This document shows, piece after piece, positions 1 to 64,000 of a DNA stretch of 64,000 bases. Each line of letters begins with the position of its first letter. The stretch's first letter is position 1. The position numbers and the translations under genes were made by a program. Under the pieces are notes generated by a model. It did no database searches. It worked only from the letters and a program-made list of their open reading frames with translations, and was not told where the DNA came from. Source of the DNA: Candidatus Omnitrophota bacterium (GTDB lineage: Bacteria; Omnitrophota; Gorgyraeia; B26-G9; JBDRCZ01); contig JBDRCZ010000056.1 in the NCBI GenBank assembly GCA_043821285.1, positions 792 through 64,791 on the forward strand, in the 5' to 3' direction.

Positions 1-305
1 TAACCCCGGGAGAGCCAACAAGTAAAATTAATTTTAATCTTACGGCAGAACAAGCAAAAAGATATTACCGGTTGATAATAAAGGCAATAAGTGTAGATAC
101 AAGTAAAAAAGGCTATGTCAAATTTGCCGTGTTGTTAAACGACAACAAGCTGGCTGAATATAATGCATCGTACTGGCAGGGGCAAAGATTTAATATACCA
201 ATGCATGAACATTTACAAACAGGTAGAAATACAGTTAGTTTAGAGTGGTTAGACGGAGGAGATTGGATCAGCTGGGATTATCTGGAATTTATTCAGGATA
301 ATTAA
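1..305 (+). CDS. hypothetical protein, C-terminal part (gene starts upstream of the window)
   Basis: Frame is open from base 3 to the stop at 303-305. No recognisable family. Confidence 0.4.
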   Translation, partial: TPGEPTSKINFNLTAEQAKRYYRLIIKAISVDTSKKGYVKFAVLLNDNKLAEYNASYWQGQRFNIPMHEHLQTGRNTVSLEWLDGGDWISWDYLEFIQDN

Positions 306-329
306 ACGTAGACGGAATGGGGTTTAGTT

Positions 330-472
330 GGTTGATGTTGAATTTGAGTATTCCCAGTGGGTTGATAGAGGGTGATCTTTTGGAGGGAAAGTTTGAAAAC
401 CTTAGGTTTTCATATGACAAGCTGGATGAACCAAAACATTCCTTTATTATTTTTTTAGTTTTGGTTCATTCA
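330..472. repeat. Composite intergenic repeat with TTGAAAACC-N3-GGTTTTCA palindrome (392-412) and 12-bp inverted repeat TGAACCAAAAC/GTTTTGGTTCA (426-471); family B copy B1
   Basis: Sequence gagtattcccagtgg...gtttgaaaaccttaggttttcatatgacaagctggatgaacc recurs at 9439-9735 and 53844-53893. Confidence 0.6.
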
Positions 473-491
473 GGTTGAAGGAGGTTAACTG

Positions 492-1091
492 ATGCAAGAA
501 AGAGCACAGATTCTTGTTCCAATGGTTGTCGAGCAGACCAGCCGCGGGGAGCGGGCTTATGATATATATTCCCGTCTCCTGAAAGACCGAATTGTGTTTA
601 TCGGTACGGCGATTGATGATAATGTGGCAAATTTAGTTATTGCCCAACTGCTATTTTTACAAATGGAAGATCCGGATAAGAATATTAATGTTTATATCAA
701 TTCACCCGGGGGAATTGTAACCGCCGGGCTGGCAATTTATGATACGATGCAGTTTGTAAAATGTGAGGTTAATACTTATTGTGTTGGCCAGGCCGCGAGC
801 ATGGGAGCGGTGCTGCTTGCCGCAGGCAGGAAAAATAAACGGTATGTCCTTCCGCATGCCCGGGTGATGATCCACCAGCCATGGGGCGGAGTGCAGGGAC
901 AGGCTGCGGATATTAGTATTCAGGCAAAGGAAATCTTAAAGCTGCGTGACCGGATTAATGATATTATTGTCAAACATACCGGCCAGTCGCTGGATAAGGT
1001 GCAAAAAGATACGGATCGTGATTTTTATATGAGTGCAGAAGAGGCAAAAAAATATGGGCTGGTGGATGAAGTGATAACGGTAATGAAGTAG
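492..1091 (+). CDS. clpP: ATP-dependent Clp protease proteolytic subunit
   Basis: Strong ClpP motifs ([16 protein letters not shown], active-site context [16 protein letters not shown]). RBS gaaggagg precedes the ATG. Confidence 0.95.
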
Positions 1092-1110
1092 TTTGTAGTG
1101 AAAAATCGGA

Positions 1111-1189
1111 AAGCAACCACAGATTACGCAGATTGCTCAGATAGTTATAAAGATTTCAGGAAAAAATCTGAGTTAATCTGTGGTTGCTT
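1111..1189. repeat. Family A element: perfect 14-bp inverted repeat AAGCAACCACAGAT/ATCTGTGGTTGCTT enclosing tandem CAGAT 9-mers
   Basis: aaccacagattacgcagattgctcagat motif. Related copies at 3971-4006, 24649-24685, 36581-36620, 40063-40093(-) and 42633-42665. Confidence 0.65.
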
Positions 1190-1218
1190 TAAAAGTACAA
1201 GTAATTTTTGACAGAAGC
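1188..1218 (+). promoter_or_regulatory. Conserved upstream motif TTAAAAGTAC-N10-TTTTGACAGAAGCC (promoter-like)
   Basis: Near-identical motif at 4018-4049 and 40093-40124, each about 20-25 bp upstream of an RBS. Confidence 0.4.
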
Positions 1219-1241
1219 CTGTAATGAAAGAGGAGGATGTA

Positions 1242-2384
1242 ATGCAGAAAAATTATTTAATGACCCCCGGGCCGACACCTGTACCACCGGAAGTTTTAAC
1301 CGCAATGGCTCGTCCGATTATTCATCATCGTACGCCGCAATACGAAAAAATTTTTAAGGAAGTTAATGATAATTTGAAATATGTATTTAGAACGACAAAC
1401 GATATCTTGACGTTTGCCAGTTCCGGGACCGGCGCAATGGAGGCGGCGGTAGTAAATCTTCTAAGCCGCAGTGATAAAGTCTTGGTAATTAGCGGCGGGA
1501 AATTTGGCCAGCGCTGGGCGGAGATTTGTAATACTTATTCGTTAGATGTAAAAATTATTGATGTTCCCTGCGGTGATAGCGTGGACCCCGGTGAAGTGAA
1601 AGCATACCTTGATAAATGTCCAGATATAAAAGTTGTTTTTACCACTTATTGCGAAACATCAACCGGCGCAGTAACCGATATCCAGAGGATTTCCCAGATT
1701 CTCAAGAATACCCAGGCAATTATTGTTGTAGATGCGATAAGTGCGTTCGCCGGTATGGAGCTGTTAACAGACGAGTGGGGAATTGATGTTGTTGTAGTGG
1801 GTTCACAAAAGGGACTGATGATTCCCCCGGGGCTTAGTTTTTGTTCAGTGAGTAAAAAGGCATGGGAGCGGGTAAGTACTTCTAAACTGCCGAAATATTA
1901 CTTTGACTTTAAGCGGGCGAAAAAGGCCCTGGATAAAAATACAACCGCATATACCCCGGCAATAAGTTTAACGGTTGCATTGAATGAGGCCTTAAAAATC
2001 ATAAAAACAGAAGGATTAGAGAATGCATTGTTGCGCCATAAGATGTTAGCGCGTGCCTGCCGCCGGGCAATGAATACTTTAAATCTTCAGATTTTTGCAA
2101 AGAACCCGGCCGATGTCGTTACCTCAGTAAAGGTTCCAGAAGGCATTGATGGTGCAAAATTAGTAAAAACTATGCGGGAAAAATATGGTGTTTCTATTGC
2201 CGGGGGACAAGAAGAATTAAAAGGTAAAATTTTTCGAATTGCCCATATGGGGTATATGGATAAATTTGATTTGGTTGTTGCGGTATCATGTTTGGAAATT
2301 GTTTTATCTGAGCTGGGGTATAAAATAGAGTTTGGCCAGGGCGTGGGGGCGTTAGAGGAAGTTTTTAAGGAGGTTCAAAAGTGA
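1242..2384 (+). CDS. Class V (AGXT/SerC-like) aminotransferase, probably phosphoserine aminotransferase
   Basis: PLP class-V fold motifs. Translationally coupled to serA (GTGA overlap). RBS agaggagg lies before the ATG at 1242; the ORF is open from 1224. Confidence 0.8.
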   Translation: MQKNYLMTPGPTPVPPEVLTAMARPIIHHRTPQYEKIFKEVNDNLKYVFRTTNDILTFASSGTGAMEAAVVNLLSRSDKVLVISGGKFGQRWAEICNTYSLDVKIIDVPCGDSVDPGEVKAYLDKCPDIKVVFTTYCETSTGAVTDIQRISQILKNTQAIIVVDAISAFAGMELLTDEWGIDVVVVGSQKGLMIPPGLSFCSVSKKAWERVSTSKLPKYYFDFKRAKKALDKNTTAYTPAISLTVALNEALKIIKTEGLENALLRHKMLARACRRAMNTLNLQIFAKNPADVVTSVKVPEGIDGAKLVKTMREKYGVSIAGGQEELKGKIFRIAHMGYMDKFDLVVAVSCLEIVLSELGYKIEFGQGVGALEEVFKEVQK

Positions 2385-3961
2385 AAATTTTGGTAACGGA
2401 TCCTATTTCAGAAGAAGGTTTGAATATTTTAAAACAAGAAAAAGATGTGGATGTTGATATAAAATTAAATCCGCCGGCGGAGGAGTTAAAAAAGATTATC
2501 GCTGATTATGATGCTTGGATATTACGCAGCGGCACAAAGGTCACAAAAGATATTATTGACGCCGCGGTAAAACTTCGCGTTATCGGACGTGCCGGTGTCG
2601 GGCTGGATAATGTGGACTCTGAGGCGGCAACTAAACGCGGCATAATTGTGATGAATACCCCAGGTGGCAATACCATCTCTACTGCGGAGCATACCATGAG
2701 TATGATGCTTGCTCTCTCGCGTAATATTCCTCAAGCAGATGCTTCGTTAAGATCCGGCCGCTGGGAGCGGAAAAAATTTACCGGGGTGGAGCTTTTTGGC
2801 AAAACTTTGGGAATTATTGGACTTGGACGTATTGGCCGGGAAGTGGCCAAGCGGGCGCTTTCTTTTAATATGAGAGTCGTTGCTTATGACCCGTTTCTTT
2901 CAAAAGAGCGGACGAGTAAGCTTGAAATAGAATCGATTGATTTAGAAGAATTATTACAAATTTCTGATTATATAACGACTCATACACCACTTACCCAGGA
3001 TACAAAACATCTCATAAGCCAGACAGCGTTTAAAATGATGAAAAAAGGGGTAAAGATTGTAAATTGTGCCCGGGGGGGAATTGTTGATGAAAAAGCGCTT
3101 TATGAGGCAATAAAAGAGGGTATTGTCTCCGGGGCGGCATTAGACGTGTTTGAAAAGGAACCGCCAAATGATAACTGCTTACTTAAACTCGAAAATGTTA
3201 TTGTTACTCCGCATCTTGGTGCTTCAACCGAAGAAGCGCAGATAAATGTTTCTGTCGAGGTCTGCCGTCAGGTGGTTGATGCACTTGTGGGAAGATGTGT
3301 ACGGAATGCAGTTAATTTTCCCTGTCTTGAGCCGGAAGTATTCAAAGTAATCGGGCCATATTTAAATCTTGCGGAAAAATTGGGACTGCTTCAGGCACAG
3401 CTCCTTGCCGGCCGGATAACGCGTGTGGATATAAAATATTGCGGCGATATTATTAACCATGACCTTGCGGTATTGACAATTGCGATCATTAAAGGATTAC
3501 TTGCACCAATATTGCAGGAGACGGTTAATTTTGTGAATGCCCCGGTAATTGCCAAAGAACGCCGGATTGAAATTGTTGAATCAAAAACATCGGAAGTGGA
3601 AGATTTTGCAAATTTAATTTCTATTGATGTATCAACCGATCGCGGAAAAAATTCGGTCGTCGGAACGCTGTTTACAAGAAACGACCCGCGCATTGTTAAA
3701 ATTAATGAGTTCTATATTGATGCCGTACCCAGCGGGTATATGCTGGTTATTGCTAATATCGATAAACCAGGGATTGTTGGTAAGATCGGGACTTTTCTTG
3801 GTGATAACAATATTAATATTGCCGGGATGAATTTTGGCCGTCAAAGTCCAGGCGGTAAGGCGATAACCGTTCTGAATATTGACAGCCCCCTGACGGAAGA
3901 GATGCTGTCTCAGGTAAAATCTATGCCGCATATTCATGATGCGAAAATTGTTAAATTGTAA
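2381..3961 (+). CDS. serA: D-3-phosphoglycerate dehydrogenase with C-terminal ACT domain
   Basis: 2-hydroxyacid dehydrogenase NAD-binding motif GIIGLGRIGREVA and catalytic region. 526-aa long form. Confidence 0.9.
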   Translation: MKILVTDPISEEGLNILKQEKDVDVDIKLNPPAEELKKIIADYDAWILRSGTKVTKDIIDAAVKLRVIGRAGVGLDNVDSEAATKRGIIVMNTPGGNTISTAEHTMSMMLALSRNIPQADASLRSGRWERKKFTGVELFGKTLGIIGLGRIGREVAKRALSFNMRVVAYDPFLSKERTSKLEIESIDLEELLQISDYITTHTPLTQDTKHLISQTAFKMMKKGVKIVNCARGGIVDEKALYEAIKEGIVSGAALDVFEKEPPNDNCLLKLENVIVTPHLGASTEEAQINVSVEVCRQVVDALVGRCVRNAVNFPCLEPEVFKVIGPYLNLAEKLGLLQAQLLAGRITRVDIKYCGDIINHDLAVLTIAIIKGLLAPILQETVNFVNAPVIAKERRIEIVESKTSEVEDFANLISIDVSTDRGKNSVVGTLFTRNDPRIVKINEFYIDAVPSGYMLVIANIDKPGIVGKIGTFLGDNNINIAGMNFGRQSPGGKAITVLNIDSPLTEEMLSQVKSMPHIHDAKIVKL

Positions 3962-3970
3962 AACCTAAAT

Positions 3971-4006
3971 GCAACCACAGATTATACAGATTACGCAGAT
4001 GGTTGT
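3971..4006. repeat. Family A element (aaccacagattatacagattacgcagatggttg)
   Basis: CAACCA...TGGTTG inverted repeat around CAGAT units. Followed by the conserved TTAAAAG...TTTGACAGAACC motif at 4018-4049. Confidence 0.6.
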
Positions 4007-4017
4007 TTTGAAAACAA

Positions 4018-4049
4018 ATTTAAAAGTACCGGTGGTATTTGACAGAACC
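4018..4049 (+). promoter_or_regulatory. Conserved upstream motif TTTAAAAGTACC-N8-TTTGACAGAACC
   Basis: Same motif as 1188-1218 and 40093-40124. RBS gggaggaagg downstream. Confidence 0.4.
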
Positions 4050-4074
4050 TAAAATCAGGGAGGAAGGTTATACG

Positions 4075-5316
4075 ATGGCAAAAAAAAGAAATAAGATATA
4101 CATTGTGGATGTAACTAATCGTGACGGGGTGCAGACTTCCCGCATTTGCCTTTCTAAATTACAAAAGACAATGCTCAATATATTTTTAAATGAAATGGGC
4201 ATATTTCAGAGTGAATTTGGATTTCCCGTAACGAAACACGAAAAAAACTATTTGAATGCAAATTTGAAACTGGCGAAGATCGGGGTGATTAATAAAACAC
4301 GTCTCAGCGGCTGGATACGGGCAACAGTTGAGGATGTATTGGCTGCTTTTAAAAATGCGCCTGATCTCCAACATCTTAATTTATCAATATCTACGTCTGA
4401 TCAGATGATTATTCATAAATTTCGGGGTAAATTAGATCATTTATCGGTAATTACGGGAATGGAACATGCCGTGAAGCATGCGATTAAAATGGGGGCAAAG
4501 AGTGTTGGGGTAAATGCGGAAGATGCCTCGCGTACCGATATTAATTATTTAATAAAATTTGCCAAAGCTGCGGAGGCCGCCGGGGCAGAGAGAATTCGTT
4601 ATTGTGATACATTGGGCTATGAAACTCCTTTTAGCATTTATGAACGAATTAAACAGCTTGTAAATAATGTAAAAATTTCCGTAGAAATACATTGCCATAA
4701 TGATTTAGGAATGGCCGTAGCAAATTCTATTGCCGGGGCAAAGGCGGCTATTGATAACGGGGTGGATGCTTATATAAATACCTGTATAAATGGGGTAGGT
4801 GAGAGAGCCGGTAATGCAGATTTAGTCAGCGTGATTCTGGCATTAAAATATGCCGCTGGTTTTAATGATTATACGTTGGATGAAAGGGTAAATTTGAAGG
4901 TTGCCTGGAGGATTTCCAAGTATGCCTCATACGCCTTTGGCGTACCTATTCCGATAAACCAGCCAGGGGTAGGCGCAAATGCATTTGCTCATGAATCAGG
5001 TATCCACGCCGACGGTGCGCTTAAAGACCGCAGGAATTATGAATTATTTGATTATGAAGAATTAGGAAGGGGAGAGCAGGAAATAATTGAAACCGGCAGA
5101 AAAATAACGGCTGGTGAATATAGCGGGATTAAAGGATTTCGTAATGTTTATGAAAAATTACAGATTTCATTTAAAAATGACAAACAGGCCGCAAAGATTT
5201 TAGACTTAGTGCGTTATGCGAACGTTCATAACCAGAAACCGTTGGTTAAGACCGAATTAATGTTTATTGCCAAATATCCTGATATTGCTCAACAAATTTT
5301 TACGATGACGCCATAA
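4075..5316 (+). CDS. HMGL-like 2-isopropylmalate / homocitrate / citramalate synthase family protein (short form lacking the LeuA regulatory domain)
   Basis: DVTNRDGVQT and HxHNDLGMAVANS motifs, GERAGNA. RBS before the ATG at 4075 (ORF open from 4039). Confidence 0.75.
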   Translation: MAKKRNKIYIVDVTNRDGVQTSRICLSKLQKTMLNIFLNEMGIFQSEFGFPVTKHEKNYLNANLKLAKIGVINKTRLSGWIRATVEDVLAAFKNAPDLQHLNLSISTSDQMIIHKFRGKLDHLSVITGMEHAVKHAIKMGAKSVGVNAEDASRTDINYLIKFAKAAEAAGAERIRYCDTLGYETPFSIYERIKQLVNNVKISVEIHCHNDLGMAVANSIAGAKAAIDNGVDAYINTCINGVGERAGNADLVSVILALKYAAGFNDYTLDERVNLKVAWRISKYASYAFGVPIPINQPGVGANAFAHESGIHADGALKDRRNYELFDYEELGRGEQEIIETGRKITAGEYSGIKGFRNVYEKLQISFKNDKQAAKILDLVRYANVHNQKPLVKTELMFIAKYPDIAQQIFTMTP

Positions 5317-5448
5317 ACGGCAAAAAGTGTTAAAAAGTGACAATTGACGAAAACAGAATGACGTGCCAAACAACACGGCGGGCAGGTGAGAAAATAAAAA
5401 TTAACAATGATAGTCAAGGTGATGGAAATTTTTTAGGAGGGGGTTGAG

Positions 5449-7293
5449 ATGAGAAAGGTAATATATTTTCTTTTGACTTTAGGGTTTATTTTTACAAGCA
5501 GCGTTGTATATGGGCAGTCAACAATTATAAAAGAAGTTAAGTCGGATGATTTAGGCACATCTGTTCGGGTATCATTAGTTACAAACAGCTATACAACGGT
5601 AGAATATTATGATATTGCTACTCCTCCGCAGATTGTGATTGATTTTATTGGAAATGTTTTTACAAATTTGCGCGATGCACAAATAATAGATAATGAACCG
5701 ATAAAACAGATTCGTTTTGTCAAAGGAACGGAGACGGCCGGGGATTTGGATGATTCTTATTATGCCGTTGATTTTATAATTATTGACATGGAACAGCCAA
5801 AACCTTATGAATTTTTTCATGGTCAGAATGTTGTAAGCGTTGAAGTAAAAAAGGCAAAACCGCGCAGTAACATAGAAAGAGTTTCAAAATTGCCGGTGTC
5901 AGAAATAACTACACCTGAGATGAGAAAACCCGTAGAGCCAGAACTACTTTTGCCAGTTGAAGAAGAAGCTGTGGGGGGGGCGCCAGCCTTAAGGCAGGAA
6001 AAGACGGAAAACGAGATAACTCTGCCGCTACTGCCGGCAATCGAAGAGCCGGTAGAGGAGTTGCCCAGAGAAGGAATGATCAAAAAGAGCTGGAGTAGTG
6101 TAAGTAGCGGAACAAAATCTATCGGCAGAAATATATGGAGAGGAGCAGCTTCAATCGGCCGGGGAGTAAAAAAAATATTTGCTTTACCTAAAATGGGAAA
6201 AAAAGTTAAGAAAAGAGAGGTTAAACAGGAGAAGGAAGATGGTCATGGATATAAAAATTCTCAGGCCGGCTTAGCAGCAGCAATAGAGGAAAAAAATAAA
6301 GCAGAAGCGTTACTTAAAAAAGCAGTGGATGATTATATGCTTGCACAGGCAGAACTTGGAGAGGTAACAAAAACTCAACACCAGCCGGATGAAAAATTTG
6401 ACATGGTGGAAAAAGAAGCAATGGATGCACAACAGGAACTGGCGGCTGCGGTAGAAGAAGAAAAAAAAGTAAAAGAGGAAGTAGAAAATATCTCTGAGCA
6501 ATATAAGGCAGCAAAGAAAGAATTAAATCTGGCAATATCCAAACAGCTTGATGTGGAAGAATTAGAGAGATTAAAGACTAAGTACGAAAATAAAAAACAG
6601 GAATTCAATGCTGCGATAGCCCAGGCTAAATTAAGTAATAAAAAAGTAAAAGAAAAAACTAATCTGAATAAACAAAAACAGCAAGCATTAAAGTCACAAA
6701 CTAGAGATGACCAGTCTCGATCTGATGCTTTAAAAAAGGCCCGGACAAATTTGGAATTAGCCAAAGATAAAATGGAACGGATGATCGTTGAAGTAAAGAA
6801 ATCGGAAATAAAAGTATCAACAGCAAAAAGGGAATATGGGGCCTGGCAGTTAAGAAAAAGCAAAAAGTCTTTAGCAAATGAATATGTTGAAAAGCCTCAT
6901 TTACCGGAAAAACCAGAGATAACCTGTGAGTCAGCAAGAAATTTGCGCAATAAAGGGTTTGAGGCACAGAGCCGGGGAGATTTGGATCAAGCAGTCCGTT
7001 ACTATCAAGAGGCAATACTTGCGGATTCCACATATCCTGACCCGCATAATGATTTAGGCATTGTTTACGAACAGAAAGGATGGCGAGATCGAGCAAAAGG
7101 AGAATATTTAACCGTATTAAAGATTGCCCCGGATTACATAAAGGCTTATTCCAATTTAGCTCTTTTGTACGAACAGGAAGGCAATATTGAAAAAGCAATA
7201 TATTATTGGCAGGAACGGGTCAGGCTGGGAAATCCTGGAGACAAGTGGACAGAAGTTGCGAGAAAAAGAATGGAAGAGTTAAAAGAAAGGTAA
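5449..7293 (+). CDS. Secreted AMIN-domain / coiled-coil / TPR-repeat protein
   Basis: Signal peptide. AMIN-like N-domain, long K/E-rich coiled coil and C-terminal TPR repeats. Confidence 0.6.
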   Translation: MRKVIYFLLTLGFIFTSSVVYGQSTIIKEVKSDDLGTSVRVSLVTNSYTTVEYYDIATPPQIVIDFIGNVFTNLRDAQIIDNEPIKQIRFVKGTETAGDLDDSYYAVDFIIIDMEQPKPYEFFHGQNVVSVEVKKAKPRSNIERVSKLPVSEITTPEMRKPVEPELLLPVEEEAVGGAPALRQEKTENEITLPLLPAIEEPVEELPREGMIKKSWSSVSSGTKSIGRNIWRGAASIGRGVKKIFALPKMGKKVKKREVKQEKEDGHGYKNSQAGLAAAIEEKNKAEALLKKAVDDYMLAQAELGEVTKTQHQPDEKFDMVEKEAMDAQQELAAAVEEEKKVKEEVENISEQYKAAKKELNLAISKQLDVEELERLKTKYENKKQEFNAAIAQAKLSNKKVKEKTNLNKQKQQALKSQTRDDQSRSDALKKARTNLELAKDKMERMIVEVKKSEIKVSTAKREYGAWQLRKSKKSLANEYVEKPHLPEKPEITCESARNLRNKGFEAQSRGDLDQAVRYYQEAILADSTYPDPHNDLGIVYEQKGWRDRAKGEYLTVLKIAPDYIKAYSNLALLYEQEGNIEKAIYYWQERVRLGNPGDKWTEVARKRMEELKER

Positions 7294-8589
<1,296 letters not shown>

Positions 8590-8624
8590 AAAAAATTCCT
8601 ATACTTTGACGATCCCTTCTCCAC

Positions 8625-8745
8625 AATGCATTGGCGGATCTTCGATGCAGCAAGACGACAGGGTATTACGCTTAGGTGATGCGGCTGCAGCACCGGAAAT
8701 TTTTTTATATAATGAAAACCTGCGGTTTTCAACCTTTCCCTCCAT
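8625..8745 (-). repeat. Composite repeat (family B palindrome tgaaaacctgcggttttca at 8713-8732 plus family C CGAAGATCCGCC module), minus orientation
   Basis: The reverse complement is about 85 percent identical over roughly 120 bp to 57227-57345. Confidence 0.65.
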
Positions 8746-8799
8746 AATGTTACTTGCTGGTAAGACCACAGGAAGTAAACAGGTTCATGTTGAAAGACA

Positions 8800-9411
8800 A
8801 TGCTTATCTGGCGGTGGACACAGATGAAAAGATACAGATGTAGGATGTTAGATAATAAATATATATACGAGGTCATTTTTTTAGTTTGCTTTTTTCATTT
8901 TTCCAGTTTTTGTTTTTCAGCAAATGGAACGCAAGTGATTATTTTTGATGACAAAGTAGAAGCAGATGTATCTCTTCAGGGAGATGTTCGATGGAGTAAT
9001 GAAAGAAGATTTAGCGGGTTAAAGTCTTTATTTGTATCCGGGGATAGTATAAATAATAGTTTTTGTTTAGAGTTTTTGAAGCCACTGGATATTGGGGAAA
9101 GGGATAAAATTATCTGTCATGTGTATCTTCCCGCGCACAATTCACCCAAAGGAATAATGATTAAATTTGAAACCGACAATGGAGTAATTTCAGGGCTTTA
9201 CTGGGAAGGGATGCATGAGGTATTTAATGTCTCCGAGGGGCAGGCAATATATTATATGCAAAGGCTGCCGCAAATAGCTAGTTGGTCCGCTTTAGAGTTT
9301 AACGCCGATAGAGCAGAGATTAACAGTTCGCGGATTAAAAAGATAGAGTTTATCACTTTTGGCGGCGATGCTTACTGGGATAAGCTGGCGGTAGAGAGAG
9401 CGGTGGAATAA
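8800..9411 (+). CDS. hypothetical secreted protein
   Basis: Hydrophobic N-terminus. No recognisable family. Confidence 0.45.
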   Translation: MLIWRWTQMKRYRCRMLDNKYIYEVIFLVCFFHFSSFCFSANGTQVIIFDDKVEADVSLQGDVRWSNERRFSGLKSLFVSGDSINNSFCLEFLKPLDIGERDKIICHVYLPAHNSPKGIMIKFETDNGVISGLYWEGMHEVFNVSEGQAIYYMQRLPQIASWSALEFNADRAEINSSRIKKIEFITFGGDAYWDKLAVERAVE

Positions 9412-9438
9412 AAGCAGAGAGGTTTTACCGCGATTAAA

Positions 9439-9745
9439 CTTGAGTATTCCCTGTAGCTTGCTACAGGGTGATCTTAGGGATAGTCAAGCTTAAGGAAATT
9501 TTTTAACGTATTAGGAAACAATAAGATTATCAAACTGTGGATAACTTGGGATTTAGGGTATAGTTTGGTATATTTAACTTGGAATTCCCCGCCCCTTGGG
9601 GCGTGGGATGATATAAGAAATTCCTTATCGACGTAGCGAAGCGGAGCTGATCGTGATACCCCGCTGCTTGCGGCGGGGAGAGTTCATTGTTAAGGGAAGG
9701 TTTGAAAACCGTAGGTTTTTAAATGGATAAAAAGATTCCGAAGGA
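9439..9745. repeat. Composite intergenic repeat cluster (hairpin CCCTGTAGCTTGCTACAGGG, GC hairpins, palindrome TTGAAAACCGTAGGTTTTT at 9702-9720)
   Basis: Shares modules with 330-432, 57100-57420 and 63620-63692. Confidence 0.6.
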
Positions 9746-9768
9746 ATTTTTTTATTAACTAAATATTC

Positions 9769-9797
9769 TTGACTTTTATTATCAAGAGTGCTATATT
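9769..9797 (+). promoter_or_regulatory. Sigma-70-like promoter (TTGACT-N17-TATATT)
   Basis: Canonical hexamers and spacing about 15 bp upstream of the 9811 start. Confidence 0.4.
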
Positions 9798-9810
9798 TCA
9801 CAGATAAGGG

Positions 9811-10251
9811 ATGCAGAATATTATTTACCGATTTATCACCATTTTGATAATTTTATTAGTTTTTATTGTGCCGGATAGTATAGTTTTCGCCTGGGGCAGG
9901 CGGCCGCCGGATTTAATCAAAACTGAATCCGAAGGACCTATTCAACCGCGGATAGAAATAATTTTACCACCAAAAGAAACAATTAAAAAAGAAGAACATA
10001 ACTTATCTACGGCCGCACCCCAGCAGACGGATTTACCGCGGAATGTACTTGAAATACAAACCGCTTTAAAAAACGCCGGTTATGACCCCGGACCGCTTGA
10101 TGGGAAAATCGGCCCACAGACAAAAAATGCTACCCGGCAGTTTCAAAAAGAACATGAATTAGAAATTGACGGTAAAGCTGGCAAAAAGACCTGGTATAAA
10201 CTTAGAAATTTTTTAAGCATTGAAAAGGAGGGAATAAATGAAGGTTCATAA
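9811..10251 (+). CDS. Secreted protein with C-terminal peptidoglycan-binding (PG_binding_1) domain
   Basis: Signal peptide. LEIQTALKNAGYDPGPLDGKIGPQT...DGKAGKKTW motif. Paralog of 13228-13671. Confidence 0.6.
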   Translation: MQNIIYRFITILIILLVFIVPDSIVFAWGRRPPDLIKTESEGPIQPRIEIILPPKETIKKEEHNLSTAAPQQTDLPRNVLEIQTALKNAGYDPGPLDGKIGPQTKNATRQFQKEHELEIDGKAGKKTWYKLRNFLSIEKEGINEGS

Positions 10252-10912
10252 GATATTAATTATCTTCGGCATAATCAGCTTGATTAGTTTAAACGGTTGT
10301 TCTGTTATTTTACAGAAGAGACACCCGTCAGATCAAAAACGAATTGAAGAACTGGAACGATTGGCACGGGAAAAAGATCGCCAGGCGCAGGAATTGCTTC
10401 AAGCAAAGAGACAACTTGAGCGGAGCCTAAGAAAAGAAATTGAAAATAAAACACTAAGTTTGGACATGGCTGAGCGCGGGTTGATAATTACCTTTGTTGC
10501 CGAGGTTTTATTTGATTCTGGAAAGGCCGAGATTAAGACCGAGGCAAGGAAGTCCCTTGATGAGGTGGCGAAGGTATTAAACGAAACGGTTGCCGACCGG
10601 GATATTTCAATCGAGGGGCATACGGATAATGTTCCGATTAAGCACTCAGGCTGGAAATCGAATTGGGAGCTTTCTACTGCGCGGGCCGTCAGTGTGTTGC
10701 ATTATTTAGTAGACCAAAAGAATATTTTGCCGCAGCGGGTTTCTGCGACTGGTTATGGAGAACAGAAGCCAATCGCTTCCAATGACACAAAGGAGGGAAA
10801 AGCCAAGAATAGAAGAGTGGAAATTGTTATTTTACCGAAACAAGCAACCAGAATTCAGAAATTAGATGAACCTTCAGACCTTACGGGCAGCAGACCAATA
10901 TATAAAAAATAA
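10238..10912 (+). CDS. OmpA-family peptidoglycan-associated lipoprotein (MotB/Pal-like)
   Basis: Lipobox LNGC. OmpA C-like domain (GHTDNVP...NRRVEIVI). Confidence 0.8.
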   Translation: MKVHKILIIFGIISLISLNGCSVILQKRHPSDQKRIEELERLAREKDRQAQELLQAKRQLERSLRKEIENKTLSLDMAERGLIITFVAEVLFDSGKAEIKTEARKSLDEVAKVLNETVADRDISIEGHTDNVPIKHSGWKSNWELSTARAVSVLHYLVDQKNILPQRVSATGYGEQKPIASNDTKEGKAKNRRVEIVILPKQATRIQKLDEPSDLTGSRPIYKK

Positions 10913-10927
10913 AAAAAGGAGGAAGCG

Positions 10928-11356
10928 GTGGATATAATAAAAAAGAATAATCAAACACTAATCTGGCTGGCAATAGTGGTTATCCTTATTTTTATGATTG
11001 TTAGTGTCAATGCAGCAAAGTCAAGAGAAATAAATAAGCTAAAAGGCACACTTAATCAAAGACAGAATGAGAACTCTATAGTGCAGGGTAGACTAAATAA
11101 GATGATGGATTCGTATCAGAGCCATAAGCAGGCGGTCGATAAACTCGATGCAACGATCAAAGAACTGAAACTTGAGAACCAATCTCTGCTCATCGAACTT
11201 GACGGTTTTACCAAGGTAAAGGAAAAACTTGCCAACGAACTGATCATTAAAAATGATCTGGAAGAAAAAATTGCTCAACTTGAAAAACGGGTTATGGATT
11301 TGACCGAGCAATTAAAACAGTCAAAAGCGCAGATTTTCTCCTTGGAGCGAAAATAA
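10928..11356 (+). CDS. Membrane-anchored coiled-coil protein
   Basis: GTG start with RBS aaggagg. One TM helix followed by a heptad-repeat region. Confidence 0.45.
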   Translation: MDIIKKNNQTLIWLAIVVILIFMIVSVNAAKSREINKLKGTLNQRQNENSIVQGRLNKMMDSYQSHKQAVDKLDATIKELKLENQSLLIELDGFTKVKEKLANELIIKNDLEEKIAQLEKRVMDLTEQLKQSKAQIFSLERK

Positions 11357-11399
11357 TATTAGTAATTTTTTTTTAAAAAAATTCTTCACATTTTTCGTA

Positions 11400-11439
11400 G
11401 ATGAATCTACCCTGCTTCGTATGTCAGGGTAGATTCATT
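11400..11439. terminator. Perfect 12-15 bp inverted repeat hairpin (GATGAATCTACCCTG / CAGGGTAGATTCATT), possible terminator or regulatory hairpin before purC
   Basis: Followed by a TTTTGT run and then the purC RBS about 5 nt later. Confidence 0.4.
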
Positions 11440-11452
11440 TTGTAGAGGAATT

Positions 11453-12352
11453 ATGTCCCAGCCAATAACTGTAACTAATCTTAAAAAAATAAAGCCCTAT
11501 AAAAAGGGTAAAGTAAGAGATATATATGAAGTCGGTGATAATCTTTTAATTGTGGCTACTGACAGAATTTCCGCTTTTGACTGCATTTTACCTACCGGTA
11601 TTCCTTTTAAAGGAAAGGTTTTAACGTTAATTTCAGATTTTTGGTTTAATTTTACAAGCTCGATTGTTAAGAATCACCTAATCAGTACATCGGTTTCAGA
11701 TTTCCCATCTCTGATAAATGAGTATAAGGATATTTTATTCAGCCGTTCAATGCTGGTTGAAAAGACACTCCCCCTGGCGATTGAGTGTGTGGTCAGAGGA
11801 TACCTTGCGGGTTCAGGATGGAAGGAATATAAAGAAAAAGGTGAGATTTGCGGCAATGTGATCCCCATGGGGCTAAAAGAGTCATCTAAACTACCAGAGC
11901 CGATATTCACCCCGGCAACAAAATCGGATGCCGGACACGATATAAATATAACGGAAGATGAAGCAAAAAAGATTATCGGGAATATTTTTGATGAAGTTAA
12001 AAGTATAAGTATCGAGATTTATAATGCCGCTTCGAACTTTGCATCTCAAAAAGGAATAATTATATCGGATACAAAGTTTGAGTTTGGGATAAAAGATGGC
12101 AAACTTCTTTTAATTGATGAAGTATTGACTCCGGACTCGTCACGTTTCTGGCCGCAGGATAAATATGAACCAGGCCGGGCACAGGAGAGTTTTGATAAAC
12201 AGTTTGTCCGGGATTATCTTGAGCATATTGCCTGGAATAAACTTCCCCCTGCGCCACCCCTGCCAGATGATATTGTTAAAAAAACCAGTGAGAAATATAT
12301 TGAGGTTTATAAGAGGATAACTGGCCGAGAATGGAACGATATAAACAGCTGA
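11453..12352 (+). CDS. purC: Phosphoribosylaminoimidazole-succinocarboxamide synthase (SAICAR synthetase)
   Basis: GKVRDIYEV, ATDRISAFD and full-length similarity. Confidence 0.9.
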   Translation: MSQPITVTNLKKIKPYKKGKVRDIYEVGDNLLIVATDRISAFDCILPTGIPFKGKVLTLISDFWFNFTSSIVKNHLISTSVSDFPSLINEYKDILFSRSMLVEKTLPLAIECVVRGYLAGSGWKEYKEKGEICGNVIPMGLKESSKLPEPIFTPATKSDAGHDINITEDEAKKIIGNIFDEVKSISIEIYNAASNFASQKGIIISDTKFEFGIKDGKLLLIDEVLTPDSSRFWPQDKYEPGRAQESFDKQFVRDYLEHIAWNKLPPAPPLPDDIVKKTSEKYIEVYKRITGREWNDINS

Positions 12353-13011
12353 TCATTTTACTATCTTTTATATTTTTGAATGGCTGTGTGTACATAACCT
12401 CTTCAGTTCCGACAAATTTACCTGTTTTGGAACCAATACCACAGGGAATTTATCACACGATTGAAACCGGACAGACATTGTGGCGGATTTCTCAAGCGTA
12501 TAACATACCATTAGCTGAAATTATCCGTGCGAATAACATTACTGACGTTACCCAGATTAAAACCGGGGCAAACATATTTATCCCGGGAAAAGACGAAACG
12601 TTAAAGATTGAACCGTATAAAAGAGAAAAGATGAGGGATAAATTTGAGGCATTTATTTGGCCGGTTAAAGGCCGGATAACTTCGTTTTATGGCCGAAGAG
12701 GACGCCGTCGGCATTATGGGATAGATATTGCCGTACCTATTGGAAAAAATATATCTGCCTCGCGTTCAGGCAAGATTACCCGTGCCGGGCGCTGGGGTAC
12801 ATATGGAAAGATTGTTGAAATTGACCATGGTGATGGCTATACCACACGCTATGCGCATAATTCAAAAATTTTGGTAAAAAGAGGACAATGGATAAAACAA
12901 GGACAGGTGATTGCAAAATCTGGTTCTTCAGGGAAGTCCACCGGGCCGCATTTGCACTATGAGATACGTTATAACAACAAACCGGAGAACCCGGTATATT
13001 TTTTGCCTTAA
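12331..13011 (+). CDS. LysM-domain M23 family peptidase lipoprotein
   Basis: Lipobox LNGC, LysM domain, M23 HxxxD/HLH motifs (GIDIAVP...GPHLHYEI). Confidence 0.8.
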   Translation: MERYKQLIILLSFIFLNGCVYITSSVPTNLPVLEPIPQGIYHTIETGQTLWRISQAYNIPLAEIIRANNITDVTQIKTGANIFIPGKDETLKIEPYKREKMRDKFEAFIWPVKGRITSFYGRRGRRRHYGIDIAVPIGKNISASRSGKITRAGRWGTYGKIVEIDHGDGYTTRYAHNSKILVKRGQWIKQGQVIAKSGSSGKSTGPHLHYEIRYNNKPENPVYFLP

Positions 13012-13227
13012 AAAATCGCACCAGAATTTTCCACGGCTTGCTTCCAAGAATGAATGGCGAAAGATTGGCTGCGGTATATAACGCCTGATCGGCGATTTTT
13101 TAGTGCGAAATTGGATAAAATAAATACGCTTTCGTTCGCCAATGTAAAGAGTCAGATACGCCTTTGGCGTATCCGTGTATGAAGATTTTCCTTTGCTTGC
13201 GAAGGGGGATTTTCATGGAGGGTAATA

Positions 13228-13671
13228 ATGGGGAAGAGTTTTTGTGTAGTTATTCTTGGGTTGATGATATTAGGATTTAATGGTTGTGCGACAACTCGTA
13301 GCAGTGACCGGGAAGAACTGGAAAAAATGCAGAGGCATGTATTCGAGTTAGAGACGGAGCTTAAGAGGCAAAAAGAGAAAAACCAGATGCTGCAAAGAGA
13401 ACTTAGCTGCGATAAAGATCGCACCACAGAAAGTTCTTCCTTGCCCGGCGGTAAATTGACAAAGAATAAAGAAATTTCTAAAGAAGCGGTAAAACAGATC
13501 CAAACCGCACTGCGCAATGCCGGCTATTATACAGGAACGGTAGATGGGATAATCGGTCCGCGGACAAAAAAGGCAATAAAGACTTTCCAGAAAAAACATG
13601 GTTTAATCGCGGATGGCGAAGTCGGTAATAAAACATGGTTTAAGCTTAGCAAGTACCTTTATAAAAAGTAA
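13228..13671 (+). CDS. Lipoprotein with coiled coil and C-terminal peptidoglycan-binding domain
   Basis: Lipobox FNGC. IQTALRNAGYYTGTVDGIIGPRT...DGEVGNKTW. Paralog of 9811-10251. Confidence 0.6.
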   Translation: MGKSFCVVILGLMILGFNGCATTRSSDREELEKMQRHVFELETELKRQKEKNQMLQRELSCDKDRTTESSSLPGGKLTKNKEISKEAVKQIQTALRNAGYYTGTVDGIIGPRTKKAIKTFQKKHGLIADGEVGNKTWFKLSKYLYKK

Positions 13672-13799
13672 CTCAGAGTTTTAATATTAACAAAATATTT
13701 ATATAAAATTAATACCAATGCTGCAGGTGCGGTGTTTACTTTGGTGTTTTTTGAAAATTTTGAAAAAAAACCATTTTTCTTACTGGCCGTGAAAAAATC

Positions 13800-13828
13800 T
13801 TGACAAAACTATTATTTTTTAGTATGTT
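13800..13828 (+). promoter_or_regulatory. Sigma-70-like promoter (TTGACA-N17-TATGTT)
   Basis: Consensus -35 with 17-bp spacer, about 80 bp upstream of the 13909 start. Confidence 0.4.
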
Positions 13829-13908
13829 AGTACCACTGTACAGAATTACCGTTTAGACCTATTATTATTGCTAAAAAATAATCGTTAATATTTTAGAGGA
13901 GAAATATT

Positions 13909-14976
13909 ATGGCAAAAAAAAAGCCTGCCTCTTCAGGAAAAACCGAAATAGTTAAAAAAGCAACAGCTGTCTTCAAGAAAAAAGATAAAATTCAGTCACC
14001 AGAAATAAAAAAACAACCGCAGAAAATTATCCCGCAAATAAAGAAAATCAGAAAATTCAGTTATCCTTTCAGTAAAAATGATTCTTCAACACAGATACAG
14101 GAGAGTAAATTTTATACGGGTGTTCAGCCAGCAGCGGCTGAGGCCGTTGACACCGAAACACCGCCTTATGAGTTAAATGAAGTGCCTGCGGGATACGGCG
14201 ATAATCTTATCGTTTTGCAAGTCCGTGACCCTTACTGGGCGCATGCTTACTGGGAAATAAGTCAGGAAAAAAGAACCGAGATAGAAAAAAAATATTTTTT
14301 GTCGCTGGATTTAGCCAGATGTGCTTTAAGAGTCTATGATGTAACCGGGGTAAGATTTAACGGTACGAATGCGAATTTTTATTTTGATGTTGAAATAAAC
14401 AATGTTGCCGATAACTGGTATATAAATTTAAATAAACCCGGACACAGTTTTTGCGTTGATTTAGGTATTTTTACTGCCAGTGGTGATTTTGTGGTGATTG
14501 CCCGTTCGAATGTAATAAATACTCCGCTGGATGGTCCAAGTAATATTGTTGATGAAGAATGGATGGTAGTGGAAGAAGATTTTAATAAATTGTATGGTAT
14601 GGCCCAGGGGATAGGGATGGGTTTAAGTTCCGCAGAACTTAGAGAGCTGGTTAAGGAAAGAATGAAATTAGAAATATCTTCTGGGGCAGTATCTTCTGGG
14701 GCAGTATCTTCCGGCGGTATTAGTGGTCTTAAAAGAAAACGTAAATTTAGACTCATCGCGGATACCGAGCTTATTGTTTACGGAGCGACGGAACCGGATG
14801 CAAAGTTGACCGTGCAAGATAAACCGATAAAATTAAATCCTGATGGAACCTTTAGTCTGCGGTTTGCCCTTCCTGATGGAAAACAAATAATACCAATAAA
14901 AGCCGCCTCTTCTGACGGCCTTGAGGAACGTGAGATTGTGTTTACGGTTGAAAGAAATAAAAAAGAATTAAGATAA
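13909..14976 (+). CDS. DUF4912-like protein (commonly found next to GH57 glucan enzymes)
   Basis: LVLQVRDPYWAHAYWEIS-type motif. Contains a 15-nt tandem repeat encoding SSGAV-SSGAV. Lies upstream of the GH57 gene. Confidence 0.5.
   Translation: MAKKKPASSGKTEIVKKATAVFKKKDKIQSPEIKKQPQKIIPQIKKIRKFSYPFSKNDSSTQIQESKFYTGVQPAAAEAVDTETPPYELNEVPAGYGDNLIVLQVRDPYWAHAYWEISQEKRTEIEKKYFLSLDLARCALRVYDVTGVRFNGTNANFYFDVEINNVADNWYINLNKPGHSFCVDLGIFTASGDFVVIARSNVINTPLDGPSNIVDEEWMVVEEDFNKLYGMAQGIGMGLSSAELRELVKERMKLEISSGAVSSGAVSSGGISGLKRKRKFRLIADTELIVYGATEPDAKLTVQDKPIKLNPDGTFSLRFALPDGKQIIPIKAASSDGLEEREIVFTVERNKKELR
14677..14718 (+). repeat. 15-bp tandem repeat (tcttctggggcagta x about 2.7) inside a CDS
   Basis: Direct repeat visible in the sequence. 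Encodes the SSGAVSSGAVSSGG stretch. Confidence 0.8.
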
Positions 14977-15000
14977 CCTGTAGTTTACTACAGGTTATCT
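14971..15000. terminator. 13-bp perfect inverted repeat hairpin (AGATAACCTGTAG-ttta-CTACAGGTTATCT) overlapping the stop codon
   Basis: Visible in the sequence. Weak U-tract. Confidence 0.45.
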
Positions 15001-15052
15001 TAATGAACGGAAAATGCAGGTATTTTCCGGGTTGTTAGACTGATTGTTTTTT

Positions 15053-15402
15053 AGCCACGGATAAAACACGGATTTTTAATAAGTAAATTGCTTAAATTCT
15101 ACTGCTCGCCTTCCAAAATTTATTCCTTAGCCTCAGTGGGGATTTTTGTTATTGCTAACACCCACTAAAAATTTACATTAGAAATATTAAATAGTGGTAA
15201 CTTAATGGTTAAAAAAAATAAATGTTTCAAAAAGATATATGCAAGTTTCGGGATATCTCGATAACGAGTCTAAAACCTATATGGGTTTAGATAATAAATC
15301 CTTCGGGCAAATTTTGCATTAGACAAAATTTGGGTTTAATTGATGTTGTATTTACGCCTCATCTTTTTTTCTCCGTGTTCAATCCGTGAAAATCTGTGGC
15401 TT
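15053..15402. mobile_element. MITE-like element (about 350 bp) bounded by family-D inverted termini AGCCACGGATAAAACACGGAT ... ATCCGTGAAAATCTGTGGCT
   Basis: The termini are inverted repeats of each other and match the termini of the 42690-42770 and 60083-60178 elements. Confidence 0.45.
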
Positions 15403-15631
15403 TATATCTTTTATTTGGCGGCTGTAAGGAATTTTTTTATTTTTTGCGCCGCAAAAAATAATTTGGGTTGAATTTATGTATATCTTATGCTATATTAACA
15501 CAATATGTATAATAACCCTCATCTCCATAAAAAGTCTATGCCAGAGCCTGTACCTTTGGGGTACAAAGGGTAACAGGTATCCGGGGTTATGGAGGTACCA
15601 CAGAATCACTGTGGAAAGACGTAAGAGGTAA

Positions 15632-17221
15632 ATGATGAGTGAAAAAGGTTATTTAAGTATTGTTCTTCATGGACATTTGCCGTTTGTGCGCCATCCGGAG
15701 CATGAAGATTTTTTGGAAGAGAACTGGTTGTATGAAGCAATCACCGAGACTTATATTCCTTTGATTGATATTTTTGAGTCGTTAGTTAAAGACAATGTTG
15801 ATTTTCGCATAACCCTGGGACTTACCCCGCCGCTTTTATCCATGCTTACGGATAGTCTCCTGCAGGATAGATATCTTCGCTACTTGGATCGTTTAGTTGA
15901 ACTTGCCAGCCGGGAAGCAGAACGTACACAGTGGCAGCCGGAGTATCATCAACTTGCCTTGCACTACTTGAGTAAAATTAATCATGTGCGCTATCTGTTT
16001 AAAGAAAAATACGAAAAGAATATTATAACGGCATTTAAAAAATTAGCTGTTCTGGGTAAGGTTGAAATAATTACTTCTGCGGCAACACATGGGTATATGC
16101 CACTGATGGATGTTTGTATGGAATCAATACGTGCTCAGATTCGTGCCGGCGTGGTTCAGTATCAAAGAATATTCGGCTGGAAGCCTAAAGGTATCTGGCT
16201 GCCGGAATGTGGATATACGCCGCAGATAGATAATATTCTTAGAGAAAATGGCTTGCGTTATTTTTTTGTTGATGCGCATGGAGTATTACATGGTATTCCG
16301 CGTCCTAAATATGGTGTTTTTGCCCCGGTATATTGCCGCTCGGGGGTGGCGGCTTTTGGACGGGACATGGAGTCATCTAAACAGGTATGGAGCGCAGTTG
16401 AAGGATATCCGGGTGACTATGTATATAGAGAATTTTACCGTGATATTGGTTTTGATTTGGATTTTGAATATATTAAACCCTATATCCATAAAGATGGAAT
16501 AAGGATAAATACCGGGATAAAATATTATCGGATTACTGGCCGGGGAATTGAACATAAAGAGCCGTATGACCCGCACGTGGCCAGAGATCGGGCAGCAGAA
16601 CATGCTGGTAATTTTATGTTCAATCGTGAAAAACAGGTAGAATATCTTTATGACCTAATGAAGAAAAAACCAATTATTGTTTCTCCATATGATGCGGAAC
16701 TTTTTGGACACTGGTGGTATGAAGGCCCGCAGTGGCTCAATTTTCTGTTTCGGAAAATACACCATGACCAGAATATAATTAAAACGATTACGCCATCGGA
16801 ATATCTGGAAAAATTTCCCCGTAATCAGGTCATTACCCCTTCGGTATCAAGCTGGGGATGGAAGGGTTACAGCGAGGTTTGGCTTGAAGGTTCTAATGAT
16901 TGGATATATAGGCACCTACATAAGGCGTCATGGAGAATGACCGAGCTGGTACATGCCTACCCCAATGCCTCTAATTTGTTGAGACGTGCCCTAAATCAGG
17001 CCTTAAGAGAGTTATTACTTGCCCAAAGTTCTGACTGGGCATTTATTATGAAAACGCAGACTCATGTGCCGTATGCGGTGAAACGTACAAAGGACCATAT
17101 TTTACAGTTTACAAAATTATATCATCAGATTAAGCATAACGCGGTTAATGAAGACTGGCTTTCAACTATTGAATATACCGATAATATTTTCCCAAATATT
17201 GACTACCGGATACATAAGTAA
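15632..17221 (+). CDS. Glycoside hydrolase family 57 (1,4-alpha-glucan branching enzyme-like)
   Basis: LSIVLHGHLPFVRHPE, WLPECGY and full-length GH57 pattern. Confidence 0.85.
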   Translation: MMSEKGYLSIVLHGHLPFVRHPEHEDFLEENWLYEAITETYIPLIDIFESLVKDNVDFRITLGLTPPLLSMLTDSLLQDRYLRYLDRLVELASREAERTQWQPEYHQLALHYLSKINHVRYLFKEKYEKNIITAFKKLAVLGKVEIITSAATHGYMPLMDVCMESIRAQIRAGVVQYQRIFGWKPKGIWLPECGYTPQIDNILRENGLRYFFVDAHGVLHGIPRPKYGVFAPVYCRSGVAAFGRDMESSKQVWSAVEGYPGDYVYREFYRDIGFDLDFEYIKPYIHKDGIRINTGIKYYRITGRGIEHKEPYDPHVARDRAAEHAGNFMFNREKQVEYLYDLMKKKPIIVSPYDAELFGHWWYEGPQWLNFLFRKIHHDQNIIKTITPSEYLEKFPRNQVITPSVSSWGWKGYSEVWLEGSNDWIYRHLHKASWRMTELVHAYPNASNLLRRALNQALRELLLAQSSDWAFIMKTQTHVPYAVKRTKDHILQFTKLYHQIKHNAVNEDWLSTIEYTDNIFPNIDYRIHK

Positions 17222-17323
17222 ATGCAAAAATCAAATATCAAAAATCAAAATGGGAAATTTTCTTTTAGTCTCCATTTTTTTTAAAAAATGGAGAGGATAA
17301 ATTAATGCCGAAGGCAGTAATTT

Positions 17324-18037
17324 ATGTTAGACAAAAACAATATCCCCGCACATATTGCGATTATCATGGATGGCAATGGCCGCTGGGCGCATAAAAGGCA
17401 TCTTACGCGGCTTAAAGGACATGAAGCCGGAGTAGCTACGGTAAAAAAAATAGTGCGTGAAGCCGGAGATTTAGGGGTTAAGATATTAACCCTTTATACA
17501 TTTTCACAAGAAAACTGGAAACGTTCACGAAATGAAGTATTTGGCTTAATGAGTATTTTAAAGATTTATCTAAAAAAAGATATAAATCTGCTAAGGGAAA
17601 ATAAGGTTAAATTGAATGTTATCGGCGACTTAAACGGTTTCCCGAAACCGATACAGCAGGTATTAAAATGGGCGATAGATGAAACAAGGCAGGGGACGGG
17701 ACTGTTGCTTAACCTGGCTTTGAATTATGGTGCACGTCTTGAAATTGTTCATGCGATAAAAAAAATCGCGAAAAAAGTTCGAAATAATGAAATGAGATTA
17801 TCGGAGATAAATGAGCAAGTTATCTCGGATAATTTGTATACGGCCGGTTTACCGGATCCGGATTTATTAATCAGGACAAGCGGAGAATTACGGCTGAGTA
17901 ATTTTCTGCTCTGGCAGTGTTCGTATACAGAATTTTATTTTTCCAAAAGATTATGGCCGGAGTTTACCACCGATGATTTTCATGATGCAATATTTTCTTA
18001 TCAAAACCGCCATCGACGCTATGGGGGAAGAGAATGA
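17324..18037 (+). CDS. uppS: Undecaprenyl-diphosphate synthase
   Basis: HIAIIMDGNGRWA and cis-prenyltransferase motifs. Confidence 0.9.
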   Translation: MLDKNNIPAHIAIIMDGNGRWAHKRHLTRLKGHEAGVATVKKIVREAGDLGVKILTLYTFSQENWKRSRNEVFGLMSILKIYLKKDINLLRENKVKLNVIGDLNGFPKPIQQVLKWAIDETRQGTGLLLNLALNYGARLEIVHAIKKIAKKVRNNEMRLSEINEQVISDNLYTAGLPDPDLLIRTSGELRLSNFLLWQCSYTEFYFSKRLWPEFTTDDFHDAIFSYQNRHRRYGGRE

Positions 18038-18852
18038 ATGATGTAATGCTTGGCCGGAGATTTTTTAGTTCGATAGTCTTGACCTTTGTGGTGATCCTGG
18101 CAGTTTTCTTTTTGCCGGGATGGTTTTTTAGTTTGATTGTTACGCTTTTGATTGCCTTTGGATTGCATGAATTTTATACGTTAATTGAAAAAAAAGGCCT
18201 ATTGATTTATAAATATTTTGGTATTTTTATTGGCGTGTTGCTGCCGATAACTATTTTTCTTAGATTTGAACCGACGAAAGGCTGGGAATTATTTTTTATT
18301 ACTTTTGTAACGTTCATGCTCTTTATCGCCCAATTTGCCCGGCGGGACAGTTCGCAGGCAATTGTCGGGATATCCACGACAATGTTTGGCATATTTTATG
18401 TAAGCTGGTTTTTTAGTTTCTTGATAAAAATAAAATATTTGCCTTACGGGGGCGCGCTGGTTAGTTTTTTGCTGCTAGTTACAAAATCCGGTGATATTGG
18501 GGCGTATTTTATCGGCACAAAATTCGGCCGGCATTCTTTAATTCCGAGAATTAGTCCTTCAAAGTCAATCGAAGGTACGATTGGTGGACTGCTCTGCAGT
18601 GTTTTTGCGGCAGCGGTAAGCGGTATATATTTAAATCAAGTACCGTTTGTGCATCTGATGACGATGGGCTTAGGGTTAGGGATAATTGGCCAGATTGGTG
18701 ATCTTTGTGAGTCATTGATTAAACGAGACTGCAATGTAAAAGATTCCGGTACATCCCTGCCTGGCATGGGCGGAGTTTTGGATTTAATTGATAGTCTTTT
18801 ATTTTCTACGCCAATTTTTTATTTTTATATCAGTCACTTTAACCTCTCATGA
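18034..18852 (+). CDS. cdsA: Phosphatidate cytidylyltransferase
   Basis: Multi-TM protein. CdsA signature SxxKRxxGxKDxGxxxPGHGGxxDR-like (KSIEGTIGG...PGMGGVLD). Confidence 0.85.
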   Translation: MNDVMLGRRFFSSIVLTFVVILAVFFLPGWFFSLIVTLLIAFGLHEFYTLIEKKGLLIYKYFGIFIGVLLPITIFLRFEPTKGWELFFITFVTFMLFIAQFARRDSSQAIVGISTTMFGIFYVSWFFSFLIKIKYLPYGGALVSFLLLVTKSGDIGAYFIGTKFGRHSLIPRISPSKSIEGTIGGLLCSVFAAAVSGIYLNQVPFVHLMTMGLGLGIIGQIGDLCESLIKRDCNVKDSGTSLPGMGGVLDLIDSLLFSTPIFYFYISHFNLS

Positions 18853-18876
18853 ATTAATACCGAAAACAATAATTTA

Positions 18877-20043
18877 ATGAAAAATATATCAATTTTAGGC
18901 TCTACCGGTTCAATTGGCGTAAATGCCCTGCGGATTGTCGATTTATATAGAGATAAATTTAACATTGTTGCTCTGAGTGCCTGTACTAATGTTGAGCTTT
19001 TGTCTGAACAGATTAAAAAATATCATCCGCAAATTGTCGCGGTGCGGGATGAAGAGATTGTAAAGAAATTACGCCGGAGAATAAGAGCCAAAAATGTTAA
19101 AATATTATCCGGTATTGAAGGGTTAATTGCGGTTGCTTGCATTAAAAGTTCAGATTTAGTCGTTATTGCCACTGCCGGAAGTTTGAGTTTATTTGCCGTA
19201 CTTGAAGCAATCAAAAGAAAAAAGACGATTGCCTTGGCAAATAAAGAGCCCCTGGTTATGGCCGGTGAAATTATTGTCGGCCTGGCAAAAAAAAACAAAG
19301 TTAAAATCATCCCGATTGATAGTGAACATTCGGCAATATTTCAATGTTTGTCCTTACAACGGACGAATGAATTAAAAAAGATTTATCTAACTGCTTCTGG
19401 AGGTCCGTTCTATAAATTGCCGCAAAAATGTTTTAGGAATATTAGGTTAAAACATGCCCTGCAGCATCCCCGCTGGAAGATGGGGAAAAAAGTCACGATT
19501 GATTCAGCAACAATGATGAATAAGGGGCTGGAAATAATTGAGGCAAAGTGGTTGTTTAACGTTTCCATAGATAACATCGAAATATTAATTCATCCGGAGG
19601 CAATCATTCATTCTATGGTCGAATTTGTCGATGGCTCGATTATTGCCCAACTGGGTATTACGGATATGCGCCTGCCGATACAATATGCTTTGACTTATCC
19701 GAATAGGTTGCCTTCGAGGTTAGATCATGTTGATTTTACCAAGACTAAAAGGCTTTCCTTTGACCGGGCGGATGTGTGTAAGTTTCCCTGCCTTAAAATA
19801 GCTATCCGTGTTGCTTATGAGTTAGGGATAATGCCGGCCGTGTTAAATGCAGCCAATGAAGTTCTCGTCGAGCTGTTTCTTAAAGAAAAAATAAGATTTA
19901 CCCAGATACCGTTATATTTAAATAAAGTGCTTAAAAAATTTAAGAATGTAAAAAATCCTGATTTAGATCAGATATTATCCGCAGACCAAATGGCGCGAAG
20001 AGAGACAGAAAACCTTGTCCACTTCGGGAGTGGACGAGGTTAA
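18877..20043 (+). CDS. dxr: 1-deoxy-D-xylulose-5-phosphate reductoisomerase
   Basis: ILGSTGSIG NADPH motif and full-length similarity. Confidence 0.9.
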   Translation: MKNISILGSTGSIGVNALRIVDLYRDKFNIVALSACTNVELLSEQIKKYHPQIVAVRDEEIVKKLRRRIRAKNVKILSGIEGLIAVACIKSSDLVVIATAGSLSLFAVLEAIKRKKTIALANKEPLVMAGEIIVGLAKKNKVKIIPIDSEHSAIFQCLSLQRTNELKKIYLTASGGPFYKLPQKCFRNIRLKHALQHPRWKMGKKVTIDSATMMNKGLEIIEAKWLFNVSIDNIEILIHPEAIIHSMVEFVDGSIIAQLGITDMRLPIQYALTYPNRLPSRLDHVDFTKTKRLSFDRADVCKFPCLKIAIRVAYELGIMPAVLNAANEVLVELFLKEKIRFTQIPLYLNKVLKKFKNVKNPDLDQILSADQMARRETENLVHFGSGRG

Positions 20044-20145
20044 GGTTATGTACGCAAAGCCGCAAAGTAGTAAAGAACGAGAAATATAAAAGAATTTTGT
20101 ATTATGTAAATTCTGTCAAAAACATTGAAGGACAGATATTAAATT

Positions 20146-21591
20146 ATGCGAATATTTAGGAAAGTATTTTTAACCAGCTCTATTCTGTTAAATATTGCGG
20201 TTTTTTCTTTAGGAATGTCGCCGGAATTTTTCGAAAATTTGACCGGGATTGTGACCTTTATTTTTGTTTTGAGTATTCTTGTCCTCGTGCATGAAGCCGG
20301 GCATTTTTTTATTGCTAAAAAAGCAGGGATAAAGGTAGAGGTCTTTTCTTTAGGATTTGGCCGGAAGATTTTGAAACGGAAAATTGGCGATACCGAGTAT
20401 TGCCTTTCCAGTCTGCCGCTCGGCGGTTATGTAAAAATGGCCGGGGATGAACCGCAGGAAGAACGCGAAGGAACCCCCTGGGAATATTTATCTCAACCAC
20501 CGGGAAAAAGGGCGTTGGTGGTGTTTGCCGGACCATTGATGAATTATATTTTTGCCTTTTTTGTATTTGCCCTGGTGCTTTTTATCGGCAAACCAGAGTC
20601 ATCTACAAAAATTGGCCCGCCAGAGGAGGGTAAACCGGCCCAACTATCAAATCTTTTAATCGGAGATGAGATAATTGCGATAAATAAAATAAATGTACGT
20701 TCGTGGTATGAAATGGTCGAAACAATACGCAATAATAAAAATCCCAGAAAACAGCTTACAATTAAAAGAGGGACGCAGATATTTGATGTGGTAGTTCAGG
20801 CAAACATGGAAGAGAAAAAGGATATTTTAGGCCGGGATATTTATGTGCCGGTCATTGGTGTTGTGCCTTATTTTTCCCGGACCGTAGAAGGATTCACAAA
20901 AGATTCTCCGGCAAAAGATATCGGCTTACAAGTAGGCGATGAAATTGTTTCGGTTGAGGGAGAGGATGTTTTAGATGGGTTGACAATATTGGATCTAATT
21001 TCCCAAAAACAGGACAAGATAAAATTAAGCGTGCTCAGAGATGGTAAAAAGATTGATTTCCAGGTTGTGCCGGATATTATAACGGTTAAAGAAAATGATG
21101 AAAAATTAGCTGATCTTGGAATAATATTTTCACAGGATATCGTTATATTAAAATATGGCATCTGGGGAGCGTTTTCTCATGCCGGGGGTGAAATTTTTAA
21201 ATTAACCCGGCTTACTTATACTGCTTTTGGCCGGTTATTTACCGGTAAGATGTCGCTTAGAAAAGCCGGGACAGGGCCGGTAGGCATTGCGTTTATTTCT
21301 ATTCAAATTGCCGCAAAAGGAATAATTTATGTATTGCTCTTACTGGCATCATTAAGTGTTAGTCTGGCAATTGTTAACCTTCTTCCATTCCCGGTGCTTG
21401 ACGGCGGTCATATCTTATTTTTACTTATTGAAAAAATCAGAGGTAAGGCACTCTCTTTACAAGTGCAGGAAAATATAAATAAAATAGCAGTTGCGCTGTT
21501 GATCTTGCTTTTTTTGTACATTACATGGTCAGATCTTGAAAAATTTAAGATTATTGATAATATAATAAAAAAATTTCCTTTACATAAATGA
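20146..21591 (+). CDS. rseP: RIP metalloprotease RseP (site-2 protease, M50, PDZ domains)
   Basis: HEAGHF zinc motif, PDZ regions, C-terminal LDGG motif. Confidence 0.9.
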   Translation: MRIFRKVFLTSSILLNIAVFSLGMSPEFFENLTGIVTFIFVLSILVLVHEAGHFFIAKKAGIKVEVFSLGFGRKILKRKIGDTEYCLSSLPLGGYVKMAGDEPQEEREGTPWEYLSQPPGKRALVVFAGPLMNYIFAFFVFALVLFIGKPESSTKIGPPEEGKPAQLSNLLIGDEIIAINKINVRSWYEMVETIRNNKNPRKQLTIKRGTQIFDVVVQANMEEKKDILGRDIYVPVIGVVPYFSRTVEGFTKDSPAKDIGLQVGDEIVSVEGEDVLDGLTILDLISQKQDKIKLSVLRDGKKIDFQVVPDIITVKENDEKLADLGIIFSQDIVILKYGIWGAFSHAGGEIFKLTRLTYTAFGRLFTGKMSLRKAGTGPVGIAFISIQIAAKGIIYVLLLLASLSVSLAIVNLLPFPVLDGGHILFLLIEKIRGKALSLQVQENINKIAVALLILLFLYITWSDLEKFKIIDNIIKKFPLHK

Positions 21592-21792
21592 TTGATTGCT
21601 CTATCAAGATTATAGGATATTACAGCCGGGTAATCAGACTTTGCAGTATCGGAAATTTTTTTATCTGCTTGAAAACTGTCGTGTTCAAGCTTTCCCTTTT
21701 GAGATTAGAACATTTAATATTAGAAATTATTTAGGATTTAGTGCTTCGAATTTGGAATTTCAAGGCTTTGCTTGCAATCTCTGATTGCATAT

Positions 21793-21829
21793 TAAAAGGA
21801 TACGTAATTTTGACAAAACGTATTACTTT
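21793..21829 (+). promoter_or_regulatory. Variant of the conserved motif ATTAAAAGGATACGTAATTTTGACAAAACG upstream of ispG
   Basis: Same TTAAAAG-N10-TTTTGACA-AAC architecture as 1188-1218. Confidence 0.35.
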
Positions 21830-21861
21830 ATGATAAAGGAACAGGGAATTATTAAGCTATA

Positions 21862-22923
21862 ATGGTTATAAAACGTCGAAAAACACGGGTAGTTAAAGTT
21901 GGGAATTTAAAGATTGGCGGTAATAATCCGGTTTCTGTCCAATCAATGACCAAGACGAAAACCCATGATATAAAAAAGACCGTTTTAGAGATAAGACGGT
22001 TAGAAAAAGCCGGCTGCGAATTGGTCCGGGTGGCGGTGCCGGATATGGCTGCGGCCGGGTGTATTAGAGAGATAAAAAAACGCATAACCGTACCGATTGT
22101 TGCGGATATCCATTTTAATTATAAATTAGCGATTGCCGCGATAAGTAGTGGCGCGGATAAGATAAGACTTAATCCCGGGAACATCTATGAACGCAAACAA
22201 TTGATTAAAGTGCTAAATATTGCAAAGGAGAAAAACATTGCTATTAGAATTGGCACAAATGCCGGCTCGGTTAAAAGAAAAAGCCAGAGTATTGTTGATT
22301 CTTTAGTTGGAGGTGTCTTAGAACAAGTGCGTTTTTTTGAACGCCATAAATTCTATAATATTGTAATTTCTGTAAAGGCCTCAGATGTTATTACAACAAT
22401 TACGGCCTATCGTAAGATTGCTAAAAGCTGTGATTATCCCTTACATCTCGGGGTTACTGCCAGCGGTACTCTTTTTTCCGGAGGGATAAAGTCCGCAATT
22501 GGTATTGGTGCATTACTTGTTGAGGGAATAGGGGATACGATTAGAGTCTCGTTAAATACCCGTCCGGAAGAGGAGATTGTTACTGGCAGAGAGATTTTGA
22601 GTTCACTGAGAGTTAGGTGTTTTGGTCCGGAAATTATTGCCTGTCCGACTTGCGGACGTTGTGAAGTAGACTTGATAAAAGTCGTACAAAAATTTGAACA
22701 GAAATTAAAGGCGTTGCCTTGGAAAACTAAGTTAGCCGGTATAAAAGTGGCAATAATGGGCTGTGTGGTTAACGGACCGCAGGAAGCAAGAGATGCAGAT
22801 TTTGGTGTGGCCTGTGGACGAAACTGTGGTATAATTTTTAAAAAGGGTAAGATTTTAAAAAAGGTCAAAGAAAATAAATTAGTTTATTCATTATTTCAGG
22901 AGATAAAAGATGCATTTGTCTAA
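21862..22923 (+). CDS. ispG: 4-hydroxy-3-methylbut-2-en-1-yl diphosphate synthase
   Basis: VKVGNLKIGGNNPVSVQSMT and C-terminal CPTCGRC Fe-S motif. Confidence 0.9.
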   Translation: MVIKRRKTRVVKVGNLKIGGNNPVSVQSMTKTKTHDIKKTVLEIRRLEKAGCELVRVAVPDMAAAGCIREIKKRITVPIVADIHFNYKLAIAAISSGADKIRLNPGNIYERKQLIKVLNIAKEKNIAIRIGTNAGSVKRKSQSIVDSLVGGVLEQVRFFERHKFYNIVISVKASDVITTITAYRKIAKSCDYPLHLGVTASGTLFSGGIKSAIGIGALLVEGIGDTIRVSLNTRPEEEIVTGREILSSLRVRCFGPEIIACPTCGRCEVDLIKVVQKFEQKLKALPWKTKLAGIKVAIMGCVVNGPQEARDADFGVACGRNCGIIFKKGKILKKVKENKLVYSLFQEIKDAFV

Positions 22924-24652
22924 AACGTTAATGCCGACATTAAAAGAGAATCCGAGTGATGCCGAAACAATAAGCCATAAGCTGATGCTTAGAGCAGGGC
23001 TTATCCGGAAGCTTTCCAGCGGGGTGTATTCATATCTGCCGCTGGGATTAAAAGTGCTTAAAAAAGTTGAAAAAATCGTGCGGGAAGAAATGGATAAAGC
23101 CGGGGCATTAGAGGTGCTTTTGCCGGCTTTGCAGCCGGTGGAGCTGTGGCAGCAGACCGGCAGATTTGAAACTTTAGGACAGGATTTGATATCGTTTGTT
23201 GACCGCCATGGCAAAAGAATAGTGCTTGGGCCAACCCATGAAGAAGTAATAACCGCTTTGGTAAAAAACGAGGTGAGTTCCTACAAACAGTTGCCGCTTA
23301 TAATTTACCAGATTCAGACAAAATTCCGGGACGAGGTACGGCCAAGATTTGGAGTTATCCGCTGCCGGGAGTTTATGATGAAAGATGCCTATAGTTTTGA
23401 CACTGATGTTCAGGGATTAGATATAAGTTATAAAAAAATGTATGCCGCCTATTGTGCGATCTTAAAAAGATGCGGATTATCATATATTGCGGTTCAGGCT
23501 GATCCGGGGATTATGGGTGGTGATGAATCAAGCGAGTTTATGGCTGCGGCCGAACACGGAGAAGATATAGTCGTGCATTGTACAAATTGCGGCTATGCGG
23601 CAAGCATTGCTAAAGCAGAATGCCGGGATCCAGTTGCGGTTACATATAAGCCTTATGAATTACTGCCCATGGGAGAAATTGAAACGCCGGGAATTACTTC
23701 CGTAGCTGATGTAAGCACCTTTTTAAAAGTCGAGCTGGATAAATTAATGAAAACAATGCTTTATATTACTAAAGATGAAGAAATAGTTGCGGTGCTTGTT
23801 CGAGGTAATTATGATGTAAATGAAGCAAAATTATGCCGTATTTTAAAAACAAATAATCTCAAAATGGCCGACCGCCAGACAATAGAAAAAATAACTAACG
23901 GAGAAATGGGATTTAGCGGACCGGTCGGACTTAAAAATGTTAAGATTATTGCCGATTTTTCAGTCAAAGACGGCAATAATTTTATTACCGGCGCAAATAA
24001 GAAAGACCAGCATTTGACTAATGTAAATCCATGGCGTGATTTTGATGTTCATGTCTGGGCGGATGTACGTTGTTTTACCGCGCAGGATTTATGTCCAGGT
24101 TGTCAAAGTCAGGTAACCGTCCAGCGGGCAATAGAAGTAGGACATGTATTTAAGCTGGGCACAAAATATACCAGAAGTCTTAATGCCTTTTATCTTGACG
24201 AACAGGGCCGGCAAAACCTGATAATTATGGGATGTTACGGGATTGGCGTAAGCAGAATAATTGCCGCGGTCGTAGAGCAAAATAATGATTGTGAAGGGAT
24301 TATTTGGCCGGAAGAGATTGCCCCGTATCAGGTGGTGATTTTACCGTTGAATATTGACAATAAAGCTTTAAACGATACCGCAATTAAAATTTATAACCAA
24401 CTACTTAAGCTGGGGATTGATGTTTTGATTGATGACCGAAATGAACGTGCCGGGGTTAAATTTAAGGACGCAGATTTATCCGGTATTCCGCTGCAAGTTA
24501 TTATCGGAGAAAATTCACTGGCAAAGAAAAATGTTGAAGTAAAGATAAGAAAAATAAAAGAAAAAATTGTTGTGAAACAGGATTTAGTAATTGAAGAGAT
24601 TTGTAAAATCTTAAAACCACATGACAATTCAAAATTAAAAAACAAAAAGTAA
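22910..24652 (+). CDS. proS: Proline--tRNA ligase
   Basis: Class II aaRS motifs across the full length. Overlaps the ispG end by 14 nt. Confidence 0.9.
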   Translation: MHLSKTLMPTLKENPSDAETISHKLMLRAGLIRKLSSGVYSYLPLGLKVLKKVEKIVREEMDKAGALEVLLPALQPVELWQQTGRFETLGQDLISFVDRHGKRIVLGPTHEEVITALVKNEVSSYKQLPLIIYQIQTKFRDEVRPRFGVIRCREFMMKDAYSFDTDVQGLDISYKKMYAAYCAILKRCGLSYIAVQADPGIMGGDESSEFMAAAEHGEDIVVHCTNCGYAASIAKAECRDPVAVTYKPYELLPMGEIETPGITSVADVSTFLKVELDKLMKTMLYITKDEEIVAVLVRGNYDVNEAKLCRILKTNNLKMADRQTIEKITNGEMGFSGPVGLKNVKIIADFSVKDGNNFITGANKKDQHLTNVNPWRDFDVHVWADVRCFTAQDLCPGCQSQVTVQRAIEVGHVFKLGTKYTRSLNAFYLDEQGRQNLIIMGCYGIGVSRIIAAVVEQNNDCEGIIWPEEIAPYQVVILPLNIDNKALNDTAIKIYNQLLKLGIDVLIDDRNERAGVKFKDADLSGIPLQVIIGENSLAKKNVEVKIRKIKEKIVVKQDLVIEEICKILKPHDNSKLKNKK

Positions 24653-24685
24653 CCACAGATTGCTCAGATTGCACAGATAGTTATT
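24649..24685. repeat. Family A element (aaccacagattgctcagattgcacagatag) starting at the proS stop codon
   Basis: CAGAT 9-mer units. Confidence 0.6.
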
Positions 24686-24706
24686 TTAAAAATAAATGAG
24701 ATATCA

Positions 24707-25480
24707 ATGATGAATAGATTTTTGAGAGTAATTAGTTGTATAATGCTATTTTTTATCCTAGGTTGTGCGACCGAATTTAATCTTGCAACAAAACAGGAAG
24801 AGATTATTTCCATTTCTACGGATCGTGAAGTAAATATCGGACGTTCTGCTTCCCAGCAGGTTGAGAAAAGATTTAAGGTTTTGGAAGATATTGAGGTACA
24901 GAATCGTGTTTCTGAAATTGGCCGGCGTATTGTCGCGGTTTGTGACCGGCAAGATATATCGTATTATTTTAAAGTATTAGATGAAGATGAAAAGAATGCC
25001 TTTGCCCTACCGGGGGGATATGTGTATATCTTTTCCGGATTAATGAAAGATATAGAAAATGATTCTGAACTCGCGACAGTTTTAGCGCATGAAGTTGGGC
25101 ATATTGCTGCAAAGCATGCTGTAAAACGTATGCAGGCAGCATTAGGTTACGAACTGCTAATAATAATTGCCTCACAAACAGCAGAGAACAGCACCTCCTT
25201 TGCCAGAATTAATCAAGGGATTAATGAATTATTTCTTGCCTATTCCCGGGAAGATGAGCTCCAGGCCGACCGGCTGGCCGCGCGCTATATAAAAAAAGCG
25301 GGATTTTCTCCCGCGGCCGTAGTTACCTTTCTGGAAAAGTTAAAAAAAACAAAATGGAATGAGCCGCTAAGACAGCAGTATCTACGTACGCATCCTTATA
25401 TTGATGACCGCATCAGAGTAGTAAAAGAGGAGCTTTACGGAAGTTACGATTTCAAAGATTATATTAATATTAGTGAATAG
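24707..25480 (+). CDS. M48 family metallopeptidase lipoprotein
   Basis: Lipobox LGCA. HEVGHIAAKH zinc motif. Confidence 0.8.
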   Translation: MMNRFLRVISCIMLFFILGCATEFNLATKQEEIISISTDREVNIGRSASQQVEKRFKVLEDIEVQNRVSEIGRRIVAVCDRQDISYYFKVLDEDEKNAFALPGGYVYIFSGLMKDIENDSELATVLAHEVGHIAAKHAVKRMQAALGYELLIIIASQTAENSTSFARINQGINELFLAYSREDELQADRLAARYIKKAGFSPAAVVTFLEKLKKTKWNEPLRQQYLRTHPYIDDRIRVVKEELYGSYDFKDYINISE

Positions 25481-25488
25481 GGGGGAAT

Positions 25489-26151
25489 ATGGACGATTTT
25501 ATAAAGGATGATTTTACTACGGAAGAAACCTGGCGGATTTTTAGGATTATGGCGGAGTTTGTTGATGGGTTTGAGACCCTTGCCAAAATAGGACCGGCGG
25601 TGTCTATCTTCGGTTCTGCCAGGATGTCAAAAAACAATCCATATTATCGGTTAGCTCAAGACATTGCGTTTTTTCTCGTAAAAGAGGGTTATGCGATAAT
25701 TACCGGCGGCGGACCGGGCATAATGGAAGCGGCGAATAAAGGGGCAAAAATTGCCAAGGGAAAATCGGTCGGTTTAAATATACACCTCCCCCTGGAGCAG
25801 AAACCAAATCCATACATATCAACCTTACTGGAATTCAGATATTTTTTCTGCCGTAAAGTAATGTTTGTAAAATATGCTAAGGCATTTGTAATTATGCCAG
25901 GCGGTTATGGCACCCTTGATGAGCTTTTTGAATCGATAACCTTAGTCCAAACCAAACGCATTCAACCGTTTCCGATTATCCTGGTCGGCAGTAAATATTG
26001 GCAAGGATTAAAAAAATGGATAGAAAAGGTATTATTAAAACACGGCTATATTACGAAAAAGGATTTAAATATTATTAAAATTGTAGATAAGCCGATGGAT
26101 GTTGTTTGTGAAATAAAAAGATATTATCAGCTGCTTGGGAGTAAGAGTTAG
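25489..26151 (+). CDS. LOG family protein (cytokinin riboside 5'-monophosphate phosphoribohydrolase-like)
   Basis: GGGPGIMEA and PGGYGTLDELFE motifs. Confidence 0.8.
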   Translation: MDDFIKDDFTTEETWRIFRIMAEFVDGFETLAKIGPAVSIFGSARMSKNNPYYRLAQDIAFFLVKEGYAIITGGGPGIMEAANKGAKIAKGKSVGLNIHLPLEQKPNPYISTLLEFRYFFCRKVMFVKYAKAFVIMPGGYGTLDELFESITLVQTKRIQPFPIILVGSKYWQGLKKWIEKVLLKHGYITKKDLNIIKIVDKPMDVVCEIKRYYQLLGSKS

Positions 26152-26156
26152 AATTT

Positions 26157-27884
26157 ATGAACTGGATAAGTGCAACAATTGGAATTAATATTGGGTTTAA
26201 GTTAGGGGTAGTATTAATCCTGATTATTTCTTTTTTAGAAAATAGAAATAAGGTTATTTGTTGGTGGATAATTGGCTGGTTCTTTCTGATCTTACACAGT
26301 ATTTTTAATTTTATTCTTCTGGAAAATGGGAATACGATGACTTTTTTCATCAACGACATGTGTCTGTCCATAGCCGCAGTTGCATTTTTAGAAAGTATCG
26401 GACATATGAAATACAAGATTTACGGTCAGCATCACTGGATTAGCATAAATTTATTTATTTTAAGCGGGTTAATTGTTTATTATTTAACTTTTTTTCGGCG
26501 AGATTATCAGTTAAGTGATAATTTTGTTTCGTTAATTAATGGGATATGCTTAGTGATTTGTTCTATTTATTATTTTAGATCCGAGAAAATTTGCCCTTCA
26601 ACGCAGTTTATTTTTGTCGGGCTTTTGATCGGGGGGATACATTCTTTAATTTATTCCATACTTGAGCCAAGACATTGGCTTACCCATTCGCGGTTTATCT
26701 TATCAGGTCTTTTTTCCCTGATTTTCGGGATTGGCTTGATTATCCGAAGTTTTGAAAATTTACTCCGCAGAAAGATTTTAACCGAGATGATGAGTAAAAA
26801 ACTTTCCTTTATTGACAAAATATCTAAGTCCGTTACCCGTCCGGTTAATTTAGATTTGATTTTAGATGATGTTTTAGGAAAAGTTTTAGAGTTAAGCGGT
26901 ATTGATTGCGGCTGTATCTATGTTTTTGATGAAGTTAAAGAAGAATTGGTTGTCAGGGTAAGCCGTGGATTTTCCTACCGGTATATTCAACATTATGGAC
27001 GTTTGAAAAAAGATGAAGGGATCGCGGGTATGGCGATTATGAAACATCATGCGCAAATCATTGATGATCTACGTGATTTAAAACAACAAAAAGAATTTAA
27101 TATTGCCCGACAGGAAAAAGTGGTTACATTAATCAGCATTCCGTTAATCAGCAAAGAGATAATTGTTGGGGCGCTGGATATTGCCGCGTTTGATAAAAAA
27201 GTATTTGATAAACCGCAGCTTCAACTTTTATCCTCCATTGCCGATGCGATTGCCGTGTCTATTGAAAACACTAAGCTCTACAACAGTATGGAACAGATTT
27301 ATATGCATACGATTACCGCCTTAGCTAAAGCGATTGATGCCAAAGACGCATATACGCGCATGCACTCGGAACAGGTTGCCATGTATGCTGCGTTTATTGC
27401 TGATGAGCTTAATTTATCGGACGAAGAGAAGGAAAAATTAAAATTGGCCTGCTGTTTACATGATATCGGCAAAATTGCGATTGACGATTCCATATTAACA
27501 AAGCCTACCGCACTTAATGATCAGGAGTGGAAAATCATGAAATCACATTCCCAAAAAGGTGCGGATATTTTAGAACCGCTGCAATATTTATACGGCCGGC
27601 CGGATGGCATACTCGACCTGATAAAATACCATCACGAGCGTTGTGATGGCAAAGGCTACCCCCAGGGCTATTTGGATAAAGATATTCCCTTAGGGGCAAA
27701 GATTCTCACGATTGCTGATGCTTATGATGCGATGATTACGGATCGTGCATACCGCAAGGCCCTCACCTCGGAAGAAGCGCGTAAGGAACTATTACGTTGT
27801 TCGGACACGCAATTTGATGCAAAGATTGTCAAGGTTTTTTTAAGAGTATTAGACAGACTGGATGATGAGGGGCATAAAAAATAA
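26157..27884 (+). CDS. Membrane-anchored GAF / HD-GYP domain cyclic-di-GMP phosphodiesterase
   Basis: About 6 N-terminal TM helices, a GAF-like middle region, and HD...HHERCDGKGYPQGY (HD-GYP). Confidence 0.75.
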   Translation: MNWISATIGINIGFKLGVVLILIISFLENRNKVICWWIIGWFFLILHSIFNFILLENGNTMTFFINDMCLSIAAVAFLESIGHMKYKIYGQHHWISINLFILSGLIVYYLTFFRRDYQLSDNFVSLINGICLVICSIYYFRSEKICPSTQFIFVGLLIGGIHSLIYSILEPRHWLTHSRFILSGLFSLIFGIGLIIRSFENLLRRKILTEMMSKKLSFIDKISKSVTRPVNLDLILDDVLGKVLELSGIDCGCIYVFDEVKEELVVRVSRGFSYRYIQHYGRLKKDEGIAGMAIMKHHAQIIDDLRDLKQQKEFNIARQEKVVTLISIPLISKEIIVGALDIAAFDKKVFDKPQLQLLSSIADAIAVSIENTKLYNSMEQIYMHTITALAKAIDAKDAYTRMHSEQVAMYAAFIADELNLSDEEKEKLKLACCLHDIGKIAIDDSILTKPTALNDQEWKIMKSHSQKGADILEPLQYLYGRPDGILDLIKYHHERCDGKGYPQGYLDKDIPLGAKILTIADAYDAMITDRAYRKALTSEEARKELLRCSDTQFDAKIVKVFLRVLDRLDDEGHKK

Positions 27885-27974
27885 TAAAAATAATAAAAAT
27901 AATAAATTTTCCGCAAAGCCGCCAAGCAGGCAAAGAAATATATGGTATGAATAACCAAAAAGGAGAATAAAACT

Positions 27975-28328
27975 ATGGGTGTTACGTATGTTGAAGGTCA
28001 AGTGAAAGGATTATCGGGTAAACAAGAAAACGTGAGATTTCTTGTAGATAGTGGTGCAACATATTCGCTTTTGCCAAAAGCGGTGTGGGAAGCAATAGGC
28101 CTCGTGCCTAAACGAAAACTGTCGTTTACGCTTGCTGATGGTACCATAGTTGAAAGACAGGTGTCGGAAGCATTAGTTAGCTTCCCGCAAGGAGAAGCGC
28201 ATACACCAGTGATTTTAGGTGAAAAAGATGATGAAGCATTGTTAGGAGTAGTCACCTTGGAGATTTTGGGCCTGGTATTTAACCCTTTTAATCGCACACT
28301 TCATCCTATGCGGATGTTATTATATTAA
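27975..28328 (+). CDS. Retropepsin-like (clan AA) aspartyl protease
   Basis: FLVDSGAT active-site motif and about 117-aa size. Paralogs at 62133-62552 and a remnant at 47719-47858. Confidence 0.7.
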   Translation: MGVTYVEGQVKGLSGKQENVRFLVDSGATYSLLPKAVWEAIGLVPKRKLSFTLADGTIVERQVSEALVSFPQGEAHTPVILGEKDDEALLGVVTLEILGLVFNPFNRTLHPMRMLLY

Positions 28329-28422
28329 TGTAAAAAGTTGAATTAAAAATTTAAAATACTTCCTTTGTCAAGACCAAAGTTAAGGGAATTTAAGGTGAGG
28401 AATTTTCTAAAGAAGCCTCACC

Positions 28423-31400
28423 TTGTTTAAGCCCTCCTTTCGTCAAAATTTACTGTACTCTCAAAAAACTTGCCTCTTAAACGCCTCTGCATGCAACGAT
28501 CTCAAAACGAATCAATCCCAGATATGGCGGAAAACTTTGTTTACAAGATTAAAGAACCAAAAATTACCAATGGGCGCGTATATCCTGGAGGCAAATGCTT
28601 CGGGTAAAAAAAGCCGGCAGTTACTTCTGGTAAGTAATGCCGCCTGTGTGTTAAAGACATCACCAAGCCAGGCGCTGGTGTATTTTTGCAATGCTAATGA
28701 CGGAGCGCCGATTGCTGATGCCGTGGTTTGCCTTTGGGAGAGATTTTATTCCAATGGGAATTGGCAGTGGATAGAGCAGAAAAAGAATACGGATAAAAAC
28801 GGCCTTTGTGTGTTTGATTTGAAAAGCGCTGATAACCGCAAAGAAATTTTTGCTGCCGCGGTGCGGGAAAATCAGCAGGCGTTTAGCTTAGGCAGCAGTG
28901 ATAATTACCGCAGGAATGATCTGCTGTGGAAAGTTTACGCGTTTTGCGACCGTCCGGCGTACCGGCCGAATGAAACAGTTCAGTGGAAAATTTTTGCCAG
29001 GGCTTATGACCAAGGGGGATATTCTACGCCGGCAAATAAGAAAATCAAATATCAGATTTATGATCCGCGCAATACAAAGATAAAGGAAGAAATGGTCGGT
29101 TTAAATTCCTTTGGCTCTGCCTGGGGTGAGCTTGAGCTTACAGAAGTCATGCCTTTGGGAGAGTACCGGGTGAATTTTTATAGTGTGGAGACCTTGCCGG
29201 GGGGTAAAAAAGAAGAGTATATTGGCAGTGCCGTGCTATTTCGACTGGAAGAATATAAATTGCCGGAGTTTAAGGTAAGTATCAGTACTCCCCTTGAAAA
29301 CGGCAAAAAGAAGATATTTCAAACCGGCGGCATAGTTGAGGCAAAGATTCAGGCGGACTATTATTTTGGCGGGCCGGTGGCGAATGCTGATGTTGAGGTG
29401 CTTGTTTATCAAAACCCGTTTTATCATTTTTGGTATCCAGAGCGCGATTATCCATGGTATTACAAGGATATGCAGACAAGTTATGAGCAATACCGCAATT
29501 ATCGCGGCGGTCAGATAGTAAAACGCGAGCAGATAAAGACAGATGTTCAGGGCAGGGCAATCGTAAAGTTTCAAAGCCCGCAAAACTCAGGCGGGGATTT
29601 TGAATACCGTATTGAGGCGCGGGTCACGGATTCATCACGCCGGGAGATTATTGCGCAGGACACGGTTAAGGTAACCATGCAGGGATATTATGTGTATCTT
29701 AAAAATAAGCATAATCTGATTAAGCCTCAGGATAAGGTAGAGATAGATATTAAAACCCTGGACGCAAATAACCAGCCGTATTTGGCCCAAGGCACGATAA
29801 AGGTGACCCGGGATTATTGGTTTGAAATCTGGGTTGCACCGGACGGCCGGGAAATAAAGGGCCAGGAGCTGGAACTACTGCGAAAAAAACATGAACTCTT
29901 TCCGCCGCAGACATCCTCCGGCAGTAAAGACTGGCAGTTGAAATTCCGCGGCTATGAGCAGGAGGAGATCTTAACGCGCACAATTAAAACCGACGAGCAG
30001 GGCGAGGCAGAGTTTAGTTTTGTGCCGGAACACGAAGGCTATTACTGTGTTAACTGGTACAGTAAAGATAAGCGAAAAAATCCGATCAATGCTCAGACAA
30101 CTGTCTGGGCCGCGGATAATCAGACAACCGAGCTTGGCTACCGGCATGGAGGTGTTGAGATTATTATAGATAAAGACACATTTAAAAGCGGGCAGACCGC
30201 GCCAATAATGTTAAGTGTGCCGGTAAACGACAGATATGTTTTATTCAGCGTAGAGGCGGATGATTTTTACAGCTATGAGCTTTTGCATTTAAAGGGCACG
30301 GTTAAATTTATTGAACTGCCGATTAAAGAGTCTCATGTGCCGAATATTTTTCTCAGCGCGGTAATGGTCAGTGACCAGCAGATATTTATCGATACAAAGC
30401 AGGTGGTTGTGCCGCCGGTTGAGCATTTTATTGATGTTGCGGTAAACGCGGATAAAGCTCAGTACCAGCCGCAGGAATCCGGCAAGTTTTGGGTAATGAC
30501 AAAAGATCACAAAGGTAATCCTGTATCCTGCGAGTTAGCATTAGGGGTGGTGGATGAGTCTGTATATTATATCCAGTCGGATTACGACCTAGACCCCAGA
30601 GAGTTTTTCTACGGGCAGAAGCGGTCTGCTCATATCCAGACCCAAAGCACATTTAATCAGAAAAGTTATATTTGTCTGGTAAGAGGCGCGAATGAACAGC
30701 TTGTTGACGTGCGGTATAAAGGTAACCGGCAGGATTGGAATGAGGAAGGAGATGTAGGTGGTAAATATTCTGCGGTGTCATTAGATGGTCGTTTAGGTTT
30801 TGATGCCTCTACCCTGAGAGAGGTTTGTAAAAGCGAAGTAGCTGTAGAAGAAATGAGTGGCATTAAAAAATGTATTTCTGCCGGCTCGATGGACTTTTAT
30901 GATGATAAAGCAAAAGAGGATTTTGAGCAAAAACCAGTTATAGACAAAAATGGCATTTTTTCACCTTCACAGGGGGCCTCAGCTGCGGTGCAGGTTAGAA
31001 GTGATTTTCGTTCGACAATATTCTGGCAGCCGGATATAGTTACGGATAAAAACGGCCGCGCAGAGGTTGATGTTAATTTTGCGGATTCTTTAACCGCATG
31101 GAAGGCATGTGCACGGGTCTTAAGCCCGGTTAATCAGTTTGGTATTGCTTACACTTCAGTGCGGACTAAAAAACCTTTGATTGTCCGGCTGCAGGCGCCG
31201 CGCTTTTTTGTTGTTGGGGACATGGCAGCAGTATCCGGTGTGATTAATAATAATACGGATGAGAATCTTACGGTCACGCCGGTTTTAAAGGTTAAGGGTC
31301 TGGTTATCAGCGGGCTCTATTCCGGCGGCAGGGTCGTAAAGGGTGAGCAGGGTCCGGTTAAGGTAAAGGCTAATAGCCAAGAGCGGGTTGACTGGGCAAT

Positions 31401-33036
31401 ATCCGTGCAGGAAGTTGGAACGGCAAAAATACAGGTAACTGCACAAGCTGACAAATACGCAGATGTCATGGAAAGGACATATCCTGTATATGAACACGGC
31501 ATGGAAAAATTTATTGCCAGAGCCGGTAAACTGCGCGCGGATGAGGCTGTCTTAACCCTTGATCTGCCTAAAGAGCGCGGTAAGGGGTCAACGATAATGC
31601 AGGTGCAGCTTAGCCCGAGCATGGCAGTTACCATGCTCGATAGCCTGCCGTATTTGATTGATTATCCTTACGGGTGCGTGGAGCAGACCATGAGCCGGTT
31701 TTTGCCGGCAGCAATTTGTTTAAATACGCTTAAAGATTTAGGACTGGATCCGGATACGGTTATGCGTAAAATTTTCGGCGGTATTGAGCCGGCATATACG
31801 GAAAAGACACACAGTAAAGGAAAACAGGATTTAAATAAATTAAATGACATGATTAAAAAAGGCATGGAGCGTTTATATGATTTTCAGCATTCAGACGGCA
31901 GCTGGGGCTGGTGGAAAGAAGGAGAGAGTGATCATTTTATGAGCGCTTATGTTCTCTGGGGGCTTTCGTTAGCGCATCAGGCGCGGGTGGAGGTAAAAAG
32001 AAATATTATTGAGCGCGGAGCCGCTTATTTAGAAAAAGAGATCGTAGAGGAAGAGGACAATTATGATCTTCAGGCATGGATACTGCACGCATTATCTAAT
32101 TACCGCGCGGTCTTTGATAAAGGCCGGGCTAAGGAATTTGAGCAAAAGGCATTGGATAATCTTTGGAAAAACCGGGACAAGTTAAACGCTTATACCCGGG
32201 CACTGCTGTCCTTGTCCGCGCATAATTTCAAAGACGAAGAAAAGGCACGAATTCTGGTACGCAATCTGGAAAACGGGGTAAAGACAGATGATACCCCGGA
32301 CACTTCAGCGATCCAGCGCGGCAGCCAAAAGTCAGAGGAGGCAGTTATTGGTACCGCACATTGGGGAGAGGATGGTATCTACTGGCGCTGGTCAGACGGC
32401 GGGGTTGAGGCAACCGCGTTTGCTTTAAAGGCGCTGGTGACAATAGACCCTGAGAATAAGCTGATTGAGCCGGTAAGTAACTGGCTGTTAAAAAACCGGC
32501 GCGGCAGTCAGTGGAAAAGTACCCGGGATACAGCGATTGTAATCATGGCCTTTAATGATTATTTAAAACAAAGCGGCGAAAGGATTGAGACGGTAATCAC
32601 GATTGAGGCAAAGAATAATTATGAATACCTTGTGTTTGAGGATTTAAAGCCAGCGGGTTTTGAAGCAGTACAGGTAAAAAGCGGGGAGCCGATGTATGCA
32701 AAAGAGCTAAAATCTGCGGCAGTTGAACGGAGTTTTGGCAATACAGTGAAGAAAAAATCCGCGGTTTTAGAATCTAATTCCTTAACCGGTGTACCGTTAT
32801 CTGGTCAGGAGGATACGGAATATACCGGCCGGACCCGCTGGGTATACCAGGAACTACGCGACCGCAAGACAGCCTTATTTATCGATAAACTGCCGGAAGG
32901 GGTTTGGGAAATACGCTATGAATTAAGGGCAGAGGTTCCGGGCAGGTTTCATGTCCTGCCAATAACCGGGTACGCGATGTATGTGCCGGAAATCCGGGCA
33001 AACGGCCAGGAGATTAGGGTTGAGGTGAGTGAATAA
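28423..33036 (+). CDS. Alpha-2-macroglobulin family protein with intact thioester (CVEQ)
   Basis: MG domains, YPYGCVEQTMSRF thioester motif, C-terminal receptor-binding-like domain. TTG start. No signal peptide detected. Confidence 0.85.
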   Translation: MFKPSFRQNLLYSQKTCLLNASACNDLKTNQSQIWRKTLFTRLKNQKLPMGAYILEANASGKKSRQLLLVSNAACVLKTSPSQALVYFCNANDGAPIADAVVCLWERFYSNGNWQWIEQKKNTDKNGLCVFDLKSADNRKEIFAAAVRENQQAFSLGSSDNYRRNDLLWKVYAFCDRPAYRPNETVQWKIFARAYDQGGYSTPANKKIKYQIYDPRNTKIKEEMVGLNSFGSAWGELELTEVMPLGEYRVNFYSVETLPGGKKEEYIGSAVLFRLEEYKLPEFKVSISTPLENGKKKIFQTGGIVEAKIQADYYFGGPVANADVEVLVYQNPFYHFWYPERDYPWYYKDMQTSYEQYRNYRGGQIVKREQIKTDVQGRAIVKFQSPQNSGGDFEYRIEARVTDSSRREIIAQDTVKVTMQGYYVYLKNKHNLIKPQDKVEIDIKTLDANNQPYLAQGTIKVTRDYWFEIWVAPDGREIKGQELELLRKKHELFPPQTSSGSKDWQLKFRGYEQEEILTRTIKTDEQGEAEFSFVPEHEGYYCVNWYSKDKRKNPINAQTTVWAADNQTTELGYRHGGVEIIIDKDTFKSGQTAPIMLSVPVNDRYVLFSVEADDFYSYELLHLKGTVKFIELPIKESHVPNIFLSAVMVSDQQIFIDTKQVVVPPVEHFIDVAVNADKAQYQPQESGKFWVMTKDHKGNPVSCELALGVVDESVYYIQSDYDLDPREFFYGQKRSAHIQTQSTFNQKSYICLVRGANEQLVDVRYKGNRQDWNEEGDVGGKYSAVSLDGRLGFDASTLREVCKSEVAVEEMSGIKKCISAGSMDFYDDKAKEDFEQKPVIDKNGIFSPSQGASAAVQVRSDFRSTIFWQPDIVTDKNGRAEVDVNFADSLTAWKACARVLSPVNQFGIAYTSVRTKKPLIVRLQAPRFFVVGDMAAVSGVINNNTDENLTVTPVLKVKGLVISGLYSGGRVVKGEQGPVKVKANSQERVDWAISVQEVGTAKIQVTAQADKYADVMERTYPVYEHGMEKFIARAGKLRADEAVLTLDLPKERGKGSTIMQVQLSPSMAVTMLDSLPYLIDYPYGCVEQTMSRFLPAAICLNTLKDLGLDPDTVMRKIFGGIEPAYTEKTHSKGKQDLNKLNDMIKKGMERLYDFQHSDGSWGWWKEGESDHFMSAYVLWGLSLAHQARVEVKRNIIERGAAYLEKEIVEEEDNYDLQAWILHALSNYRAVFDKGRAKEFEQKALDNLWKNRDKLNAYTRALLSLSAHNFKDEEKARILVRNLENGVKTDDTPDTSAIQRGSQKSEEAVIGTAHWGEDGIYWRWSDGGVEATAFALKALVTIDPENKLIEPVSNWLLKNRRGSQWKSTRDTAIVIMAFNDYLKQSGERIETVITIEAKNNYEYLVFEDLKPAGFEAVQVKSGEPMYAKELKSAAVERSFGNTVKKKSAVLESNSLTGVPLSGQEDTEYTGRTRWVYQELRDRKTALFIDKLPEGVWEIRYELRAEVPGRFHVLPITGYAMYVPEIRANGQEIRVEVSE

Positions 33037-33349
33037 AAATTTATCCGCGGAAGCTTTAGCAAAGGGGAATAAATTTTTTGTGCGAAGCAAAAAAAATATG
33101 GGTCAAAACAAAACACGGGGGTCAGCTATTTAGATTTTTATCAACCCCGCATGTGCGGGATTTCGCTTAATGCATATATTAAGATTCTCAAGAAAAAACA
33201 TCCTAACAATTAGATGATGCCTTATAAAAATTTGTCAAATCACCCATAGCTGATTAAAAAGAAAGCATAATGCCTAATTTTAAGATAAAAAGGAAAAAAG
33301 AGTTTTAAAAAGCAAGGATTATGCGGTATAATTGTTGTAGGGAGATTAA

Positions 33350-33490
33350 AATGAATGACGATACCAACACATTACTTGAATCATTGTTGAGAGTATCTCG
33401 TTTAAAGTCGGTGGGAAATGTTTTCACCAAATTGCTGGAGAAAAATAGTATTACAAAACGATGTTTTGCTACGAGAGGTGAATATGCATG
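33350..33490 (+). CDS. small hypothetical ORF (46 aa) overlapping the start of the hypA-like gene
   Basis: Its stop overlaps the ATG of the next gene (ATGCATGA). No recognisable family. Confidence 0.25.
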
Positions 33491-33726
33491 AATCACATTT
33501 GATTGAACCGATAATCAAGGGAATCGCGGAACACGCAGAAAAAGAAGGAGCGCGTGTCGTATCTAGGGTAAGGTTAAAAGTCGGAGAGTTTACCGGGGTG
33601 CGTGAGGAATCATTCCGCGAGACATTTGCTGTTTTGGCAAAAGGGACGGTGCTTGAAAATGCCGAGCTTGAAGTTACCTTTTTTCCTGGGTCAAGGATAG
33701 AGGTGGTATCATTCGACATAGAATAG
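33484..33726 (+). CDS. HypA-like hydrogenase nickel-incorporation protein lacking the zinc-finger domain
   Basis: Begins MHE (the nickel-binding N-terminus of HypA) and follows HypA spacing (RVRLKVGEFTGV). It ends without any CxxC pairs. Confidence 0.55.
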   Translation: MHESHLIEPIIKGIAEHAEKEGARVVSRVRLKVGEFTGVREESFRETFAVLAKGTVLENAELEVTFFPGSRIEVVSFDIE

Positions 33727-33811
33727 CCAAGGTCAGCGATAAGAATGAGTAATGAAATAACAAGGGGTCGATTCGATAATAGTAATGAAGAGAAAGTCTG
33801 TAGACCTTAAA

Positions 33812-33936
33812 TCCAAATGACAAATCCCAAATGACAAATGGAAAAACTTAAATGTTTTTCTTTTTAAAGATTGAAATATTTAAAGATTCATTTGCCTGTC
33901 TGTCGCAGGCAGGGATTTTGTCATTTGGAATTTGAC
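33812..33936. promoter_or_regulatory. Inverted-repeat / palindromic operator-like region (TCCAAATGACAAATCCC ... GGGATTTTGTCATTTGGA; TGTCA-N9-TGACA) upstream of the hypC-hydE fusion
   Basis: Visible in the sequence, 90-210 bp upstream of 34026. Confidence 0.35.
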
Positions 33937-34025
33937 ATTGCCGGTATATTGCCTTATCAGGCAGTATGCATGTTAATTATAATGAGTTATTAGATGTTGA
34001 TTATATGTTATGGAGCATGAATGCC

Positions 34026-35327
34026 ATGTGTTACGCGATTCCGGGAAAAGTGGAGGAAATATACGAGAAAATAGTTATCGTTGATTATTTTGGCGAGAAA
34101 AAAAAGGCGATTAATGAATTTTACGATATCCGTAAAGGTGATTATATTTCTGCTCAGGGCGGATATGTGATAAAAAAGGTGGACCCGGTTGAGGCAGAAG
34201 GTATTTTAGCTGCATGGCATGAGCTTTTTTTTGAGCTTCAGGATATTGACTTACGTCTTTCGCGATTGGATCTTAAAGAGAAAGGTATAGATAGGAAACT
34301 CGCGGTTATTCTGGACCATGCCTTAGAAAATATACCGCTCTCAAAAGAAGAGCTCGTGTATTTGTTTAACTTAAGCGAGCGCGGGGGAATTGAGATTGTT
34401 TGTAAAACTGCCAATTTTCTCCGCCAGAAATATTTAAAAAATTCCTGTTGCGTGCACGGGATAATAGAAATTTCGAATTATTGTACACAGGGTTGTATGT
34501 ATTGCGGCATTTCTTACCATAACCGCCATCTTTTACGCTACCGCATGAGCCCGGAGGAAATAGTCGAAACCGCAATTGAGGCAATAGATGGATTTGGGTT
34601 TAAGGCACTGGTGTTACAAAGCGGGGAAGATGTAGATTACCCGGTAGATAAACTGGCAGATATTATAAGAAAAATAAAGGAAAAAGGCGGGGTCCTTATT
34701 TGTATAAGTTTTGGCGAAGTCGGAATAGCTGGACTTGAACAATTATACGATGCCGGGGCACGGGCGCTGTTACTGCGCTTTGAAACATCAAATCCAGATA
34801 TTTATAAGAAACTGCATCCAAAGCGAAGTTTGGATACACGGCTTGGGCATCTTCATCAGGCCGCAAATATGGGGTATCTGATTATGACCGGCTCGCTTAT
34901 TGGTTTACCGGATCAGACAAAAGAAGATATTATTGAGGATATATATAAGGTTAAGGAGTTGGGGGCAGAAATGTATTCTTTTGGTCCGTTTTTGCCGCAT
35001 CCACAGACCCCCTTATCTAATAATCAGCCCCCAACCGAAGATGAGATGCTGAAAACTCTATCTATTGCCAGGCTCGTTGACCCGGCCAATGCCAAGATTT
35101 TAGTAACTACGGCCTTTGAGACTTTAAGCGCTAATGCGCGTAGAATGGGGCTTCTTTCCGGAGCTAATTCCCTAATGCTCAATCTGACCCCGCTTAAATA
35201 CAGAAAACAATATTCTATTTATCCAAACCGGGCATATTGCCGTGAAACAATTGGCAATCAGGTTGAAAAAACTATTGACCTGCTTAAATCTCTGGGGCGG
35301 GCACCTACGGATTTGGGAGTTAGTTAA
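34026..35327 (+). CDS. hydE: HypC/HupF-domain fused to [FeFe]-hydrogenase maturase HydE (radical SAM)
   Basis: N-terminal MCYAIPGKV (HypC signature with Cys2) through EAEGILAAW, then continuous in frame with a HydE-like radical SAM region (CTQGCMYCG, RYRMSPEEIV, LVLQSGED, GPFLPHPQTPL). GGAG RBS lies 12 nt upstream of the ATG at 34026. Confidence 0.75.
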   Translation: MCYAIPGKVEEIYEKIVIVDYFGEKKKAINEFYDIRKGDYISAQGGYVIKKVDPVEAEGILAAWHELFFELQDIDLRLSRLDLKEKGIDRKLAVILDHALENIPLSKEELVYLFNLSERGGIEIVCKTANFLRQKYLKNSCCVHGIIEISNYCTQGCMYCGISYHNRHLLRYRMSPEEIVETAIEAIDGFGFKALVLQSGEDVDYPVDKLADIIRKIKEKGGVLICISFGEVGIAGLEQLYDAGARALLLRFETSNPDIYKKLHPKRSLDTRLGHLHQAANMGYLIMTGSLIGLPDQTKEDIIEDIYKVKELGAEMYSFGPFLPHPQTPLSNNQPPTEDEMLKTLSIARLVDPANAKILVTTAFETLSANARRMGLLSGANSLMLNLTPLKYRKQYSIYPNRAYCRETIGNQVEKTIDLLKSLGRAPTDLGVS

Positions 35328-35337
35328 GGTTAATTTT

Positions 35338-35994
35338 ATGAAAGAAAGCGGTAAGAAAAGAGACAAGTTTTCTTTAGAGACGATTAAGCGTTTGGGTCTA
35401 TATCTGCGTAATTTAAAAAAGCTTAAAGCACAAGATATAGACATTATCTCTTCTGATAAATTAACACAATTGCTTAATGTTGCCCCTACGCAGTTTCGAA
35501 AGGATCTGTCCTGCTTTGGCGGGTTTGGGAAGCGGGGAGTGGGATATAATGTAGAAAGATTGATTGAAGAGATAGAAAATATTTTAGGGGTAAATAAAGA
35601 ATGGAAAATTATCATTGTTGGTGCAGGAAGGCTGGGCAGTGCCCTTTTGGGATATGATGGATTTTCTAAGTTTAATATAAAAATAGCCTATGCTTTTGAT
35701 GTCAGCGAGAAGAAGGCGGGGAAGCACAGAAAAGGAATCAAGATTTATAATTTAAAACACATAAAAGAGGTTATAAAAAATAATAATATTAAGATTGCAA
35801 TAATCACTACTCCTGCGGAAGCAGCACAGGATATAGCAGACAAATTAACGTCTACCGGGATAAAGGGCATTTTAAACTTTACCCCGATAATTTTGCAGGT
35901 GCCTAAAGATGTGCTGGTATCTAATGTGGATATGGCTTGCGAGCTTGAGAGTTTAATATTCTTTGCCAAGCAAAGATATATTGGAGATGAATAA
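35338..35994 (+). CDS. rex: Redox-sensing transcriptional repressor Rex
   Basis: Winged-helix N-domain (TIKRLGLYLRNL...QFRKDLSCFGGFGKRGVGYNV) and Rossmann motif IIVGAGRLG. Confidence 0.85.
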   Translation: MKESGKKRDKFSLETIKRLGLYLRNLKKLKAQDIDIISSDKLTQLLNVAPTQFRKDLSCFGGFGKRGVGYNVERLIEEIENILGVNKEWKIIIVGAGRLGSALLGYDGFSKFNIKIAYAFDVSEKKAGKHRKGIKIYNLKHIKEVIKNNNIKIAIITTPAEAAQDIADKLTSTGIKGILNFTPIILQVPKDVLVSNVDMACELESLIFFAKQRYIGDE

Positions 35995-36575
35995 TGGATG
36001 AGGTTACCGGGATAATTCTTGCCGGCGGCAAAAGCACAAGAATGGGCAAAGATAAATCTTTTATCCCGGTGTATGGACGGCCGATTATCGAAATAGTTAT
36101 AGATAAAATATCGTCTTTAACTAGTCAATTATTGATTATAACCAATAAACCGTGTCTTTACCGTAAATATGGCATAAAAACAAAAAAGGACATACTTCAC
36201 GAACACGGCTCTTTAGGCGGGATATATACGAGTTTAGTTTTCTCAAAAACAGTGTATAATCTTATTACCGCCTGTGACATGCCTTTTATAAACATGGAGG
36301 TTGCGCGTTATATGATTAGGATTATGCCGGGGTATGATTGCGTAGTTTTACGATGGCGAAGGAGATTAGAACCTTTATTTGCGATATATTCTAAACATTG
36401 TATCCGGACAATAGAAGACCAGCTAAAAAAGAAAAATTTAAAGATTAGTGATATATTTTCGAACTTAAAGACAAAAATAATCATGGGAAAAGAGATTAGG
36501 CGGTTTGATCCATGTGGCCGTTCTTTTGTAAATATAAATACACGGCAAGATGCCTTGCCATTTTCTGATAGCTGA
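35994..36575 (+). CDS. mobA: Molybdenum cofactor guanylyltransferase
   Basis: GIILAGGKSTRMGKDK nucleotidyltransferase motif and about 190-aa size. Confidence 0.75.
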   Translation: MDEVTGIILAGGKSTRMGKDKSFIPVYGRPIIEIVIDKISSLTSQLLIITNKPCLYRKYGIKTKKDILHEHGSLGGIYTSLVFSKTVYNLITACDMPFINMEVARYMIRIMPGYDCVVLRWRRRLEPLFAIYSKHCIRTIEDQLKKKNLKISDIFSNLKTKIIMGKEIRRFDPCGRSFVNINTRQDALPFSDS

Positions 36576-36580
36576 AGAAA

Positions 36581-36620
36581 ACACGCAGATTATTTAGATA
36601 GTTGTTTTGAAAATAAATAA
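36581..36620. repeat. Degenerate family A element (aaaacacgcagattatttagatagttgttttgaaaataaat)
   Basis: Shares the CAGAT units and the gttgttttgaaaa tail with 3991-4010. Confidence 0.5.
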
Positions 36621-36632
36621 GTTATTAATACA

Positions 36633-36821
36633 CGTATTGCGTATTGAGTATCGAGTATTGAGCATAAAAACTAAAAGGATGACAACAAGAAAATTGCCTC
36701 CGGTGATAACCTTCTGCGATTTTCAGCGGTTAGGAAAGTGTTTTACTTATGCCCGCAAGGGTATAAGGGTATACTTTCCTATACCATAAAAACGCAATAC
36801 TCACGACACAATACACAATAC
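36633..36821. mobile_element. MITE-like element bounded by imperfect inverted termini (GTATTGCGTATTGAGTATCGAGTATTGAGC ... GCAATACTCACGACACAATACACAATAC)
   Basis: The termini are reverse complements of each other. A solo terminus copy (GGGTATTGCGTATTGAG) lies at 45445-45464. Confidence 0.4.
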
Positions 36822-36836
36822 AAAAACTATGATAAT

Positions 36837-37319
36837 ATGTATAAAGTTGCTGTGCTTACAATAAGTGACAGGTGCTCAAAAGGGGAGCAAGAGGATAAAA
36901 GCGGTAAAGTTCTCCATGAGATTGCTGTAGGAATGCCCGCGCAGGTTATAAAATACGAAATTGTTCCGGATGAGCCGGAACAAATTAAAGAGAAACTTAT
37001 CGCCTATTGCGACGAGTTGAAAGTGGATTTAGTGCTTACTACCGGAGGCACGGGTTTAGGTTGTCGGGACTTTACTCCTGAGGCAACGGAAGAAGTTATC
37101 GAAAGAAAAGTCCCCGGCATACCTGAGGCAATGCGTGTTATTTATATAAATATCACAAAACATGCAATGCTATCCAGGGGAATTGCCGGGATCAGAGGAA
37201 AGACTTTGATTGTTAATTTACCGGGCAGCGCTAAAGGCGCCAGGGAGTCTTTGGAAGCAGTGTTCGAAGGTTTACGGCATGGTTTAGAAATGATCGAGGG
37301 AAAAGAACATCATGGCTAA
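36837..37319 (+). CDS. mogA: Molybdopterin adenylyltransferase MogA/MoaB family
   Basis: VLTISDR, LVLTTGGTG motifs and about 160-aa size. Confidence 0.8.
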   Translation: MYKVAVLTISDRCSKGEQEDKSGKVLHEIAVGMPAQVIKYEIVPDEPEQIKEKLIAYCDELKVDLVLTTGGTGLGCRDFTPEATEEVIERKVPGIPEAMRVIYINITKHAMLSRGIAGIRGKTLIVNLPGSAKGARESLEAVFEGLRHGLEMIEGKEHHG

Positions 37320-38682
37320 AGTGATTGATCAGGAACAGATTGGGGATATATTAAAAGAGACAAAAAATCCATCTTTTTCTGAAACCTATGCGGTTATTAC
37401 AAAAGCCGAAGAAAAAAAAGGTCTGAGCCAAAAAGATACCGCGGTTTTATTAAATTGTCAGGATGAAAAAATAATCAAAAATATATTTGATCTGGCAAAA
37501 AAGATAAAGAATGACATATATGGGGAAAGACTGGTGTTATTTGCGCCTTTGTATGTCAGCAATGCCTGCAACAATAACTGCCTTTATTGCGGTTTTCGCC
37601 AGGATAATAAAAATTTTAAAAGAACGACTTTAAACTTTGAGGAAATAGAGCAAGAGGTTAGAATGCTTGAGTCGAGAGGGCATAAGCGCGTTCTTTTAGT
37701 TTCCGGAGAAGCCGTAGGTTTTGATTATTTGCAGAAGGCAATAAAAACAGTTTACCAGACGAAAAACGGGACTGGCGAAATAAGACGGGTTAACGTTAAT
37801 TGCGCCCCCCTTACGGCTGATGAGTTTAAAGAATTAAAAAAATGCGGTATTGGAACTTATCAGCTTTTTCAGGAGACATACCACCGGCCGACTTATACGA
37901 AAATGCATCCTTCCGGACCAAAGGCCGATTATAATAATAGAATTTCTGCGATTGACCGGGCAATTGCCGCGGGGATTGATGATGTGGGAATTGGTGTCTT
38001 ATTTGGTTTATATGATTATCGGTTCGAGATTCTGGGGTTACTTTCGCACATTGCTCATTTAGAAAAAAATTTTGGCATTGGCCCGCATACAATTTCCGTA
38101 CCGCGTCTTGAGCCGGCAGCAGGTTCGGTTGTTTCCGTAAAGCCGCCGTATCCGGTAAGCGACCAGGAACTAAAAAAGATTGTTGCGATTTTGCGTTTAG
38201 CGGTTCCTTATACCGGTATTATTTTATCAACCAGAGAGAATAAAGAGTTAAGGAATGAACTTTTTTCTTTTGGCGTTTCTCAAATCAGTGCGGGTTCTTC
38301 TACCCAGCCGGGCGGATACTCCAAAGAAAAAGGCCTGGAACAATTTTCTTTATCGGATAAGCGTTCAATGTCAGAGGTTATTATTGACGTTTTAAAATTG
38401 GGCTATCTGCCAAGTTTTTGTACAGCCTGTTACCGTCTTGGCCGCACCGGTGAAGATTTTATGGCATTTGCGAAAAAAGGTGAAATACATAAATTTTGCC
38501 TGCCGAATTGTCTGCTTACATTCAGTGAGTATCTTACGGATTACGCAACTAAAGAGGAAAAGATATTAGGAGATAAGGTTATTCGTGAACAGATGGAGTT
38601 TATTCCGCTAACTTCTCTACGCAGAAAAATAGAACACAAATTAGATCTGGTACAATCCGGCAAACGCGACTTATATTTTTAA
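37312..38682 (+). CDS. hydG: [FeFe]-hydrogenase maturase HydG (radical SAM tyrosine lyase)
   Basis: N-terminal radical SAM CNNNCLYCGF. C-terminal CTAC-x22-C (C-x2-C-x22-C) auxiliary-cluster motif that distinguishes HydG from ThiH. Confidence 0.85.
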   Translation: MAKVIDQEQIGDILKETKNPSFSETYAVITKAEEKKGLSQKDTAVLLNCQDEKIIKNIFDLAKKIKNDIYGERLVLFAPLYVSNACNNNCLYCGFRQDNKNFKRTTLNFEEIEQEVRMLESRGHKRVLLVSGEAVGFDYLQKAIKTVYQTKNGTGEIRRVNVNCAPLTADEFKELKKCGIGTYQLFQETYHRPTYTKMHPSGPKADYNNRISAIDRAIAAGIDDVGIGVLFGLYDYRFEILGLLSHIAHLEKNFGIGPHTISVPRLEPAAGSVVSVKPPYPVSDQELKKIVAILRLAVPYTGIILSTRENKELRNELFSFGVSQISAGSSTQPGGYSKEKGLEQFSLSDKRSMSEVIIDVLKLGYLPSFCTACYRLGRTGEDFMAFAKKGEIHKFCLPNCLLTFSEYLTDYATKEEKILGDKVIREQMEFIPLTSLRRKIEHKLDLVQSGKRDLYF

Positions 38683-38862
38683 ATAAAAAGATGTGCCATG
38701 AAGGCGCATCTTTTTATCCGAGAAATTCCGCAACATAACGGAATTTCTTAACGTATGAAAATGCCCCTCTGTTTGCGGAGAAGGAGATTCAGCTGTGTAT
38801 GAGTTTACTTTTCTTTTCTAAAGAAAAGGTAAGTGCTAAATTAGTGCCGAAGGCAATAATTT

Positions 38863-39138
38863 ATGTTAGTTACTGTTAAACTATCTGCACCACTTCAGAA
38901 ATTTACAAAAGGCCGGGCGGAGGTCCGGGCATCCGGGAAAAGTATCCGGGAATTGATAAATAATCTTGAAGAAAAAATCCCGGGGATAAAAGAGAAAATA
39001 TGCGATGAGACGGACCGGCTGCATAAGTTCATCAATATTTATGTTAATGAACAAGACATTAGATTCTTAGAACATGCAGAAACAGTGCTGAAAGATGGGG
39101 ATGAGGTATTAATCATTCCGGCGATTGCCGGCGGATGA
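38863..39138 (+). CDS. MoaD/ThiS-family sulfur carrier protein (C-terminal GG)
   Basis: 91 aa, beta-grasp pattern, ends in GG. Confidence 0.7.
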   Translation: MLVTVKLSAPLQKFTKGRAEVRASGKSIRELINNLEEKIPGIKEKICDETDRLHKFINIYVNEQDIRFLEHAETVLKDGDEVLIIPAIAGG

Positions 39139-39154
39139 TGAAATAAAGGGCTAA

Positions 39155-39214
39155 GATGTAAGTAGTAAGGTGTAAGAAAAACTTATCGCGTACAACTTAC
39201 AACTTACTACTTAC
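39155..39214. other. Long imperfect inverted repeat hairpin between the moaD-like and moeB-like genes
   Basis: GATGTAAGTAGTAAGGTGTAAG ... CTTACAACTTACTACTTAC. Confidence 0.4.
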
Positions 39215-39237
39215 GGCTGAAAAGAGGGTGGTTTTTA

Positions 39238-40053
39238 GTGGGATTAGATCAGGCGCAAATCGAGCGGTATTCAAGGCAGATTATCTTGCCAAATGTTGGC
39301 CGGCGGGGACAGGAAAAAATATTTAAATCAAAAGTGCTGATTATTGGTGCCGGAGGTCTGGGTTCACCTTCTGCCTTGTACCTTGCCTCAGCCGGCGTGG
39401 GGAGTCTGGGTATTGTTGACTCAGACGAGGTAGAGCTTAATAACCTGCATAGACAAGTTTTACATTCCACAAAAACTATCGGCATCGCAAAAGTAAAATC
39501 TGCTAAGCATAGACTTATGTCACTAAATCCTGATGTAAAAACTGTTACTTACAATACCAGAGTTACCGCAGATAATATTTCTAATCTGATTAAGGGTTAT
39601 GATATAATCGTAGATGCATCTGATAATTTCCCCACGCGATATTTAGCAAATGATGTTTGTGTTCTCTCAAAGAAACCATTTTCGCACGGCAGTGTATGCG
39701 AATTTGGCGGGCAGGTAATGACAATTGTCCCGGGGAAAAGTGCCTGTTACCGGTGTTTATTCCCTGAACCCCCGCCACCCGGACGCATGCCCAATAGTCA
39801 GGAAACAGGTATACTTGGTGTGGTTCCGGGTATAATTGGTACAATTCAGGCAAATGAAGTATTAAAATATATTTTAGGTATCGGCAATCTTCTAATTGGC
39901 AGACTGCTGGTGTTTGATGCGCTTAATTCTTCTTTTCGAGAGGTGAAAGTCAAAAGAGATAAAAATTGCATGGTGTGTAGTGAAAAATATCATGATAAGA
40001 AAAAAAAGATAATGCCACGGATTTACACGGATTGGACACGGATAAAAAAATAG
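39238..40053 (+). CDS. moeB: MoeB/ThiF-family E1-like adenylyltransferase
   Basis: GTG start. Rossmann motif IIGAGGLGS and CxxC pair (CYRC). The 3' end of the ORF reads through a family-D repeat (codons MPRIYTDWTRIKK). Confidence 0.8.
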   Translation: MGLDQAQIERYSRQIILPNVGRRGQEKIFKSKVLIIGAGGLGSPSALYLASAGVGSLGIVDSDEVELNNLHRQVLHSTKTIGIAKVKSAKHRLMSLNPDVKTVTYNTRVTADNISNLIKGYDIIVDASDNFPTRYLANDVCVLSKKPFSHGSVCEFGGQVMTIVPGKSACYRCLFPEPPPPGRMPNSQETGILGVVPGIIGTIQANEVLKYILGIGNLLIGRLLVFDALNSSFREVKVKRDKNCMVCSEKYHDKKKKIMPRIYTDWTRIKK

Positions 40054-40093
40054 TATGTAAAAATCTGTGGTTGCTTGTAATCTATGGTTGCTT
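40012..40093. repeat. Family D half-element (gccacggatttacacggattggacacggat) joined to a minus-orientation family A element (atctgtggttgc...atctatggttgc)
   Basis: Direct match to the repeat units at 42690-42710 and 1176-1189. Confidence 0.55.
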
Positions 40094-40124
40094 ATTAAAA
40101 GTGTAGATAGTTTTTGACAGAACC
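40093..40124 (+). promoter_or_regulatory. Conserved upstream motif ATTAAAAGTGTAGATAGTTTTTGACAGAACC
   Basis: Third copy of the motif. RBS aaggagga follows. Confidence 0.4.
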
Positions 40125-40148
40125 ATATAGATAAGGAGGAGGCAAGAA

Positions 40149-40625
40149 ATGAAGGTGTATCGTTGTCGTATTTGTGGGGAGGTTTATATTGGGGAAGAAA
40201 AACCAAAAAGCTGCCCGTTTTGCGGGGAGCATGAGGCTTATTTTGTTTTAGCAAAGGAGTGGGCGTTATTACATAGTCGCGAGCTGTCAGATATCAGCCG
40301 GAACAATTTAAGAAAGGCATTGGATCTGGAAATAAATAATACGAATTTTTATAAGGCCGCCTCGGGAAAAAGTAAAGATGTCTATTTTTCCAGTATGTTT
40401 AAGGGACTGTCAAAGGTGGAGCGGGAACACGCCTCGACTATTTGCAAGTATTTAAACATTCAAAAACCAGACTCAAACATCAGCTCGGATAAGACAGTTG
40501 ATTTAGGCGCAGATAATGTCAAAGAAGCGAACCGGCGGGAAAGGAGCGCGGTTAAATTCTATGGCGAAGCAATGCAGCAGGCTCCGGAAAAAGAAATAAA
40601 AGATTTCTTCAATATTGGGATATAG
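40149..40625 (+). pseudogene. Rubredoxin-domain plus ferritin-like (reverse-rubrerythrin-like) gene, apparently truncated at the 3' end
   Basis: N-terminal CRIC...CPFC rubredoxin knuckles. Only one ExxH diiron half-site (VEREH) before the stop. The ORF runs straight into the 5'-truncated DUF1016 reading frame. Confidence 0.5.
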
Positions 40626-41517
40626 GTAAACAGATTGTAGAGAAGCAGAGAAAGCTCGGTTGGGGAAAAGCCGTGGTTGAGAATCTGGCAGTTGATTTAC
40701 AAAAAGAATTTCCAGGTATACAGGGGTTTTCCGCGCAAAACCTCTGGCGTATGAAACAATTTTATCAGACTTATAAAAATAATGAAAAACTCTCACCAAT
40801 GGTGAGAGAAATAGGCTGGACGCATAATATGGTAATTATGATGAAGTGTAAAAATGATAACACGCGACAGTTTTATATCGGCATGACTAAAAAGTTCGGT
40901 TGGACTAAAAATATTCTTATTCATCAGATCGAAAATCAATCTTACGAGAAAACGTTTCTTAACCAAACTAATTTTGAAAAGACTGTTCCTATTAAAATAC
41001 GTAATCAGGCGAAACTAGCTGTTAAGGATGAATACACCTTTGATTTTCTTGAATTGGGCGATGAACATCTTGAAAACGAGCTTGAGCGGGCGCTCACGGC
41101 GAATGTGCGGAGATTTTTGCTGAGATGGGCGGCTATTTTTGTTTTGTTGGCAATCAGCATAGAATAGAAATAGACGGTAGAGAATATTTTGTAGATATTC
41201 TCTTGTATCATCGAAAATTACGGTGTCTGGTGGCAGTTGAGCTCAAGATTGGTGATTTTAAGCCTGAGTATGCAGGCAAAATACAATTTTATCTTTCCGC
41301 GCTTAATGATAGGAGTACGTTGAAAGAAGAAAATCCGGCTATTGGGATTATTATTTGTAAAAGCAAAAGCCGGACAGTAGTTGAATACGCCCTGAAAGAT
41401 GTTAATAAACCGATAGGTGTTTCAACCTATACGATCAAAAAATCTTTACCTAAGACGTTAAAGAAATATTTACCTTCATCAAAGGAATTGGCGGCAAGCG
41501 TAACGGTGGTGAAATGA
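40580..41517 (+). pseudogene. DUF1016/YhcG PD-(D/E)XK nuclease family gene, 5'-truncated and with a frameshift near 41140
   Basis: Frame 2 reads YWDIGKQIVEKQRKLGWGKA...FLL. A 1-nt shift is then needed to continue EMGGYFCFVGNQHRIEIDG...IGVSTY (the YhcG-like core). Confidence 0.6.
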
Positions 41518-41622
41518 AATTAAAAATTGGCCCCAACTTACAGTTCCAGATTGACGCGGTAAACACAGTGACTGATGTATTTGACGGGCAGCCTTTATCA
41601 GAAAGTGATCTGGAAAGTTGAC
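41514..41622 (+). pseudogene. N-terminal stub of a restriction-enzyme Res/helicase-type gene
   Basis: MKLKIGPNLQFQIDAVNTVTDVFDGQP resembles the start of type III Res / DEAD-like helicases and then stops. Confidence 0.3.
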
Positions 41623-41712
41623 TTTAAGACTGTGGTTGAAGAAAGTGAGATATAAGTAGTTAGTTTTTGACAAAACGAAGTATAAAGGAATAAGCTTAAT
41701 ATCTACTTAACA

Positions 41713-41850
41713 AATCGAAGATCCGCCGGTATTGTGGTGGACTGGTGCCCGCCACAAAGTCGAAGATCCGCCAGTATTTTGGTGGAATTGGCGGACAGGG
41801 ATTAAATTCCCTGCCAAAAAACATGGCGGGTCATTTAAGGAAATAGGCAT
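41713..41850. repeat. Family C element (two direct copies of TCGAAGATCCGCCNGTATTNTGGTGG, then TTGGCGGACAGGGATTAAATTCCCTGCC...ATGGCGGGTCATTTAAGG)
   Basis: Matches 53745-53840. Partial matches at 57295-57400 and 8625-8665(-). Confidence 0.6.
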
Positions 41851-41986
41851 AATGTCTCACCTCGCAGACCGTGAGGAAATTCTTCAACAAGAATTCCCTC
41901 TACGCTCGGTGGGATAAATTCGCACATATCACTTAGCTTCACTACGTTTACTAAGTGATATGTGCTCATTTAAGGAGGGGAGAAAA

Positions 41987-42562
41987 ATGGCAAGTGTAAA
42001 AGGGACAGAGACGGAAAAAAATCTTTTAGCTTCGTTTGCCGGAGAGTCGCAGGCCAGGAACCGGTATACATATTTTGCCGGTGCGGCAAAAAAAGAAGGG
42101 TATGAACAGATTGCCGCGATATTTATCGAAACCGCGGATAATGAAAAGGAACACGCGAAGAGGTTTTTTAAACTTTTAGAAGGCGGCGAGGTGGAGATTA
42201 CCGCCAGTTACCCCGCCGGCGTTATTGGTAATACTGCGGCTAATTTAGCAGAGGCAGCAGCCGGCGAACATCTCGAGTGGACAAAGCTTTACAAAGAGGC
42301 AGAAGCAACTGCGCGAAAAGAGGGTTTTGAAGAGGTCGCGGTTCAGTTTAAAGAAATTGCGGAAGTGGAAGAGGAGCATGAAAAGCGGTACCGGAAACTG
42401 TTAAAAAATGTAAAAGAGGGAAAGGTATTCAAAAAAGATACCGTGGTGAAATGGAAATGCCGCAATTGCGGTTATGTTCATGAGGGTAAAGTAGCACCAG
42501 AAGAGTGCCCGGCTTGTAAACATCCACAAGCTTATTATGAGGTATTGGCAGAGAATTATTGA
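41987..42562 (+). CDS. rbr: Rubrerythrin
   Basis: Ferritin-like diiron domain followed by a C-terminal rubredoxin-like CRNC...CPAC. Confidence 0.85.
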   Translation: MASVKGTETEKNLLASFAGESQARNRYTYFAGAAKKEGYEQIAAIFIETADNEKEHAKRFFKLLEGGEVEITASYPAGVIGNTAANLAEAAAGEHLEWTKLYKEAEATARKEGFEEVAVQFKEIAEVEEEHEKRYRKLLKNVKEGKVFKKDTVVKWKCRNCGYVHEGKVAPEECPACKHPQAYYEVLAENY

Positions 42563-42632
42563 ATATAGCAAGGGAGATTATAGATATTGATTAATTTTGG
42601 ATAGTGTCAAGGCGTTATTACAAAATTAAAAG

Positions 42633-42665
42633 TAACCACAGATTGCACAGATTACGCAGATAGAA
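42633..42665. repeat. Family A element (aaccacagattgcacagattacgcagatag)
   Basis: CAGAT units. Preceded by TTAAAAGT. Confidence 0.6.
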
Positions 42666-42689
42666 CGCTTTAAAACAGAAAAAAGATAT

Positions 42690-42854
42690 AGCCACGGATT
42701 AACACGGATAAAAAAAGGTTAAACGATTTTATTATTAAAATCCGGGTTACATCCGTGTGAATCCGTGGCTGAAAAAAAATACTTACACCACGAATAGCAC
42801 AGATTAACACGAATGGAAAAAAGGTTTATTCGTGACAATTCGTGCAATTGGTGG
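42690..42854. repeat. Family D element with inverted termini AGCCACGGATTAACACGGAT ... ATCCGTGTGAATCCGTGGCT (42690-42770) plus a degenerate tandem copy (42787-42854)
   Basis: Near-identical element at 60083-60178. Confidence 0.65.
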
Positions 42855-43088
42855 TAGCAGTTCAGGTTTGAAAAAGAAGAAAAAATAAACAAAACAATAA
42901 AAAAAATTATCAACCACAGAGGACACAGAGAAAATATGAAAGGAGAGACAGGATTAACAAGATATTGAGGATAAAAAATAACGAATCTTGTTAATCCCAT
43001 AAATCCTGCTAAAAAATAAAAATTTGAACATGTAGAGACTGTAGATAAAAATAAAAAAAAGAAAAAGCACTAATAGATATTTTCTATA

Positions 43089-43118
43089 AGTTCTACATGT
43101 TCTATATGTTCTACATGG
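43089..43118. repeat. 9-bp tandem repeat (ATGTTCTAC/T x3) in an AT-rich intergenic spacer
   Basis: Visible in the sequence. Confidence 0.6.
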
Positions 43119-43405
43119 TTGAAAATTCGTATAATTTGTGGTGGGAAGATTATATATTTTAAACACGGAACTGTTACGGGAATTCTTATTTTGCTAGAAT
43201 TACCATATTATACGAAATTCACATTTTCTGCTATTATAATATAATTGCGAAAGTAAATAAATTTAATTTTCAGTCTTAACTGCTTATTAATTAGTATATT
43301 AGCACATAAGTAAAATAGCTATACAATTGGACAGAACAAGAAAGTATTTATCAGAAAACCCACAAATTAGGAACTTCGTATATTAATTATTATAAATAAA
43401 AAATA

Positions 43406-43933
43406 ATGAAAAAAATAATTCAACTCATAATTTCAATTTTATTAATATCTATACTTGCAATTAATAATGTTCAAGCTGGGCAAAAATCAACAAGAAACAT
43501 AAACGATATAAATGAACTTCTCGAAGATATTCAATTTACTTTCTCAATAGATGAAACTTTAAATAAAGATAAAAAATTACCAATAATAACTATTTATATG
43601 CAATATAATGGTGATGGTTCCCGAACTATTCTTTGGGATGAAAGATTTTATTTTTTATTGTGGGATAAAACATTCTTATTGGAAATAAAATCAGAAGAAG
43701 AAAAAAGTGATACAAGTAAACTTCATAATATGACCGGAGGACTTTATTATCCAAATTCGAAATATTATTTATATAAAGGCATTATACTTACGTCTATTTT
43801 AGATTTCAATGATCCAGGACCATGCATGTTTTGCGGACCAAGAAAAGGGAAAAATATTCTAAATTTTTATATTCAAGATAAAGATGGAAATTTAAAAAAA
43901 ATCGGGAACGAATTAATTGTAAATATAGAATAA
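43406..43933 (+). CDS. hypothetical secreted protein
   Basis: Signal peptide. AT-rich codon usage. No recognisable family. Confidence 0.45.
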   Translation: MKKIIQLIISILLISILAINNVQAGQKSTRNINDINELLEDIQFTFSIDETLNKDKKLPIITIYMQYNGDGSRTILWDERFYFLLWDKTFLLEIKSEEEKSDTSKLHNMTGGLYYPNSKYYLYKGIILTSILDFNDPGPCMFCGPRKGKNILNFYIQDKDGNLKKIGNELIVNIE

Positions 43934-44052
43934 ATTTATAACAACTGTCTTCAACTAACTGCTGGGAGTACGCAAAATAGCCTACCCCAGCAGGTGAGTT
44001 CGAATGATGAATATGGATTAATAGAAAACTTATAACAAAGTAATGAACCGAA

Positions 44053-44075
44053 CTTGAAAACCTAACGGTTTTCAA
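44053..44075. repeat. Family B palindrome (TTGAAAACCTAACGGTTTTCAA)
   Basis: Perfect 9-bp arms. Confidence 0.6.
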
Positions 44076-44113
44076 ATCGGTTATTTTCACGTTATAGGAA
44101 AATAAATATAAAA

Positions 44114-45127
44114 ATGGAATTAAGAAAATATAATTTCGACGAATTAAATGAAGCAGATGTAAGAGAAGAAATCATAGCGCCTCTTCTTCGGGAATTAAAC
44201 TATAGTTCAGGGACAGAAAATAATATAATACGTGAACAACCACTAAAATATCCCTACTCGCAACTGGGGCGGAAAAAACCGAATAAAGATCCCCTGCTCA
44301 GAGGTAAAGCAGATTATATATGTGAAATAGTTAATGGTCCTAGATGGACTATCGAAGCCAAAGCCCCCTCCGTAGATATTTCACCTGACGATATAGACCA
44401 GGCTTATTCGTATGCAATACACCCCGAAATTAGAGCAACGTATTTCTGTGTTGCCAATGGGAAAAAATTTATATTTTTTCAAACAGATCAGGGACCAAAT
44501 GCAAAGCCCAGTATAGAAACTTCCTACGAGAAATTAAATGAAGATTTTGAAACAATCAACAATTTAATTGGTCCAGAAGCGTTGATCTGCAATCATGGCA
44601 AAATTAAAATAGATGTTGGGAAGCCTCTAGGTAAAGGGTTGCGCTCCATTGGTAGAATTACAAATGGCTTCATTAAATATACCAATACAAATATTCCTAT
44701 CCCTGCGTTGCTTGAAATGATTACGCCAATTAAATATGGCTCCATTGAAAGAGACAAGGATAACAACCTTTTAGCCTATATAGAAGTAATAAGCCCTTTC
44801 CAATCATTACAAGAATTAAATGAAAAACTTGGTTTAGACAAAATGGAATTGCTAAGCACGGCCTCCGTTCTTTCAATAGATGCACGAAGGCCAACACAGT
44901 TTGAATCAACGCAAAATATAATACTACCTCAAGGGTTGTATATATTGGATCTTAATTCATGGAAAAAGAATCCTTTGCCCATGAATATACACTGTGAGGC
45001 AAAAACAATAGCCAAGGGATACTTAAGAAACAATATGTTCTCTGGCGAATTCCAAGCTAATCTTATTTATAAAAACATTAACCAAACGATAAACCTAAAA
45101 GGTAAATTTGAAATATTTATAAATTAA
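44114..45127 (+). CDS. HsdR_N-like (type I restriction enzyme R N-terminal, PD-(D/E)XK) nuclease-domain protein
   Basis: EADVREEIIAPLLRELNY...GKADYICEI...TIEAKAP pattern typical of the HsdR_N domain. C-terminal 200 aa of unknown family. Confidence 0.55.
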   Translation: MELRKYNFDELNEADVREEIIAPLLRELNYSSGTENNIIREQPLKYPYSQLGRKKPNKDPLLRGKADYICEIVNGPRWTIEAKAPSVDISPDDIDQAYSYAIHPEIRATYFCVANGKKFIFFQTDQGPNAKPSIETSYEKLNEDFETINNLIGPEALICNHGKIKIDVGKPLGKGLRSIGRITNGFIKYTNTNIPIPALLEMITPIKYGSIERDKDNNLLAYIEVISPFQSLQELNEKLGLDKMELLSTASVLSIDARRPTQFESTQNIILPQGLYILDLNSWKKNPLPMNIHCEAKTIAKGYLRNNMFSGEFQANLIYKNINQTINLKGKFEIFIN

Positions 45128-45494
45128 CCCTATAACGAATAAAGCGTTTAATTCGATTGAACGAACGGAGTGAGCGAACATCGATTTAAACGCTGGTTGA
45201 ACAAGCCTGCTTCGCTACCGATGATGAGTAATTGCGTATTAAATGAAGCGACTGTTAAGCGCGATTACAGATAAAGCTTGTAGAAAGAGGAAGAAATTCA
45301 GTTGTCGAGAAGGGAACGCTGATGAAAGTTTTACTTTAGTAAAGTGCAGGTTTTGGAAATATAAATTATAAAGTTTTTTCATTAATTACAGCAAAAAAAT
45401 AATTTTTTTTGGAACAACAAATTACGCAAATAAATACTCATGATGGGTATTGCGTATTGAGAATAAAAAATTTATAGATGGTCAAGAATAGATC

Positions 45495-46151
45495 GTGAGG
45501 AAATTTTGCGGAGGCATTTTGAAGAAGAATAAAGTATTTTGGGTAGTTGTTTTTATTGGGTTTTTTATCAGCCACATCTTAGCTTTTGCTCAGGACAAAA
45601 AGAGTGAGCCTCTTATCAAATCGGCATTGGAAAATGTTATGAACGATGTAAGAGGAGCGATCATTGCAAATAACTATACGTTATTAACGAATTCTATTGA
45701 CCCGACACAAAGGCTTACTCAGGAGGAATTAGAAAAGATATCAAAAGATGAGAAAAGCAGAAACTTTTGTCTAGATCAAATGTTTCCTGACTTGAAAAAC
45801 AGTACAAAATTTATTCACCTAAAAATAAAAGGTGAATGGGCAGGATACTATGCGGAAACAGATTTAGATGATCCTGATTGGCTCACAGTTAGTGTCTTTG
45901 TATTTCACAGGATACAAGGAAAATGGTATGTATATGCCATGGGTTATGGTCTTTGTAAAGCAAGACCTAATGGTAAATATGCCAACACACCAATGAGTGC
46001 TTGGGAAGGGACAGACGACATCATGAATACAATTAATAGCGATCCTGAATTCCAAATAGAAAACATAATCAAGGAGAAAGAAGAAGGGCAGAAAAATAAG
46101 GGGGAAGATGGGGGAGACGTAGTGGGGGACTTTGATGCAAACATGCATTAA
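45495..46151 (+). CDS. hypothetical secreted protein
   Basis: Signal peptide. No recognisable family. Confidence 0.4.
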   Translation: MRKFCGGILKKNKVFWVVVFIGFFISHILAFAQDKKSEPLIKSALENVMNDVRGAIIANNYTLLTNSIDPTQRLTQEELEKISKDEKSRNFCLDQMFPDLKNSTKFIHLKIKGEWAGYYAETDLDDPDWLTVSVFVFHRIQGKWYVYAMGYGLCKARPNGKYANTPMSAWEGTDDIMNTINSDPEFQIENIIKEKEEGQKNKGEDGGDVVGDFDANMH

Positions 46152-46174
46152 ATCTACGAAAAATAATAAATGAA

Positions 46175-46636
46175 ATGGAGATTTTACAAGCGACAATTCT
46201 CGATGCAGAAGAAATTTTGAAACTGCAGAAACTGGCTTATCAAATTGAAGCTGAACGCTACAATGATTACAATATACCACCTCTCAAACAGACAATCGCT
46301 GAAATAAGAGAACAATTCAAAACAAATATATTCTTAAAAGCTGTCTCTGAAGGACAAATTATTGGTACAGTAAGGGCGCATGAAGAAAATGGAACGTGTT
46401 ATGTTAGTAAGTTAGCAGTTTTTCCTGATAAACAAAATCAAGGGATTGGAACCGCTTTAATAAAAGAAATCGAAAAGCGTTTTACCCCAAAACGATTTGA
46501 ACTTTTTGTTGGTTCGAAAAGCGATAATAATATACATCTTTACCAAAAATTAGGATATAATATCTATAAAATCGGTGACTATGAGTGTGGACATATAAAA
46601 ATTCTATATATGGAAAAAATTAATAAAAACAGATAA
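46175..46636 (+). CDS. GNAT family N-acetyltransferase
   Basis: Acetyl-CoA motif QNQGIGTALI. Confidence 0.75.
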   Translation: MEILQATILDAEEILKLQKLAYQIEAERYNDYNIPPLKQTIAEIREQFKTNIFLKAVSEGQIIGTVRAHEENGTCYVSKLAVFPDKQNQGIGTALIKEIEKRFTPKRFELFVGSKSDNNIHLYQKLGYNIYKIGDYECGHIKILYMEKINKNR

Positions 46637-46847
46637 CCACTCTATGTTATAAATAAAAAAACAAATAATCGCACGGCGACGCAGAGACACAGGGGTAAAC
46701 CGCAAAAATTCATCAACCGCGAAATACACTAAAGACACGAAATAGTTAAAAATACTTTGAAGATGAAGAAATTGTTTAAATAAAAACATTTTTCGTGTGT
46801 TTTGTAACTTTCGTGTTAAAAGATAAAAAACAGATAACCAAATGCTG

Positions 46848-46893
46848 CAGTGAATTTGTACTGCTATCGCAGTCCGAATCATTGAGCTTTGCC
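46848..46893 (+). repeat. 48-bp direct repeat, copy 1 (CAGTGAATTTGTACTGCTATCGCAGTCCGAATCATTGAGCTTTGCC)
   Basis: Copy 2 at 47592-47637 differs at 2-3 positions. The two copies flank the 46913-47506 lipoprotein gene. Confidence 0.8.
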
Positions 46894-46912
46894 TTATGTA
46901 GAGTTTATAATT

Positions 46913-47506
46913 GTGAAAAAAATAATTTTATTTTTACCTTTATGTTTGATTTTATCAGGATGCCTTACATATCAGGAATATTCATTTAGATTTGATTATA
47001 ATACTGGAAAGACAGAAAAAGTTTATCATGATTTTCGATCTCAAAAAGGCTTTGATGAAAAAGATTATAGTATCGAAAACGACTGGAATACATTAAAAGA
47101 AAGTGTAAGCAAAGAATTTGGCAAAGATATCGACAAAGACGTGATTGAACCTATTAAAGCTGAACTCTTTCAGGAAGGCGAGGTATTATCGGGAAAAGAA
47201 ATATTTGTGGTACAGTTACCCAAGGCATTTCCATCAAAAATAGCAATACTAGAAAGACTTCATGCCGAGGGGGATTTAAATGAGAATTTAGAGTTTCAAA
47301 TATTAAATGGTGAGATATTTTTATTTACTCATGATAAAAAAATCAAATCAACCAACGGAAAGATCGTTAAAACTAATAAGAATAATATCATTGTTTGGCC
47401 GGAAGATCAAATCGTATTTGAATTTAGTATTAGTAATAATCAGGGTGGCAAATCTCTTTTGCCTTTCTATCTTAAAGAAAAAGAGCGTAAAGAAAAAAAA
47501 GAATAA
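46913..47506 (+). CDS. hypothetical lipoprotein
   Basis: GTG start. MKKIILFLPLCLILSGC lipobox. Confidence 0.5.
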   Translation: MKKIILFLPLCLILSGCLTYQEYSFRFDYNTGKTEKVYHDFRSQKGFDEKDYSIENDWNTLKESVSKEFGKDIDKDVIEPIKAELFQEGEVLSGKEIFVVQLPKAFPSKIAILERLHAEGDLNENLEFQILNGEIFLFTHDKKIKSTNGKIVKTNKNNIIVWPEDQIVFEFSISNNQGGKSLLPFYLKEKERKEKKE

Positions 47507-47591
47507 TATAAAAACACATAACAAATCGTTAAAAAACTCTGTGATCTTTGCGGCTCTGTGTGAGAATAAAAAAAATTATAACAAATCGCTT

Positions 47592-47637
47592 CAGTGAATT
47601 TGTACTGCTATCGCAGTCCGAATCGCTGAGCTTTGCG
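47592..47637 (+). repeat. 48-bp direct repeat, copy 2
   Basis: See copy 1 at 46848-46893. Confidence 0.8.
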
Positions 47638-47718
47638 TCATCGAAAAATAAAAAATGAATAGACGATTAGAAAGCTTAAAAGCTTCACTGTCTAAAGGTT
47701 AAGAAGATTGAATTTTTA

Positions 47719-47858
47719 GGAAGGGACATTGAAGATTTTCCAATACTATGTCATACGCTTCCTCCCAGCGCTGCAGTAGATGGTTTGTTGGGTCTGGATT
47801 TTCTTCGTGGGGTACGTCTGATTATAGACTTACGAGCAGGTATCGTCATTTTTGATTA
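47719..47858 (+). pseudogene. Relic of a retropepsin-like aspartyl protease gene (C-terminal part only)
   Basis: Translation ...DFPILCHTLPPSAAVDGLLGLDFLRGVRLIIDLRAGIVIFD* matches the C-terminal half of clan AA bacterial aspartyl proteases. There is no N-terminal DSG region or start codon. Confidence 0.5.
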
Positions 47859-48129
47859 GAACACGCAAGAAGATTTGTGCGAAGAGACACCCGACATCAG
47901 CTAACACAGAAAAAAAGAGAAGGTCAGAGATCGCTTGTCCTGTGGATGGAAAGTAGCCTTGCCCTCCCTTCCCTGTTTTAACATTTCTATCGACAAACAG
48001 ACCTAACGATAATACCTTAAAGGGCAGCCCTGCAGATTTTACTTGTGAAACATGTAAAAACTGGGGTAAAATAGATGCGAATGAACCAATTTTTACGAGT
48101 TATTAGTGGAGAATTATTAAATATATTAT

Positions 48130-50757
48130 GTGGCATTAAAAATATTAATCAATTTTGATATGAGCAGAAAAATAGTAAACCAAAGACACAAAGCAAAGCG
48201 GATTAAAAAATCGAAAATGATTAAAAAGATTTCTCATTTACGTAAGCCGGATGAATTATCATTAGAACAATGGCAGATAGTTTTAAGAAAACAAATTGCT
48301 TGTGCACAAAAAATGCGTATAAAAAACGTGGGTGAGAATGCAGTATTTTCGACATTTACAGTAACTAATCCTGTTTCACAAAAGACCTACCGTGTCGTTA
48401 TCTGCGGAGAGGAATTAGGGATTAATTATTGTTCTTGTCCTGATTTTTCGATTAATACTCTTGGTACTTGTAAACATATTGAAAATGTGTTACGGAAAGT
48501 TCGAAAAATGAAAGGCGGCAGACAACTGCTTAAGCAGGGGTTCCAGCCGGATTATTCTGCGGTAACTTTACGCTATGGTCTTAAAAGACGTGCGGCCTTT
48601 TTACTTGGGAAAAATGATAGTCGAAAACTAGTAAATTTAATTTTAGAATTTTTTGACGATGATTTATTCATTAAAGAAAAGGGTATCCGTCATTTTGCTG
48701 AATTTCAGAGACGCGCAGCTAAGTTAGATGGTCAGATTCAGTATCATGACGATGCGATTGAATATATTGCGCAAATTCGTGATCGAATTGCAAGAAAAGA
48801 AAAAATTGAGAAGGAATTTTCAAAGGGGGTTAATTCTCCACAATGGGGAACTTTACTTAAAACAGAATTATATCCATATCAAAAAGAAGGTGTACTTTTT
48901 GCGGTTTTAGCAGAGCGTAGTTTAATTGCCGATGAAATGGGTTTGGGAAAAACTATTCAAGCGATTGCGGCAAGTGAGATTATGGCGAGGTATTTCGGTA
49001 TTGAAAAGGTTCTGGTCATATGTCCGACAACTTTAAAATATCAGTGGAAAAATGAAATTAATCATTTTTCTCATTGTAAGGCACAGGTAATTCATGGGAT
49101 GTTGCTCGATCGGCATCGTCAATACGATGATTGTGCTAATGCCTTTTTCAAAATAACAAATTACGATGTTATCCATAGGGATATCGGGGCAATTATGAAA
49201 TGGGGGCCGGATTTGATTATATTGGATGAAGCGCAGCGAATTAAAAATTGGAAAACACGTCGCGCACAATCCGTAAAGCATTTAAAATCCACTTTTGCGA
49301 TTGTTCTTACCGGCACTCCAATAGAAAATCGTTTGGAAGAACTACATTCCATTGTTGAATTCATTGATCGGTATCATTTAGGGCCTCTTTTTCGATTCTT
49401 GCATAATCATCAGATTGTAAGCATAGAGGGAAAGATTACCGGATATAAAGATTTAAATAAAATAGGGAAGACTTTAGAAACCATAATGATCCGCCGAAAA
49501 AGTGAACAGGTATTAAAACAACTGCCAGAACGCATAGATAAAAATTTTTTTATCCCCTTGACGCGTCAACAAGAAGAAATTCATGAAGAATATAGGGTTA
49601 TGGTTGCCCGTCTTGTGACCAAATGGCAGAGATATCATTTTCTCTCGGAAGAGGACCGACAGCGTTTGATGATGGCGTTACAGAAGATGCGGATGGTATG
49701 TGATGATACATATTTGTTGGACCCAAGCACAAACTATGGGTATAAAATCGATGAATTGGAACTGCAGTTACGGGAAATTCTTGAAAATCCTAATGTAAAA
49801 GTAGTTATTTTTTCTCAGTGGTTGCGCATGATGGAATTAATTATAAACATGCTTAATGCCAATAAATGGGAATATGCCTTTTTGCATGGCGGAGTTCCTT
49901 CTGCAAAAAGAGGATGTTTAATTGAAAATTTTCATAATGATTTAACCTGTAGAATATTTTTATCAACAGAAGCAGGTAGCGTAGGACTTAATCTCCAAAA
50001 TGCAACATTTGTCGTAAATGTTGATTTACCATGGAATCCAGCAGTGTTAGAACAGCGGATTAGCCGGGTTTATCGATTAGGACAAGAATACCCTGTTCAT
50101 GTAATAAATTTAATTGCGGAAAGAAGTATTGAGCATGGTATCCTGGGATTGATTGGTTTTAAGAAATCGATGTTTTATGGAGTATTAGATAAAGGTGAGA
50201 ATGAAGTATTTATGGGAACAACCCGATTTAATAGATTTATCAAAACTGTGGAACAGGCTTCAAAGGCTATGGATGAACAAAAGAAAAATATTGAGAAGGA
50301 AGATGAGGATGAGGCATTGAGAGATAAGGAGTTGGCAAATCAAGTTGTCAACGACAATGAGAATGATATCTTACAGCAACAAGTATCTCCCAAAAGTTCT
50401 TCTACTCCGGCGGATTTTTCTGTGGCTCAAGAACATCTAGACTCTTCTAAAGTTAGTAATGATCCCCGTGGCGGTAGTGTTTCTGAAGCGGAAACCGTGT
50501 TAAAATCTATTTTTCAGCTTGGAGCGTCTTTTTTAGAGATATTAAGTAAATCTTTTGGTGAAGAGAAAATATCAGAAGCAAAAAATCAAGCGCGAATGAC
50601 GGGGCATCCCAAAAAACCTTTAGATATTAATTTATCAAAGGATAAAGAAACCGGCAGGCAAATTCTTCAAGTATTGCTGCCGGAAGACAAAACGATGAAA
50701 TTATTAACAAAGACTATTGGAAGAATGTATGAGGCTTTTAAAAAACATGTTGAGTGA
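48130..50757 (+). CDS. SWIM zinc-finger SNF2-family helicase
   Basis: CxCx(n)CxH SWIM (CSCPDFSINTLGTCKHIENV). SNF2 motifs LADEMGLGKT, DEAQRIKN, helicase C (QRISRVYRLGQ). True start may be an internal Met. Confidence 0.8.
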   Translation: MALKILINFDMSRKIVNQRHKAKRIKKSKMIKKISHLRKPDELSLEQWQIVLRKQIACAQKMRIKNVGENAVFSTFTVTNPVSQKTYRVVICGEELGINYCSCPDFSINTLGTCKHIENVLRKVRKMKGGRQLLKQGFQPDYSAVTLRYGLKRRAAFLLGKNDSRKLVNLILEFFDDDLFIKEKGIRHFAEFQRRAAKLDGQIQYHDDAIEYIAQIRDRIARKEKIEKEFSKGVNSPQWGTLLKTELYPYQKEGVLFAVLAERSLIADEMGLGKTIQAIAASEIMARYFGIEKVLVICPTTLKYQWKNEINHFSHCKAQVIHGMLLDRHRQYDDCANAFFKITNYDVIHRDIGAIMKWGPDLIILDEAQRIKNWKTRRAQSVKHLKSTFAIVLTGTPIENRLEELHSIVEFIDRYHLGPLFRFLHNHQIVSIEGKITGYKDLNKIGKTLETIMIRRKSEQVLKQLPERIDKNFFIPLTRQQEEIHEEYRVMVARLVTKWQRYHFLSEEDRQRLMMALQKMRMVCDDTYLLDPSTNYGYKIDELELQLREILENPNVKVVIFSQWLRMMELIINMLNANKWEYAFLHGGVPSAKRGCLIENFHNDLTCRIFLSTEAGSVGLNLQNATFVVNVDLPWNPAVLEQRISRVYRLGQEYPVHVINLIAERSIEHGILGLIGFKKSMFYGVLDKGENEVFMGTTRFNRFIKTVEQASKAMDEQKKNIEKEDEDEALRDKELANQVVNDNENDILQQQVSPKSSSTPADFSVAQEHLDSSKVSNDPRGGSVSEAETVLKSIFQLGASFLEILSKSFGEEKISEAKNQARMTGHPKKPLDINLSKDKETGRQILQVLLPEDKTMKLLTKTIGRMYEAFKKHVE

Positions 50758-50858
50758 ACTTGCTTATTCCCTACGGTTTTGCCATATGGATAGACGGTGG
50801 TAAGGAATTTTTTAGAATAATTTAAAAGTATTACGGAGCTTGTATTCTGTAATTTATT

Positions 50859-52148
50859 ATGCGGCGTAAAAAGTTGTTTTTCTTAATATTGATATTGATA
50901 ATAATTCCGGTTGCTTTTATCATTTTCTGCGGTTATTATTTGATTTTTACAACAAAAGGCGCCGGGGTTATTTCGAAATTTCTCTTAGCTAAATATGTTG
51001 AAGGAGATAAGATTGGCTTTAAAGAAATTGAAGGCAGCCTTGCCGAAAAACTGGTATATCACAATGTCGAGGTCAAAAATTTAAAAGGACTGCCACCAGA
51101 GGCGGTGCTTAAAATTCAGGAACTTAAAATTTATTTTACTACCCTTAATTTTTCCGGCCTAAATTTAGAGATACAAAACGGCCGGCTGATGATGCCGGAT
51201 TCTGACGCCATACTTTTTTATGGTAACTATCAGCGATCCGCTTTTGACGTTAAGGTTTATTGTAAGGAAATCAATCTTCGGGATACGTTGGATCTCTTTG
51301 TTGAAGCGGGTTCTTTGAAAGATTTATCTGGAGATATTTATGATTTAGATATAGTTATAAAAGGAGATTTTTTAGACCCTGATATTACCGGCAATTTTCA
51401 ACTTAAGAGCCTCTCCTATGGCGGGTTTACAATGAGAGGCTGCACGATTGCTTTTTCCCTGCAGCTTAAAGATGTAAAGAATAATTTAAAATTATATGGT
51501 GAAATTTTGATGGAGACTGGAGAGTTAACCGGTCCCCGTACCGCCGTTGTGAAATTAGAAAAGAGTAAGATTATTTTTAACGGCGATTATGCAAAACCGA
51601 CGTTTGATTTAAAAGGAAAATCGATTATTGAAGGGACAAAGATTAAGATTACTTTAAAAGGAACAATCGAGTCTCCGGAGTTAAGGTTAACGTCTACTCC
51701 CCCGGTACCGGAAGGCTGGTTATTGGTAATGCTGGCTACCGGCCGCAGCTGGCGCAGTTCAGGAAGCGCTTTAAAGCAAGGAAATATAACCCCGGATTTA
51801 GCCAAGGATTTTATCGATTATTTTGTCTTTGCCGGCTCAGGGAGCAAAATTATCCAAAAATTTGGCCTAAGCGATATCTCTATAACATACAATGAAGAAA
51901 AAAAAGGTATCGGCGTAAAAAAGGACATAACCGATAAAGCAGAAGTAACTTATTCTATTGAGCAACCGCGCGAGTTTAGTAAAGAATCAGTTACGACCCA
52001 TAAAATAGGCGGTGAATATAATATTACCGAACATATATCTGTTGGCGCAGAAAAAGAGATAAAACAACCCACAGAAAAGTCAGATGCAGTGCCAGATAAG
52101 CTGAAGACCGATGATCGGGTATATTTGAAATATAAGAAAGAATTCTAG
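50859..52148 (+). CDS. Membrane-anchored TamB/DUF490-like protein
   Basis: N-terminal TM helix. LRLTSTPPVPEGWLLVMLATG resembles the TamB C-terminal motif. Confidence 0.45.
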   Translation: MRRKKLFFLILILIIIPVAFIIFCGYYLIFTTKGAGVISKFLLAKYVEGDKIGFKEIEGSLAEKLVYHNVEVKNLKGLPPEAVLKIQELKIYFTTLNFSGLNLEIQNGRLMMPDSDAILFYGNYQRSAFDVKVYCKEINLRDTLDLFVEAGSLKDLSGDIYDLDIVIKGDFLDPDITGNFQLKSLSYGGFTMRGCTIAFSLQLKDVKNNLKLYGEILMETGELTGPRTAVVKLEKSKIIFNGDYAKPTFDLKGKSIIEGTKIKITLKGTIESPELRLTSTPPVPEGWLLVMLATGRSWRSSGSALKQGNITPDLAKDFIDYFVFAGSGSKIIQKFGLSDISITYNEEKKGIGVKKDITDKAEVTYSIEQPREFSKESVTTHKIGGEYNITEHISVGAEKEIKQPTEKSDAVPDKLKTDDRVYLKYKKEF

Positions 52149-52178
52149 AACGCAGATGATCCTGAATTATGCGTAAAG

Positions 52179-53645
52179 ATGAAGATCGTAATAGCAAATT
52201 CCATTGGTATTGATAAAAAAGGGTATTATATTATCCATTCTCCCAGCCGCTGGACACAGGGAGTGCATAGTAAATATCAGTGGTTTGCCTATTATCCATG
52301 GGAATTAGCATATCTCAGTACATTACTAAAAAAACATACTGCTCATAAAATTAAGCTAATTGATGGATGTCTGGAAAAACTGGATTACGATTTATATTTA
52401 CAACGGCTTATTGATGCGCAGCCGGATGTATTAATCATAGAGAGCGCAACGCGGGTCATTGGGGATAATTTAAAATTGGCGCTTGAGCTAAAACAGCGGC
52501 TGAAAACAAAACTGATCTTTGTTGGAGCACATGCAACTGCTTACCCTCAGGAATTGATAGACTCTGGCGTTAATGATGTTTGTCAGGGTGAGTATGAATA
52601 TACAGTATTGGATATAATTTCAGGTAGACCACAGGATAAAATATTAGGGCTTTATCCTAATCCGCGTAGAGAGTTATTAGATATTAACAGCTTGCCTTGG
52701 CCCGAAGATACTGATATACGCAGATTTTCTTATGCTTCACCTGGTGAGCCAAGTTCGGAATATAAAGAAATACAAATGTATGCATCCAGGGGGTGTCCGG
52801 GAGGCTGCAATTTTTGTGCTGCCCGACACCTCTACTATAAGCAGTCAAACTGGCGCAAAAGAAACGCTGAAGATATTATTTCAGAAATAAAATATTTAAA
52901 ACAAAAATATCCCCGCTTGGAAGGTATATTTTTTGATGAAGAAGTGCATAATGGAACCAAGGATTTTATCATGGAATTAACAAAGGCAATTAAAGGTGCT
53001 CGGTTAGATAATCTGCATTATGAAGCAATGTGTGATATTAGGTTTTTGGATGAGGAACAAATGCAGGCAATGAAAGATGCCGGGTATTATAAAATCCGAT
53101 TAGGTATTGAGTCTGCAAGCAAAAATATTTTGAAAATGATGAATAAATTTTTGGATATTTCAGAAGTGCAGAAGAAGTTATTACAGGCAAAAAAGATTGG
53201 ACTTAAAACATACGGTACATTTATGTTTGGCGCATTAGGGGCGAGAGAACAAGAAGATAAAAAGACAATTGAGTTAATCAGAGAACTACTTTTAAAGGAC
53301 CTGCTTAATAATTTGCAGATTTCAATCTGTACTCCACAGCCAGGTACGCCTTTTTATGTGCAGGCAGAAAAGCGTGGTTATTTAAAAGAGAAAAATTTTT
53401 CAAGATATGACGGGGGTAATTTTTCTGTTGTTAGCTACCCAGAGTACACTGCAAAACAGATAATGAATATGACAAACAGGGCATATTTAACCCGGGATTA
53501 TTATTATTTACGCCGTAAATTAGGTAATAATGAATTTTGGCAGTGGATTAAGTCAATTTATAAAAAATATAGATTTTGGGGATTGGTTAACAAGGCATTT
53601 GTGAGGATTTTGCGGACAATAAAACATGTAATAATAAATGTCTAA
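52179..53645 (+). CDS. B12-binding radical SAM domain protein
   Basis: N-terminal B12-binding-like domain. Radical SAM CPGGCNFC. Confidence 0.75.
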   Translation: MKIVIANSIGIDKKGYYIIHSPSRWTQGVHSKYQWFAYYPWELAYLSTLLKKHTAHKIKLIDGCLEKLDYDLYLQRLIDAQPDVLIIESATRVIGDNLKLALELKQRLKTKLIFVGAHATAYPQELIDSGVNDVCQGEYEYTVLDIISGRPQDKILGLYPNPRRELLDINSLPWPEDTDIRRFSYASPGEPSSEYKEIQMYASRGCPGGCNFCAARHLYYKQSNWRKRNAEDIISEIKYLKQKYPRLEGIFFDEEVHNGTKDFIMELTKAIKGARLDNLHYEAMCDIRFLDEEQMQAMKDAGYYKIRLGIESASKNILKMMNKFLDISEVQKKLLQAKKIGLKTYGTFMFGALGAREQEDKKTIELIRELLLKDLLNNLQISICTPQPGTPFYVQAEKRGYLKEKNFSRYDGGNFSVVSYPEYTAKQIMNMTNRAYLTRDYYYLRRKLGNNEFWQWIKSIYKKYRFWGLVNKAFVRILRTIKHVIINV

Positions 53646-53744
53646 TGACGAATGCTGTTATACACAGGATTATTGCAGATGAGAAAATACACCTGCCGGC
53701 AGGGATGAAGAATCGTACGTAAAAAAAGAGAAATAATTTTAGTA

Positions 53745-53893
53745 CCCGCCACAAAGATTGGCGGACAGGGATTAAACTCCCCGCAAAAATATCGCGCAGG
53801 TCCACTAACGTATTCGTGGTGGACATGGTGGGTCATTTAAAGATTGAAAACCGCAGATTTTCATATGACAAGCTGGTTGAGTCATAATATTCC
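53745..53893. repeat. Family C element fused to family B palindrome (TTGAAAACCGCAGATTTTCATATGACAAGCTGG)
   Basis: CCCGCCACAAAG...TTGGCGGACAGGGATTAAACTCC...GGTCATTTAAAG matches 41740-41850. The tail matches 392-428. Confidence 0.65.
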
Positions 53894-53940
53894 TGCGCAT
53901 GTTTAGTTCTGGCTTGCTCAGCTCTTGGGAGGGATGAAAA

Positions 53941-55464
53941 ATGTATCAAAAGATAAGGGAATATCTTAATGAGAGTTGTTTTAGCGGAGTGATATTAGAT
54001 TCTATCCCCCAGCCAAAAATAGCCTCTTTGATGAGCAGGTTAAATATTGAATATATAGGGGTGAGAATAACTTCAATACCGGCGGAAGATTTAGCTAATG
54101 ATTTAGCCAAAGAGGCATTCATAAATAGAGAGGTTATGGATACTCTTATAAAGATTCTGGATAAGGCGAATTTTGATAGTATTCAAAGGATATCACAAAT
54201 GCCTGAACGTCAGGTTCGGGCGTTGGTTACCGATCCAAACAAGCTTTGTTTAGATCAAAACATAGGCCAGACAATTTGGGGGTTACTATCTGATACGCGT
54301 AAGGGTATAAATGAACTTATCCCCAGATTTTTTCAGACACTAAAACTGGCAATGAGAAGAAAGGCAGATTTTACAAGAGAGATGGAAAAAGAAGTTAAAA
54401 GCATAGATTCAGTTTTATCTTCCAAAAAAGGACTTAAAAAGATCGAGAAGTCTATTGCTTTATTTAAAAACGAAATTGCCAAAGAGAAAAAGATTTCCGA
54501 GGATTTTATGCGGGAGAATCGCCGTCTAAATGAGAAATATATAAAACAGCAAGAATTAATTCATCAGCTACGTAAATCCCATGGGGAACTAATCCATGAA
54601 AAAGGCTTATTGCATAAACAGATTATGCGAAAGGATGCTGAAATAGGGAATCTTTCCCAGCAGATTAAGGTATTAAAGGATAAATTAGCAGTTGGCCCAA
54701 AGATACGTCTTAAATCAGAAATACATCGATTAGAAAAAGAAAATAGCAAACTTAATTATATTTTCGGAAAGGAAGGACAGGAGAATAGGACTAAGATTAG
54801 TGAATTAGAAAAGGAATTATTGCAGCTAAAGGATAATTTCAATAACCTACAACAAACAAATCTTGAGATGCAGCAGCAATTAGAAAGCGAACAGCAAAAG
54901 TTTAATGATTTAGAAAAGGAATATCAATTGATTTCTGTTAAAAACGAGCCGCTTATCCCGACAATTCCCAAAGGAAAAGGCAAGCGCTTAGGTATTTTTA
55001 TTGACAATCAGAATGTATATTATTCCGCAAAGATGCAGTATGGCAAAAAGCTTGATTTCCGAAGATTATTGGATGTTTTGATAAAAGATCGGCATTTAGT
55101 TAAGGCAATATGTTATCTTGTCCAACAGCCTGAGGTGAGCCAAGAGAGATTTATGAATATGTTAAAAAATAATGGCTATATGGTGAGGGTGCGTGACTTA
55201 ATCCGCCGGGCAGATGGTTCAGCAAAGGGTAACTGGGATATTGGTATTGCTACGGATGTGATTACAATGGTAGAGAAAAATAATCTAGATATTGTTATTT
55301 TAGTTACCTGTGATGGGGACTTTGTTGACTTGATTAAGTTACTTTCTGTAAATGGAACAAAGGTAGAGGTTGTTGGGTTTTCAATAAACATGGCCATGGA
55401 TTTAAAAAAGGTCGCGGATGAGTATTATTTTATCACTGAGGATTTGATGATTACTGACACTTAA
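53941..55464 (+). CDS. Coiled-coil protein with C-terminal NYN/LabA-like (PIN-related) domain
   Basis: LGIFIDNQNVYYSA ... DIGIATDVI ... ILVTCDGDF motifs. Confidence 0.65.
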   Translation: MYQKIREYLNESCFSGVILDSIPQPKIASLMSRLNIEYIGVRITSIPAEDLANDLAKEAFINREVMDTLIKILDKANFDSIQRISQMPERQVRALVTDPNKLCLDQNIGQTIWGLLSDTRKGINELIPRFFQTLKLAMRRKADFTREMEKEVKSIDSVLSSKKGLKKIEKSIALFKNEIAKEKKISEDFMRENRRLNEKYIKQQELIHQLRKSHGELIHEKGLLHKQIMRKDAEIGNLSQQIKVLKDKLAVGPKIRLKSEIHRLEKENSKLNYIFGKEGQENRTKISELEKELLQLKDNFNNLQQTNLEMQQQLESEQQKFNDLEKEYQLISVKNEPLIPTIPKGKGKRLGIFIDNQNVYYSAKMQYGKKLDFRRLLDVLIKDRHLVKAICYLVQQPEVSQERFMNMLKNNGYMVRVRDLIRRADGSAKGNWDIGIATDVITMVEKNNLDIVILVTCDGDFVDLIKLLSVNGTKVEVVGFSINMAMDLKKVADEYYFITEDLMITDT

Positions 55465-55643
55465 TTATTTTTGCTACGCAAAAATAATCATTTATCTGCT
55501 AAGGCGAATGGTTAGAAAGCAAGAAGTATTTTTCGATTAACAAATATATATAAATGCAGTATATTATTCTTATAATATAAGAGAGGATGTGGAAGGTGCA
55601 AATTAAGACTTAAAAGAATATGCGGAATTATTGGAGGTATGGG

Positions 55644-55838
55644 ATGAAGGTACGAGATATTATAAAATTGATAAAATCAGATGGTTGGTACATAGTGACA
55701 ACAAAAGGTAGTCATCAGCAATACAAGCATCTAACAAAATCAGGCATGGTAACAATTGCTGGCCATTCCAATGATGATTTGGCTCTAGGTACCCTAAATA
55801 GCATCTTGAAACAAGCAAAATTGAAGGAGGTAAGGTAA
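55644..55838 (+). CDS. hicA: HicA family toxin (mRNA interferase)
   Basis: MKVRDIIKLIKSDGWYIVTTKGSHQQYKH pattern and 64-aa size. RBS ggaggt. Confidence 0.8.
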   Translation: MKVRDIIKLIKSDGWYIVTTKGSHQQYKHLTKSGMVTIAGHSNDDLALGTLNSILKQAKLKEVR

Positions 55839-55839
55839 A

Positions 55840-56052
55840 ATGTATCGTTTTCTAATTGTGATTGAAAAAGCAGACAATAATTACTCAGCATACTCACCTG
55901 ACTTACCAGGTTGTGTAGCCACTGGCGCGACGCGTGAAGAAGTAGAAAAAAATATGCATGAAGCTATTGAAATGCATGTACAGGGACTATTAAAAGATAA
56001 TTTATCTATCCCTAACTCTAATTCTTTTGCGGAGTATATAGCTGTTCAATAA
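55840..56052 (+). CDS. hicB: HicB family antitoxin
   Basis: YRFLIVIEKADNNYSAYSPDLPGCVATGATREE pattern. Adjacent to hicA. Confidence 0.75.
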   Translation: MYRFLIVIEKADNNYSAYSPDLPGCVATGATREEVEKNMHEAIEMHVQGLLKDNLSIPNSNSFAEYIAVQ

Positions 56053-56072
56053 CTTATGTTGTTATTTAACGT

Positions 56073-57095
56073 ATGGTTATGCGGTTTTTTAAGCGCGAAA
56101 CAGGCAAAACCTGTTTCGCTTCTATCCATCAGGGTAGGTGGTCGGAAAATGGAGAGCATTTTCCGTATATGAATATCCCCCCTTGCTTACAGCGGGGGAT
56201 ATTCATTTCTATTGTTATCGTAACTTTAAACACAGAAAGGTTTATTAAAAAATGCTTAGAAAGTATCTATTGCCAAAGTTACAGAGAGTTTGAAGTTATT
56301 GTTGTTGATAATGGTTCAAGGGATGAAACTGTTAGAATTATAATTTCAGATTTTCCGCAGGTGAGACTTATTAGAAATAAAGAAAATATTGGGTTTTGCC
56401 GGGCGAATAACTTAGGGATTAAGACAGCAATTGGTGAGGCAATACTTACTTTAAACAGTGATATTGTATTAGAGAAAGATTTTCTAGAAAATTTAATTAA
56501 AACGTATCAGAATGCAAAAAAAGATATAGGCATGTTTGCCACAAGGATTTTAAACTGGAATGGTAAAACCATAGATTCTACAGGATTAATATTAACCCGG
56601 GCCCGCCGCTTTTATGACCGTGGTTATGGCAAGGCGATAGAGTATAAAGATAATTCAGAGATTATTGGACCTTGTGCTGCTGCGGCATTATATAAGAGAG
56701 AAATGCTTGAAGATATAAAAATAAACGATGAATATTTTGATGAGAAATTTTTCTTTTTGGTTGAAGATGTAGATATTGCCTGGCGGGCAAAAAACCGCAG
56801 TTGGAGAGTAGAATATGTACCAGAGGCAAAATGTTTTCACTATCGAAACAGCACAAATTTCAACCGAAATTTCCGGCAATACCTATCTTTTCGTAACCGG
56901 TATTACCTGATTTTAAAAAATGAATCAAAATCCGGCTTAATAAAATTTCTGCCATTTTTCTGCATATATGATATTCCCAGATTTCTCTATCTACTTTTAA
57001 CCAATAAACATCATACAATTTTAGCATTAAAAGAACTGTTTAAGAATAGCCCGGCAATGTTAAATAACCGTAAAAGAAGGATTATTGAATCATAA
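56073..57095 (+). CDS. Glycosyltransferase family 2
   Basis: SIVIVTLN...DNGSRDET...DxD context. The likely true start is the ATG at 56169. Confidence 0.75.
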   Translation: MVMRFFKRETGKTCFASIHQGRWSENGEHFPYMNIPPCLQRGIFISIVIVTLNTERFIKKCLESIYCQSYREFEVIVVDNGSRDETVRIIISDFPQVRLIRNKENIGFCRANNLGIKTAIGEAILTLNSDIVLEKDFLENLIKTYQNAKKDIGMFATRILNWNGKTIDSTGLILTRARRFYDRGYGKAIEYKDNSEIIGPCAAAALYKREMLEDIKINDEYFDEKFFFLVEDVDIAWRAKNRSWRVEYVPEAKCFHYRNSTNFNRNFRQYLSFRNRYYLILKNESKSGLIKFLPFFCIYDIPRFLYLLLTNKHHTILALKELFKNSPAMLNNRKRRIIES

Positions 57096-57099
57096 GGGT

Positions 57100-57420
57100 T
57101 TCATTTCATTCCCCGCAGCTTGCTGCGATGATATGATTGGAGTTTGGTTTTTTGATACCCGTAGCTTGTTGCGGGGTTACGAAACTTACCAATTCCTTGC
57201 GGTCTTGCCGCAGGGTGAGGGTTTGAGGGAAAGTATGAAAACCGTAGGTTTTCAAACGGATAAAAAATTTCCGGTGCTGCGAAGCAGCATCAGCTTAGTA
57301 TAAAACCCTGTAGTCTTGCTACATCGAAGATCCGCCAATGCCCGCCACTAATACGATGGCGGATCTACGACATTGTGGAGGGGGGATAGTTACGCTTAAG
57401 GAAATTTTTTATAGCAGTAG
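57100..57420. repeat. Composite intergenic repeat cluster (hairpins CCCCGCAGCTTGCTGCG, CCCGTAGCTTGTTGCGGGG, CCTTGCGGTCTTGCCGCAGGG; family B palindrome at 57235-57255; family C module CATCGAAGATCCGCC...GGCGGATCT)
   Basis: Strong similarity to 8625-8745(-), 9439-9735 and 63645-63692. Confidence 0.65.
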
Positions 57421-57504
57421 GCCTTTTTGGCTATTTTCTATGCCATGTTATGTAACGTTTATAGAATTACATGTGTCTAAAAAGGTCGAAGGATATTCAA
57501 GAAG

Positions 57505-58983
57505 ATGAATAGTAAGGCAACGATTTCATTAATTCTACTTAGAGTAACCTTAGTTTTTCTATTTATATGTAATATTTTTTTCTCCAGCACGGAAGTATGT
57601 GCAATATTGATTCTTGACGAAATACTTGAATTAAACAATAAGGCAATTACTAATATTACGTTTAAGCTAAATGAGGAGCAGCATTATTTAGGAGGGTGGC
57701 ATCAAAAGCTAATTTTGAAAGGTAGCGATGGCAACTTATGGTTATTCAAGTTTACGGGCAAAGAAGGAGCAGATAGAGCTGGTGTGGTTTCTTCATGGGC
57801 GAAGCTTTTTGGAGTAAACTTTAATGAAGTTTATTACATTTCCTTGCCGATTAATGGTGAAATGGTCGATGGTTCCGTACAGAGATTTTTTTCTTCTTCG
57901 ACAACTTTGTGTAATATATCGCCACAAAGTTTATCTGATCAACAGATAGAGCAATTGCAGAAACAGCAGGTATTAGATTGGCTTATATATAATTTTGACA
58001 CGAAGTGTAATAATTTTATAGTTCTTTCTAACACTGGGGAAATAATCGGGGTAGATAAAGAAAGTTGTTTTGAATATCCTGATGAAAAAATTGATTTATC
58101 TAGAAAAAGCACAGTATATTATAGAAAATATTCTTATTATAATAAATTTTGGCAAGCTTATATAAGAGGAACAATCAAGGTCGATCTTAAAAAGACATTT
58201 GAGTTAATAGACCATATCCAAAGTTTTAACGATGATATCTTAACAGAAATATTTTTGTCAGTAGTTATGAAGACAGATAATAGCGATCCAGATGTTTATT
58301 GTTTAAAGGGAATCTATAGGGTTATGGATGCAGTACTTTTGCAGAAGAAAAATTTGCGGCATGATTTTGAAGAGTTTTACCAAATGTTAAATAGAGAAAG
58401 AGGAGAGAAGTTTCGGCTTCCATACAAGAAGATAAATAACAATTTCTCAAAAAATGTGTTACAGAATCTCAAGAGTGATATTTTTGTAAAAAATTGTGGT
58501 TTAAAAGAAGTAACCTCTAAGGAAAACAAGAAACAGCTAAATATTGAAGCAGTTTGTTCAGCTAAAGCTTGGAGGATGGTTCATTCTGAAATTTGCCTAC
58601 CAGACGAAGATCCTAATCGCATAATAGAAAAGTTGGAAGCTGCAAGAAATGGGATAACAAGTATTCATGAGAAATTAGCCATTAGTCTTTACATTGCAAC
58701 ACTCCGTCGTATAAATAAGAATGCACGTACATGGAAAAATTTACAGCTTATTACTAAGCATCCGAAAGCAATATCATGTTCCGAAATAGTTTGTTATCTT
58801 ACTCAAAAAAAAATGATACAATATAATTCTAATGACAGCGAGGACGTTACTCTTGATAGCGAAGATCATTATCTTTTAGGATTAGCTTATATAGTAAAAG
58901 ATCAATACAAAAATGCCAGATTTCATTTTGATAGAGCGAAAGAATTAGGATGTGATATTGAAAAGTTGATCAAAGAAGAGTAG
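57505..58983 (+). CDS. hypothetical secreted protein, possibly an atypical PI3/PI4-kinase-like fold
   Basis: Signal peptide. DWLIYNFDTKCNNFIV and IIGVDKE resemble the GDRHxxN catalytic-loop and DFG-like motifs. Very AT-rich. Confidence 0.35.
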   Translation: MNSKATISLILLRVTLVFLFICNIFFSSTEVCAILILDEILELNNKAITNITFKLNEEQHYLGGWHQKLILKGSDGNLWLFKFTGKEGADRAGVVSSWAKLFGVNFNEVYYISLPINGEMVDGSVQRFFSSSTTLCNISPQSLSDQQIEQLQKQQVLDWLIYNFDTKCNNFIVLSNTGEIIGVDKESCFEYPDEKIDLSRKSTVYYRKYSYYNKFWQAYIRGTIKVDLKKTFELIDHIQSFNDDILTEIFLSVVMKTDNSDPDVYCLKGIYRVMDAVLLQKKNLRHDFEEFYQMLNRERGEKFRLPYKKINNNFSKNVLQNLKSDIFVKNCGLKEVTSKENKKQLNIEAVCSAKAWRMVHSEICLPDEDPNRIIEKLEAARNGITSIHEKLAISLYIATLRRINKNARTWKNLQLITKHPKAISCSEIVCYLTQKKMIQYNSNDSEDVTLDSEDHYLLGLAYIVKDQYKNARFHFDRAKELGCDIEKLIKEE

Positions 58984-59116
58984 ATGATTTAAAGAACTAT
59001 TAGTTTTATTTGTAATGAAATGGATAAAAAAACAGATGATATAAAATATCATATGATAGAAGCAATACTGTGTAGTCTTACGTACTGAAACGGTCATTTG
59101 TAAGGAATTTTTTATT

Positions 59117-59995
59117 ATGAGCTTTGCCGTAATATTAGCATTTTTAATGACGTTGATCACTGCTAGTTCGAATGTAATTTTAAAAAAGGGATTTTCTAAG
59201 ATTTCTCCTTTTGCTGCAGTATATATATCTGTTATAATAAGTACAATATTTCTTTGGTGTGCGACATTTCTATTTGTTCCGAGAAACTATTTTTGTAACT
59301 ATAAAGGGATCATGATCTTTGTGCTCATTGGCAGTTTTGCCCCTACGATTGTCAGAACTTTAACATATTACGGTATTCATAAGCTTGGCGCAGGACGGGC
59401 GGCGCCACTTCGGGCAATGACCCCATTTTTTGCGACGATTATTGCGATAGTTTTTTTAAAAGAGTCACCAAAGCCAAGTATATTTGTGGGGATTTTTTTG
59501 ATTATCTTAGGTATAATTGTTCTTTCAAAAAAGAATGAAGATAATATCACACAATGGCGGCTTAATTATTTTTTTTATCCATTAGGAGCGGCGATATTAG
59601 CGGGACTTGCGGCAAATCTGCGTAAATTCGGCTTAAATCTGATGCCCCAACCTGTTTTTGCTTCCACAATAGCCGCGACCAGTTCTTTAATATTTTTAAC
59701 CGGTTATATTTTTTTTAAGTACAAAAAAATAGAGATTACACAGTTACGTCACTCAAAGGCAATAAAGCTGATTATTATTGCCGCCTTTTTGACCTCTTGC
59801 GGCGAGATTGTAGATTTATCAGCATTACTCTATGGAAAAGTGAGTCTGGTGGTGCCTATTTTTGCGACAACTCCGTTAATAATCATTTTCTTAAGCCGGA
59901 TTTTTTTAAAAAAACAAGAAACAATAACCAAGTATTTAATATTATCAACAATTCTGATTATCTTAGGAGTTTATTTTACAGTTATCAGCGCGTAG
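59117..59995 (+). CDS. EamA/DMT-family transporter
   Basis: About 10 TM helices in two duplicated halves. Confidence 0.7.
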   Translation: MSFAVILAFLMTLITASSNVILKKGFSKISPFAAVYISVIISTIFLWCATFLFVPRNYFCNYKGIMIFVLIGSFAPTIVRTLTYYGIHKLGAGRAAPLRAMTPFFATIIAIVFLKESPKPSIFVGIFLIILGIIVLSKKNEDNITQWRLNYFFYPLGAAILAGLAANLRKFGLNLMPQPVFASTIAATSSLIFLTGYIFFKYKKIEITQLRHSKAIKLIIIAAFLTSCGEIVDLSALLYGKVSLVVPIFATTPLIIIFLSRIFLKKQETITKYLILSTILIILGVYFTVISA

Positions 59996-60082
59996 TCTGG
60001 TGGCTCTGTGTGAGAAAAATTTATATCAAAGCGCTGCAGCGAATAAATGGACTTTATGTTAACCTTATAAGCAAAAATATAA

Positions 60083-60178
60083 AGCCACGGATTAACACTG
60101 ATGGAACACAGATAAGAAAATAAGGTTAAACGATTTGATTATTAAAAATCCGTGTTTCATCTCGGTAAATCCGTGGCT
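60083..60178. repeat. Family D element (AAGCCACGGATTAACACTGAT ... AAATCCGTGGCT)
   Basis: About 85 percent identical to 42690-42770, including the internal AAGGTTAAACGATTT motif. Confidence 0.65.
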
Positions 60179-60480
60179 AAAAAATAATAATCAAACGAAC
60201 AAATTGTCATCCCTGACCTTGTTCCGTCACGAAAGCGGCTTATAAGGCAGGTGAGCGCAAAGGTTAAAAATAAAAAAATCAATAATCACACAGAGCCACA
60301 GAGGCGCAGAGAATGACGAAAAAGAAAATTAGTGCAATTTTTTGAATTTTCTTGTAGTGTGTTAGGAAAAGTAGAATATATTCGGAATGGTTTAAGAAGA
60401 AAATCAGTTCGGCTATTTTTGAAGAAGTTTATAATAAAAGTAACTACCTGAAAAGAATAGGATTTCGAGGAGATACCTTA

Positions 60481-61551
60481 ATGAGTGATGCAAAAATACA
60501 AACACTTTGCGGGTTTAGTCGTACTCAAGGCTGTGCATCCAAGATGCGCCGGGCTTTGCTTAAAAAATTAGTTAGTGTTTTGCCCGGAACGATAAAGAAA
60601 AATAAAGACAAAATAATATCTGATTATGATTCATTTGATGATGCGGCTATTTATAAACTAACTGATGAAATTTCCATAGTTTTTACGGTTGATTTTATGA
60701 CACCGGTTACCAATGATCCGGAAAGGTTTGGCCACATTGCCATAGCTAATGCGCTAAGTGACATTTATGCAAAAGGAGCCGCGCCATGTCTTGGCTTAAA
60801 TGTACTTGGCTTTCCTCAAGAAAAAATGGATTTAACAATTGTTGAACGAATTCTAAAAGCTGGCTTTGCTAAGGCTGAAGAAGCAAATGCACATATAGTT
60901 GGCGGACATACGCTAAATATATCTGAATTTATTTATGGTTTGGCGGCAATAGGTTTTGTTAAAAACAATGAGATTATTCTTAACTCTGGAGCATATAAAG
61001 GGGATGTATTGTTACTTACAAAACCACTGGGGACGAACGTAGTATTAACATTAGCAAATAGAGCAGGCGTTGATGTAGGTTCGGATATTCTTGAAGAATG
61101 TCTTGATTCAATGTGCCAGCTAAATATTATACCAGACATGTTAATGAAAGAAGCCAAGATCAGTGCGTGCACGGATATTAGCGGATATGGATTTATCGGC
61201 CATTTAGCACAGATGTTAGAAGCGAGTAAACAGAAAGCAATAATTTATTCTGCCCAAATCCCTGTAATTAAGAAATCTTTAGATTTTTATAATATGGCCT
61301 ATCGTGCTTGTTCGGTAGAAGCAAATAAAGCGGATTATTCAGATTATGTTCAGTTTACTAATTCAGTGTCACCATCTTTAAGAGATTTATTATTCGATGC
61401 CCATACTTCAGGAGGATTACTAATGTCAGTTCCGGAAAAAAATAGCAAAGTACTTTTAGAAAAACTTCAGCAAAATAAATTTATACATGCTGCTATTGTT
61501 GGCAGGGTTATAGGACTTGATGAACAGGAAAGTTTAATCAAAATAGAATAG
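60481..61551 (+). CDS. selD: Selenide, water dikinase (selenophosphate synthetase), Cys-type
   Basis: N-terminal GFSRTQGCASK (Cys at the Sec/Cys position) and AIR-synthase-like fold motifs across the full length. Confidence 0.85.
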   Translation: MSDAKIQTLCGFSRTQGCASKMRRALLKKLVSVLPGTIKKNKDKIISDYDSFDDAAIYKLTDEISIVFTVDFMTPVTNDPERFGHIAIANALSDIYAKGAAPCLGLNVLGFPQEKMDLTIVERILKAGFAKAEEANAHIVGGHTLNISEFIYGLAAIGFVKNNEIILNSGAYKGDVLLLTKPLGTNVVLTLANRAGVDVGSDILEECLDSMCQLNIIPDMLMKEAKISACTDISGYGFIGHLAQMLEASKQKAIIYSAQIPVIKKSLDFYNMAYRACSVEANKADYSDYVQFTNSVSPSLRDLLFDAHTSGGLLMSVPEKNSKVLLEKLQQNKFIHAAIVGRVIGLDEQESLIKIE

Positions 61552-61941
61552 GCTAATTGTTGTATTTGTTTAAAGTTATAAATGAAAAAGCAGATAATCA
61601 CGACAGACGCAGAAACACAGAGAAAAAGAAAGAATAAAAATTAACTAGATTACACAGTTCACGAAGAAATATTATAGAATGAACCCTTCTATACTATTTT
61701 TAACAACTTAACATTATTCACTTTGTGTTTTCTGGTTGATAAAAATTTTTATTTGCTTGCGGATTTTTTATCAAAGTTAAAACATGGCTTTTTTGCTTAC
61801 AAAAATTTTTTTGGGCAAAAAATCTGCGATTGTCCGTAAATATCTGTGATCGAGAAAAATAGATAATATCTTCACTAATCATTATATTGATAGAATTATA
61901 CAAATATGTTATACTAAATAAGGAGATAAAGGGGGTAGTTT

Positions 61942-62136
61942 ATGATGAAGAAAAAAAAACAATATAAGTTCGAACTAATAGATATGAATAAATATAGAGG
62001 TGAATGGATAGCCTTTATAGATGGGAAAATATTTTCCCATGGCAAGGTGCTTAGAAATGTGCTTGAACGAGCTAAAAAAACCGGGAAAGAGCCAATTATA
62101 GATAAAGTTCCACAACAGAATACATTAATAGTATGA
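61942..62136 (+). CDS. small hypothetical protein (64 aa) coupled to the downstream aspartyl protease
   Basis: ATGA overlap with the next gene. RBS aaggaga. Confidence 0.4.
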   Translation: MMKKKKQYKFELIDMNKYRGEWIAFIDGKIFSHGKVLRNVLERAKKTGKEPIIDKVPQQNTLIV

Positions 62137-62552
62137 TAGAATTTGATTATAAAGGATTTGTAAAGACAGACGAGAGTGGAAAGATATTAGGCGTATATTA
62201 TCGCCCGAATGCGATAGTTAAACTAGTTAATGGTGATAATTATATTGTTTCTAATATGCTTATAGACTCAGGAGCAGATGTTAGTGTGATACCAAAAGCT
62301 GAAGGTGAAGCTTTGGGATTCCGAATTGAAAAGGACGAAAAAATCGAAGATGTCAATGGCATAGGCGGACAGATTCCAGTCGTACATCGGGCCATAGAAT
62401 TTAATATAGGCATAGCGGGCATAAAAATAAATATAGCCTGGGCACTGATAAATGATCTTCCCCCAATTATGGGGAGAGAAGGTGTATTTGATACATTCAT
62501 TATAGAATTTCGGCAGAAAGAGAAGAAAGTTAGATTCCATCGTATCAAATAG
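62133..62552 (+). CDS. Retropepsin-like (clan AA) aspartyl protease
   Basis: MLIDSGADVSVIP active-site motif. Paralog of 27975-28328. Confidence 0.7.
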   Translation: MIEFDYKGFVKTDESGKILGVYYRPNAIVKLVNGDNYIVSNMLIDSGADVSVIPKAEGEALGFRIEKDEKIEDVNGIGGQIPVVHRAIEFNIGIAGIKINIAWALINDLPPIMGREGVFDTFIIEFRQKEKKVRFHRIK

Positions 62553-62689
62553 AGAAGTGTTCATGATTAAATAATATTTTCCTTCCTAAAAAATCCTATC
62601 ATAAATTTCCAGGGAGATATAGAAATGAACCTATAATGTGTAAAGTTTCCCTTTTGCCAAGATAGACATTTTATTAGACAAAGACTCTA

Positions 62690-63140
62690 ACTATAACCGA
62701 GGAGGGAAAGGAAAGAGAGGGATACAGACAGTCGGATGGGGTTGACAAGTGGGGAAGTCAAGATATGATAAACTTGACAAAGCGAGAACCCCTGGGTCCA
62801 GACGGGGAGAGGATAAGTTTCCTACCATTCGCAGAACTGGGTAATAGAATAATGGACACTCAAACCTAAGCATGAATCAAACTGAGGTAATGGAGACAGA
62901 TAGTTAAGGTTAGATGTAGTCTGTATCGGGAACTGAGGGAAGGATTCATGTAAACTTGTTGGTATCTGAACTTGAAGCCGTACTGTGGAAAAACCCGACG
63001 TACGGAATTTTAGCGGGGACTTTGGAAACGTAGATAATGGTGAAATTAGGAACCCACCGCACAATCGAAAGGGTGCGTGATTTGGAAGCTCTTCACTTAA
63101 TATGCTGTGCGCCAGAGTTCTACCCGACAAGAACACAGAG
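62690..63140 (+). ncRNA. Candidate structured non-coding RNA (GC-rich, ORF-free). Contains a group-II-intron domain-V-like hairpin at 62974-63010
   Basis: No plus-strand ORF. Local GC is well above the surroundings. Multiple stem-loops, e.g. GAAGCCGTAC...GTACGG. Only low-complexity spurious ORFs on the minus strand. Confidence 0.35.
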
Positions 63141-63217
63141 CAGGAATAAAGCTATTCAGAGATTTTTTCTGTGAACTTTGTGTTCTCTGTGGTTAAAATC
63201 TATTTGATTATTGTTAA

Positions 63218-63445
63218 TTACGACACAGCCTGAAAGCGATATCCTTTCAAATCAATGATCGGTTATTCAAAGAGGCTAAGGAACTTATTCACAAGACGCA
63301 TGTTCCTAAAAACTCCTATATCAATGATGCCCTTAAGTATTACAATCGACTGATTAGAAGAAAGCTCCTAAAACAGCGTTACCAGAAAGAATCAGCATTA
63401 GTAGTTGAACATTCGTTGCAGATTAATCGGGAATTCCAATGTTAA
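63218..63445 (+). pseudogene. VapB/ribbon-helix-helix-like antitoxin remnant lacking a canonical start codon
   Basis: Translation SFQINDRLFKEAKELIHKTHVPKNSYINDALKYYNRLIRRKLLKQ matches the RHH antitoxin pattern. No ATG/GTG/TTG in frame after the upstream stop. No toxin partner. Confidence 0.3.
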
Positions 63446-63644
63446 AAAACTAAAGAAGTGTTTAAATTTAATTCTGGATTGATTAAAAAAGGGAGAACTG
63501 GAAAAGGGGTTTATTATATATTAGATCCTGTTTATAGGGGACATAAGGGGACATTCTACTATATACAAATTGAGCCATAATTTTTCTTTAGGTTATTTTG
63601 AACTTGATTATTCTCTTTATCTTGCTAAAGGGTGAATTTTAGAA

Positions 63645-63692
63645 GGAAAGCTTGAAAACCTACGGTTTTCAAATGGATAAAAAATTTCCGGT
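63645..63692. repeat. Family B module (GGAAAGCTTGAAAACCTACGGTTTTCAAATGGATAAAAAATTTCCGG)
   Basis: Near-identical to 57227-57274 and 9695-9734. Confidence 0.7.
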
Positions 63693-63707
63693 AAGGAAAG
63701 TTTTTAT

Positions 63708-64000
63708 ATGAAATCTAATAATCGTCACAATCTATGCATACTTATAATCATTATCGGAATTTTTCTTTTCGTTCCTAATGCTATTTTTGCACAAGAATGG
63801 CAGTTTGTAAAAAGTGGTAAGGAATTTGGCATTAGTGGGATGGCATTGATTGAACAAAATGACGATCACCTTTCTTTTCTGGTCAACCACGACAGTAAGA
63901 AAGAAAATGATATTCGTTTGGCTATTGTTACGATTGATACTAATAACAAGATTCAGTATATTCCTTTAAACTGGCCCGAAGGTATAGATTTACCAGAGGA
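63708..64000 (+). CDS. hypothetical secreted protein, N-terminal part (runs off the window end)
   Basis: ATG with RBS aaggaaag. Signal peptide LCILIIIIGIFLFVPNAIFA. Confidence 0.45.
   Translation, partial: MKSNNRHNLCILIIIIGIFLFVPNAIFAQEWQFVKSGKEFGISGMALIEQNDDHLSFLVNHDSKKENDIRLAIVTIDTNNKIQYIPLNWPEGIDLPE

Follow-up and report, generated by a model that had tools for sequence, protein, structure and literature searches.

A 64-kb stretch of a Candidatus Omnitrophota MAG (hereafter the window) carries a short palindrome repeated between genes, which raises the question of whether the repeat is a binding site for a regulator or a remnant of mobile DNA. An earlier note had listed seven copies, each with perfect 9-bp arms. 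The family is real, but the arm claim holds for two of the seven: TTGAAAACC-N2-5-GGTTTTCAA with perfect 9-bp arms occurs twice in the window, at 44054–44075 and 63652–63672 (none expected from shuffles), sites 392, 8713 and 57235 have 8-bp perfect arms, and sites 9702 and 53844 have one mismatch or wobble. As single-stranded DNA, the sites fold at −4.6 to −6.9 kcal/mol, with 53844 (−2.6) and 44054 (−9.2) as exceptions. The full conserved module reads AACTTG..ATTCC, a G+C hairpin with a CTTG loop (hairpin 1), AGGGAAAG and then TTGAAAACC-NNN-GGTTTTCAA (hairpin 2, the palindrome), and the unit of 70 to 230 bp around the palindrome is homologous to IS200-type left ends (LEs) of unrelated phyla. 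With a probability of roughly 0.85, we conclude that the module is the LE of an IS200-group element (IS200/IS605 family) and that the window copies are non-autonomous, partly nested and decayed MITE/PATE-like derivatives. The repeat would then be an ordinary kind of selfish-DNA relic and not a regulator binding site.

This assignment draws on intact elements in other bacteria. The entire extended module, beyond the palindrome, is present in Flavobacteriaceae, Patescibacteria, Gammaproteobacteria, Opitutales/Verrucomicrobia, Omnitrophota and Planctomycetota, frequently in multiple copies and frequently at contig ends; in Gammaproteobacteria, Opitutales, Patescibacteria and many metagenome contigs, it lies 12 to 17 nt upstream of a gene for a Y1 transposase of ≈140 residues. 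Six loci contain the module, a full TnpA ORF (HYHIVFPVKYRK...DHIHxL...GGEFWSDGYY) and then a right end (RE) with the same hairpin. The intact LE begins with the terminus (T)RAAC-TTG, followed by ATTCC and the G+C-rich hairpin 1 with its CTTG loop, a short linker, the purine tract AGGRAAG and hairpin 2, with the tnpA ATG 12 to 17 nt past the latter; past the tnpA stop codon, the RE consists of ATACC, the same hairpin and ..TTSATT. Hairpin 2 is absent from ≈12 of 68 tnpA-linked LEs and is therefore not essential for the clade. An independent LE profile, made from metagenome loci found through the protein only and containing no window sequence, matches five window copies with E-values of 1e-12 to 6e-6 (best shuffle score, 13.8 bits), and window positions 9655–9688 agree exactly in form with the RE consensus derived from 70 tnpA-linked loci.

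The same data bear on the reading as a REP/BIME family serviced by a RAYT rather than an IS derivative. Such a family would likewise consist of short G+C-rich hairpins between genes, conserved on their 5′ side, and copies in the window sometimes form adjacent pairs (9572–9688, 57100–57215); REPs do resemble the subterminal hairpins of IS200/IS605 elements (PMC3333891). The linked transposase, however, scores 141.7 bits on the NCBIfam model NF033573 transpos_IS200 (cut-off 55) and 27.2 bits on the RAYT model (cut-off 80), its gene lies within LE and RE ends as in an IS, whole LE–RE units recur at many sites per genome, and a search of the window found no RAYT, all of which makes this reading extremely improbable. 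The window also holds no tnpA (best tblastn E-value, 0.31) and no intact element was seen in its 64 kb, so that under the IS200 assignment its copies are non-autonomous; no tnpB is linked to the module-bearing elements.

Scanning the window with an HMM of its own copies gave six full matches. The statement that most copies sit in longer conserved units thus stands, with the exception of 44054, which is a hairpin only. The HMM further matched an uncited minus-strand copy at 21603–21698 (E 7e-9) and a half copy without the hairpin at 9433–9482 (E 2e-7); several hairpin-less relatives had not been cited earlier. Copy B2-a (338–477, plus strand; HMM E 1e-26, LE profile 349–420, E 7e-8) comprises the LE terminus TTGAATTTGAG (338–348), a degenerate LE hairpin (353–372), GGAGGGAAAG (382–391), hairpin 2 in the form TGAAAACC-TTA-GGTTTTCA (394–412) and a long hairpin GACAAGCTGGATGAACCAAAAC...GTTTTGGTTCATTCAGGTTG (416–477), and the start of clpP (492–1091; the earlier identification was correct) follows 15 nt past its end. 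Its decayed counterpart B2-b (53794–53921, plus; HMM E 4e-18; family D4, 84% identical to 388–443) has a hairpin 2 at 53844–53863 with one arm mismatch and a weak fold (−2.6 kcal/mol), followed by TATGACAAGCTGGTTGAG... and a long imperfect hairpin, with an NYN-domain gene downstream; it falls below significance on the independent profile and is linked to the family via other window copies only. The B2 subtype is represented by these two sites and by many Scalindua/Brocadiaceae loci, all coupling hairpin 2 to a long hairpin. Since nothing in the intact IS corresponds to the long hairpin and most Scalindua examples lack hairpin 1, B2 is a chimera, which counts against the IS200 assignment.

The remaining full copies belong mainly to a second form, B1. 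The best preserved (57186–57411, plus; HMM E 4e-37, LE profile 57190–57261, E 1e-12) contains the LE hairpin CCTTGCGGTCTTGCCGCAGGG (57195–57215), GAGGGAAAG, hairpin 2 (57235–57255), a AAAAAATTTCCGGTG relic, an internal hairpin, an RE-like hairpin AACC-CTGTAGTCTTGCTACA at about 57300–57321 and the 3′ module GGGGGATAGTTACGCTTAAGGAAATTTTTTA (57381–57411). Directly abutting it is a mini-element at 57100–57185 (plus) with the LE-type hairpin CATTCC-CCGCAGCTTGCTGCG and the RE-type hairpin GATACC-CGTAGCTTGTTGCGGGG, weakly matched by the LE profile (57107–57135, 12.4 bits). The inverted B1 copy (8592–8789, minus; HMM E 1e-34, LE profile 8772–8708, E 5e-8) retains the LE hairpin, GGAGGGAAAG, hairpin 2 (8713–8732), the AAAAAATTTCCGGTG relic and a degenerate RE-like hairpin, and its 3′ module GGGATCGTCAAAGTATAGGAATTTTTTTT abuts the stop codon of purA, whose product is 63% identical to the closest PurA in the database. 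A third B1 copy (63598–63692, plus; HMM E 1e-25, LE profile 63642–63674, E 6e-6; family D2), 81% identical to the copy at 57203–57275, has the LE terminus TTGAACTTGAT, a decayed LE hairpin at about 63613–63632, GAAGGAAAG, a perfect hairpin 2 (63652–63672) and ATGGATAAAAAATTTCCGG, and the start at 63708 is 16 nt past its end. The degenerate minus-strand copy at 21603–21698 (family D11, 79% identical to 8686–8741) reads GGGAAAG-CTTGAACAC-GAC-AGTTTTCAAG, GATAAAAAAATTTCCG and a decayed RE ending in AATCATT; it occupies the region 12 to 107 nt past the stop codon of an M50 protease gene, its hairpin (site 21668) folds at −6.9 kcal/mol and, not being significant on the independent profile, it is linked via other window copies only.

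Forms lacking hairpin 2 include a short derivative at 9433–9505 (plus; LE profile E 1e-3; families D7 and D13), in which the LE terminus TTAAACTTGAG and a perfect LE hairpin, CCCTGTAGC-TT-GCTACAGGG, are joined directly to the 3′ module GGGATAGTCAAGCTTAAGGAAATTTTTTA; a second short derivative at 50752–50816 (plus; weak HMM match), in which a GAACTTGCTTATTCCC-hairpin is joined to GGATAGACGGTGGTAAGGAATTTTTTAG; and a complete mini-element at 9572–9688 (plus), with the LE form AACTTGGAATTCC-hairpin (hairpin at about 9585–9608) and a canonical RE, GATACC-CCGCTGCTTGCGGCGGGG-AGAGTTCATT (9655–9688), matching the consensus ATACC-hp-GGGTnnTTSATT. Directly after this RE comes a hairpin-2 module (9689–9753, plus; matched by the HMM; family D2; LE profile 9654–9728, E 9e-12) made up of GTTAAGGGAAGG, hairpin 2 (9702–9722, one G–T wobble) and AAATGGATAAAAAGATTCCG. 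The 3′ module of the window family, GGATAG..AAGGAAATTTTTTA, bears no resemblance to the canonical RE, which likewise counts against the assignment. The palindrome at 44054–44075 (strand unassigned), TTGAAAACC-TAAC-GGTTTTCAA extended by AACCGA../..TCGGTT, is unsupported as a family member, as it has no family flanks and its LE-profile score of 8.9 bits stays under the best score among shuffles (13.8). It could be an isolated relic or a hairpin with no relation to the family.

None of the eight sites lies within a gene, in a window of which 17% is intergenic (P ≈ 7e-7). The next plus-strand start is 36 to 91 nt away for five sites (the earlier note had given 40 to 110 bp for most copies), whereas site 57235 is 250 nt and site 21668 is 172 nt from it. 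Hydrophobic N termini resembling signal peptides, as had been proposed, do occur in the ORFs at 9811, 57505 and 63708. This placement is what had suggested the operator of a dimeric transcription factor, with clpP and the secreted proteins downstream as its regulon. The dyad symmetry is real, the five close sites suit an operator and the dyad of intact IS elements coincides in part with a promoter-like −35/spacer region. We nevertheless regard an operator as highly improbable: there is no free dyad at a fixed promoter distance, since start distances spread over 36 to 250 nt and the dyad always comes within a larger unit that shares homology with the left ends of IS200 elements in many phyla; genes beside the copies are functionally unrelated both in the window and at the Scalindua loci; two copies, flanks included, are inverted and follow closely on the 3′ side of genes; the arms are damaged in several copies; and none of the window copies has a promoter-like site running through the palindrome.

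A role acquired after insertion, as host-adopted cis-regulatory cassettes or small RNAs (outward promoters, 5′-UTR structures or terminators), is likewise unlikely, though less remote. Plus-oriented window copies lie upstream of co-oriented genes, a co-oriented gene follows 50 to 200 nt downstream in seven of eight evaluable Scalindua loci, and TATAAT occurs just upstream of the Scalindua B2 units. Both minus-oriented copies lie 77 to 124 nt past the stop codon of a gene, with the hairpin followed by CTTTCCCT, and one of them passes a terminator-like scan in that orientation; the regulatory RNA arising from the 5′ UTR of Salmonella IS200 offers a precedent (PMC5435999). Against this, the terminator-like match is confined to that one copy and to a strand without gene ends, and no promoter-like site in the window uses the palindrome. 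Purifying selection against insertion into genes, together with the known orientation bias of the family and the near-uniform gene orientation in this region, explains the placement equally well. The copies are, moreover, decaying rather than conserved. Given their mutual identity of 68 to 84%, the damaged hairpins and arms in several of them and the loss of the −10/ATG part from every one, they are best seen as relics, most likely no longer mobile and without an evident role in the host.

Within the intact elements, covariation is seen in both hairpins: pairing holds in 94.9% of cells, compared with 86.2% in shuffles and 35 to 53% with slid partners, and 13 of 17 pairs show double-sided changes, one pair of hairpin 2 being A–U in 36 sequences and G–C in 21. 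On this comparative evidence, pairing or dyad symmetry of hairpin 2 is itself under selection. Hairpin 2 may act by folding in the ssDNA transposition intermediate or in read-through RNA, or it may be a dyad to which a protein binds; covariation fits hairpin and dyad alike, and a co-evolving operator would likewise give symmetric covariation. Of 59 tnpA-linked LEs with hairpin 2, 42 carry an NAnnnT box at exactly 6 nt from the ATG, 46 have a 5′ arm with a −35-like hexamer and a 16- to 17-nt spacer, and only 4 have a Shine–Dalgarno core at working distance. A promoter scan of intact elements returned TTGGAA-17-TAGAAT and TTGAAA-16-TAAACT, each ending 6 nt before the ATG. It is somewhat more probable than not, judging from these spacings, that the 5′ arm of hairpin 2 (TTGAAA, TTGGAA or CTGAAA) serves as the −35 box of tnpA, with the 3′ arm in the spacer and a putative TAnnnT −10 box 3′ of the hairpin. 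With the ATG exactly 6 nt further and no Shine–Dalgarno sequence, consensus spacing predicts a leaderless tnpA mRNA, and in read-through host transcripts the internal AUG, having no ribosome-binding site, would be poorly translated. The promoter link previously drawn for the palindrome may thus apply to the intact elements, but not to the window, whose promoter-like sites never use it.

Transposition in the IS200/IS605 family proceeds through single strands ("peel-and-paste"). Both ends have a hairpin to which TnpA binds, the insertion point lies 3′ of a sequence of four or five nucleotides, and PATEs retain the ends only (PMC7290912). Hairpin 1 is of the subterminal kind bound by the Y1 transposase TnpA. 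The miniature derivatives have lost the tnpA body, leaving the LE hairpin, a closed central stem that holds hairpin 2 and the RE hairpin; the predicted ssDNA folds of the 57186–57411 copy (z −4.9) and of a flavobacterial miniature (z −4.3) share this three-part structure, which would set two TnpA-binding hairpins side by side. Past mobilisation of such miniatures would have needed TnpA supplied in trans.

Comparison with known systems places the family among IS200/IS605 derivatives, and the MITE-like alternative offered in the earlier note is borne out in substance as transposase-less members of that group (PATEs/MITEs). Like the IS200 of Salmonella and other Enterobacteriaceae, the intact elements have a single small Y1 (HUH) transposase gene, hairpins at both ends instead of terminal inverted repeats and two LE inverted repeats upstream of tnpA, the first subterminal and the second before the start codon (PMC4513863). 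Expression of tnpA appears tightly insulated in both. The second repeat of Salmonella IS200 (nt 69–138) is a 5′-UTR stem-loop that hides a near-perfect Shine–Dalgarno sequence, complemented by the antisense RNA art200, whereas hairpin 2 here is only ≈21 nt long, overlaps the predicted −35/spacer and precedes a predicted leaderless start; there is no similarity to Salmonella IS200 at the DNA level (no Rfam match). As in IS608 and ISDra2 of the IS605 group, a hairpin lies ≈15 to 20 nt inside the left tip and ≈9 to 10 nt inside the right tip, and a short conserved motif (here ATTCC and ATACC) stands 5′ of the hairpin feet in the place of the guide tetranucleotide. The excess of copies on the G-rich strand (six of eight, not significant) would agree with the link of IS200/IS605 transposition to the lagging-strand template (PMC5027513). 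Unlike these elements, which carry tnpB and a guide RNA, the present family has no linked tnpB, and its left motif (T)RAAC and right tip TTSATT are candidate cleavage/target motifs. REPs are tied to the PATE/MITE class through Y1 transposases. REP/BIME families, too, are hairpin repeats between genes that have kinship with IS200/IS605 ends and are handled by Y1 HUH enzymes (PMC3333891), but the partner protein here is an IS200-type TnpA rather than a RAYT and the repeated units are whole LE–RE units rather than bare REP hairpins. PATEs and IS200/IS605 MITEs, such as those of Haloquadratum and Halanaerobium, have hairpin-bearing ends, lack tnpA and presumably depend on mobilisation in trans (PMC3119063, PMC7290912). 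Like them, the window copies are short IS200/IS605 ends without tnpA; unlike them, the window family is modular and nested, occurs in forms with and without hairpin 2, includes a non-canonical 3′ module and the B2 chimera with its long extra hairpin, and has relatives across several phyla.

The palindrome (hairpin 2 hereafter, hairpin 1 being a G+C-rich subterminal hairpin nearer the left tip) was compared across the seven cited sites, which we name by palindrome start as 392, 8713 (minus strand), 9702, 44054, 53844, 57235, and 63652. Perfect 9-bp arms had been claimed for all seven, but the exact pattern TTGAAAACC-N2-5-GGTTTTCAA is found only at 44054 and 63652 (two matches in the window versus none expected by chance); 392, 8713, and 57235 have perfect 8-bp arms, and the arms of 9702 and 53844 carry a mismatch or wobble. 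Folded as ssDNA, the hairpins range from -4.6 to -6.9 kcal/mol, with 53844 reaching just -2.6. The claim that the copies belong to longer conserved units is borne out by alignment for six of the seven, which share a 5′ part ahead of the palindrome (TTGAAcTTGAgTATTCCC-hairpin-GGGTGA..GGAGGGAAAG), and not for 44054, where the hairpin alone is in common. An HMM built from these six sites recovers all six, together with a degenerate uncited copy at 21603-21698 on the minus strand (named 21668 below) and a half copy at 9433-9482. The sequence after the palindrome divides the units into two subtypes: B1 (57235, 63652, 9702, 8713, and 21668) has ATGGATAAAAAATTTCCGG there, and B2 (392 and 53844) has TATGACAAGCTGG plus a long hairpin. 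Every site is intergenic in a window whose intergenic fraction is 17% (P about 7e-7), and the sites are flanked by ordinary chromosomal genes (clpP, purA, ispG, and those of an M50 protease, a glycosyltransferase, and an NYN-domain protein). The copies look old, since they are only 68-84% identical to one another and several of their hairpins are damaged. The 44054 palindrome lies within a three-copy repeat family, D3 (44023-44095, 46825-46897, and 47569-47641), at the place where the other two copies have a different hairpin (GCAGTGAATTTGTACTGC...), which suggests that this hairpin is part of another modular repeat.

We scanned one genome per species with the palindrome plus an AARG pattern. 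This returned more than 100 loci, most of which also share a whole upstream module that was not in the pattern; it begins with (T)TAAC/TTG and ATTCC, continues with a G+C-rich hairpin (loop CTTG or CTCTG), and closes with a linker and AGGRAAAG. The module is found in Flavobacteriaceae (ten or more near-identical copies of ~150 bp in single genomes), Patescibacteria, Gammaproteobacteria, Opitutales/Verrucomicrobia, Omnitrophota, and Planctomycetota, and many matches lie at contig ends, as expected for repeated mobile DNA. At a subset of loci the module is continuous with conserved sequence that reads ...HYHIVFPVKYRK... in translation, and at six of them a complete ORF of 140-150 amino acids follows. 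The score of this ORF on NF033573, the NCBIfam equivalog for IS200 transposases, is 141.7 bits (cut-off 55). Downstream of the stop codon of this gene, tnpA, come ATACC, the left-end hairpin again, and then about 9 nt finishing TTSATT. Module, ORF, and right end together have the layout of an IS200-group member of the IS200/IS605 family. Elements of this family carry a subterminal hairpin at either end, both on one strand, to which a Y1 HUH transposase (here TnpA) binds, and they insert 3′ of a short fixed motif with no target duplication (PMC7290912, PMC5027513). Several readings entertained for the module, namely a riboswitch or T-box, a sigma-54 promoter, a group II intron 5′ end, and a TnpB/IscB guide RNA, were discarded on sight of the TnpA ORF. 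At one locus (L037), where tnpA is truncated, the downstream ORF encodes a pectate lyase. A leader peptide starting from the TTG of the palindrome was likewise rejected, as reading frames and stops differ inconsistently between loci.

We then retrieved 80 metagenome loci (L112-L191) through the protein alone, using the peptide patterns HYH[IVL]VFPV and [ED]LWGGE[FL]W, and built a left-end (LE) profile from 60 aligned upstream regions with a second hairpin, with no window sequence in the profile. Five window regions match it, 57190-57261 (E 1e-12), 9654-9728 (E 9e-12), 8772-8708 (E 5e-8), 349-420 (E 7e-8), and 63642-63674 (E 6e-6), against a top score of 13.8 bits in shuffled windows. The copies at 53844 and 21668 score under this shuffle maximum and owe their place in the family solely to resemblance to 392 and 8713; 44054 receives no support for membership from the profile. 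A canonical right end (RE) lies at 9655-9688 as GATACC-CCGCTGCTTGCGGCGGGG-AGAGTTCATT, matching the RE consensus, and an ATTCC-hairpin and an ATACC-hairpin occur in one orientation in 9572-9688, 57100-57185, and 57186-57325, with degenerate versions in 8592-8789 and 21603-21698. Left junctions have (T)RAAC before TTG in common and right tips finish TTSATT; these are candidate boundaries of the elements. PurA of the window matches at 100% identity a protein labelled by NCBI "MAG: Candidatus Omnitrophota bacterium", and the next-best PurA reaches 63%; a Scalindua origin, suggested by the B2-type units of Scalindua MAGs, was rejected on this ground. A tblastn search with six TnpAs detected no transposase remnant in the 64-kb window (best E 0.31), and the copies are therefore non-autonomous derivatives, a class named PATEs or MITEs (PMC3119063, PMC7290912). 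They range from 65 to 230 bp and include long forms (57186-57411 and 8592-8789), short forms of LE plus 3′ module (9433-9505 and 50752-50816), and LE-RE mini-elements without the palindrome (9572-9688 and 57100-57185), some of them adjacent or nested. Judged by end homology, same-strand hairpins, and lack of tnpA, the window copies pass as PATEs/MITEs at the sequence level, and the window family is a set of decayed miniature derivatives of a cross-phylum IS200 lineage on an Omnitrophota chromosome. A recurring 3′ module, GGATAG-N8-10-AAGGAAATTTTTTA (5409-5435, 9479-9505, 50790-50816, 57385-57411, and, on the minus strand, 8592-8625), closes the long and short elements; it is unlike the canonical IS200 right end, and one solitary copy immediately precedes the ribosome-binding site belonging to the gene at 5449.

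The earlier note had left two identities open, an operator of a dimeric regulator or a REP/BIME-like or MITE-like family. Of the latter pair the MITE-like half stands, on the ends, hairpins, and absent tnpA just described, and a REP/BIME family mobilized by a RAYT (REP-associated tyrosine transposase) fails on transposase type, with the linked protein scoring 27.2 bits on NF047646 (cut-off 80) versus 141.7 on the IS200 model. A transcription factor operator also fails its defining tests: the sites lie at inconsistent distances from gene starts (36-250 nt), two copies are inverted along with their flanks, the neighboring genes are unrelated, and a promoter scan finds no promoter-like site through the dyad in any window copy. 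No window copy retains the -10/ATG part of the intact element. Of the sigma-70-like sites near copies, the best (9769-9797; TTGACT-17-TATATT, extended TG) lies outside the repeat. It stops 13 nt short of the ATG at 9811 and may serve the gene there as its own promoter. A Rho-independent terminator was considered and rejected, given a stem with just two to three G-C pairs and no plus-strand call among all copies; the one terminator-like call (63651-63673) is on the minus strand, where no gene ends. Host takeover of copies as promoters, UTRs, or terminators is an unlikely and unsupported alternative. Rfam gives no gathering-score match in the whole window and only chance-level matches in a permissive scan of one copy (57050-57520), and no tRNA or tmRNA genes were found in the window. 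The top strand of six of the eight copies is the G-rich strand, a bias that is not significant and is confounded by uniform gene orientation; it nonetheless agrees with the preference of the IS200/IS605 family for the lagging-strand template (PMC5027513).

Subtype B2 connects the window to anammox Planctomycetota. The unit consists of AAGGGAAAG, hairpin 2, and then a hairpin with a stem of ~20 bp (ACAACCTGGnnnnnCCAGAAC...GTTCTGGnnnnnCCAGGTTGGG), as at 384-477 in the window, and copies in Scalindua, Brocadiaceae, and other Planctomycetota MAGs (loci L006, L011, L020, L034, L052-L054, L099, L102, and L108) are 76-87% identical to the Omnitrophota sequence over 55-100 nt. Most Scalindua copies lack hairpin 1 and have AAACAGCTTTATAATTTAGCT upstream in its stead; the B2 unit is thus a chimera. 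In Scalindua and Brocadiaceae these units usually lie 50-200 nt upstream of co-oriented genes, which encode a response regulator, a multihaem cytochrome, ThiE, MgtE, an aldolase, NAPRTase, and IspG; such functionally unrelated neighbors argue against a regulon and fit dispersed mobile DNA. Inspection of the B2 units revealed no consistent -10 box after the TTGACA-like motif 3′ of hairpin 2.

Other repeats also occur in the window. Heptamer-like arrays (CACAGAT, CGCAGAT, CACGGAT, and similar; families D1, D6, D8, D16, and D18) lie mostly just 3′ of plus-strand genes, some with an inverted partner nearby (1095-1161, 3953-4019, 24631-24697, 36586-36618, 40000-40045, 42614-42722, 42737-42788, 46646-46692, 60070-60115, 60145-60196, and 60263-60309), and are a repeat family separate from the IS200-type copies; a like array directly follows the IS200 right end at an Opitutales locus (L083). 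A 56-nt repeat, D12, has two copies (17275-17330 and 38814-38869) that share 79% identity and include AAATTAATGCCGAAGGCAGTAATTTATGTTAG; each runs across a gene start (17324 and 38863, respectively). A similar ATTGCCGAAGGCAA hairpin follows hairpin 2 at an Omnitrophota locus (L103).

In intact elements, RNAalifold run on the full LE alignment recovers hairpin 1 alone, because about 12 sequences lack hairpin 2, and we therefore tested hairpin 2 with an explicit structure. Both hairpins covary in the protein-ascertained set, with 94.9% of cells paired versus 86.2% in shuffles and 35-53% with slid partners; double-sided changes are found in 13 of the 17 pairs of the two hairpins, and the covariation of hairpin 1 spans 68 loci. 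At one pair of hairpin 2, 36 sequences have A-U and 21 have G-C; at another, U-A occurs in 26, C-G in 11, and G-C in six. One locus has a wholly different stem at this position (TATGAGGGGGAC/GTCCCCCTCATA). This covariation is compatible with a hairpin in the ssDNA transposition intermediate, an RNA hairpin, or a co-evolving dyad-symmetric site. Hairpin 2 keeps a fixed place, with 12-17 nt separating it from the ATG downstream. The 60 nt upstream of tnpA were compared across the 59 left ends of L112-L191 that have this hairpin. In 42 of them an NAnnnT box (TATACT, TAAACT, TAGAAT...) stops precisely 6 nt short of the ATG, and in 46 a spacer of 16-17 nt follows a -35-like hexamer contributed by the 5′ arm (TTGAAA in 24, TTGGAA in 11, CTGAAA in eight). 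Just four of the 59 have a Shine-Dalgarno core at working distance, and AGGGAAAG, 35-45 nt from the ATG, was rejected as the Shine-Dalgarno sequence of tnpA. From these spacing statistics only, we infer that the left arm of the palindrome is the -35 box of the tnpA promoter and predict a leaderless mRNA. A promoter scan picks identical -35/-10 sites in two loci, and no antisense promoter opposite the tnpA start was found by eye. Hairpin 2 is not indispensable, since about 12 of the 68 left ends do without it and have other structures near the start codon.

Miniature derivatives of three independent lineages (the window family, Flavobacteriaceae, and a Portnoybacteria locus) keep hairpin 2 with its upstream GGAAAG and downstream TTTCC. 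The predicted single-strand folds of the best window copy and of one from a flavobacterium each consist of an LE hairpin, a closed central stem around hairpin 2, and an RE hairpin (z-scores of -4.9 and -4.3, respectively), and this predicted central fold sets the two transposase-binding hairpins side by side. Full-length elements show a comparable long-range pairing when the start-codon region is set against the first 45 nt after the stop in L112-L191: in about 38 of 68 loci, 8-16 nt spanning the ATG have a perfect complement immediately past the stop codon, and the two covary between elements (for example, GAGGGATGAGTCCT paired with AGGACTCATCCCTC); 5.6% of mismatched controls reach 8 nt or more. 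Such pairing could mask the start codon in the mRNA or form an ssDNA panhandle joining both ends. It is conceivable, though we consider it unlikely, that these features together represent an undescribed scheme of expression and architecture in a widespread IS200-type clade of Patescibacteria, Gammaproteobacteria, the PVC group, and Bacteroidota, combining a leaderless tnpA whose -35 box lies in a covarying hairpin/dyad, a post-stop anti-start, and a central fold required in cis in miniatures. Miniatures would then keep hairpin 2 because the central fold joining LE and RE would be needed in cis for single-strand transposition, and hairpin 2 itself would work either as a switch or as a component of the transposition substrate, rather than being a passive leftover.

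For annotation of this genome, about a dozen intergenic repeats that had looked puzzling can be assigned to one insertion-sequence lineage as its relics, which removes a false "regulon" lead. One recognizable IS200 left end and its miniatures span very distant phyla, among them the poorly known Omnitrophota, Patescibacteria, and anammox Planctomycetota. These findings are of interest to mobile-DNA specialists and leave the picture of how the family works unchanged; only the predicted leaderless promoter in a covarying hairpin and the start/anti-start complementarity, both of which we infer from loci outside the window, are mildly novel. The anatomy predicts how minimal transposons may keep transposase expression private, through a promoter set within a hairpin, an mRNA that lacks a leader, and complementarity between start and anti-start. 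A leaderless design would leave read-through transcripts from host genes untranslated, a protection that Salmonella IS200 achieves otherwise, by means of a stem-loop concealing its Shine-Dalgarno sequence together with a terminator hairpin (PMC4513863).

Follow-up and report, generated by a model that had tools for sequence, protein, structure and literature searches.

Among the closest described counterparts of the repeat analysed here are the REP sequences and REPINs of RAYT systems, which are short intergenic repeats occurring as singlets and as hairpin-forming inverted doublets, tend to avoid promoters and to lie close to gene ends, show no target-site duplications, and accompany a gene that is itself bordered by inverted repeats and is far outnumbered by gene-less copies (Bertels and Rainey 2011, PMC3116915; PMC3337134). 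The present repeat resembles them in each of these respects. With MITEs it shares terminal inverted repeats, an intergenic position, short non-coding forms and internal deletion from a gene-carrying form. Cyanobacterial STRR and small dispersed repeats reportedly consist of short intergenic tandem units, often in inverted sets capable of forming hairpins, and we know of no described link between STRR and a flanked protein gene. In the 23S rRNA intervening sequences of Leptospira and Coxiella, a long inverted repeat, transcribed within the host RNA, encloses in its loop a small ORF of the four-helix-bundle family TIGR02436.

Copies of the repeat in the window

The window, the whole stretch of 64,000 nucleotides from a Candidatus Omnitrophota bacterium that was analysed, contained a tandem repeat (family A) far above chance. 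CAGATTNNNCAGAT was matched 8 times in it against 0.05 expected, and AACCACAGATT with at most one mismatch 10 times against 1.1 expected. The full three-unit arm, AACCACAGATTnnnCAGATTnnnCAGAT, was found four times, starting at 1113, 3971, 24651 and 42634, together with one degenerate copy and one reversed partial copy. The first-pass annotation had described six copies sharing one consensus; the abundance was borne out, but an exact fit to that consensus was found in three copies only (1115-1144, 24651-24680 and 42634-42663), and copy 2 (3973-4000) departed from it by ATA in the first spacer and a GATGG end. The copies were located as follows.

1113-1142, plus strand: copy 1, left arm, three units, GCAACCACAGATTACGCAGATTGCTCAGAT
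1166-1187, minus strand: copy 1, right arm, two units, reverse complement GCAACCACAGATTAACTCAGAT, pairing with the left arm
3971-4005, plus strand: copy 2, three-unit solo arm followed directly by TGGTTG
24651-24678, plus strand: copy 3, three-unit solo arm
36582-36599, plus strand: copy 4, degenerate two-unit remnant, CACGCAGATTATTTAGAT, with the stop codon of the MobA-like gene 6 nt upstream
40062-40091, minus strand: copy 5, in right-arm orientation, outermost unit and flank tandemly duplicated with period 17, AATCTGTGGTTGCTT / AATCTATGGTTGCTT
42634-42661, plus strand: copy 6, three-unit solo arm, with the rubrerythrin stop codon 71 nt upstream

The entire hairpin of copy 1 spans approximately 1110-1190, and this copy has its inverted partner arm. 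Of its second arm, copy 2 retains TGGTTG alone; we take these 6 nt to be what is left of the outer end of a right arm since lost. Copy 5 consists of a right-arm end on its own, and no partner arm was found for copies 3, 4 and 6 within their intergenic regions. In the window set, copy 1 is thus a short hairpin without a gene, four further copies are solo arms or remnants of arms, and the remaining one is a duplicated terminal unit. Pfam confirmed the upstream genes as they had been named, encoding ClpP, SerA, ProS, a MobA-like protein, ThiF/MoeB and rubrerythrin. The distances of copies 1 to 6 from the stop codons of these genes were 21, 9, -2, 6, 8 and 71 nt, respectively, and all six copies were closer to the upstream stop than to the next start. 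Copy 3 overlaps the ProS stop codon TAA, whose last two bases serve as the first two of the copy, and the next start codon follows 29 nt downstream. The TTAAAAG..TTTGACAGAAC motif, which had been reported after three copies, was indeed present downstream of copies 1, 2 and 5 (at 1189, 4020 and 40095), but the occurrences at 21792, 41666 and 43327 have no family A copy with them, so it is a separate feature.

Pairing of the arms with GxxExxY genes

A search of one-genome-per-species bacteria recovered the exact 28-nt arm at 120 or more loci, spread over about 15 bacterial phyla. The sources included an isolate, Asticcacaulis sp. W401b, and long-read contigs of megabase scale. Loci were chosen by the exact motif or by kinship to motif-flanked genes, and genes in them were called by an ORF heuristic. 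The arms were intergenic in 144 of 159 cases, in DNA that was 79% coding. They occurred in intergenic DNA as dispersed singlets and inverted doublets, which outnumbered the gene-carrying copies. Solo arms made up about half of all arms and were as common as hairpins, of which 62 were unique, with loops of 5-399 nt. Hairpins were also found nested within the loops of other hairpins. Heptamer arrays of the STRR kind also occur beside family A arms, examples being CCAATGA in locus L030 and CAAATGA in the window at 33809-33840.

The arm and a gene of the GxxExxY family (TIGR04256 / Pfam PF13366) go together across phyla, a pairing that seems to have gone unreported so far. All GxxExxY ORFs in the loci with the 28-nt arm (three intact, one frameshifted) lay no more than 60 nt from a family A arm. 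The full element, about 420-520 bp long, is one GxxExxY gene between two inverted arms, oriented towards one another so that their A[A/T]CC ends lie outermost. The arm consensus, A[A/T]CC[A/G]CAGATT-wCrCAGATT-wCrCAGATT, was derived from 141 arms adjoining GxxExxY genes, and all of its 22 specified bases were matched exactly by four window copies. The unit period was 9 (232 cases) or 10 (48 cases), and three units were usual. The reverse test counted a gene as flanked when at least three oriented unit cores were present in its flanks. Among the matches listed, 72 of 80 metagenome GxxExxY genes (47-82% amino acid identity to the query) had inverted arms made of tandem 9-nt units on their flanks; 54 were of the CAGATT type and the others of the CGAATT, CGGATT, CTAATT or CAGATG type. 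No flanking arms were found at any of 75 control genes (0/21 other genes in the same loci and 0/54 window genes).

Locus count, reverse test and controls contradict an origin from slippage-prone simple sequence, in which each lineage would have gained the arms separately and they would share neither origin nor function, and this explanation is close to refuted. It would account for the variation in unit number between orthologous loci (three versus five at L039 and L082) and for the tandem duplication of terminal units and of entire hairpins (window 40062-40091; L166). However, the 22-base specified pattern, found in those 120 or more loci, would by our estimate be expected about 0.07 times in the 596-Gb collection searched, and the arms are tied to one protein family.

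The pattern held for distant members of the family in cultured organisms and other assemblies, with different unit sequences. Sphingomonas parapaucimobilis has CGCGAAG arms at the fabD/fabG junction, Gemmatirosa has CGCGGAT arms, CACGAAT arms border PF13366 genes in L214, L212, L155 and L157, and CACAGAGGA arms border the GxxExxY gene of Bacteroides finegoldii (L218). Counting against the pattern, the flanking unit arrays in Prevotella nigrescens are direct and not inverted. Sister arrays with such alternative units were also identified in the window.

15054-15400, unstranded: sister inverted pair of CACGGAT units, with arms at 15054-15073 and 15371-15400 and CACAGATT as the outermost right-arm unit
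40014-40043, plus strand: sister arm of three CACGGATT units, period 10-11, inside the final codons of the ThiF/MoeB ORF
42691-42769, unstranded: sister hairpin of CACGGAT units, arms 42691-42709 and 42740-42769
42787-42855, unstranded: sister hairpin in which CACGAAT and CACAGATT units are mixed, with arms at 42787-42814 and 42828-42855
42915-42930, plus strand: solo arm of CACAGAG(G) units, with a second one at 60287-60311
60084-60177, unstranded: sister hairpin of mixed CACGGAT/CACAGAT units, arms 60084-60113 and 60148-60177

CGGATT-type arms, comparable to the sister arm at 40014-40043, border GxxExxY genes in other loci. The loop of about 300 nt in the 15054-15400 pair contained no detectable GxxExxY remnant.

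The GxxExxY protein, about 120-130 amino acids long, has a minimal PD-(D/E)XK nuclease fold with conserved E, D and ExK residues, and its AlphaFold2 model (pLDDT 90) resembles the cores of lambda exonuclease, Cas4, Bax1 and Hjc. Nucleases of the PD-(D/E)XK type this small could just as well be specific for nucleic acid structures or act on RNA. Constant arm positions were 92% identical between paired arms and the proteins about 50-58% identical; the far better conservation of the arms points to constraint on the arm sequence itself.

Alternatively, the units could be host-owned sites for a conserved DNA-binding protein (a nucleoid or replication protein or a regulator), with GxxExxY genes merely tending to land in or near them, a reading that we consider improbable. 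The conservation of unit sequences across phyla, the frequency of gene-less solo arms and the nested hairpins, which suggest that the sites attract insertions, would suit it. However, the unit differs by GxxExxY subgroup (CAGATT, CGAATT, CGGATT, CTAATT, CACAGAGG, CGCGAAG), with arm type weakly tracking protein similarity (54/72 nearest neighbours versus 0.58 expected), so an element-encoded partner fits better than a universal host factor. At the same junctions, the window organism's relatives have no such sites, and to our knowledge the units, compared by eye, match no DnaA-box, parS or IHF consensus.

Placement, decay and possible roles of the arms

Full elements occupied operon junctions, were co-oriented with both neighbours (15 versus 2) and were promoter-poor. 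The upstream stop codon lay 0-20 nt off in 16 of 25, and in compact elements the start and stop codons fell inside the arms. The post-stop placement first noticed in the window copies is real (-2 to 71 nt) and is common to these gene-carrying elements. Target-site duplications were absent in 123 of 136 elements, the others having 2-3 nt matches at chance level, and no insertion-target consensus was found among the 136. At L127, L128, L207 and L023, full elements were present at the identical site in different genera, indicating that turnover can be slow.

Comparison of orthologous loci showed that the gene can vanish by internal deletion with the arms staying. L037 is 481 bp long with an intact gene, and the orthologous Brocadia locus L022 is without about 400 bp including the gene, retaining both arms and a piece of the 5'-UTR. 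One Desulfosporosinus locus occurred in three lengths (211, 183 and 146 nt), the 211-nt form holding a C-terminal GxxExxY remnant (E = 2e-7), and gene remnants were detected in 3 of 31 long loops. The loops of gene-less hairpins mostly differed within one genome (Promineofilum), and two of them shared CAACTCTTG. Solo arms are read as the further-decayed end of this deletion series. In the window, a six-frame HMM search found no GxxExxY ORF or remnant (best E = 0.18), so the copies there are gene-less derivatives like L022. Distant Omnitrophota relatives (64% amino acid identity) kept the clpP-agxt-serA synteny; at the junctions where copies 1 and 2 sit, they had 19-31 nt or overlapping genes, and no CAGAT units were found at their clpP-agxt-serA junctions. 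Together with the missing gene, these short junctions mark the window copies as orphan arms.

The perfect inverted repeat described for copy 1 was recovered with a 17-bp perfect outer stem, and its RNA folded strongly (MFE -33.7 kcal/mol, z = -6.7); none of the other five copies folded (z -0.8 to +1.4). Like intrinsic terminators and 3' stabiliser hairpins, the copies lie right after stop codons, and copy 1 is a stable hairpin. In contrast to terminators, none of the family A copies combines a G+C-rich stem with a T run behind it, the stems are A+T-rich and repetitive, and most window copies are non-folding single arms. The terminator/insulator role offered by the first-pass annotation is not supported, given the absent T-run stems and the five unstructured copies. 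Its small-RNA option is likewise unsupported: there was no Rfam match at gathering score in the window and only chance miRNA-like hairpin matches in full elements, solo arms in other genomes showed no strand preference relative to neighbour genes (33 versus 34), and G·U pairs were not over-represented among arm mismatches when read on the coding strand (G·U 60 versus A·C 51, p = 0.45).

A further reading is an RNA-level cassette, in which the arms would pair in read-through operon transcripts around a nuclease ORF in the loop. The stem would control the ORF through RNase III processing, start-codon occlusion or 3' exonuclease protection, and gene-less hairpins would persist as stabilisers of upstream-gene mRNA or as weak terminators. 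We regard such a cassette as unlikely. The co-oriented, promoter-poor elements right behind stop codons, the start codon that the stem of compact elements would bury, the folding of copy 1 and the agreement of variable positions between arms (65% versus 55% by chance) are consistent with it. However, 35% of the variable positions were mismatched, and the missing G·U excess, strand bias and T runs, the lack of structure in five of the six window copies, and solo arms matching hairpins in frequency argue against it.

We favour instead, with a probability of roughly 0.6, the reading that family A copies are terminal arms of a small GxxExxY inverted-repeat element, with arms that would be bound by the nuclease and copies that would be non-autonomous or decaying, gene-less members. 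Weighing against it are the lack of target-site duplications and of a target consensus, the elements at identical sites in different genera, the differing loops, the large share of solo arms, the absence of a GxxExxY gene or remnant from the window and the direct arrays of Prevotella nigrescens. The arm-gene pairing points towards remnants of selfish DNA and away from terminators or small RNAs. The best reading of the mechanism is a REPIN/RAYT-like selfish system in which each arm would offer the element's own nuclease three recognition sites in double-stranded DNA. The protein-binding array of direct repeats suggested earlier probably comes nearest to this mechanism, in a different context, as the arrays are GxxExxY-flanking inverted-repeat arms. 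The arms would serve the spread or upkeep of the element as REP sequences serve RAYT transposases, and gene-less arms would be non-autonomous or decaying members of the element population. Their post-stop position would reflect tolerated, transcribed insertion sites and would do no service to the host gene.

More tentatively, and at somewhat short of even odds, PF13366 genes and tandem-nonamer inverted arms may form an undescribed cross-phylum class of minimal selfish element. Such an element would combine a single small PD-(D/E)XK nuclease with two arms of three sites each, insert at operon junctions without target duplication, and leave many gene-less hairpins and solo arms. If so, much unexplained repeat content of the kind "three short units, often in hairpins" in Omnitrophota, anammox, Chloroflexi and Bacteroidales genomes would be element debris or non-autonomous progeny.

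Comparison with known systems

The element differs from 23S rRNA intervening sequences in carrying a PF13366 gene and in its insertion at operon junctions, and no conserved rRNA motifs were found in the 206 loci checked. STRR arrays have 7-nt units and are longer, whereas the units here are of 9-10 nt and usually number exactly three. In contrast to MITEs, there is neither target-site duplication nor a DDE transposase partner, and internal sequences mostly differ among copies, whereas the arms are conserved across phyla. REP/REPIN-RAYT systems depend on an HUH/Y1 transposase where the present element has a PF13366 protein of about 120 amino acids with a PD-(D/E)XK fold, and a REP is one imperfect palindrome headed by GTAG rather than three tandem 9-nt units. 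Furthermore, REPs are lineage-specific, whereas the arm sequence here recurs in about 15 phyla, and GxxExxY genes, unlike those of RAYT systems, are often multi-copy and inside operons.

Copies of family A in the window

The G+C content of the window was 38%, and its plus strand carried all of the genes. The first-pass annotation had described six copies of an intergenic CAGATT-unit repeat (family A). The repeat was present at all six sites, but a full arm of three tandem 9-nt units was found at four of them; one site held a remnant and one a reversed duplicate of the outermost unit.

Family A features in the window
1113-1142: copy 1, full arm, three 9-nt units AACCACAGATTnnnCAGATTnnnCAGAT
1166-1187: two-unit partner arm of copy 1
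3971-4000: copy 2, full arm, three 9-nt units AACCACAGATTnnnCAGATTnnnCAGAT
24651-24678: copy 3, full arm, three 9-nt units AACCACAGATTnnnCAGATTnnnCAGAT
36582-36599: copy 4, degenerate remnant, two units
40062-40091, opposite strand: copy 5, outermost unit only, two 17-nt copies
42634-42661: copy 6, full arm, three 9-nt units AACCACAGATTnnnCAGATTnnnCAGAT

In the window, CAGATTNNNCAGAT occurred 8 times compared to 0.05 expected, and AACCACAGATT with at most one mismatch occurred 10 times compared to 1.1 expected. Copy 1 and its partner formed a hairpin (-33.7 kcal/mol, z = -6.7, RNA fold against shuffles), in agreement with the inverted repeat noted earlier for this copy, but copies 2-6 folded no better than shuffled sequences. 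The genes upstream of the six copies encoded ClpP, SerA, ProS, a MobA-like protein, ThiF/MoeB and rubrerythrin. The copies started -2 to 71 nt from the upstream stop codons, confirming the proximity to stop codons reported before.

Association of the arm with GxxExxY genes

When one genome per species was scanned (185,579 species), the exact 28-nt arm pattern was detected at no fewer than 120 loci, compared to about 0.07 expected by chance according to our own estimate. The carriers belonged to Planctomycetota (anammox genera, Phycisphaerae, Pirellulales), Chloroflexota, Bacteroidota, Verrucomicrobiota, Lentisphaerota, Methylomirabilota, Acidobacteriota, Bacillota (Desulfosporosinus), Alpha- and Gammaproteobacteria, Spirochaetota, WOR-3, Sumerlaeota, Patescibacteria and others, and included the isolate Asticcacaulis sp. 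W401b as well as megabase-scale long-read contigs. Loci were chosen by the exact motif or as relatives of motif-flanked genes, using the matches listed, and genes in the fetched loci were called heuristically with our own ORF caller. Among the matches listed, 144 of 159 arms were intergenic, while the coding share of the same DNA was 79%. Divergent intergenic regions were under-used (12 divergent, 24 convergent and 72 tandem, against a background of 105, 108 and 427). Of 56 cases in co-directional regions, 36 had the element closer to the upstream stop than to the following start (medians 55 vs 96 nt, p = 0.044). About half of the arms had an inverted partner, giving 62 unique hairpins whose loops measured 5-399 nt, with the AACC end outward; 'inside-out' pairs numbered only three among the loci listed. 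Some hairpins were, in turn, nested in loops formed by further tandem-unit hairpins.

In Ca. Anammoxibacter (loci L032 6700-7200, L036 3850-5250, L016, L021 and L111), solo arms of the unit types CACAGATT, CACGGATT and CACTAAT formed long arrays on the same strand, each arm preceding a AAAAGCAAAAGC-like spacer. Simple hairpin decay does not account for these arrays.

In about 0.9 Mb of motif-picked loci, GxxExxY ORFs were found at four loci only, always within 60 nt of an arm. Long loops were the ones that held a gene: it lay between the arms in L037 (481 bp) and, in frameshifted form, in L023 (510 bp), and it adjoined an arm in L091 and L064. The product of the flanked gene had 121-130 aa and matched TIGR04256 'GxxExxY protein' (E from 1e-37 to 1e-42) and Pfam PF13366 PDDEXK_3. 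For the reverse test, metagenomes were scanned with a three-protein GxxExxY alignment and 80 loci (47-82% identity) were listed, in which the best inverted repeat between the 220-nt flanks of the gene was mostly an arm of 20-40 nt, e.g. ATCCGCAGATTACGCAGATTTCGCAGATT. At least three oriented unit cores were present in the flanks at 72 of the 80 loci listed (CAGATT at 54, CGAATT, CGGATT, CTAATT or CAGATG at the remainder), and four of the eight exceptions had truncated flanks. Among the controls, three cores were reached neither by any of 21 other genes in these loci nor by any of 54 window genes. The consensus of 141 GxxExxY-flanking arms was A[T/A]CC[A/G]CAGATT[A/T]C[G/A]CAGATT[A/T]C[A/G]CAGATT, and the units repeated every 9 nt in 232 cases and every 10 nt in 48. 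The association of arm and gene was shown by these tests in both directions. More distant family members (33-49% identity), from other assemblies and from cultured bacteria (on plasmids or secondary replicons), had the same architecture with other units.

Arm units beside distant GxxExxY genes
Locus L214: CACGAAT
Bacteroides finegoldii: CACAGAGGA
Sphingomonas parapaucimobilis: CGCGAAG
Gemmatirosa: CGCGGAT

At a Prevotella nigrescens locus (L220, NZ_CP082843.1, 415174-415900), the GxxExxY gene was accompanied by ACAAATCG/ACAAATAG arrays in direct, not inverted, orientation. No cargo other than GxxExxY was found between tandem-unit arms in loci chosen via family A, a choice that gives this result little bearing on other repeat families. 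Phage carriage was rejected, as the arm occurred in just six viral contigs, the gene in none of the six, and tblastn gave no match to it in 50,697 phage records.

The E of GxxExxY, a D and the ExK residues were invariant or nearly so. The AlphaFold2 model (pLDDT 90, pTM 0.83) predicted a minimal PD-(D/E)XK fold, for which the best Foldseek matches, all weak, were lambda exonuclease, Cas4 SSO0001, Bax1 and the Hjc resolvase; no relative with a solved structure was found by sequence. PF13366/TIGR04256 proved to be very large, comprising 15,406 clusters (50% identity) at E <= 0.001. A superfamily survey of 2012 listed PF13366 as 'function unknown' with multiple transfers between divisions (PMC3424549). 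A defence system was also considered and rejected, with no PADLOC matches and a weak PHROGs endonuclease match.

Placement, gene loss and other repeats of the window

In compact full elements, i.e. inverted arms around one GxxExxY gene, the arms overlapped the ORF ends: the left arm read ATG AAT CCG CAG ATT... (MNPQI...) and the right arm coded a tail such as NLRESAKSAD ahead of the stop. In non-compact elements the gap between arm and ORF was 20-190 nt. With the GxxExxY gene taken as plus, both neighbours were co-oriented at 15 elements and both opposed at 2. The element followed the upstream stop by 0-20 nt in 16 of 25 cases, and the following start often lay 17-27 nt past the element. The stop proximity noted earlier is thus shared by the element class as a whole. 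Placement at operon junctions was shown.

Full elements at operon junctions
Ca. Jettenia CY-1: between czcB-like and czcA-like genes
Sphingomonas parapaucimobilis (L219), NZ_CP155749.1 482834-483299: CGCGAAG-unit arms, between fabD and fabG
Bacteroides finegoldii: between radA and the gene that follows it

In the Sphingomonas element, the GxxExxY gene lay 33 nt past the fabD stop and ended 2 nt ahead of the fabG start. In locus L166 (1237-1941), an element with the gene and two gene-less hairpins of 91 bp stood in tandem. All three had the same 12 nt on the left and almost identical sequence on the right, with a period of 113 nt, so that the whole unit was tandemly duplicated.

Gene loss that left the arms in place was also shown. 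The flanks of L037 and of the Brocadia locus L022 aligned closely. L022 lacked about 400 bp containing the ORF, but still had the full left arm, two right-arm units and, from the 5' leader of the gene, about 30 nt. A single Desulfosporosinus locus measured 211, 183 and 146 nt in different genomes, with five units in one genome and three in another, and the 211-nt form kept a C-terminal GxxExxY remnant (E = 2e-7). In the window the gene was absent, neither an ORF nor a remnant being recovered by a six-frame search (best E = 0.18).

The closest Omnitrophota relatives beyond the source had about 64% protein identity, and two such lineages kept the clpP-agxt-serA order. Their clpP/agxt junction was 19-26 nt long, the post-serA junction was 31 nt in one lineage and replaced by overlapping genes in the other, and about 26 kb of the two relatives contained no CAGAT units. 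The same junctions of the window were 150 and 114 nt long and filled by copies 1 and 2. Since the relatives' junctions are short or overlapping and lack CAGAT units, copies 1 and 2 are, on this sequence comparison, lineage-specific additions and not conserved regulatory parts of these operons.

A detector of three similar 7-mers at 7-11 nt spacing found 26 tandem-unit regions in the window, 18 of them intergenic, compared to 3-6 in shuffles. Their units included CACGGATT, CACGAAT, CACAGAG and others. As distant GxxExxY genes show the same architecture with other units, these sister families are very probably members of one superfamily with family A.

Other features of the window
40014-40053: CACGGATT arm inside the final 13 codons of the ThiF/MoeB frame (271 residues, Pfam domain up to residue 245)
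1189-1216, 4020-4047, 21792-21818, 40095-40122, also 41666-41677 and 43327-43338: motif TTAAAAG-N(10-16)-TTTGACA(G/A)AAC
393-414, 8711-8732, 9702-9723, 53844-53865, 57235-57256, 63652-63673: repeat family with the palindrome TTGAAAACCGTAGGTTTTCAAA at its centre, often after GGGAAAG and before GGATAAAAAATTTCCGG, accompanied by short CCCGTAGCTTGCTACGGG-like hairpins
41716-41806, 53760-53776, 57325-57369, 8633-8644: dispersed repeat CGAAGATCCGCC ... GGCGGACAGGGATTAAA
33809-33940, 36634-36662, 39152-39215, 43082-43117, 17225-17251, 20053-20067, 27912-27926: further tandem-unit arrays, units CAAATGA, GTATTGA, TAAGATG/TACAACT (hairpin), TTCTACATG, AAATCAA and CGCAAAG
40673-41167 and 41125-41517: overlapping ORFs, the second matching the YhcG PDDEXK domain (PF06250, E = 2e-45) from profile position 39
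55640-56050: two small ORFs, HicA/HicB toxin-antitoxin-like by eye (MKVRDIIKLIKSDGWY... and MYRFLIVIEKADNNYSAYSPDLPGC...)
62690-63140: non-coding, with segment GAAGCCGTACTGTGGAAAAACCCGACGTACGGAA resembling group II intron domain V, then a CACAGAG-type hairpin at about 63130-63200

Because the arm occupies the last 13 codons and the Pfam domain stops at 245/271, the C-terminal tail of ThiF/MoeB may be encoded by an inserted CACGGATT arm, like the terminal codons of compact GxxExxY ORFs. The TTAAAAG motif lay 20-40 nt upstream of Shine-Dalgarno sequences and start codons, and TTTGACAGAACC with at most two mismatches occurred 18 times in the window compared to 5.1 expected. Reported earlier as a companion of family A, the motif adjoined copies at three of its six intergenic occurrences but not at the other three, which probably makes it a signal of the organism's promoters or 5' leaders and not a part of the element. 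A CGCAAAG/CGCAGAG-related arm stood beside a PF13366 gene in locus L216, and the remaining array units were tied to no gene. The two overlapping ORFs at 40673-41517 are probably a single frameshifted gene, of a PD-(D/E)XK family other than PF13366 and with no established link to the arm. The likeness of GAAGCCGTACTGTGGAAAAACCCGACGTACGGAA to group II intron domain V is unsupported, since no Rfam intron match was obtained even at E <= 1.

Role of the units and comparison with known systems

In paired arms the constant positions were 92% identical, and the variable positions agreed in 65% compared to 55% expected; the arms hold their own sequence more than the pair holds complementarity. Arm-arm mismatches on the coding strand were G·U in 60 and A·C in 51 cases (p = 0.45). 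This lack of a G·U asymmetry led us to reject an RNA hairpin under pairing selection; it is possible that the full element forms an RNA stem in which the arms bury the start codon. Across the phyla, solo arms took the two orientations relative to the neighbouring gene 33 and 34 times, and a Rho-loading or other sense-strand RNA element was rejected for this absence of strand bias. The terminator and small-RNA readings offered by the first-pass annotation were not supported either: a stem with a T run was found at none of the family A copies, and there was no Rfam match and, again, no strand bias. Likewise, rRNA motifs were near none of the elements, contrary to an rRNA intervening sequence. 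Constant-position conservation, G·U parity and the lack of strand bias, terminator and Rfam family together favour a double-stranded-DNA role of the units over a strand-specific RNA role. By eye, and to our knowledge, the units are unlike the DnaA-box, parS and IHF consensus, and CGCAG variants break the DnaA core.

With a double-stranded-DNA role, the arms would be three-site recognition arrays for the element's own nuclease, and gene-less hairpins and solo arms would belong to the same population, as its non-autonomous or decaying members. Mobility of the element is putative; speaking against it, some insertions were common to several anammox genera, loops differed between copies within one genome, and neither target duplications nor a target consensus were found at the elements compared. 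A DDE-type MITE was rejected because target-site duplication was absent.

In the open-access full-text literature we found no paper printing the arm sequence or linking GxxExxY genes to flanking repeats. The association provides a testable candidate substrate for the PF13366 family, namely a specific DNA motif of high conservation. It also explains a class of repeats that crowd the intergenic DNA of many MAGs, where they can fragment assemblies or confuse the prediction of sRNAs and terminators. Essential operons (e.g. fabD-fabG of Sphingomonas) can harbour an embedded nuclease-like gene. Experiments are feasible because cultured hosts (Sphingomonas parapaucimobilis, Bacteroides finegoldii, Prevotella nigrescens, Treponema saccharophilum and Asticcacaulis sp. 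W401b) carry the arrangement, and the S. parapaucimobilis element is a handy test case. The nearest analogue of the family A element system is REPIN-RAYT (PMC3116915, PMC3337134), from which it differs in its enzyme, its tandem-unit arm and its cross-phylum sequence conservation.

Follow-up and report, generated by a model that had tools for sequence, protein, structure and literature searches.

Canonical members of the HypA/HybF family, such as HypA and HybF of E. coli, HypA of H. pylori (6G81/2KDX) and HypA of T. kodakarensis (3A43/5AUN/5YXY), combine a nickel site with a zinc site, and this two-site architecture has been given as the conserved design of HypA (PMC7055735, PMC12134894, PMC13202556). 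The cysteines of the zinc site are reported to be needed for the activity of H. pylori HypA, and in T. kodakarensis HypA His98 completes the high-affinity nickel site (PMC7055735); a 2026 paper describes the zinc site as structural and essential for partner interactions (PMC13202556). On the side of the diatomic ligands, how [NiFe] hydrogenases obtain their CO ligand under anoxia is still unsettled (PMC12134894), while the known role of HydE is in building the 2Fe unit during assembly of the H-cluster (PMC8855341). We found no description of a natural zinc-free HypA and no report of HydG or HydE in [NiFe] maturation in full-text searches of the literature, nor any description of a HypC::HydE fusion in the searchable literature.

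Against this background we analyzed hypA80, a gene from a window of 64 kb (the whole stretch of DNA under analysis), which lies among the following features:

33304..33332, forward strand: promoter-like site TTTAAA-17-TATAAT, from a consensus scan (10/12 matches), in the AT-rich gap that follows the alpha-2-macroglobulin gene
33351..33491, forward strand: orphan ORF of 46 aa, or 56 aa when read from the ATG at 33321; its stop and the start of hypA80 overlap as ATGCATGA
33484..33726, forward strand: hypA80, predicted to encode an 80-aa single-domain zinc-free HypA nickel metallochaperone, with the ribosome-binding site GAGAGGTG upstream
33727..34025, no strand: spacer of 299 nt between hypA80 and hypC::hydE
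34026..35327, forward strand: hypC::hydE, 433 aa, a HypC/HupF domain (MCYAIPGKV...) fused to a HydE-like radical-SAM enzyme
35338..35994, forward strand: rex, redox-sensing repressor (NCBIfam Rex, 263 bits; likely start at Met33 of the listed ORF)
35994..36575, forward strand: mobA, molybdenum cofactor guanylyltransferase (Pfam NTP_transf_3; NCBIfam MobA models match below their cut-offs)
36837..37319, forward strand: mogA/moaB-type molybdopterin adenylyltransferase (Pfam MoCF_biosynth, 113 bits; TIGR00177, 122 bits; likely start at Met34)
37312..38682, forward strand: hydG, radical-SAM tyrosine lyase yielding CO and CN- (TIGR03955, 520 bits; cut-off 312)
39238..40053, forward strand: thiF/moeB-type adenylyltransferase (Pfam ThiF, 282 bits)

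The hypA80 ORF extends from the ATG at 33484 to the TAG at 33724-33726 (80 codons), and the Shine-Dalgarno-like element before its ATG is intact. Its product (MHESHLIEPIIKGIAEHAEKEGARVVSRVRLKVGEFTGVREESFRETFAVLAKGTVLENAELEVTFFPGSRIEVVSFDIE) contains no cysteines and begins with MHESHLIEP, which includes the Met-His-Glu nickel-binding motif. A preliminary description of this DNA, made from the letters alone, had called the ORF HypA-like on account of its MHE start and its HypA spacing over about 70 residues, and an HMM search bears this out: the Pfam HypA model PF01155 matches it with 57 bits (E=2.4e-15; gathering score 28.9) over profile positions 1-68 of 112. With the NCBIfam equivalog TIGR00100 the score is 56.6 bits where 88.1 would be required, a shortfall that results from the absence of the zinc domain. 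All three forward frames are free of CxxC from 33640 to 34030; hence, a zinc finger concealed by a frameshift, which had been named as a possible refutation, was rejected.

In comparisons using a family profile, residues 1-64 of HypA80 align to residues 1-64 of T. kodakarensis HypA and residues 1-62 to H. pylori HypA, and the profile matches the HypA structures 3a43, 6g81 and 2kdx in the PDB over residues 1-64. An AlphaFold2 model of HypA80, for which 27 family members served as input, has a mean pLDDT of 93.4 and predicts a helix (4-20), a strand (26-34), a second helix (41-52) and two further strands (61-67 and 72-79). When this model was compared with the PDB using Foldseek, all 14 matches at E <= 0.001 were HypA chains, with query-normalised TM-scores mostly of 0.74-0.91 (weakest 0.71). 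The best full alignment, to chain 3a43_B of T. kodakarensis HypA (TM 0.91, rmsd 1.8 A, 113 columns), superposes all 80 residues of HypA80 and leaves the zinc domain of the target as a gap, which is the deletion that alignment with a characterized HypA had been expected to reveal. In the model, residues 69-80 (GSRIEVVSFDIE) are the counterpart of the last beta-strand of canonical HypA, which comes after the zinc ribbon, and this points to an internal loss of the zinc domain with the nickel domain left whole. As modeled, HypA80 is thus a complete HypA nickel domain in which the last two strands follow each other with no zinc ribbon inserted between them, a clean deletion. The preliminary description had the protein ending without the two CxxC pairs: the lack of any cysteine or CxxC stands, but there is no early stop, and we rejected the view of HypA80 as a HypA that ends early since the C-terminal strand is kept and the deletion is internal.

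A word-indexed protein search recovered 329 homologues of HypA80; the 120 best of these are nearly all exactly 80 aa long and 73-84% identical to it, and the named ones among these 120 are mostly called HypA and assigned to Candidatus Omnitrophota. An alignment of 27 members has 23 invariant positions, including H2, E3, H5 and H17, and HypA80 carries all 23 residues; the zinc domain is missing throughout this 80-aa family. Comparisons of HypA80 with five close relatives give dN/dS values of 0.07-0.13, with dS saturated. By these measures hypA80 is a genuine gene belonging to a large conserved family under strong purifying selection.

When 1.84 billion representatives at 50% identity were searched exhaustively with HMMER, 1193 matched at E <= 0.001. 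Among the best 150 of these 1193, 55 are short forms that start with MHE or VHE, span 74-92 aa and have no CxxC, and 62 are canonical long forms of at least 105 aa with two CxxC. One short protein, P0164 (80 aa, zinc-free), takes the position of hypA in a hypA-hypB-hypF-hypC-hypD-hypE operon alongside HoxFUYH, adjoining HypB and accompanied by a full-length HypF. Others, of an MHEMH type (loci L092 and L094), are 38% identical to the window protein and follow HycI in operons for group-3b-like hydrogenases. Judged by these homologues, the zinc-free condition is broader than the Omnitrophota-type clade, and the position of P0164 indicates that a zinc-free HypA can take the place of HypA. His5 is present in 28/55 short forms (51%) and 7/62 long forms (11%; Fisher p = 5e-6); as the sequences are phylogenetically non-independent, this enrichment is a lead only. 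His5 may compensate for the histidine equivalent to His98 of T. kodakarensis HypA. In a tree of the N-terminal 66 residues the short and long forms are interleaved, with at least 21 parsimony changes, though at a resolution too poor to separate losses from noise; counting the losses of the zinc domain by this tree was dropped for that reason.

We then turned to the genomic context of the family in a scan with one genome per species, which yielded 80 loci, mostly from Omnitrophota MAGs and including four closed chromosomes; the ORFs of the relatives were called and clustered, and the clusters identified from Pfam tables. In 81 of 87 occurrences the HycI frame ends no more than 60 nt away from where hypA80 starts, and in most Omnitrophota loci hycI-hypA80 stands at the end of an operon of 13-14 genes for an Mbh/Mrp-type (group 4) [NiFe] hydrogenase. 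In about 60 loci the gene order runs from NADHdh (MbhM-like, NuoH-like), an Oxidored_q6 small subunit, Complex1_30kDa (NuoC-like) and the [NiFe] large subunit, through eight Mrp antiporter subunits and a 2x[4Fe-4S] ferredoxin, to HycI and HypA80. The large subunit has RICGICSTSH near its N-terminus and, at its C-terminus, DPCYCCTER followed by a tail of about 35 residues; the CxxC...DPCxxC motifs are retained. This synteny with hycI and the Mbh/Mrp genes identifies HypA80 as the HypA of an Mbh/Mrp-type [NiFe] hydrogenase; the Mrp-linked Omnitrophota enzymes examined by Williams et al. belong to group 4g (PMC8542988). None of the 87 Omnitrophota-type loci has a HypB within 10 kb, and their 1.3 Mb contain no G3E-type HypB. 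The minimal HypA, whose place next to FeFe maturases had been described as unusual, is not an isolated case: it has more than 300 homologues, it stands behind hycI in the great majority of its occurrences, and other zinc-free HypAs reside in ordinary hyp operons.

The window itself departs from this arrangement. A tblastn search of all 64 kb found no [NiFe]-hydrogenase subunits, in agreement with the preliminary description, and likewise no Mrp/Mbh, HycI, HypB, HypD, HypE, HypF, NikR or Ni transporter, the only match of these queries being the HypC-like N-terminus of the gene next to hypA80; hycI and mbh are absent from the contig. With no hydrogenase, hycI or nickel-uptake gene in the window, the client enzyme of HypA80 is out of sight there. 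The gene upstream encodes an alpha-2-macroglobulin of 1537 aa. DNA homology to the 87 loci starts at about 33467-33484 and stops at 33726; being confined to hypA80, it marks the 447-nt upstream gap and the 299-nt spacer as unique to this genome. In P0276, the closest relative of the neighboring gene (72% identical), the order is mbh - hycI - hypA80 - hypC::hydE - rex - hydG, and since this is the usual arrangement, that of the window is derived. The site at 33304-33332 is a candidate promoter of the hypA80 operon in this genome. Within the spacer lie an inverted repeat of 23 nt (33816-33838 / 33917-33939), two 14-nt repeats in tandem (33813-33840) and two sites of the hairpin-plus-T-run kind; the same spacer measures from a few to about 235 nt in the related loci inspected, and 3 nt in L001. 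Rfam gave no match at E <= 1 for either of the two unique intergenic regions, and we rejected a structured RNA or riboswitch there. A Rex operator near the operon was also rejected: TTGTGAANNNNTTCACAA, allowing up to 3 mismatches, has 12 matches in the window and none between 13767 and 44544.

The gene that follows the spacer combines matches to Pfam HupF_HypC PF01455 (46 bits; gathering 28.5), Radical_SAM and BATS, and scores 241 bits with the HydE model TIGR03956, under the cut-off of 254.6. Its product and the L001 fusion, at 65% identity, align from residue 1 of the latter, which places the true start at 34026; the mechanically called ORF begins too far 5', at 33966. More than 120 clusters of such HypC::HydE fusions exist at 60% identity or above, the named ones mostly from Omnitrophota. 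In 15/15 fusions the HypC part keeps Cys1 (after Met1), and in 15/15 the His of VHxGFA is replaced by Gln or Ala. The window hydG, with the C-terminal auxiliary-cluster motif CX2CX22C intact (FCTAC...KFC, as read from the translation) and a score well above the cut-off, is by these marks a bona fide HydG. The order hypC::hydE - rex - hydG recurs in L010, L027, L039, L050, L053, L071 and L090, and the thiF/moeB-type gene is possibly part of a molybdenum-cofactor set interleaved with the maturase genes. Across the 80 loci plus the window, hypA80 is followed by a short hypF - hypC - hypD - hypE in 47 loci and by hypC::hydE (- rex) - hydG in 15; 0 loci have both cassettes, and 20, some of them cut contigs, have neither. 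The pair of HypC::HydE and HydG accompanies three kinds of [NiFe] hydrogenase: besides the Mbh/Mrp type, it occurs with a group-3b-like enzyme in L092 and, in L093, with a Tat-linked enzyme that has a canonical 116-aa HypA and HypB. L094 has a standard HydF-HydG-HydE set 5 kb upstream of its group-3b-like operon, and here the HypC::HydE is a separate paralogue which, as the fusion alone, follows hypA80 in the [NiFe] operon. Apart from that set, no HydF or HydA was found within 10 kb in the gene-listed loci, and no [FeFe] hydrogenase was seen beside the pair in relatives. The preliminary description had spoken of FeFe maturases next to hypA80; the two genes are indeed HydE-/HydG-like, but they are a HypC::HydE fusion and a HydG that in relatives are attached to [NiFe] operons.

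The same description presented the 46-aa ORF as translationally coupled to hypA80. Its overlap with the hypA80 start in ATGCATGA stands; a coupled gene finds no backing, as the ORF has no homologue and its DNA is not conserved. No Pfam or NCBIfam family matches it, and a search of 5.8 billion proteins returned no homologue, not even the query itself, so it has apparently never been called as a gene in the source records; upstream of about 33467 there is no DNA conservation in the 87 related loci. Its TGA arises from the +2 reading of ATG-CAT-GAx, the Met-His-Glu codons. Consistent with such a by-product, the start octamer in the 81 hycI-preceded occurrences is ATGCATGA in 59, GTGCATGA in 8 and [AG]TGCACGA in 13, i.e., 67 of the 81 have [AG]TGCATGA, and the gene overlapping at the ATGCATGA junction in relatives is hycI. 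Descent from a hycI 3' end was rejected: tblastn with the L001 HycI and a HycI profile run against all frames of 32901-33495 found no similarity to HycI, the best profile score being 1.9 bits in the wrong register. On the other side, GGGAG lies 6 nt 5' of the ATG of the ORF, the promoter-like site is just upstream, the overlap with hypA80 is 8 nt, and mononucleotide shuffling of the 447 nt upstream yields, at that TGA, a frame open over 46 codons or more in 0.4-0.7% of cases (p ~0.005), i.e., the frame is longer than in 99.3-99.6% of the shuffles. The frame is thus open for longer than expected by chance; a true small protein or leader translationally coupled to hypA80 is nevertheless improbable in our view. 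The ORF is probably no conserved gene and at most a lineage-specific leader ORF.

With respect to hypA80 itself, we consider it likely, from the family alignment, the predicted fold and the genomic context of relatives, that the product works as a nickel metallochaperone, being a HypA-family member that has kept only the nickel-binding domain, and its most likely role would be to insert nickel into a [NiFe] hydrogenase whose genes lie elsewhere in the genome. Were hypA80 instead a decaying hypA remnant, i.e., a pseudogene truncated or frameshifted after loss of the hydrogenase operon, the missing operon and hycI and the unique non-homologous DNA on both flanks would agree with it. However, it retains the 80-aa length and all the invariant residues of its family, which, with the low dN/dS, disfavor decay; furthermore, its ribosome-binding site and downstream partner genes are intact and no coding remnant of a zinc finger persists in any frame, leaving this alternative very unlikely. 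Still less credit, to the point of being extremely unlikely, is due to the notion, implied in the preliminary description, that HypA80 serves [FeFe]-hydrogenase maturases or another nickel or metal enzyme. The window taken by itself might invite it, as the neighbors there are only hydE-/hydG-like and [NiFe] genes are lacking, but the orthologues stand behind hycI and [NiFe] structural genes in 81/87 occurrences, H-cluster assembly has no known nickel requirement, and the annotated neighborhoods of relatives contain no urease, CODH or other nickel-enzyme genes.

A different matter is how the iron of the active site might obtain its ligands. The occurrence of the HypC::HydE/HydG pair in place of hypF-C-D-E beside [NiFe] operons suggests a radical-SAM route to the cofactor ligands, and a role for the pair in [NiFe]-cofactor assembly is a serious possibility. 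Along this line HydG would make CO and CN- on iron, HypC::HydE would process the fragment or carry it, on the HypC domain, to the large subunit, HypA80 would follow by adding nickel and HycI by cleavage, and HypD/E/F would be replaced in genomes of this type. Several observations agree with it: the hypF'-hypC-hypD-hypE and hypC::hydE(-rex)-hydG cassettes never co-occur; the pair also goes with group-3b-like and Tat-linked [NiFe] hydrogenases; where a HydF-HydG-HydE set exists, the fusion is a separate paralogue in the [NiFe] operon; HydF and HydA are absent within 10 kb in the gene-listed loci; and Cys1 of the fused HypC and the auxiliary-cluster motif of HydG are kept. However, HydG makes two CO and one CN-, whereas the [NiFe] cofactor has one CO and two CN-, so the CO:CN ratio of the HydG synthon is wrong for [NiFe]. 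Moreover, the comparison is one of loci, such that hypD/E/F, hydA and hydF may sit elsewhere in the genomes, and the 20 loci with neither cassette (some on cut contigs) imply that maturation genes need not adjoin hypA80. The fused HypC also lacks the conserved His, and the 2Fe unit is where HydE has its known role (PMC8855341). HypA80 is, in addition, equally present with the canonical HypF'CDE set and hence is not specific to a radical-SAM route. Chiefly in view of the ratio and of the genes that may lie elsewhere, we put this line forward tentatively, as somewhat doubtful. The same reserve attaches to the fuller proposal that hypA80 - hypC::hydE - (rex) - hydG might form the core of an undescribed [NiFe] maturation. 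With HydG as the supplier of CO and/or CN- on iron, such a pathway would replace HypD/E/F or at least supply anaerobic CO, and nickel would be inserted without HypB; this we hold to be possible rather than probable.

For the preferred role of HypA80 as nickel-insertion chaperone, we posit that the N-terminal amine, His2 and Glu3 would bind Ni(II), as in canonical HypA, with the family-invariant His5 as a possible extra ligand. HypA80 would dock on the apo large subunit that already bears Fe(CN)2CO and deliver nickel, after which HycI would cleave the C-terminal tail of that subunit. Such a delivery would make no use of a zinc domain and, as far as the operons tell, of an operon-encoded HypB GTPase; given the reports that the zinc site is needed for activity in H. 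pylori and is essential for partner interactions, a zinc-free protein must work somewhat differently. In the window, where hypA80 is separated from the hydrogenase operon, it apparently heads a unit of its own, comprising the promoter-like site, hypA80, hypC::hydE, rex, mobA, mogA and hydG. The fixation of zinc-free HypAs in [NiFe] operons and the strong selection on them suggest that a nickel domain may be enough by itself, and HypA80 offers a small, cysteine-free test object for nickel delivery. The unusual neighborhood of hypA80 is real and recurrent, and is a more novel lead than HypA80 itself; if true, a HydG-dependent route would provide the anaerobic origin of CO in these enzymes that has long been sought.

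In comparison with the canonical HypA/HybF proteins listed at the outset, HypA80 shares the MHE motif, the two-helix, three-strand fold of the nickel domain, with the superposition on 3a43 described above, and 33-35% identity to T. kodakarensis HypA over 65-67 aligned nickel-domain residues, while its family likewise is placed in [NiFe]-hydrogenase/maturation operons beside an endopeptidase gene. Unlike them, it is without the CxxC...CxxC zinc domain, which in canonical HypA contributes about 35-55 residues between the last two strands, and without any cysteine; its family has an invariant His5 and His17, and its Omnitrophota loci have no adjacent HypB. P0164 and the MHEMH-type proteins of L092 and L094 resemble HypA80 in length, domain content, MHE(x)H start, the C-terminal strand ...SFD/E.E and hypA position, but are less than 50% identical to it (38% for L092/L094) and belong with other hydrogenase classes, P0164 in the company of HypB and a full-length HypF. 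The HypC domain of the window fusion is like HypC/HybG/HupF in keeping the N-terminal Cys and passing PF01455, and unlike HypC in that the equivalent of E. coli His51 is Gln or Ala in 15/15 fusions. The radical-SAM part differs from a stand-alone HydE, which acts with HydF and HydG on the H-cluster, in being fused to HypC and falling under the TIGR03956 cut-off. Unlike the H-cluster maturases HydE and HydG, the pair has no adjacent HydF in most loci and is instead attached to [NiFe] operons.

Three types of [NiFe]-hydrogenase operon, namely Mbh/Mrp group 4, group-3b-like and Tat-linked, carry the HypC::HydE fusion in the slot otherwise filled by hypF-hypC-hypD-hypE, and in none of the loci compared were the two sets found together. 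The fusion occurs in the window and in the related loci L001, L010, L027, L036, L039, L044, L050, L051, L053, L058, L063, L071, L074 and L090-L094, usually with HydG nearby. L094 was the one locus in which HydF was seen; there it is encoded upstream, alongside a separate HydG and a HydE that lacks the fusion.

Cassette and molybdenum-cofactor genes
Window 34026-35327: HypC::HydE fusion
Window 37312-38682: HydG
Window 35994-37319 and 39238-40053: mobA, mogA, thiF/moeB
L010 13746-18233: molybdenum-cofactor gene region
L092 1-5305: molybdenum-cofactor gene region

Molybdenum-cofactor genes repeatedly adjoin or interleave with the hydE/hydG cassette; outside the window they are moeA, moaA, moaC, MOSC and modABC. 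L001 carries formate transporter and molybdopterin oxidoreductase genes downstream of the cassette. Coupling to formate dehydrogenase is one possible reason for the association, some other cause being the alternative.

An MHExH start is frequent among zinc-free HypAs: within the best 150 matches (P0121-P0270), His5 is present in 28 of 55 short zinc-free HypAs versus 7 of 62 canonical ones. This residue may be an extra nickel ligand in place of one supplied near the zinc domain. Across 87 Omnitrophota-type loci (1.3 Mb), the 10 kb around hypA80, the gene for the 80-aa zinc-free HypA, yielded no G3E-type HypB GTPase in any case. Some of these loci have NikR, His-rich Ni/Co transporter or Fur-family genes downstream. 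Residues 44-64 of L001 HypA80 weakly matched window 49282-49344 by tblastn (E = 0.024), within an 875-aa ORF (48130-50757), probably by chance.

Most Omnitrophota operons also encode a HypF of about 360 aa (cluster c11; L035 and about 45 other loci), consisting of the C-terminal Kae1-like part alone (Pfam HypF_C), without acylphosphatase, zinc-finger and YrdC domains; the N-terminal part is present in only four loci (L015, L042, L043, L047).

Short HypF examples
L035 10221-11303
L082 10298-11380

The stretch separating hypA80 from hypC::hydE is without parallel in related loci; there the two genes lie 3 nt to roughly 235 nt apart.

Spacer features (window)
33727-34025: 299-nt spacer
33816-33838 / 33917-33939: 23-nt inverted repeat, 91% complementary
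33813-33840: two tandem 14-nt repeats, CCAAATGACAAAT(C/G)
33891-33913 and 33944-33969: hairpin-plus-T-run sites

Rfam returned no match to the spacer, which may represent a small insertion or may form a structure with a regulatory role. Elsewhere in the window, a YhcG/DUF1016 PDDEXK nuclease is represented by two overlapping ORFs (40673-41167 and 41125-41517) and looks like a frameshifted gene.

Alignment of 15 HypC::HydE fusions revealed that the N-terminal Cys of the HypC domain is retained, with the conserved HypC histidine replaced in all 15, by Ala in L001 and otherwise by Gln. Stand-alone HypC conserves this histidine, which corresponds to His51 of the E. coli protein and lies within VHAGFA in the sister loci.
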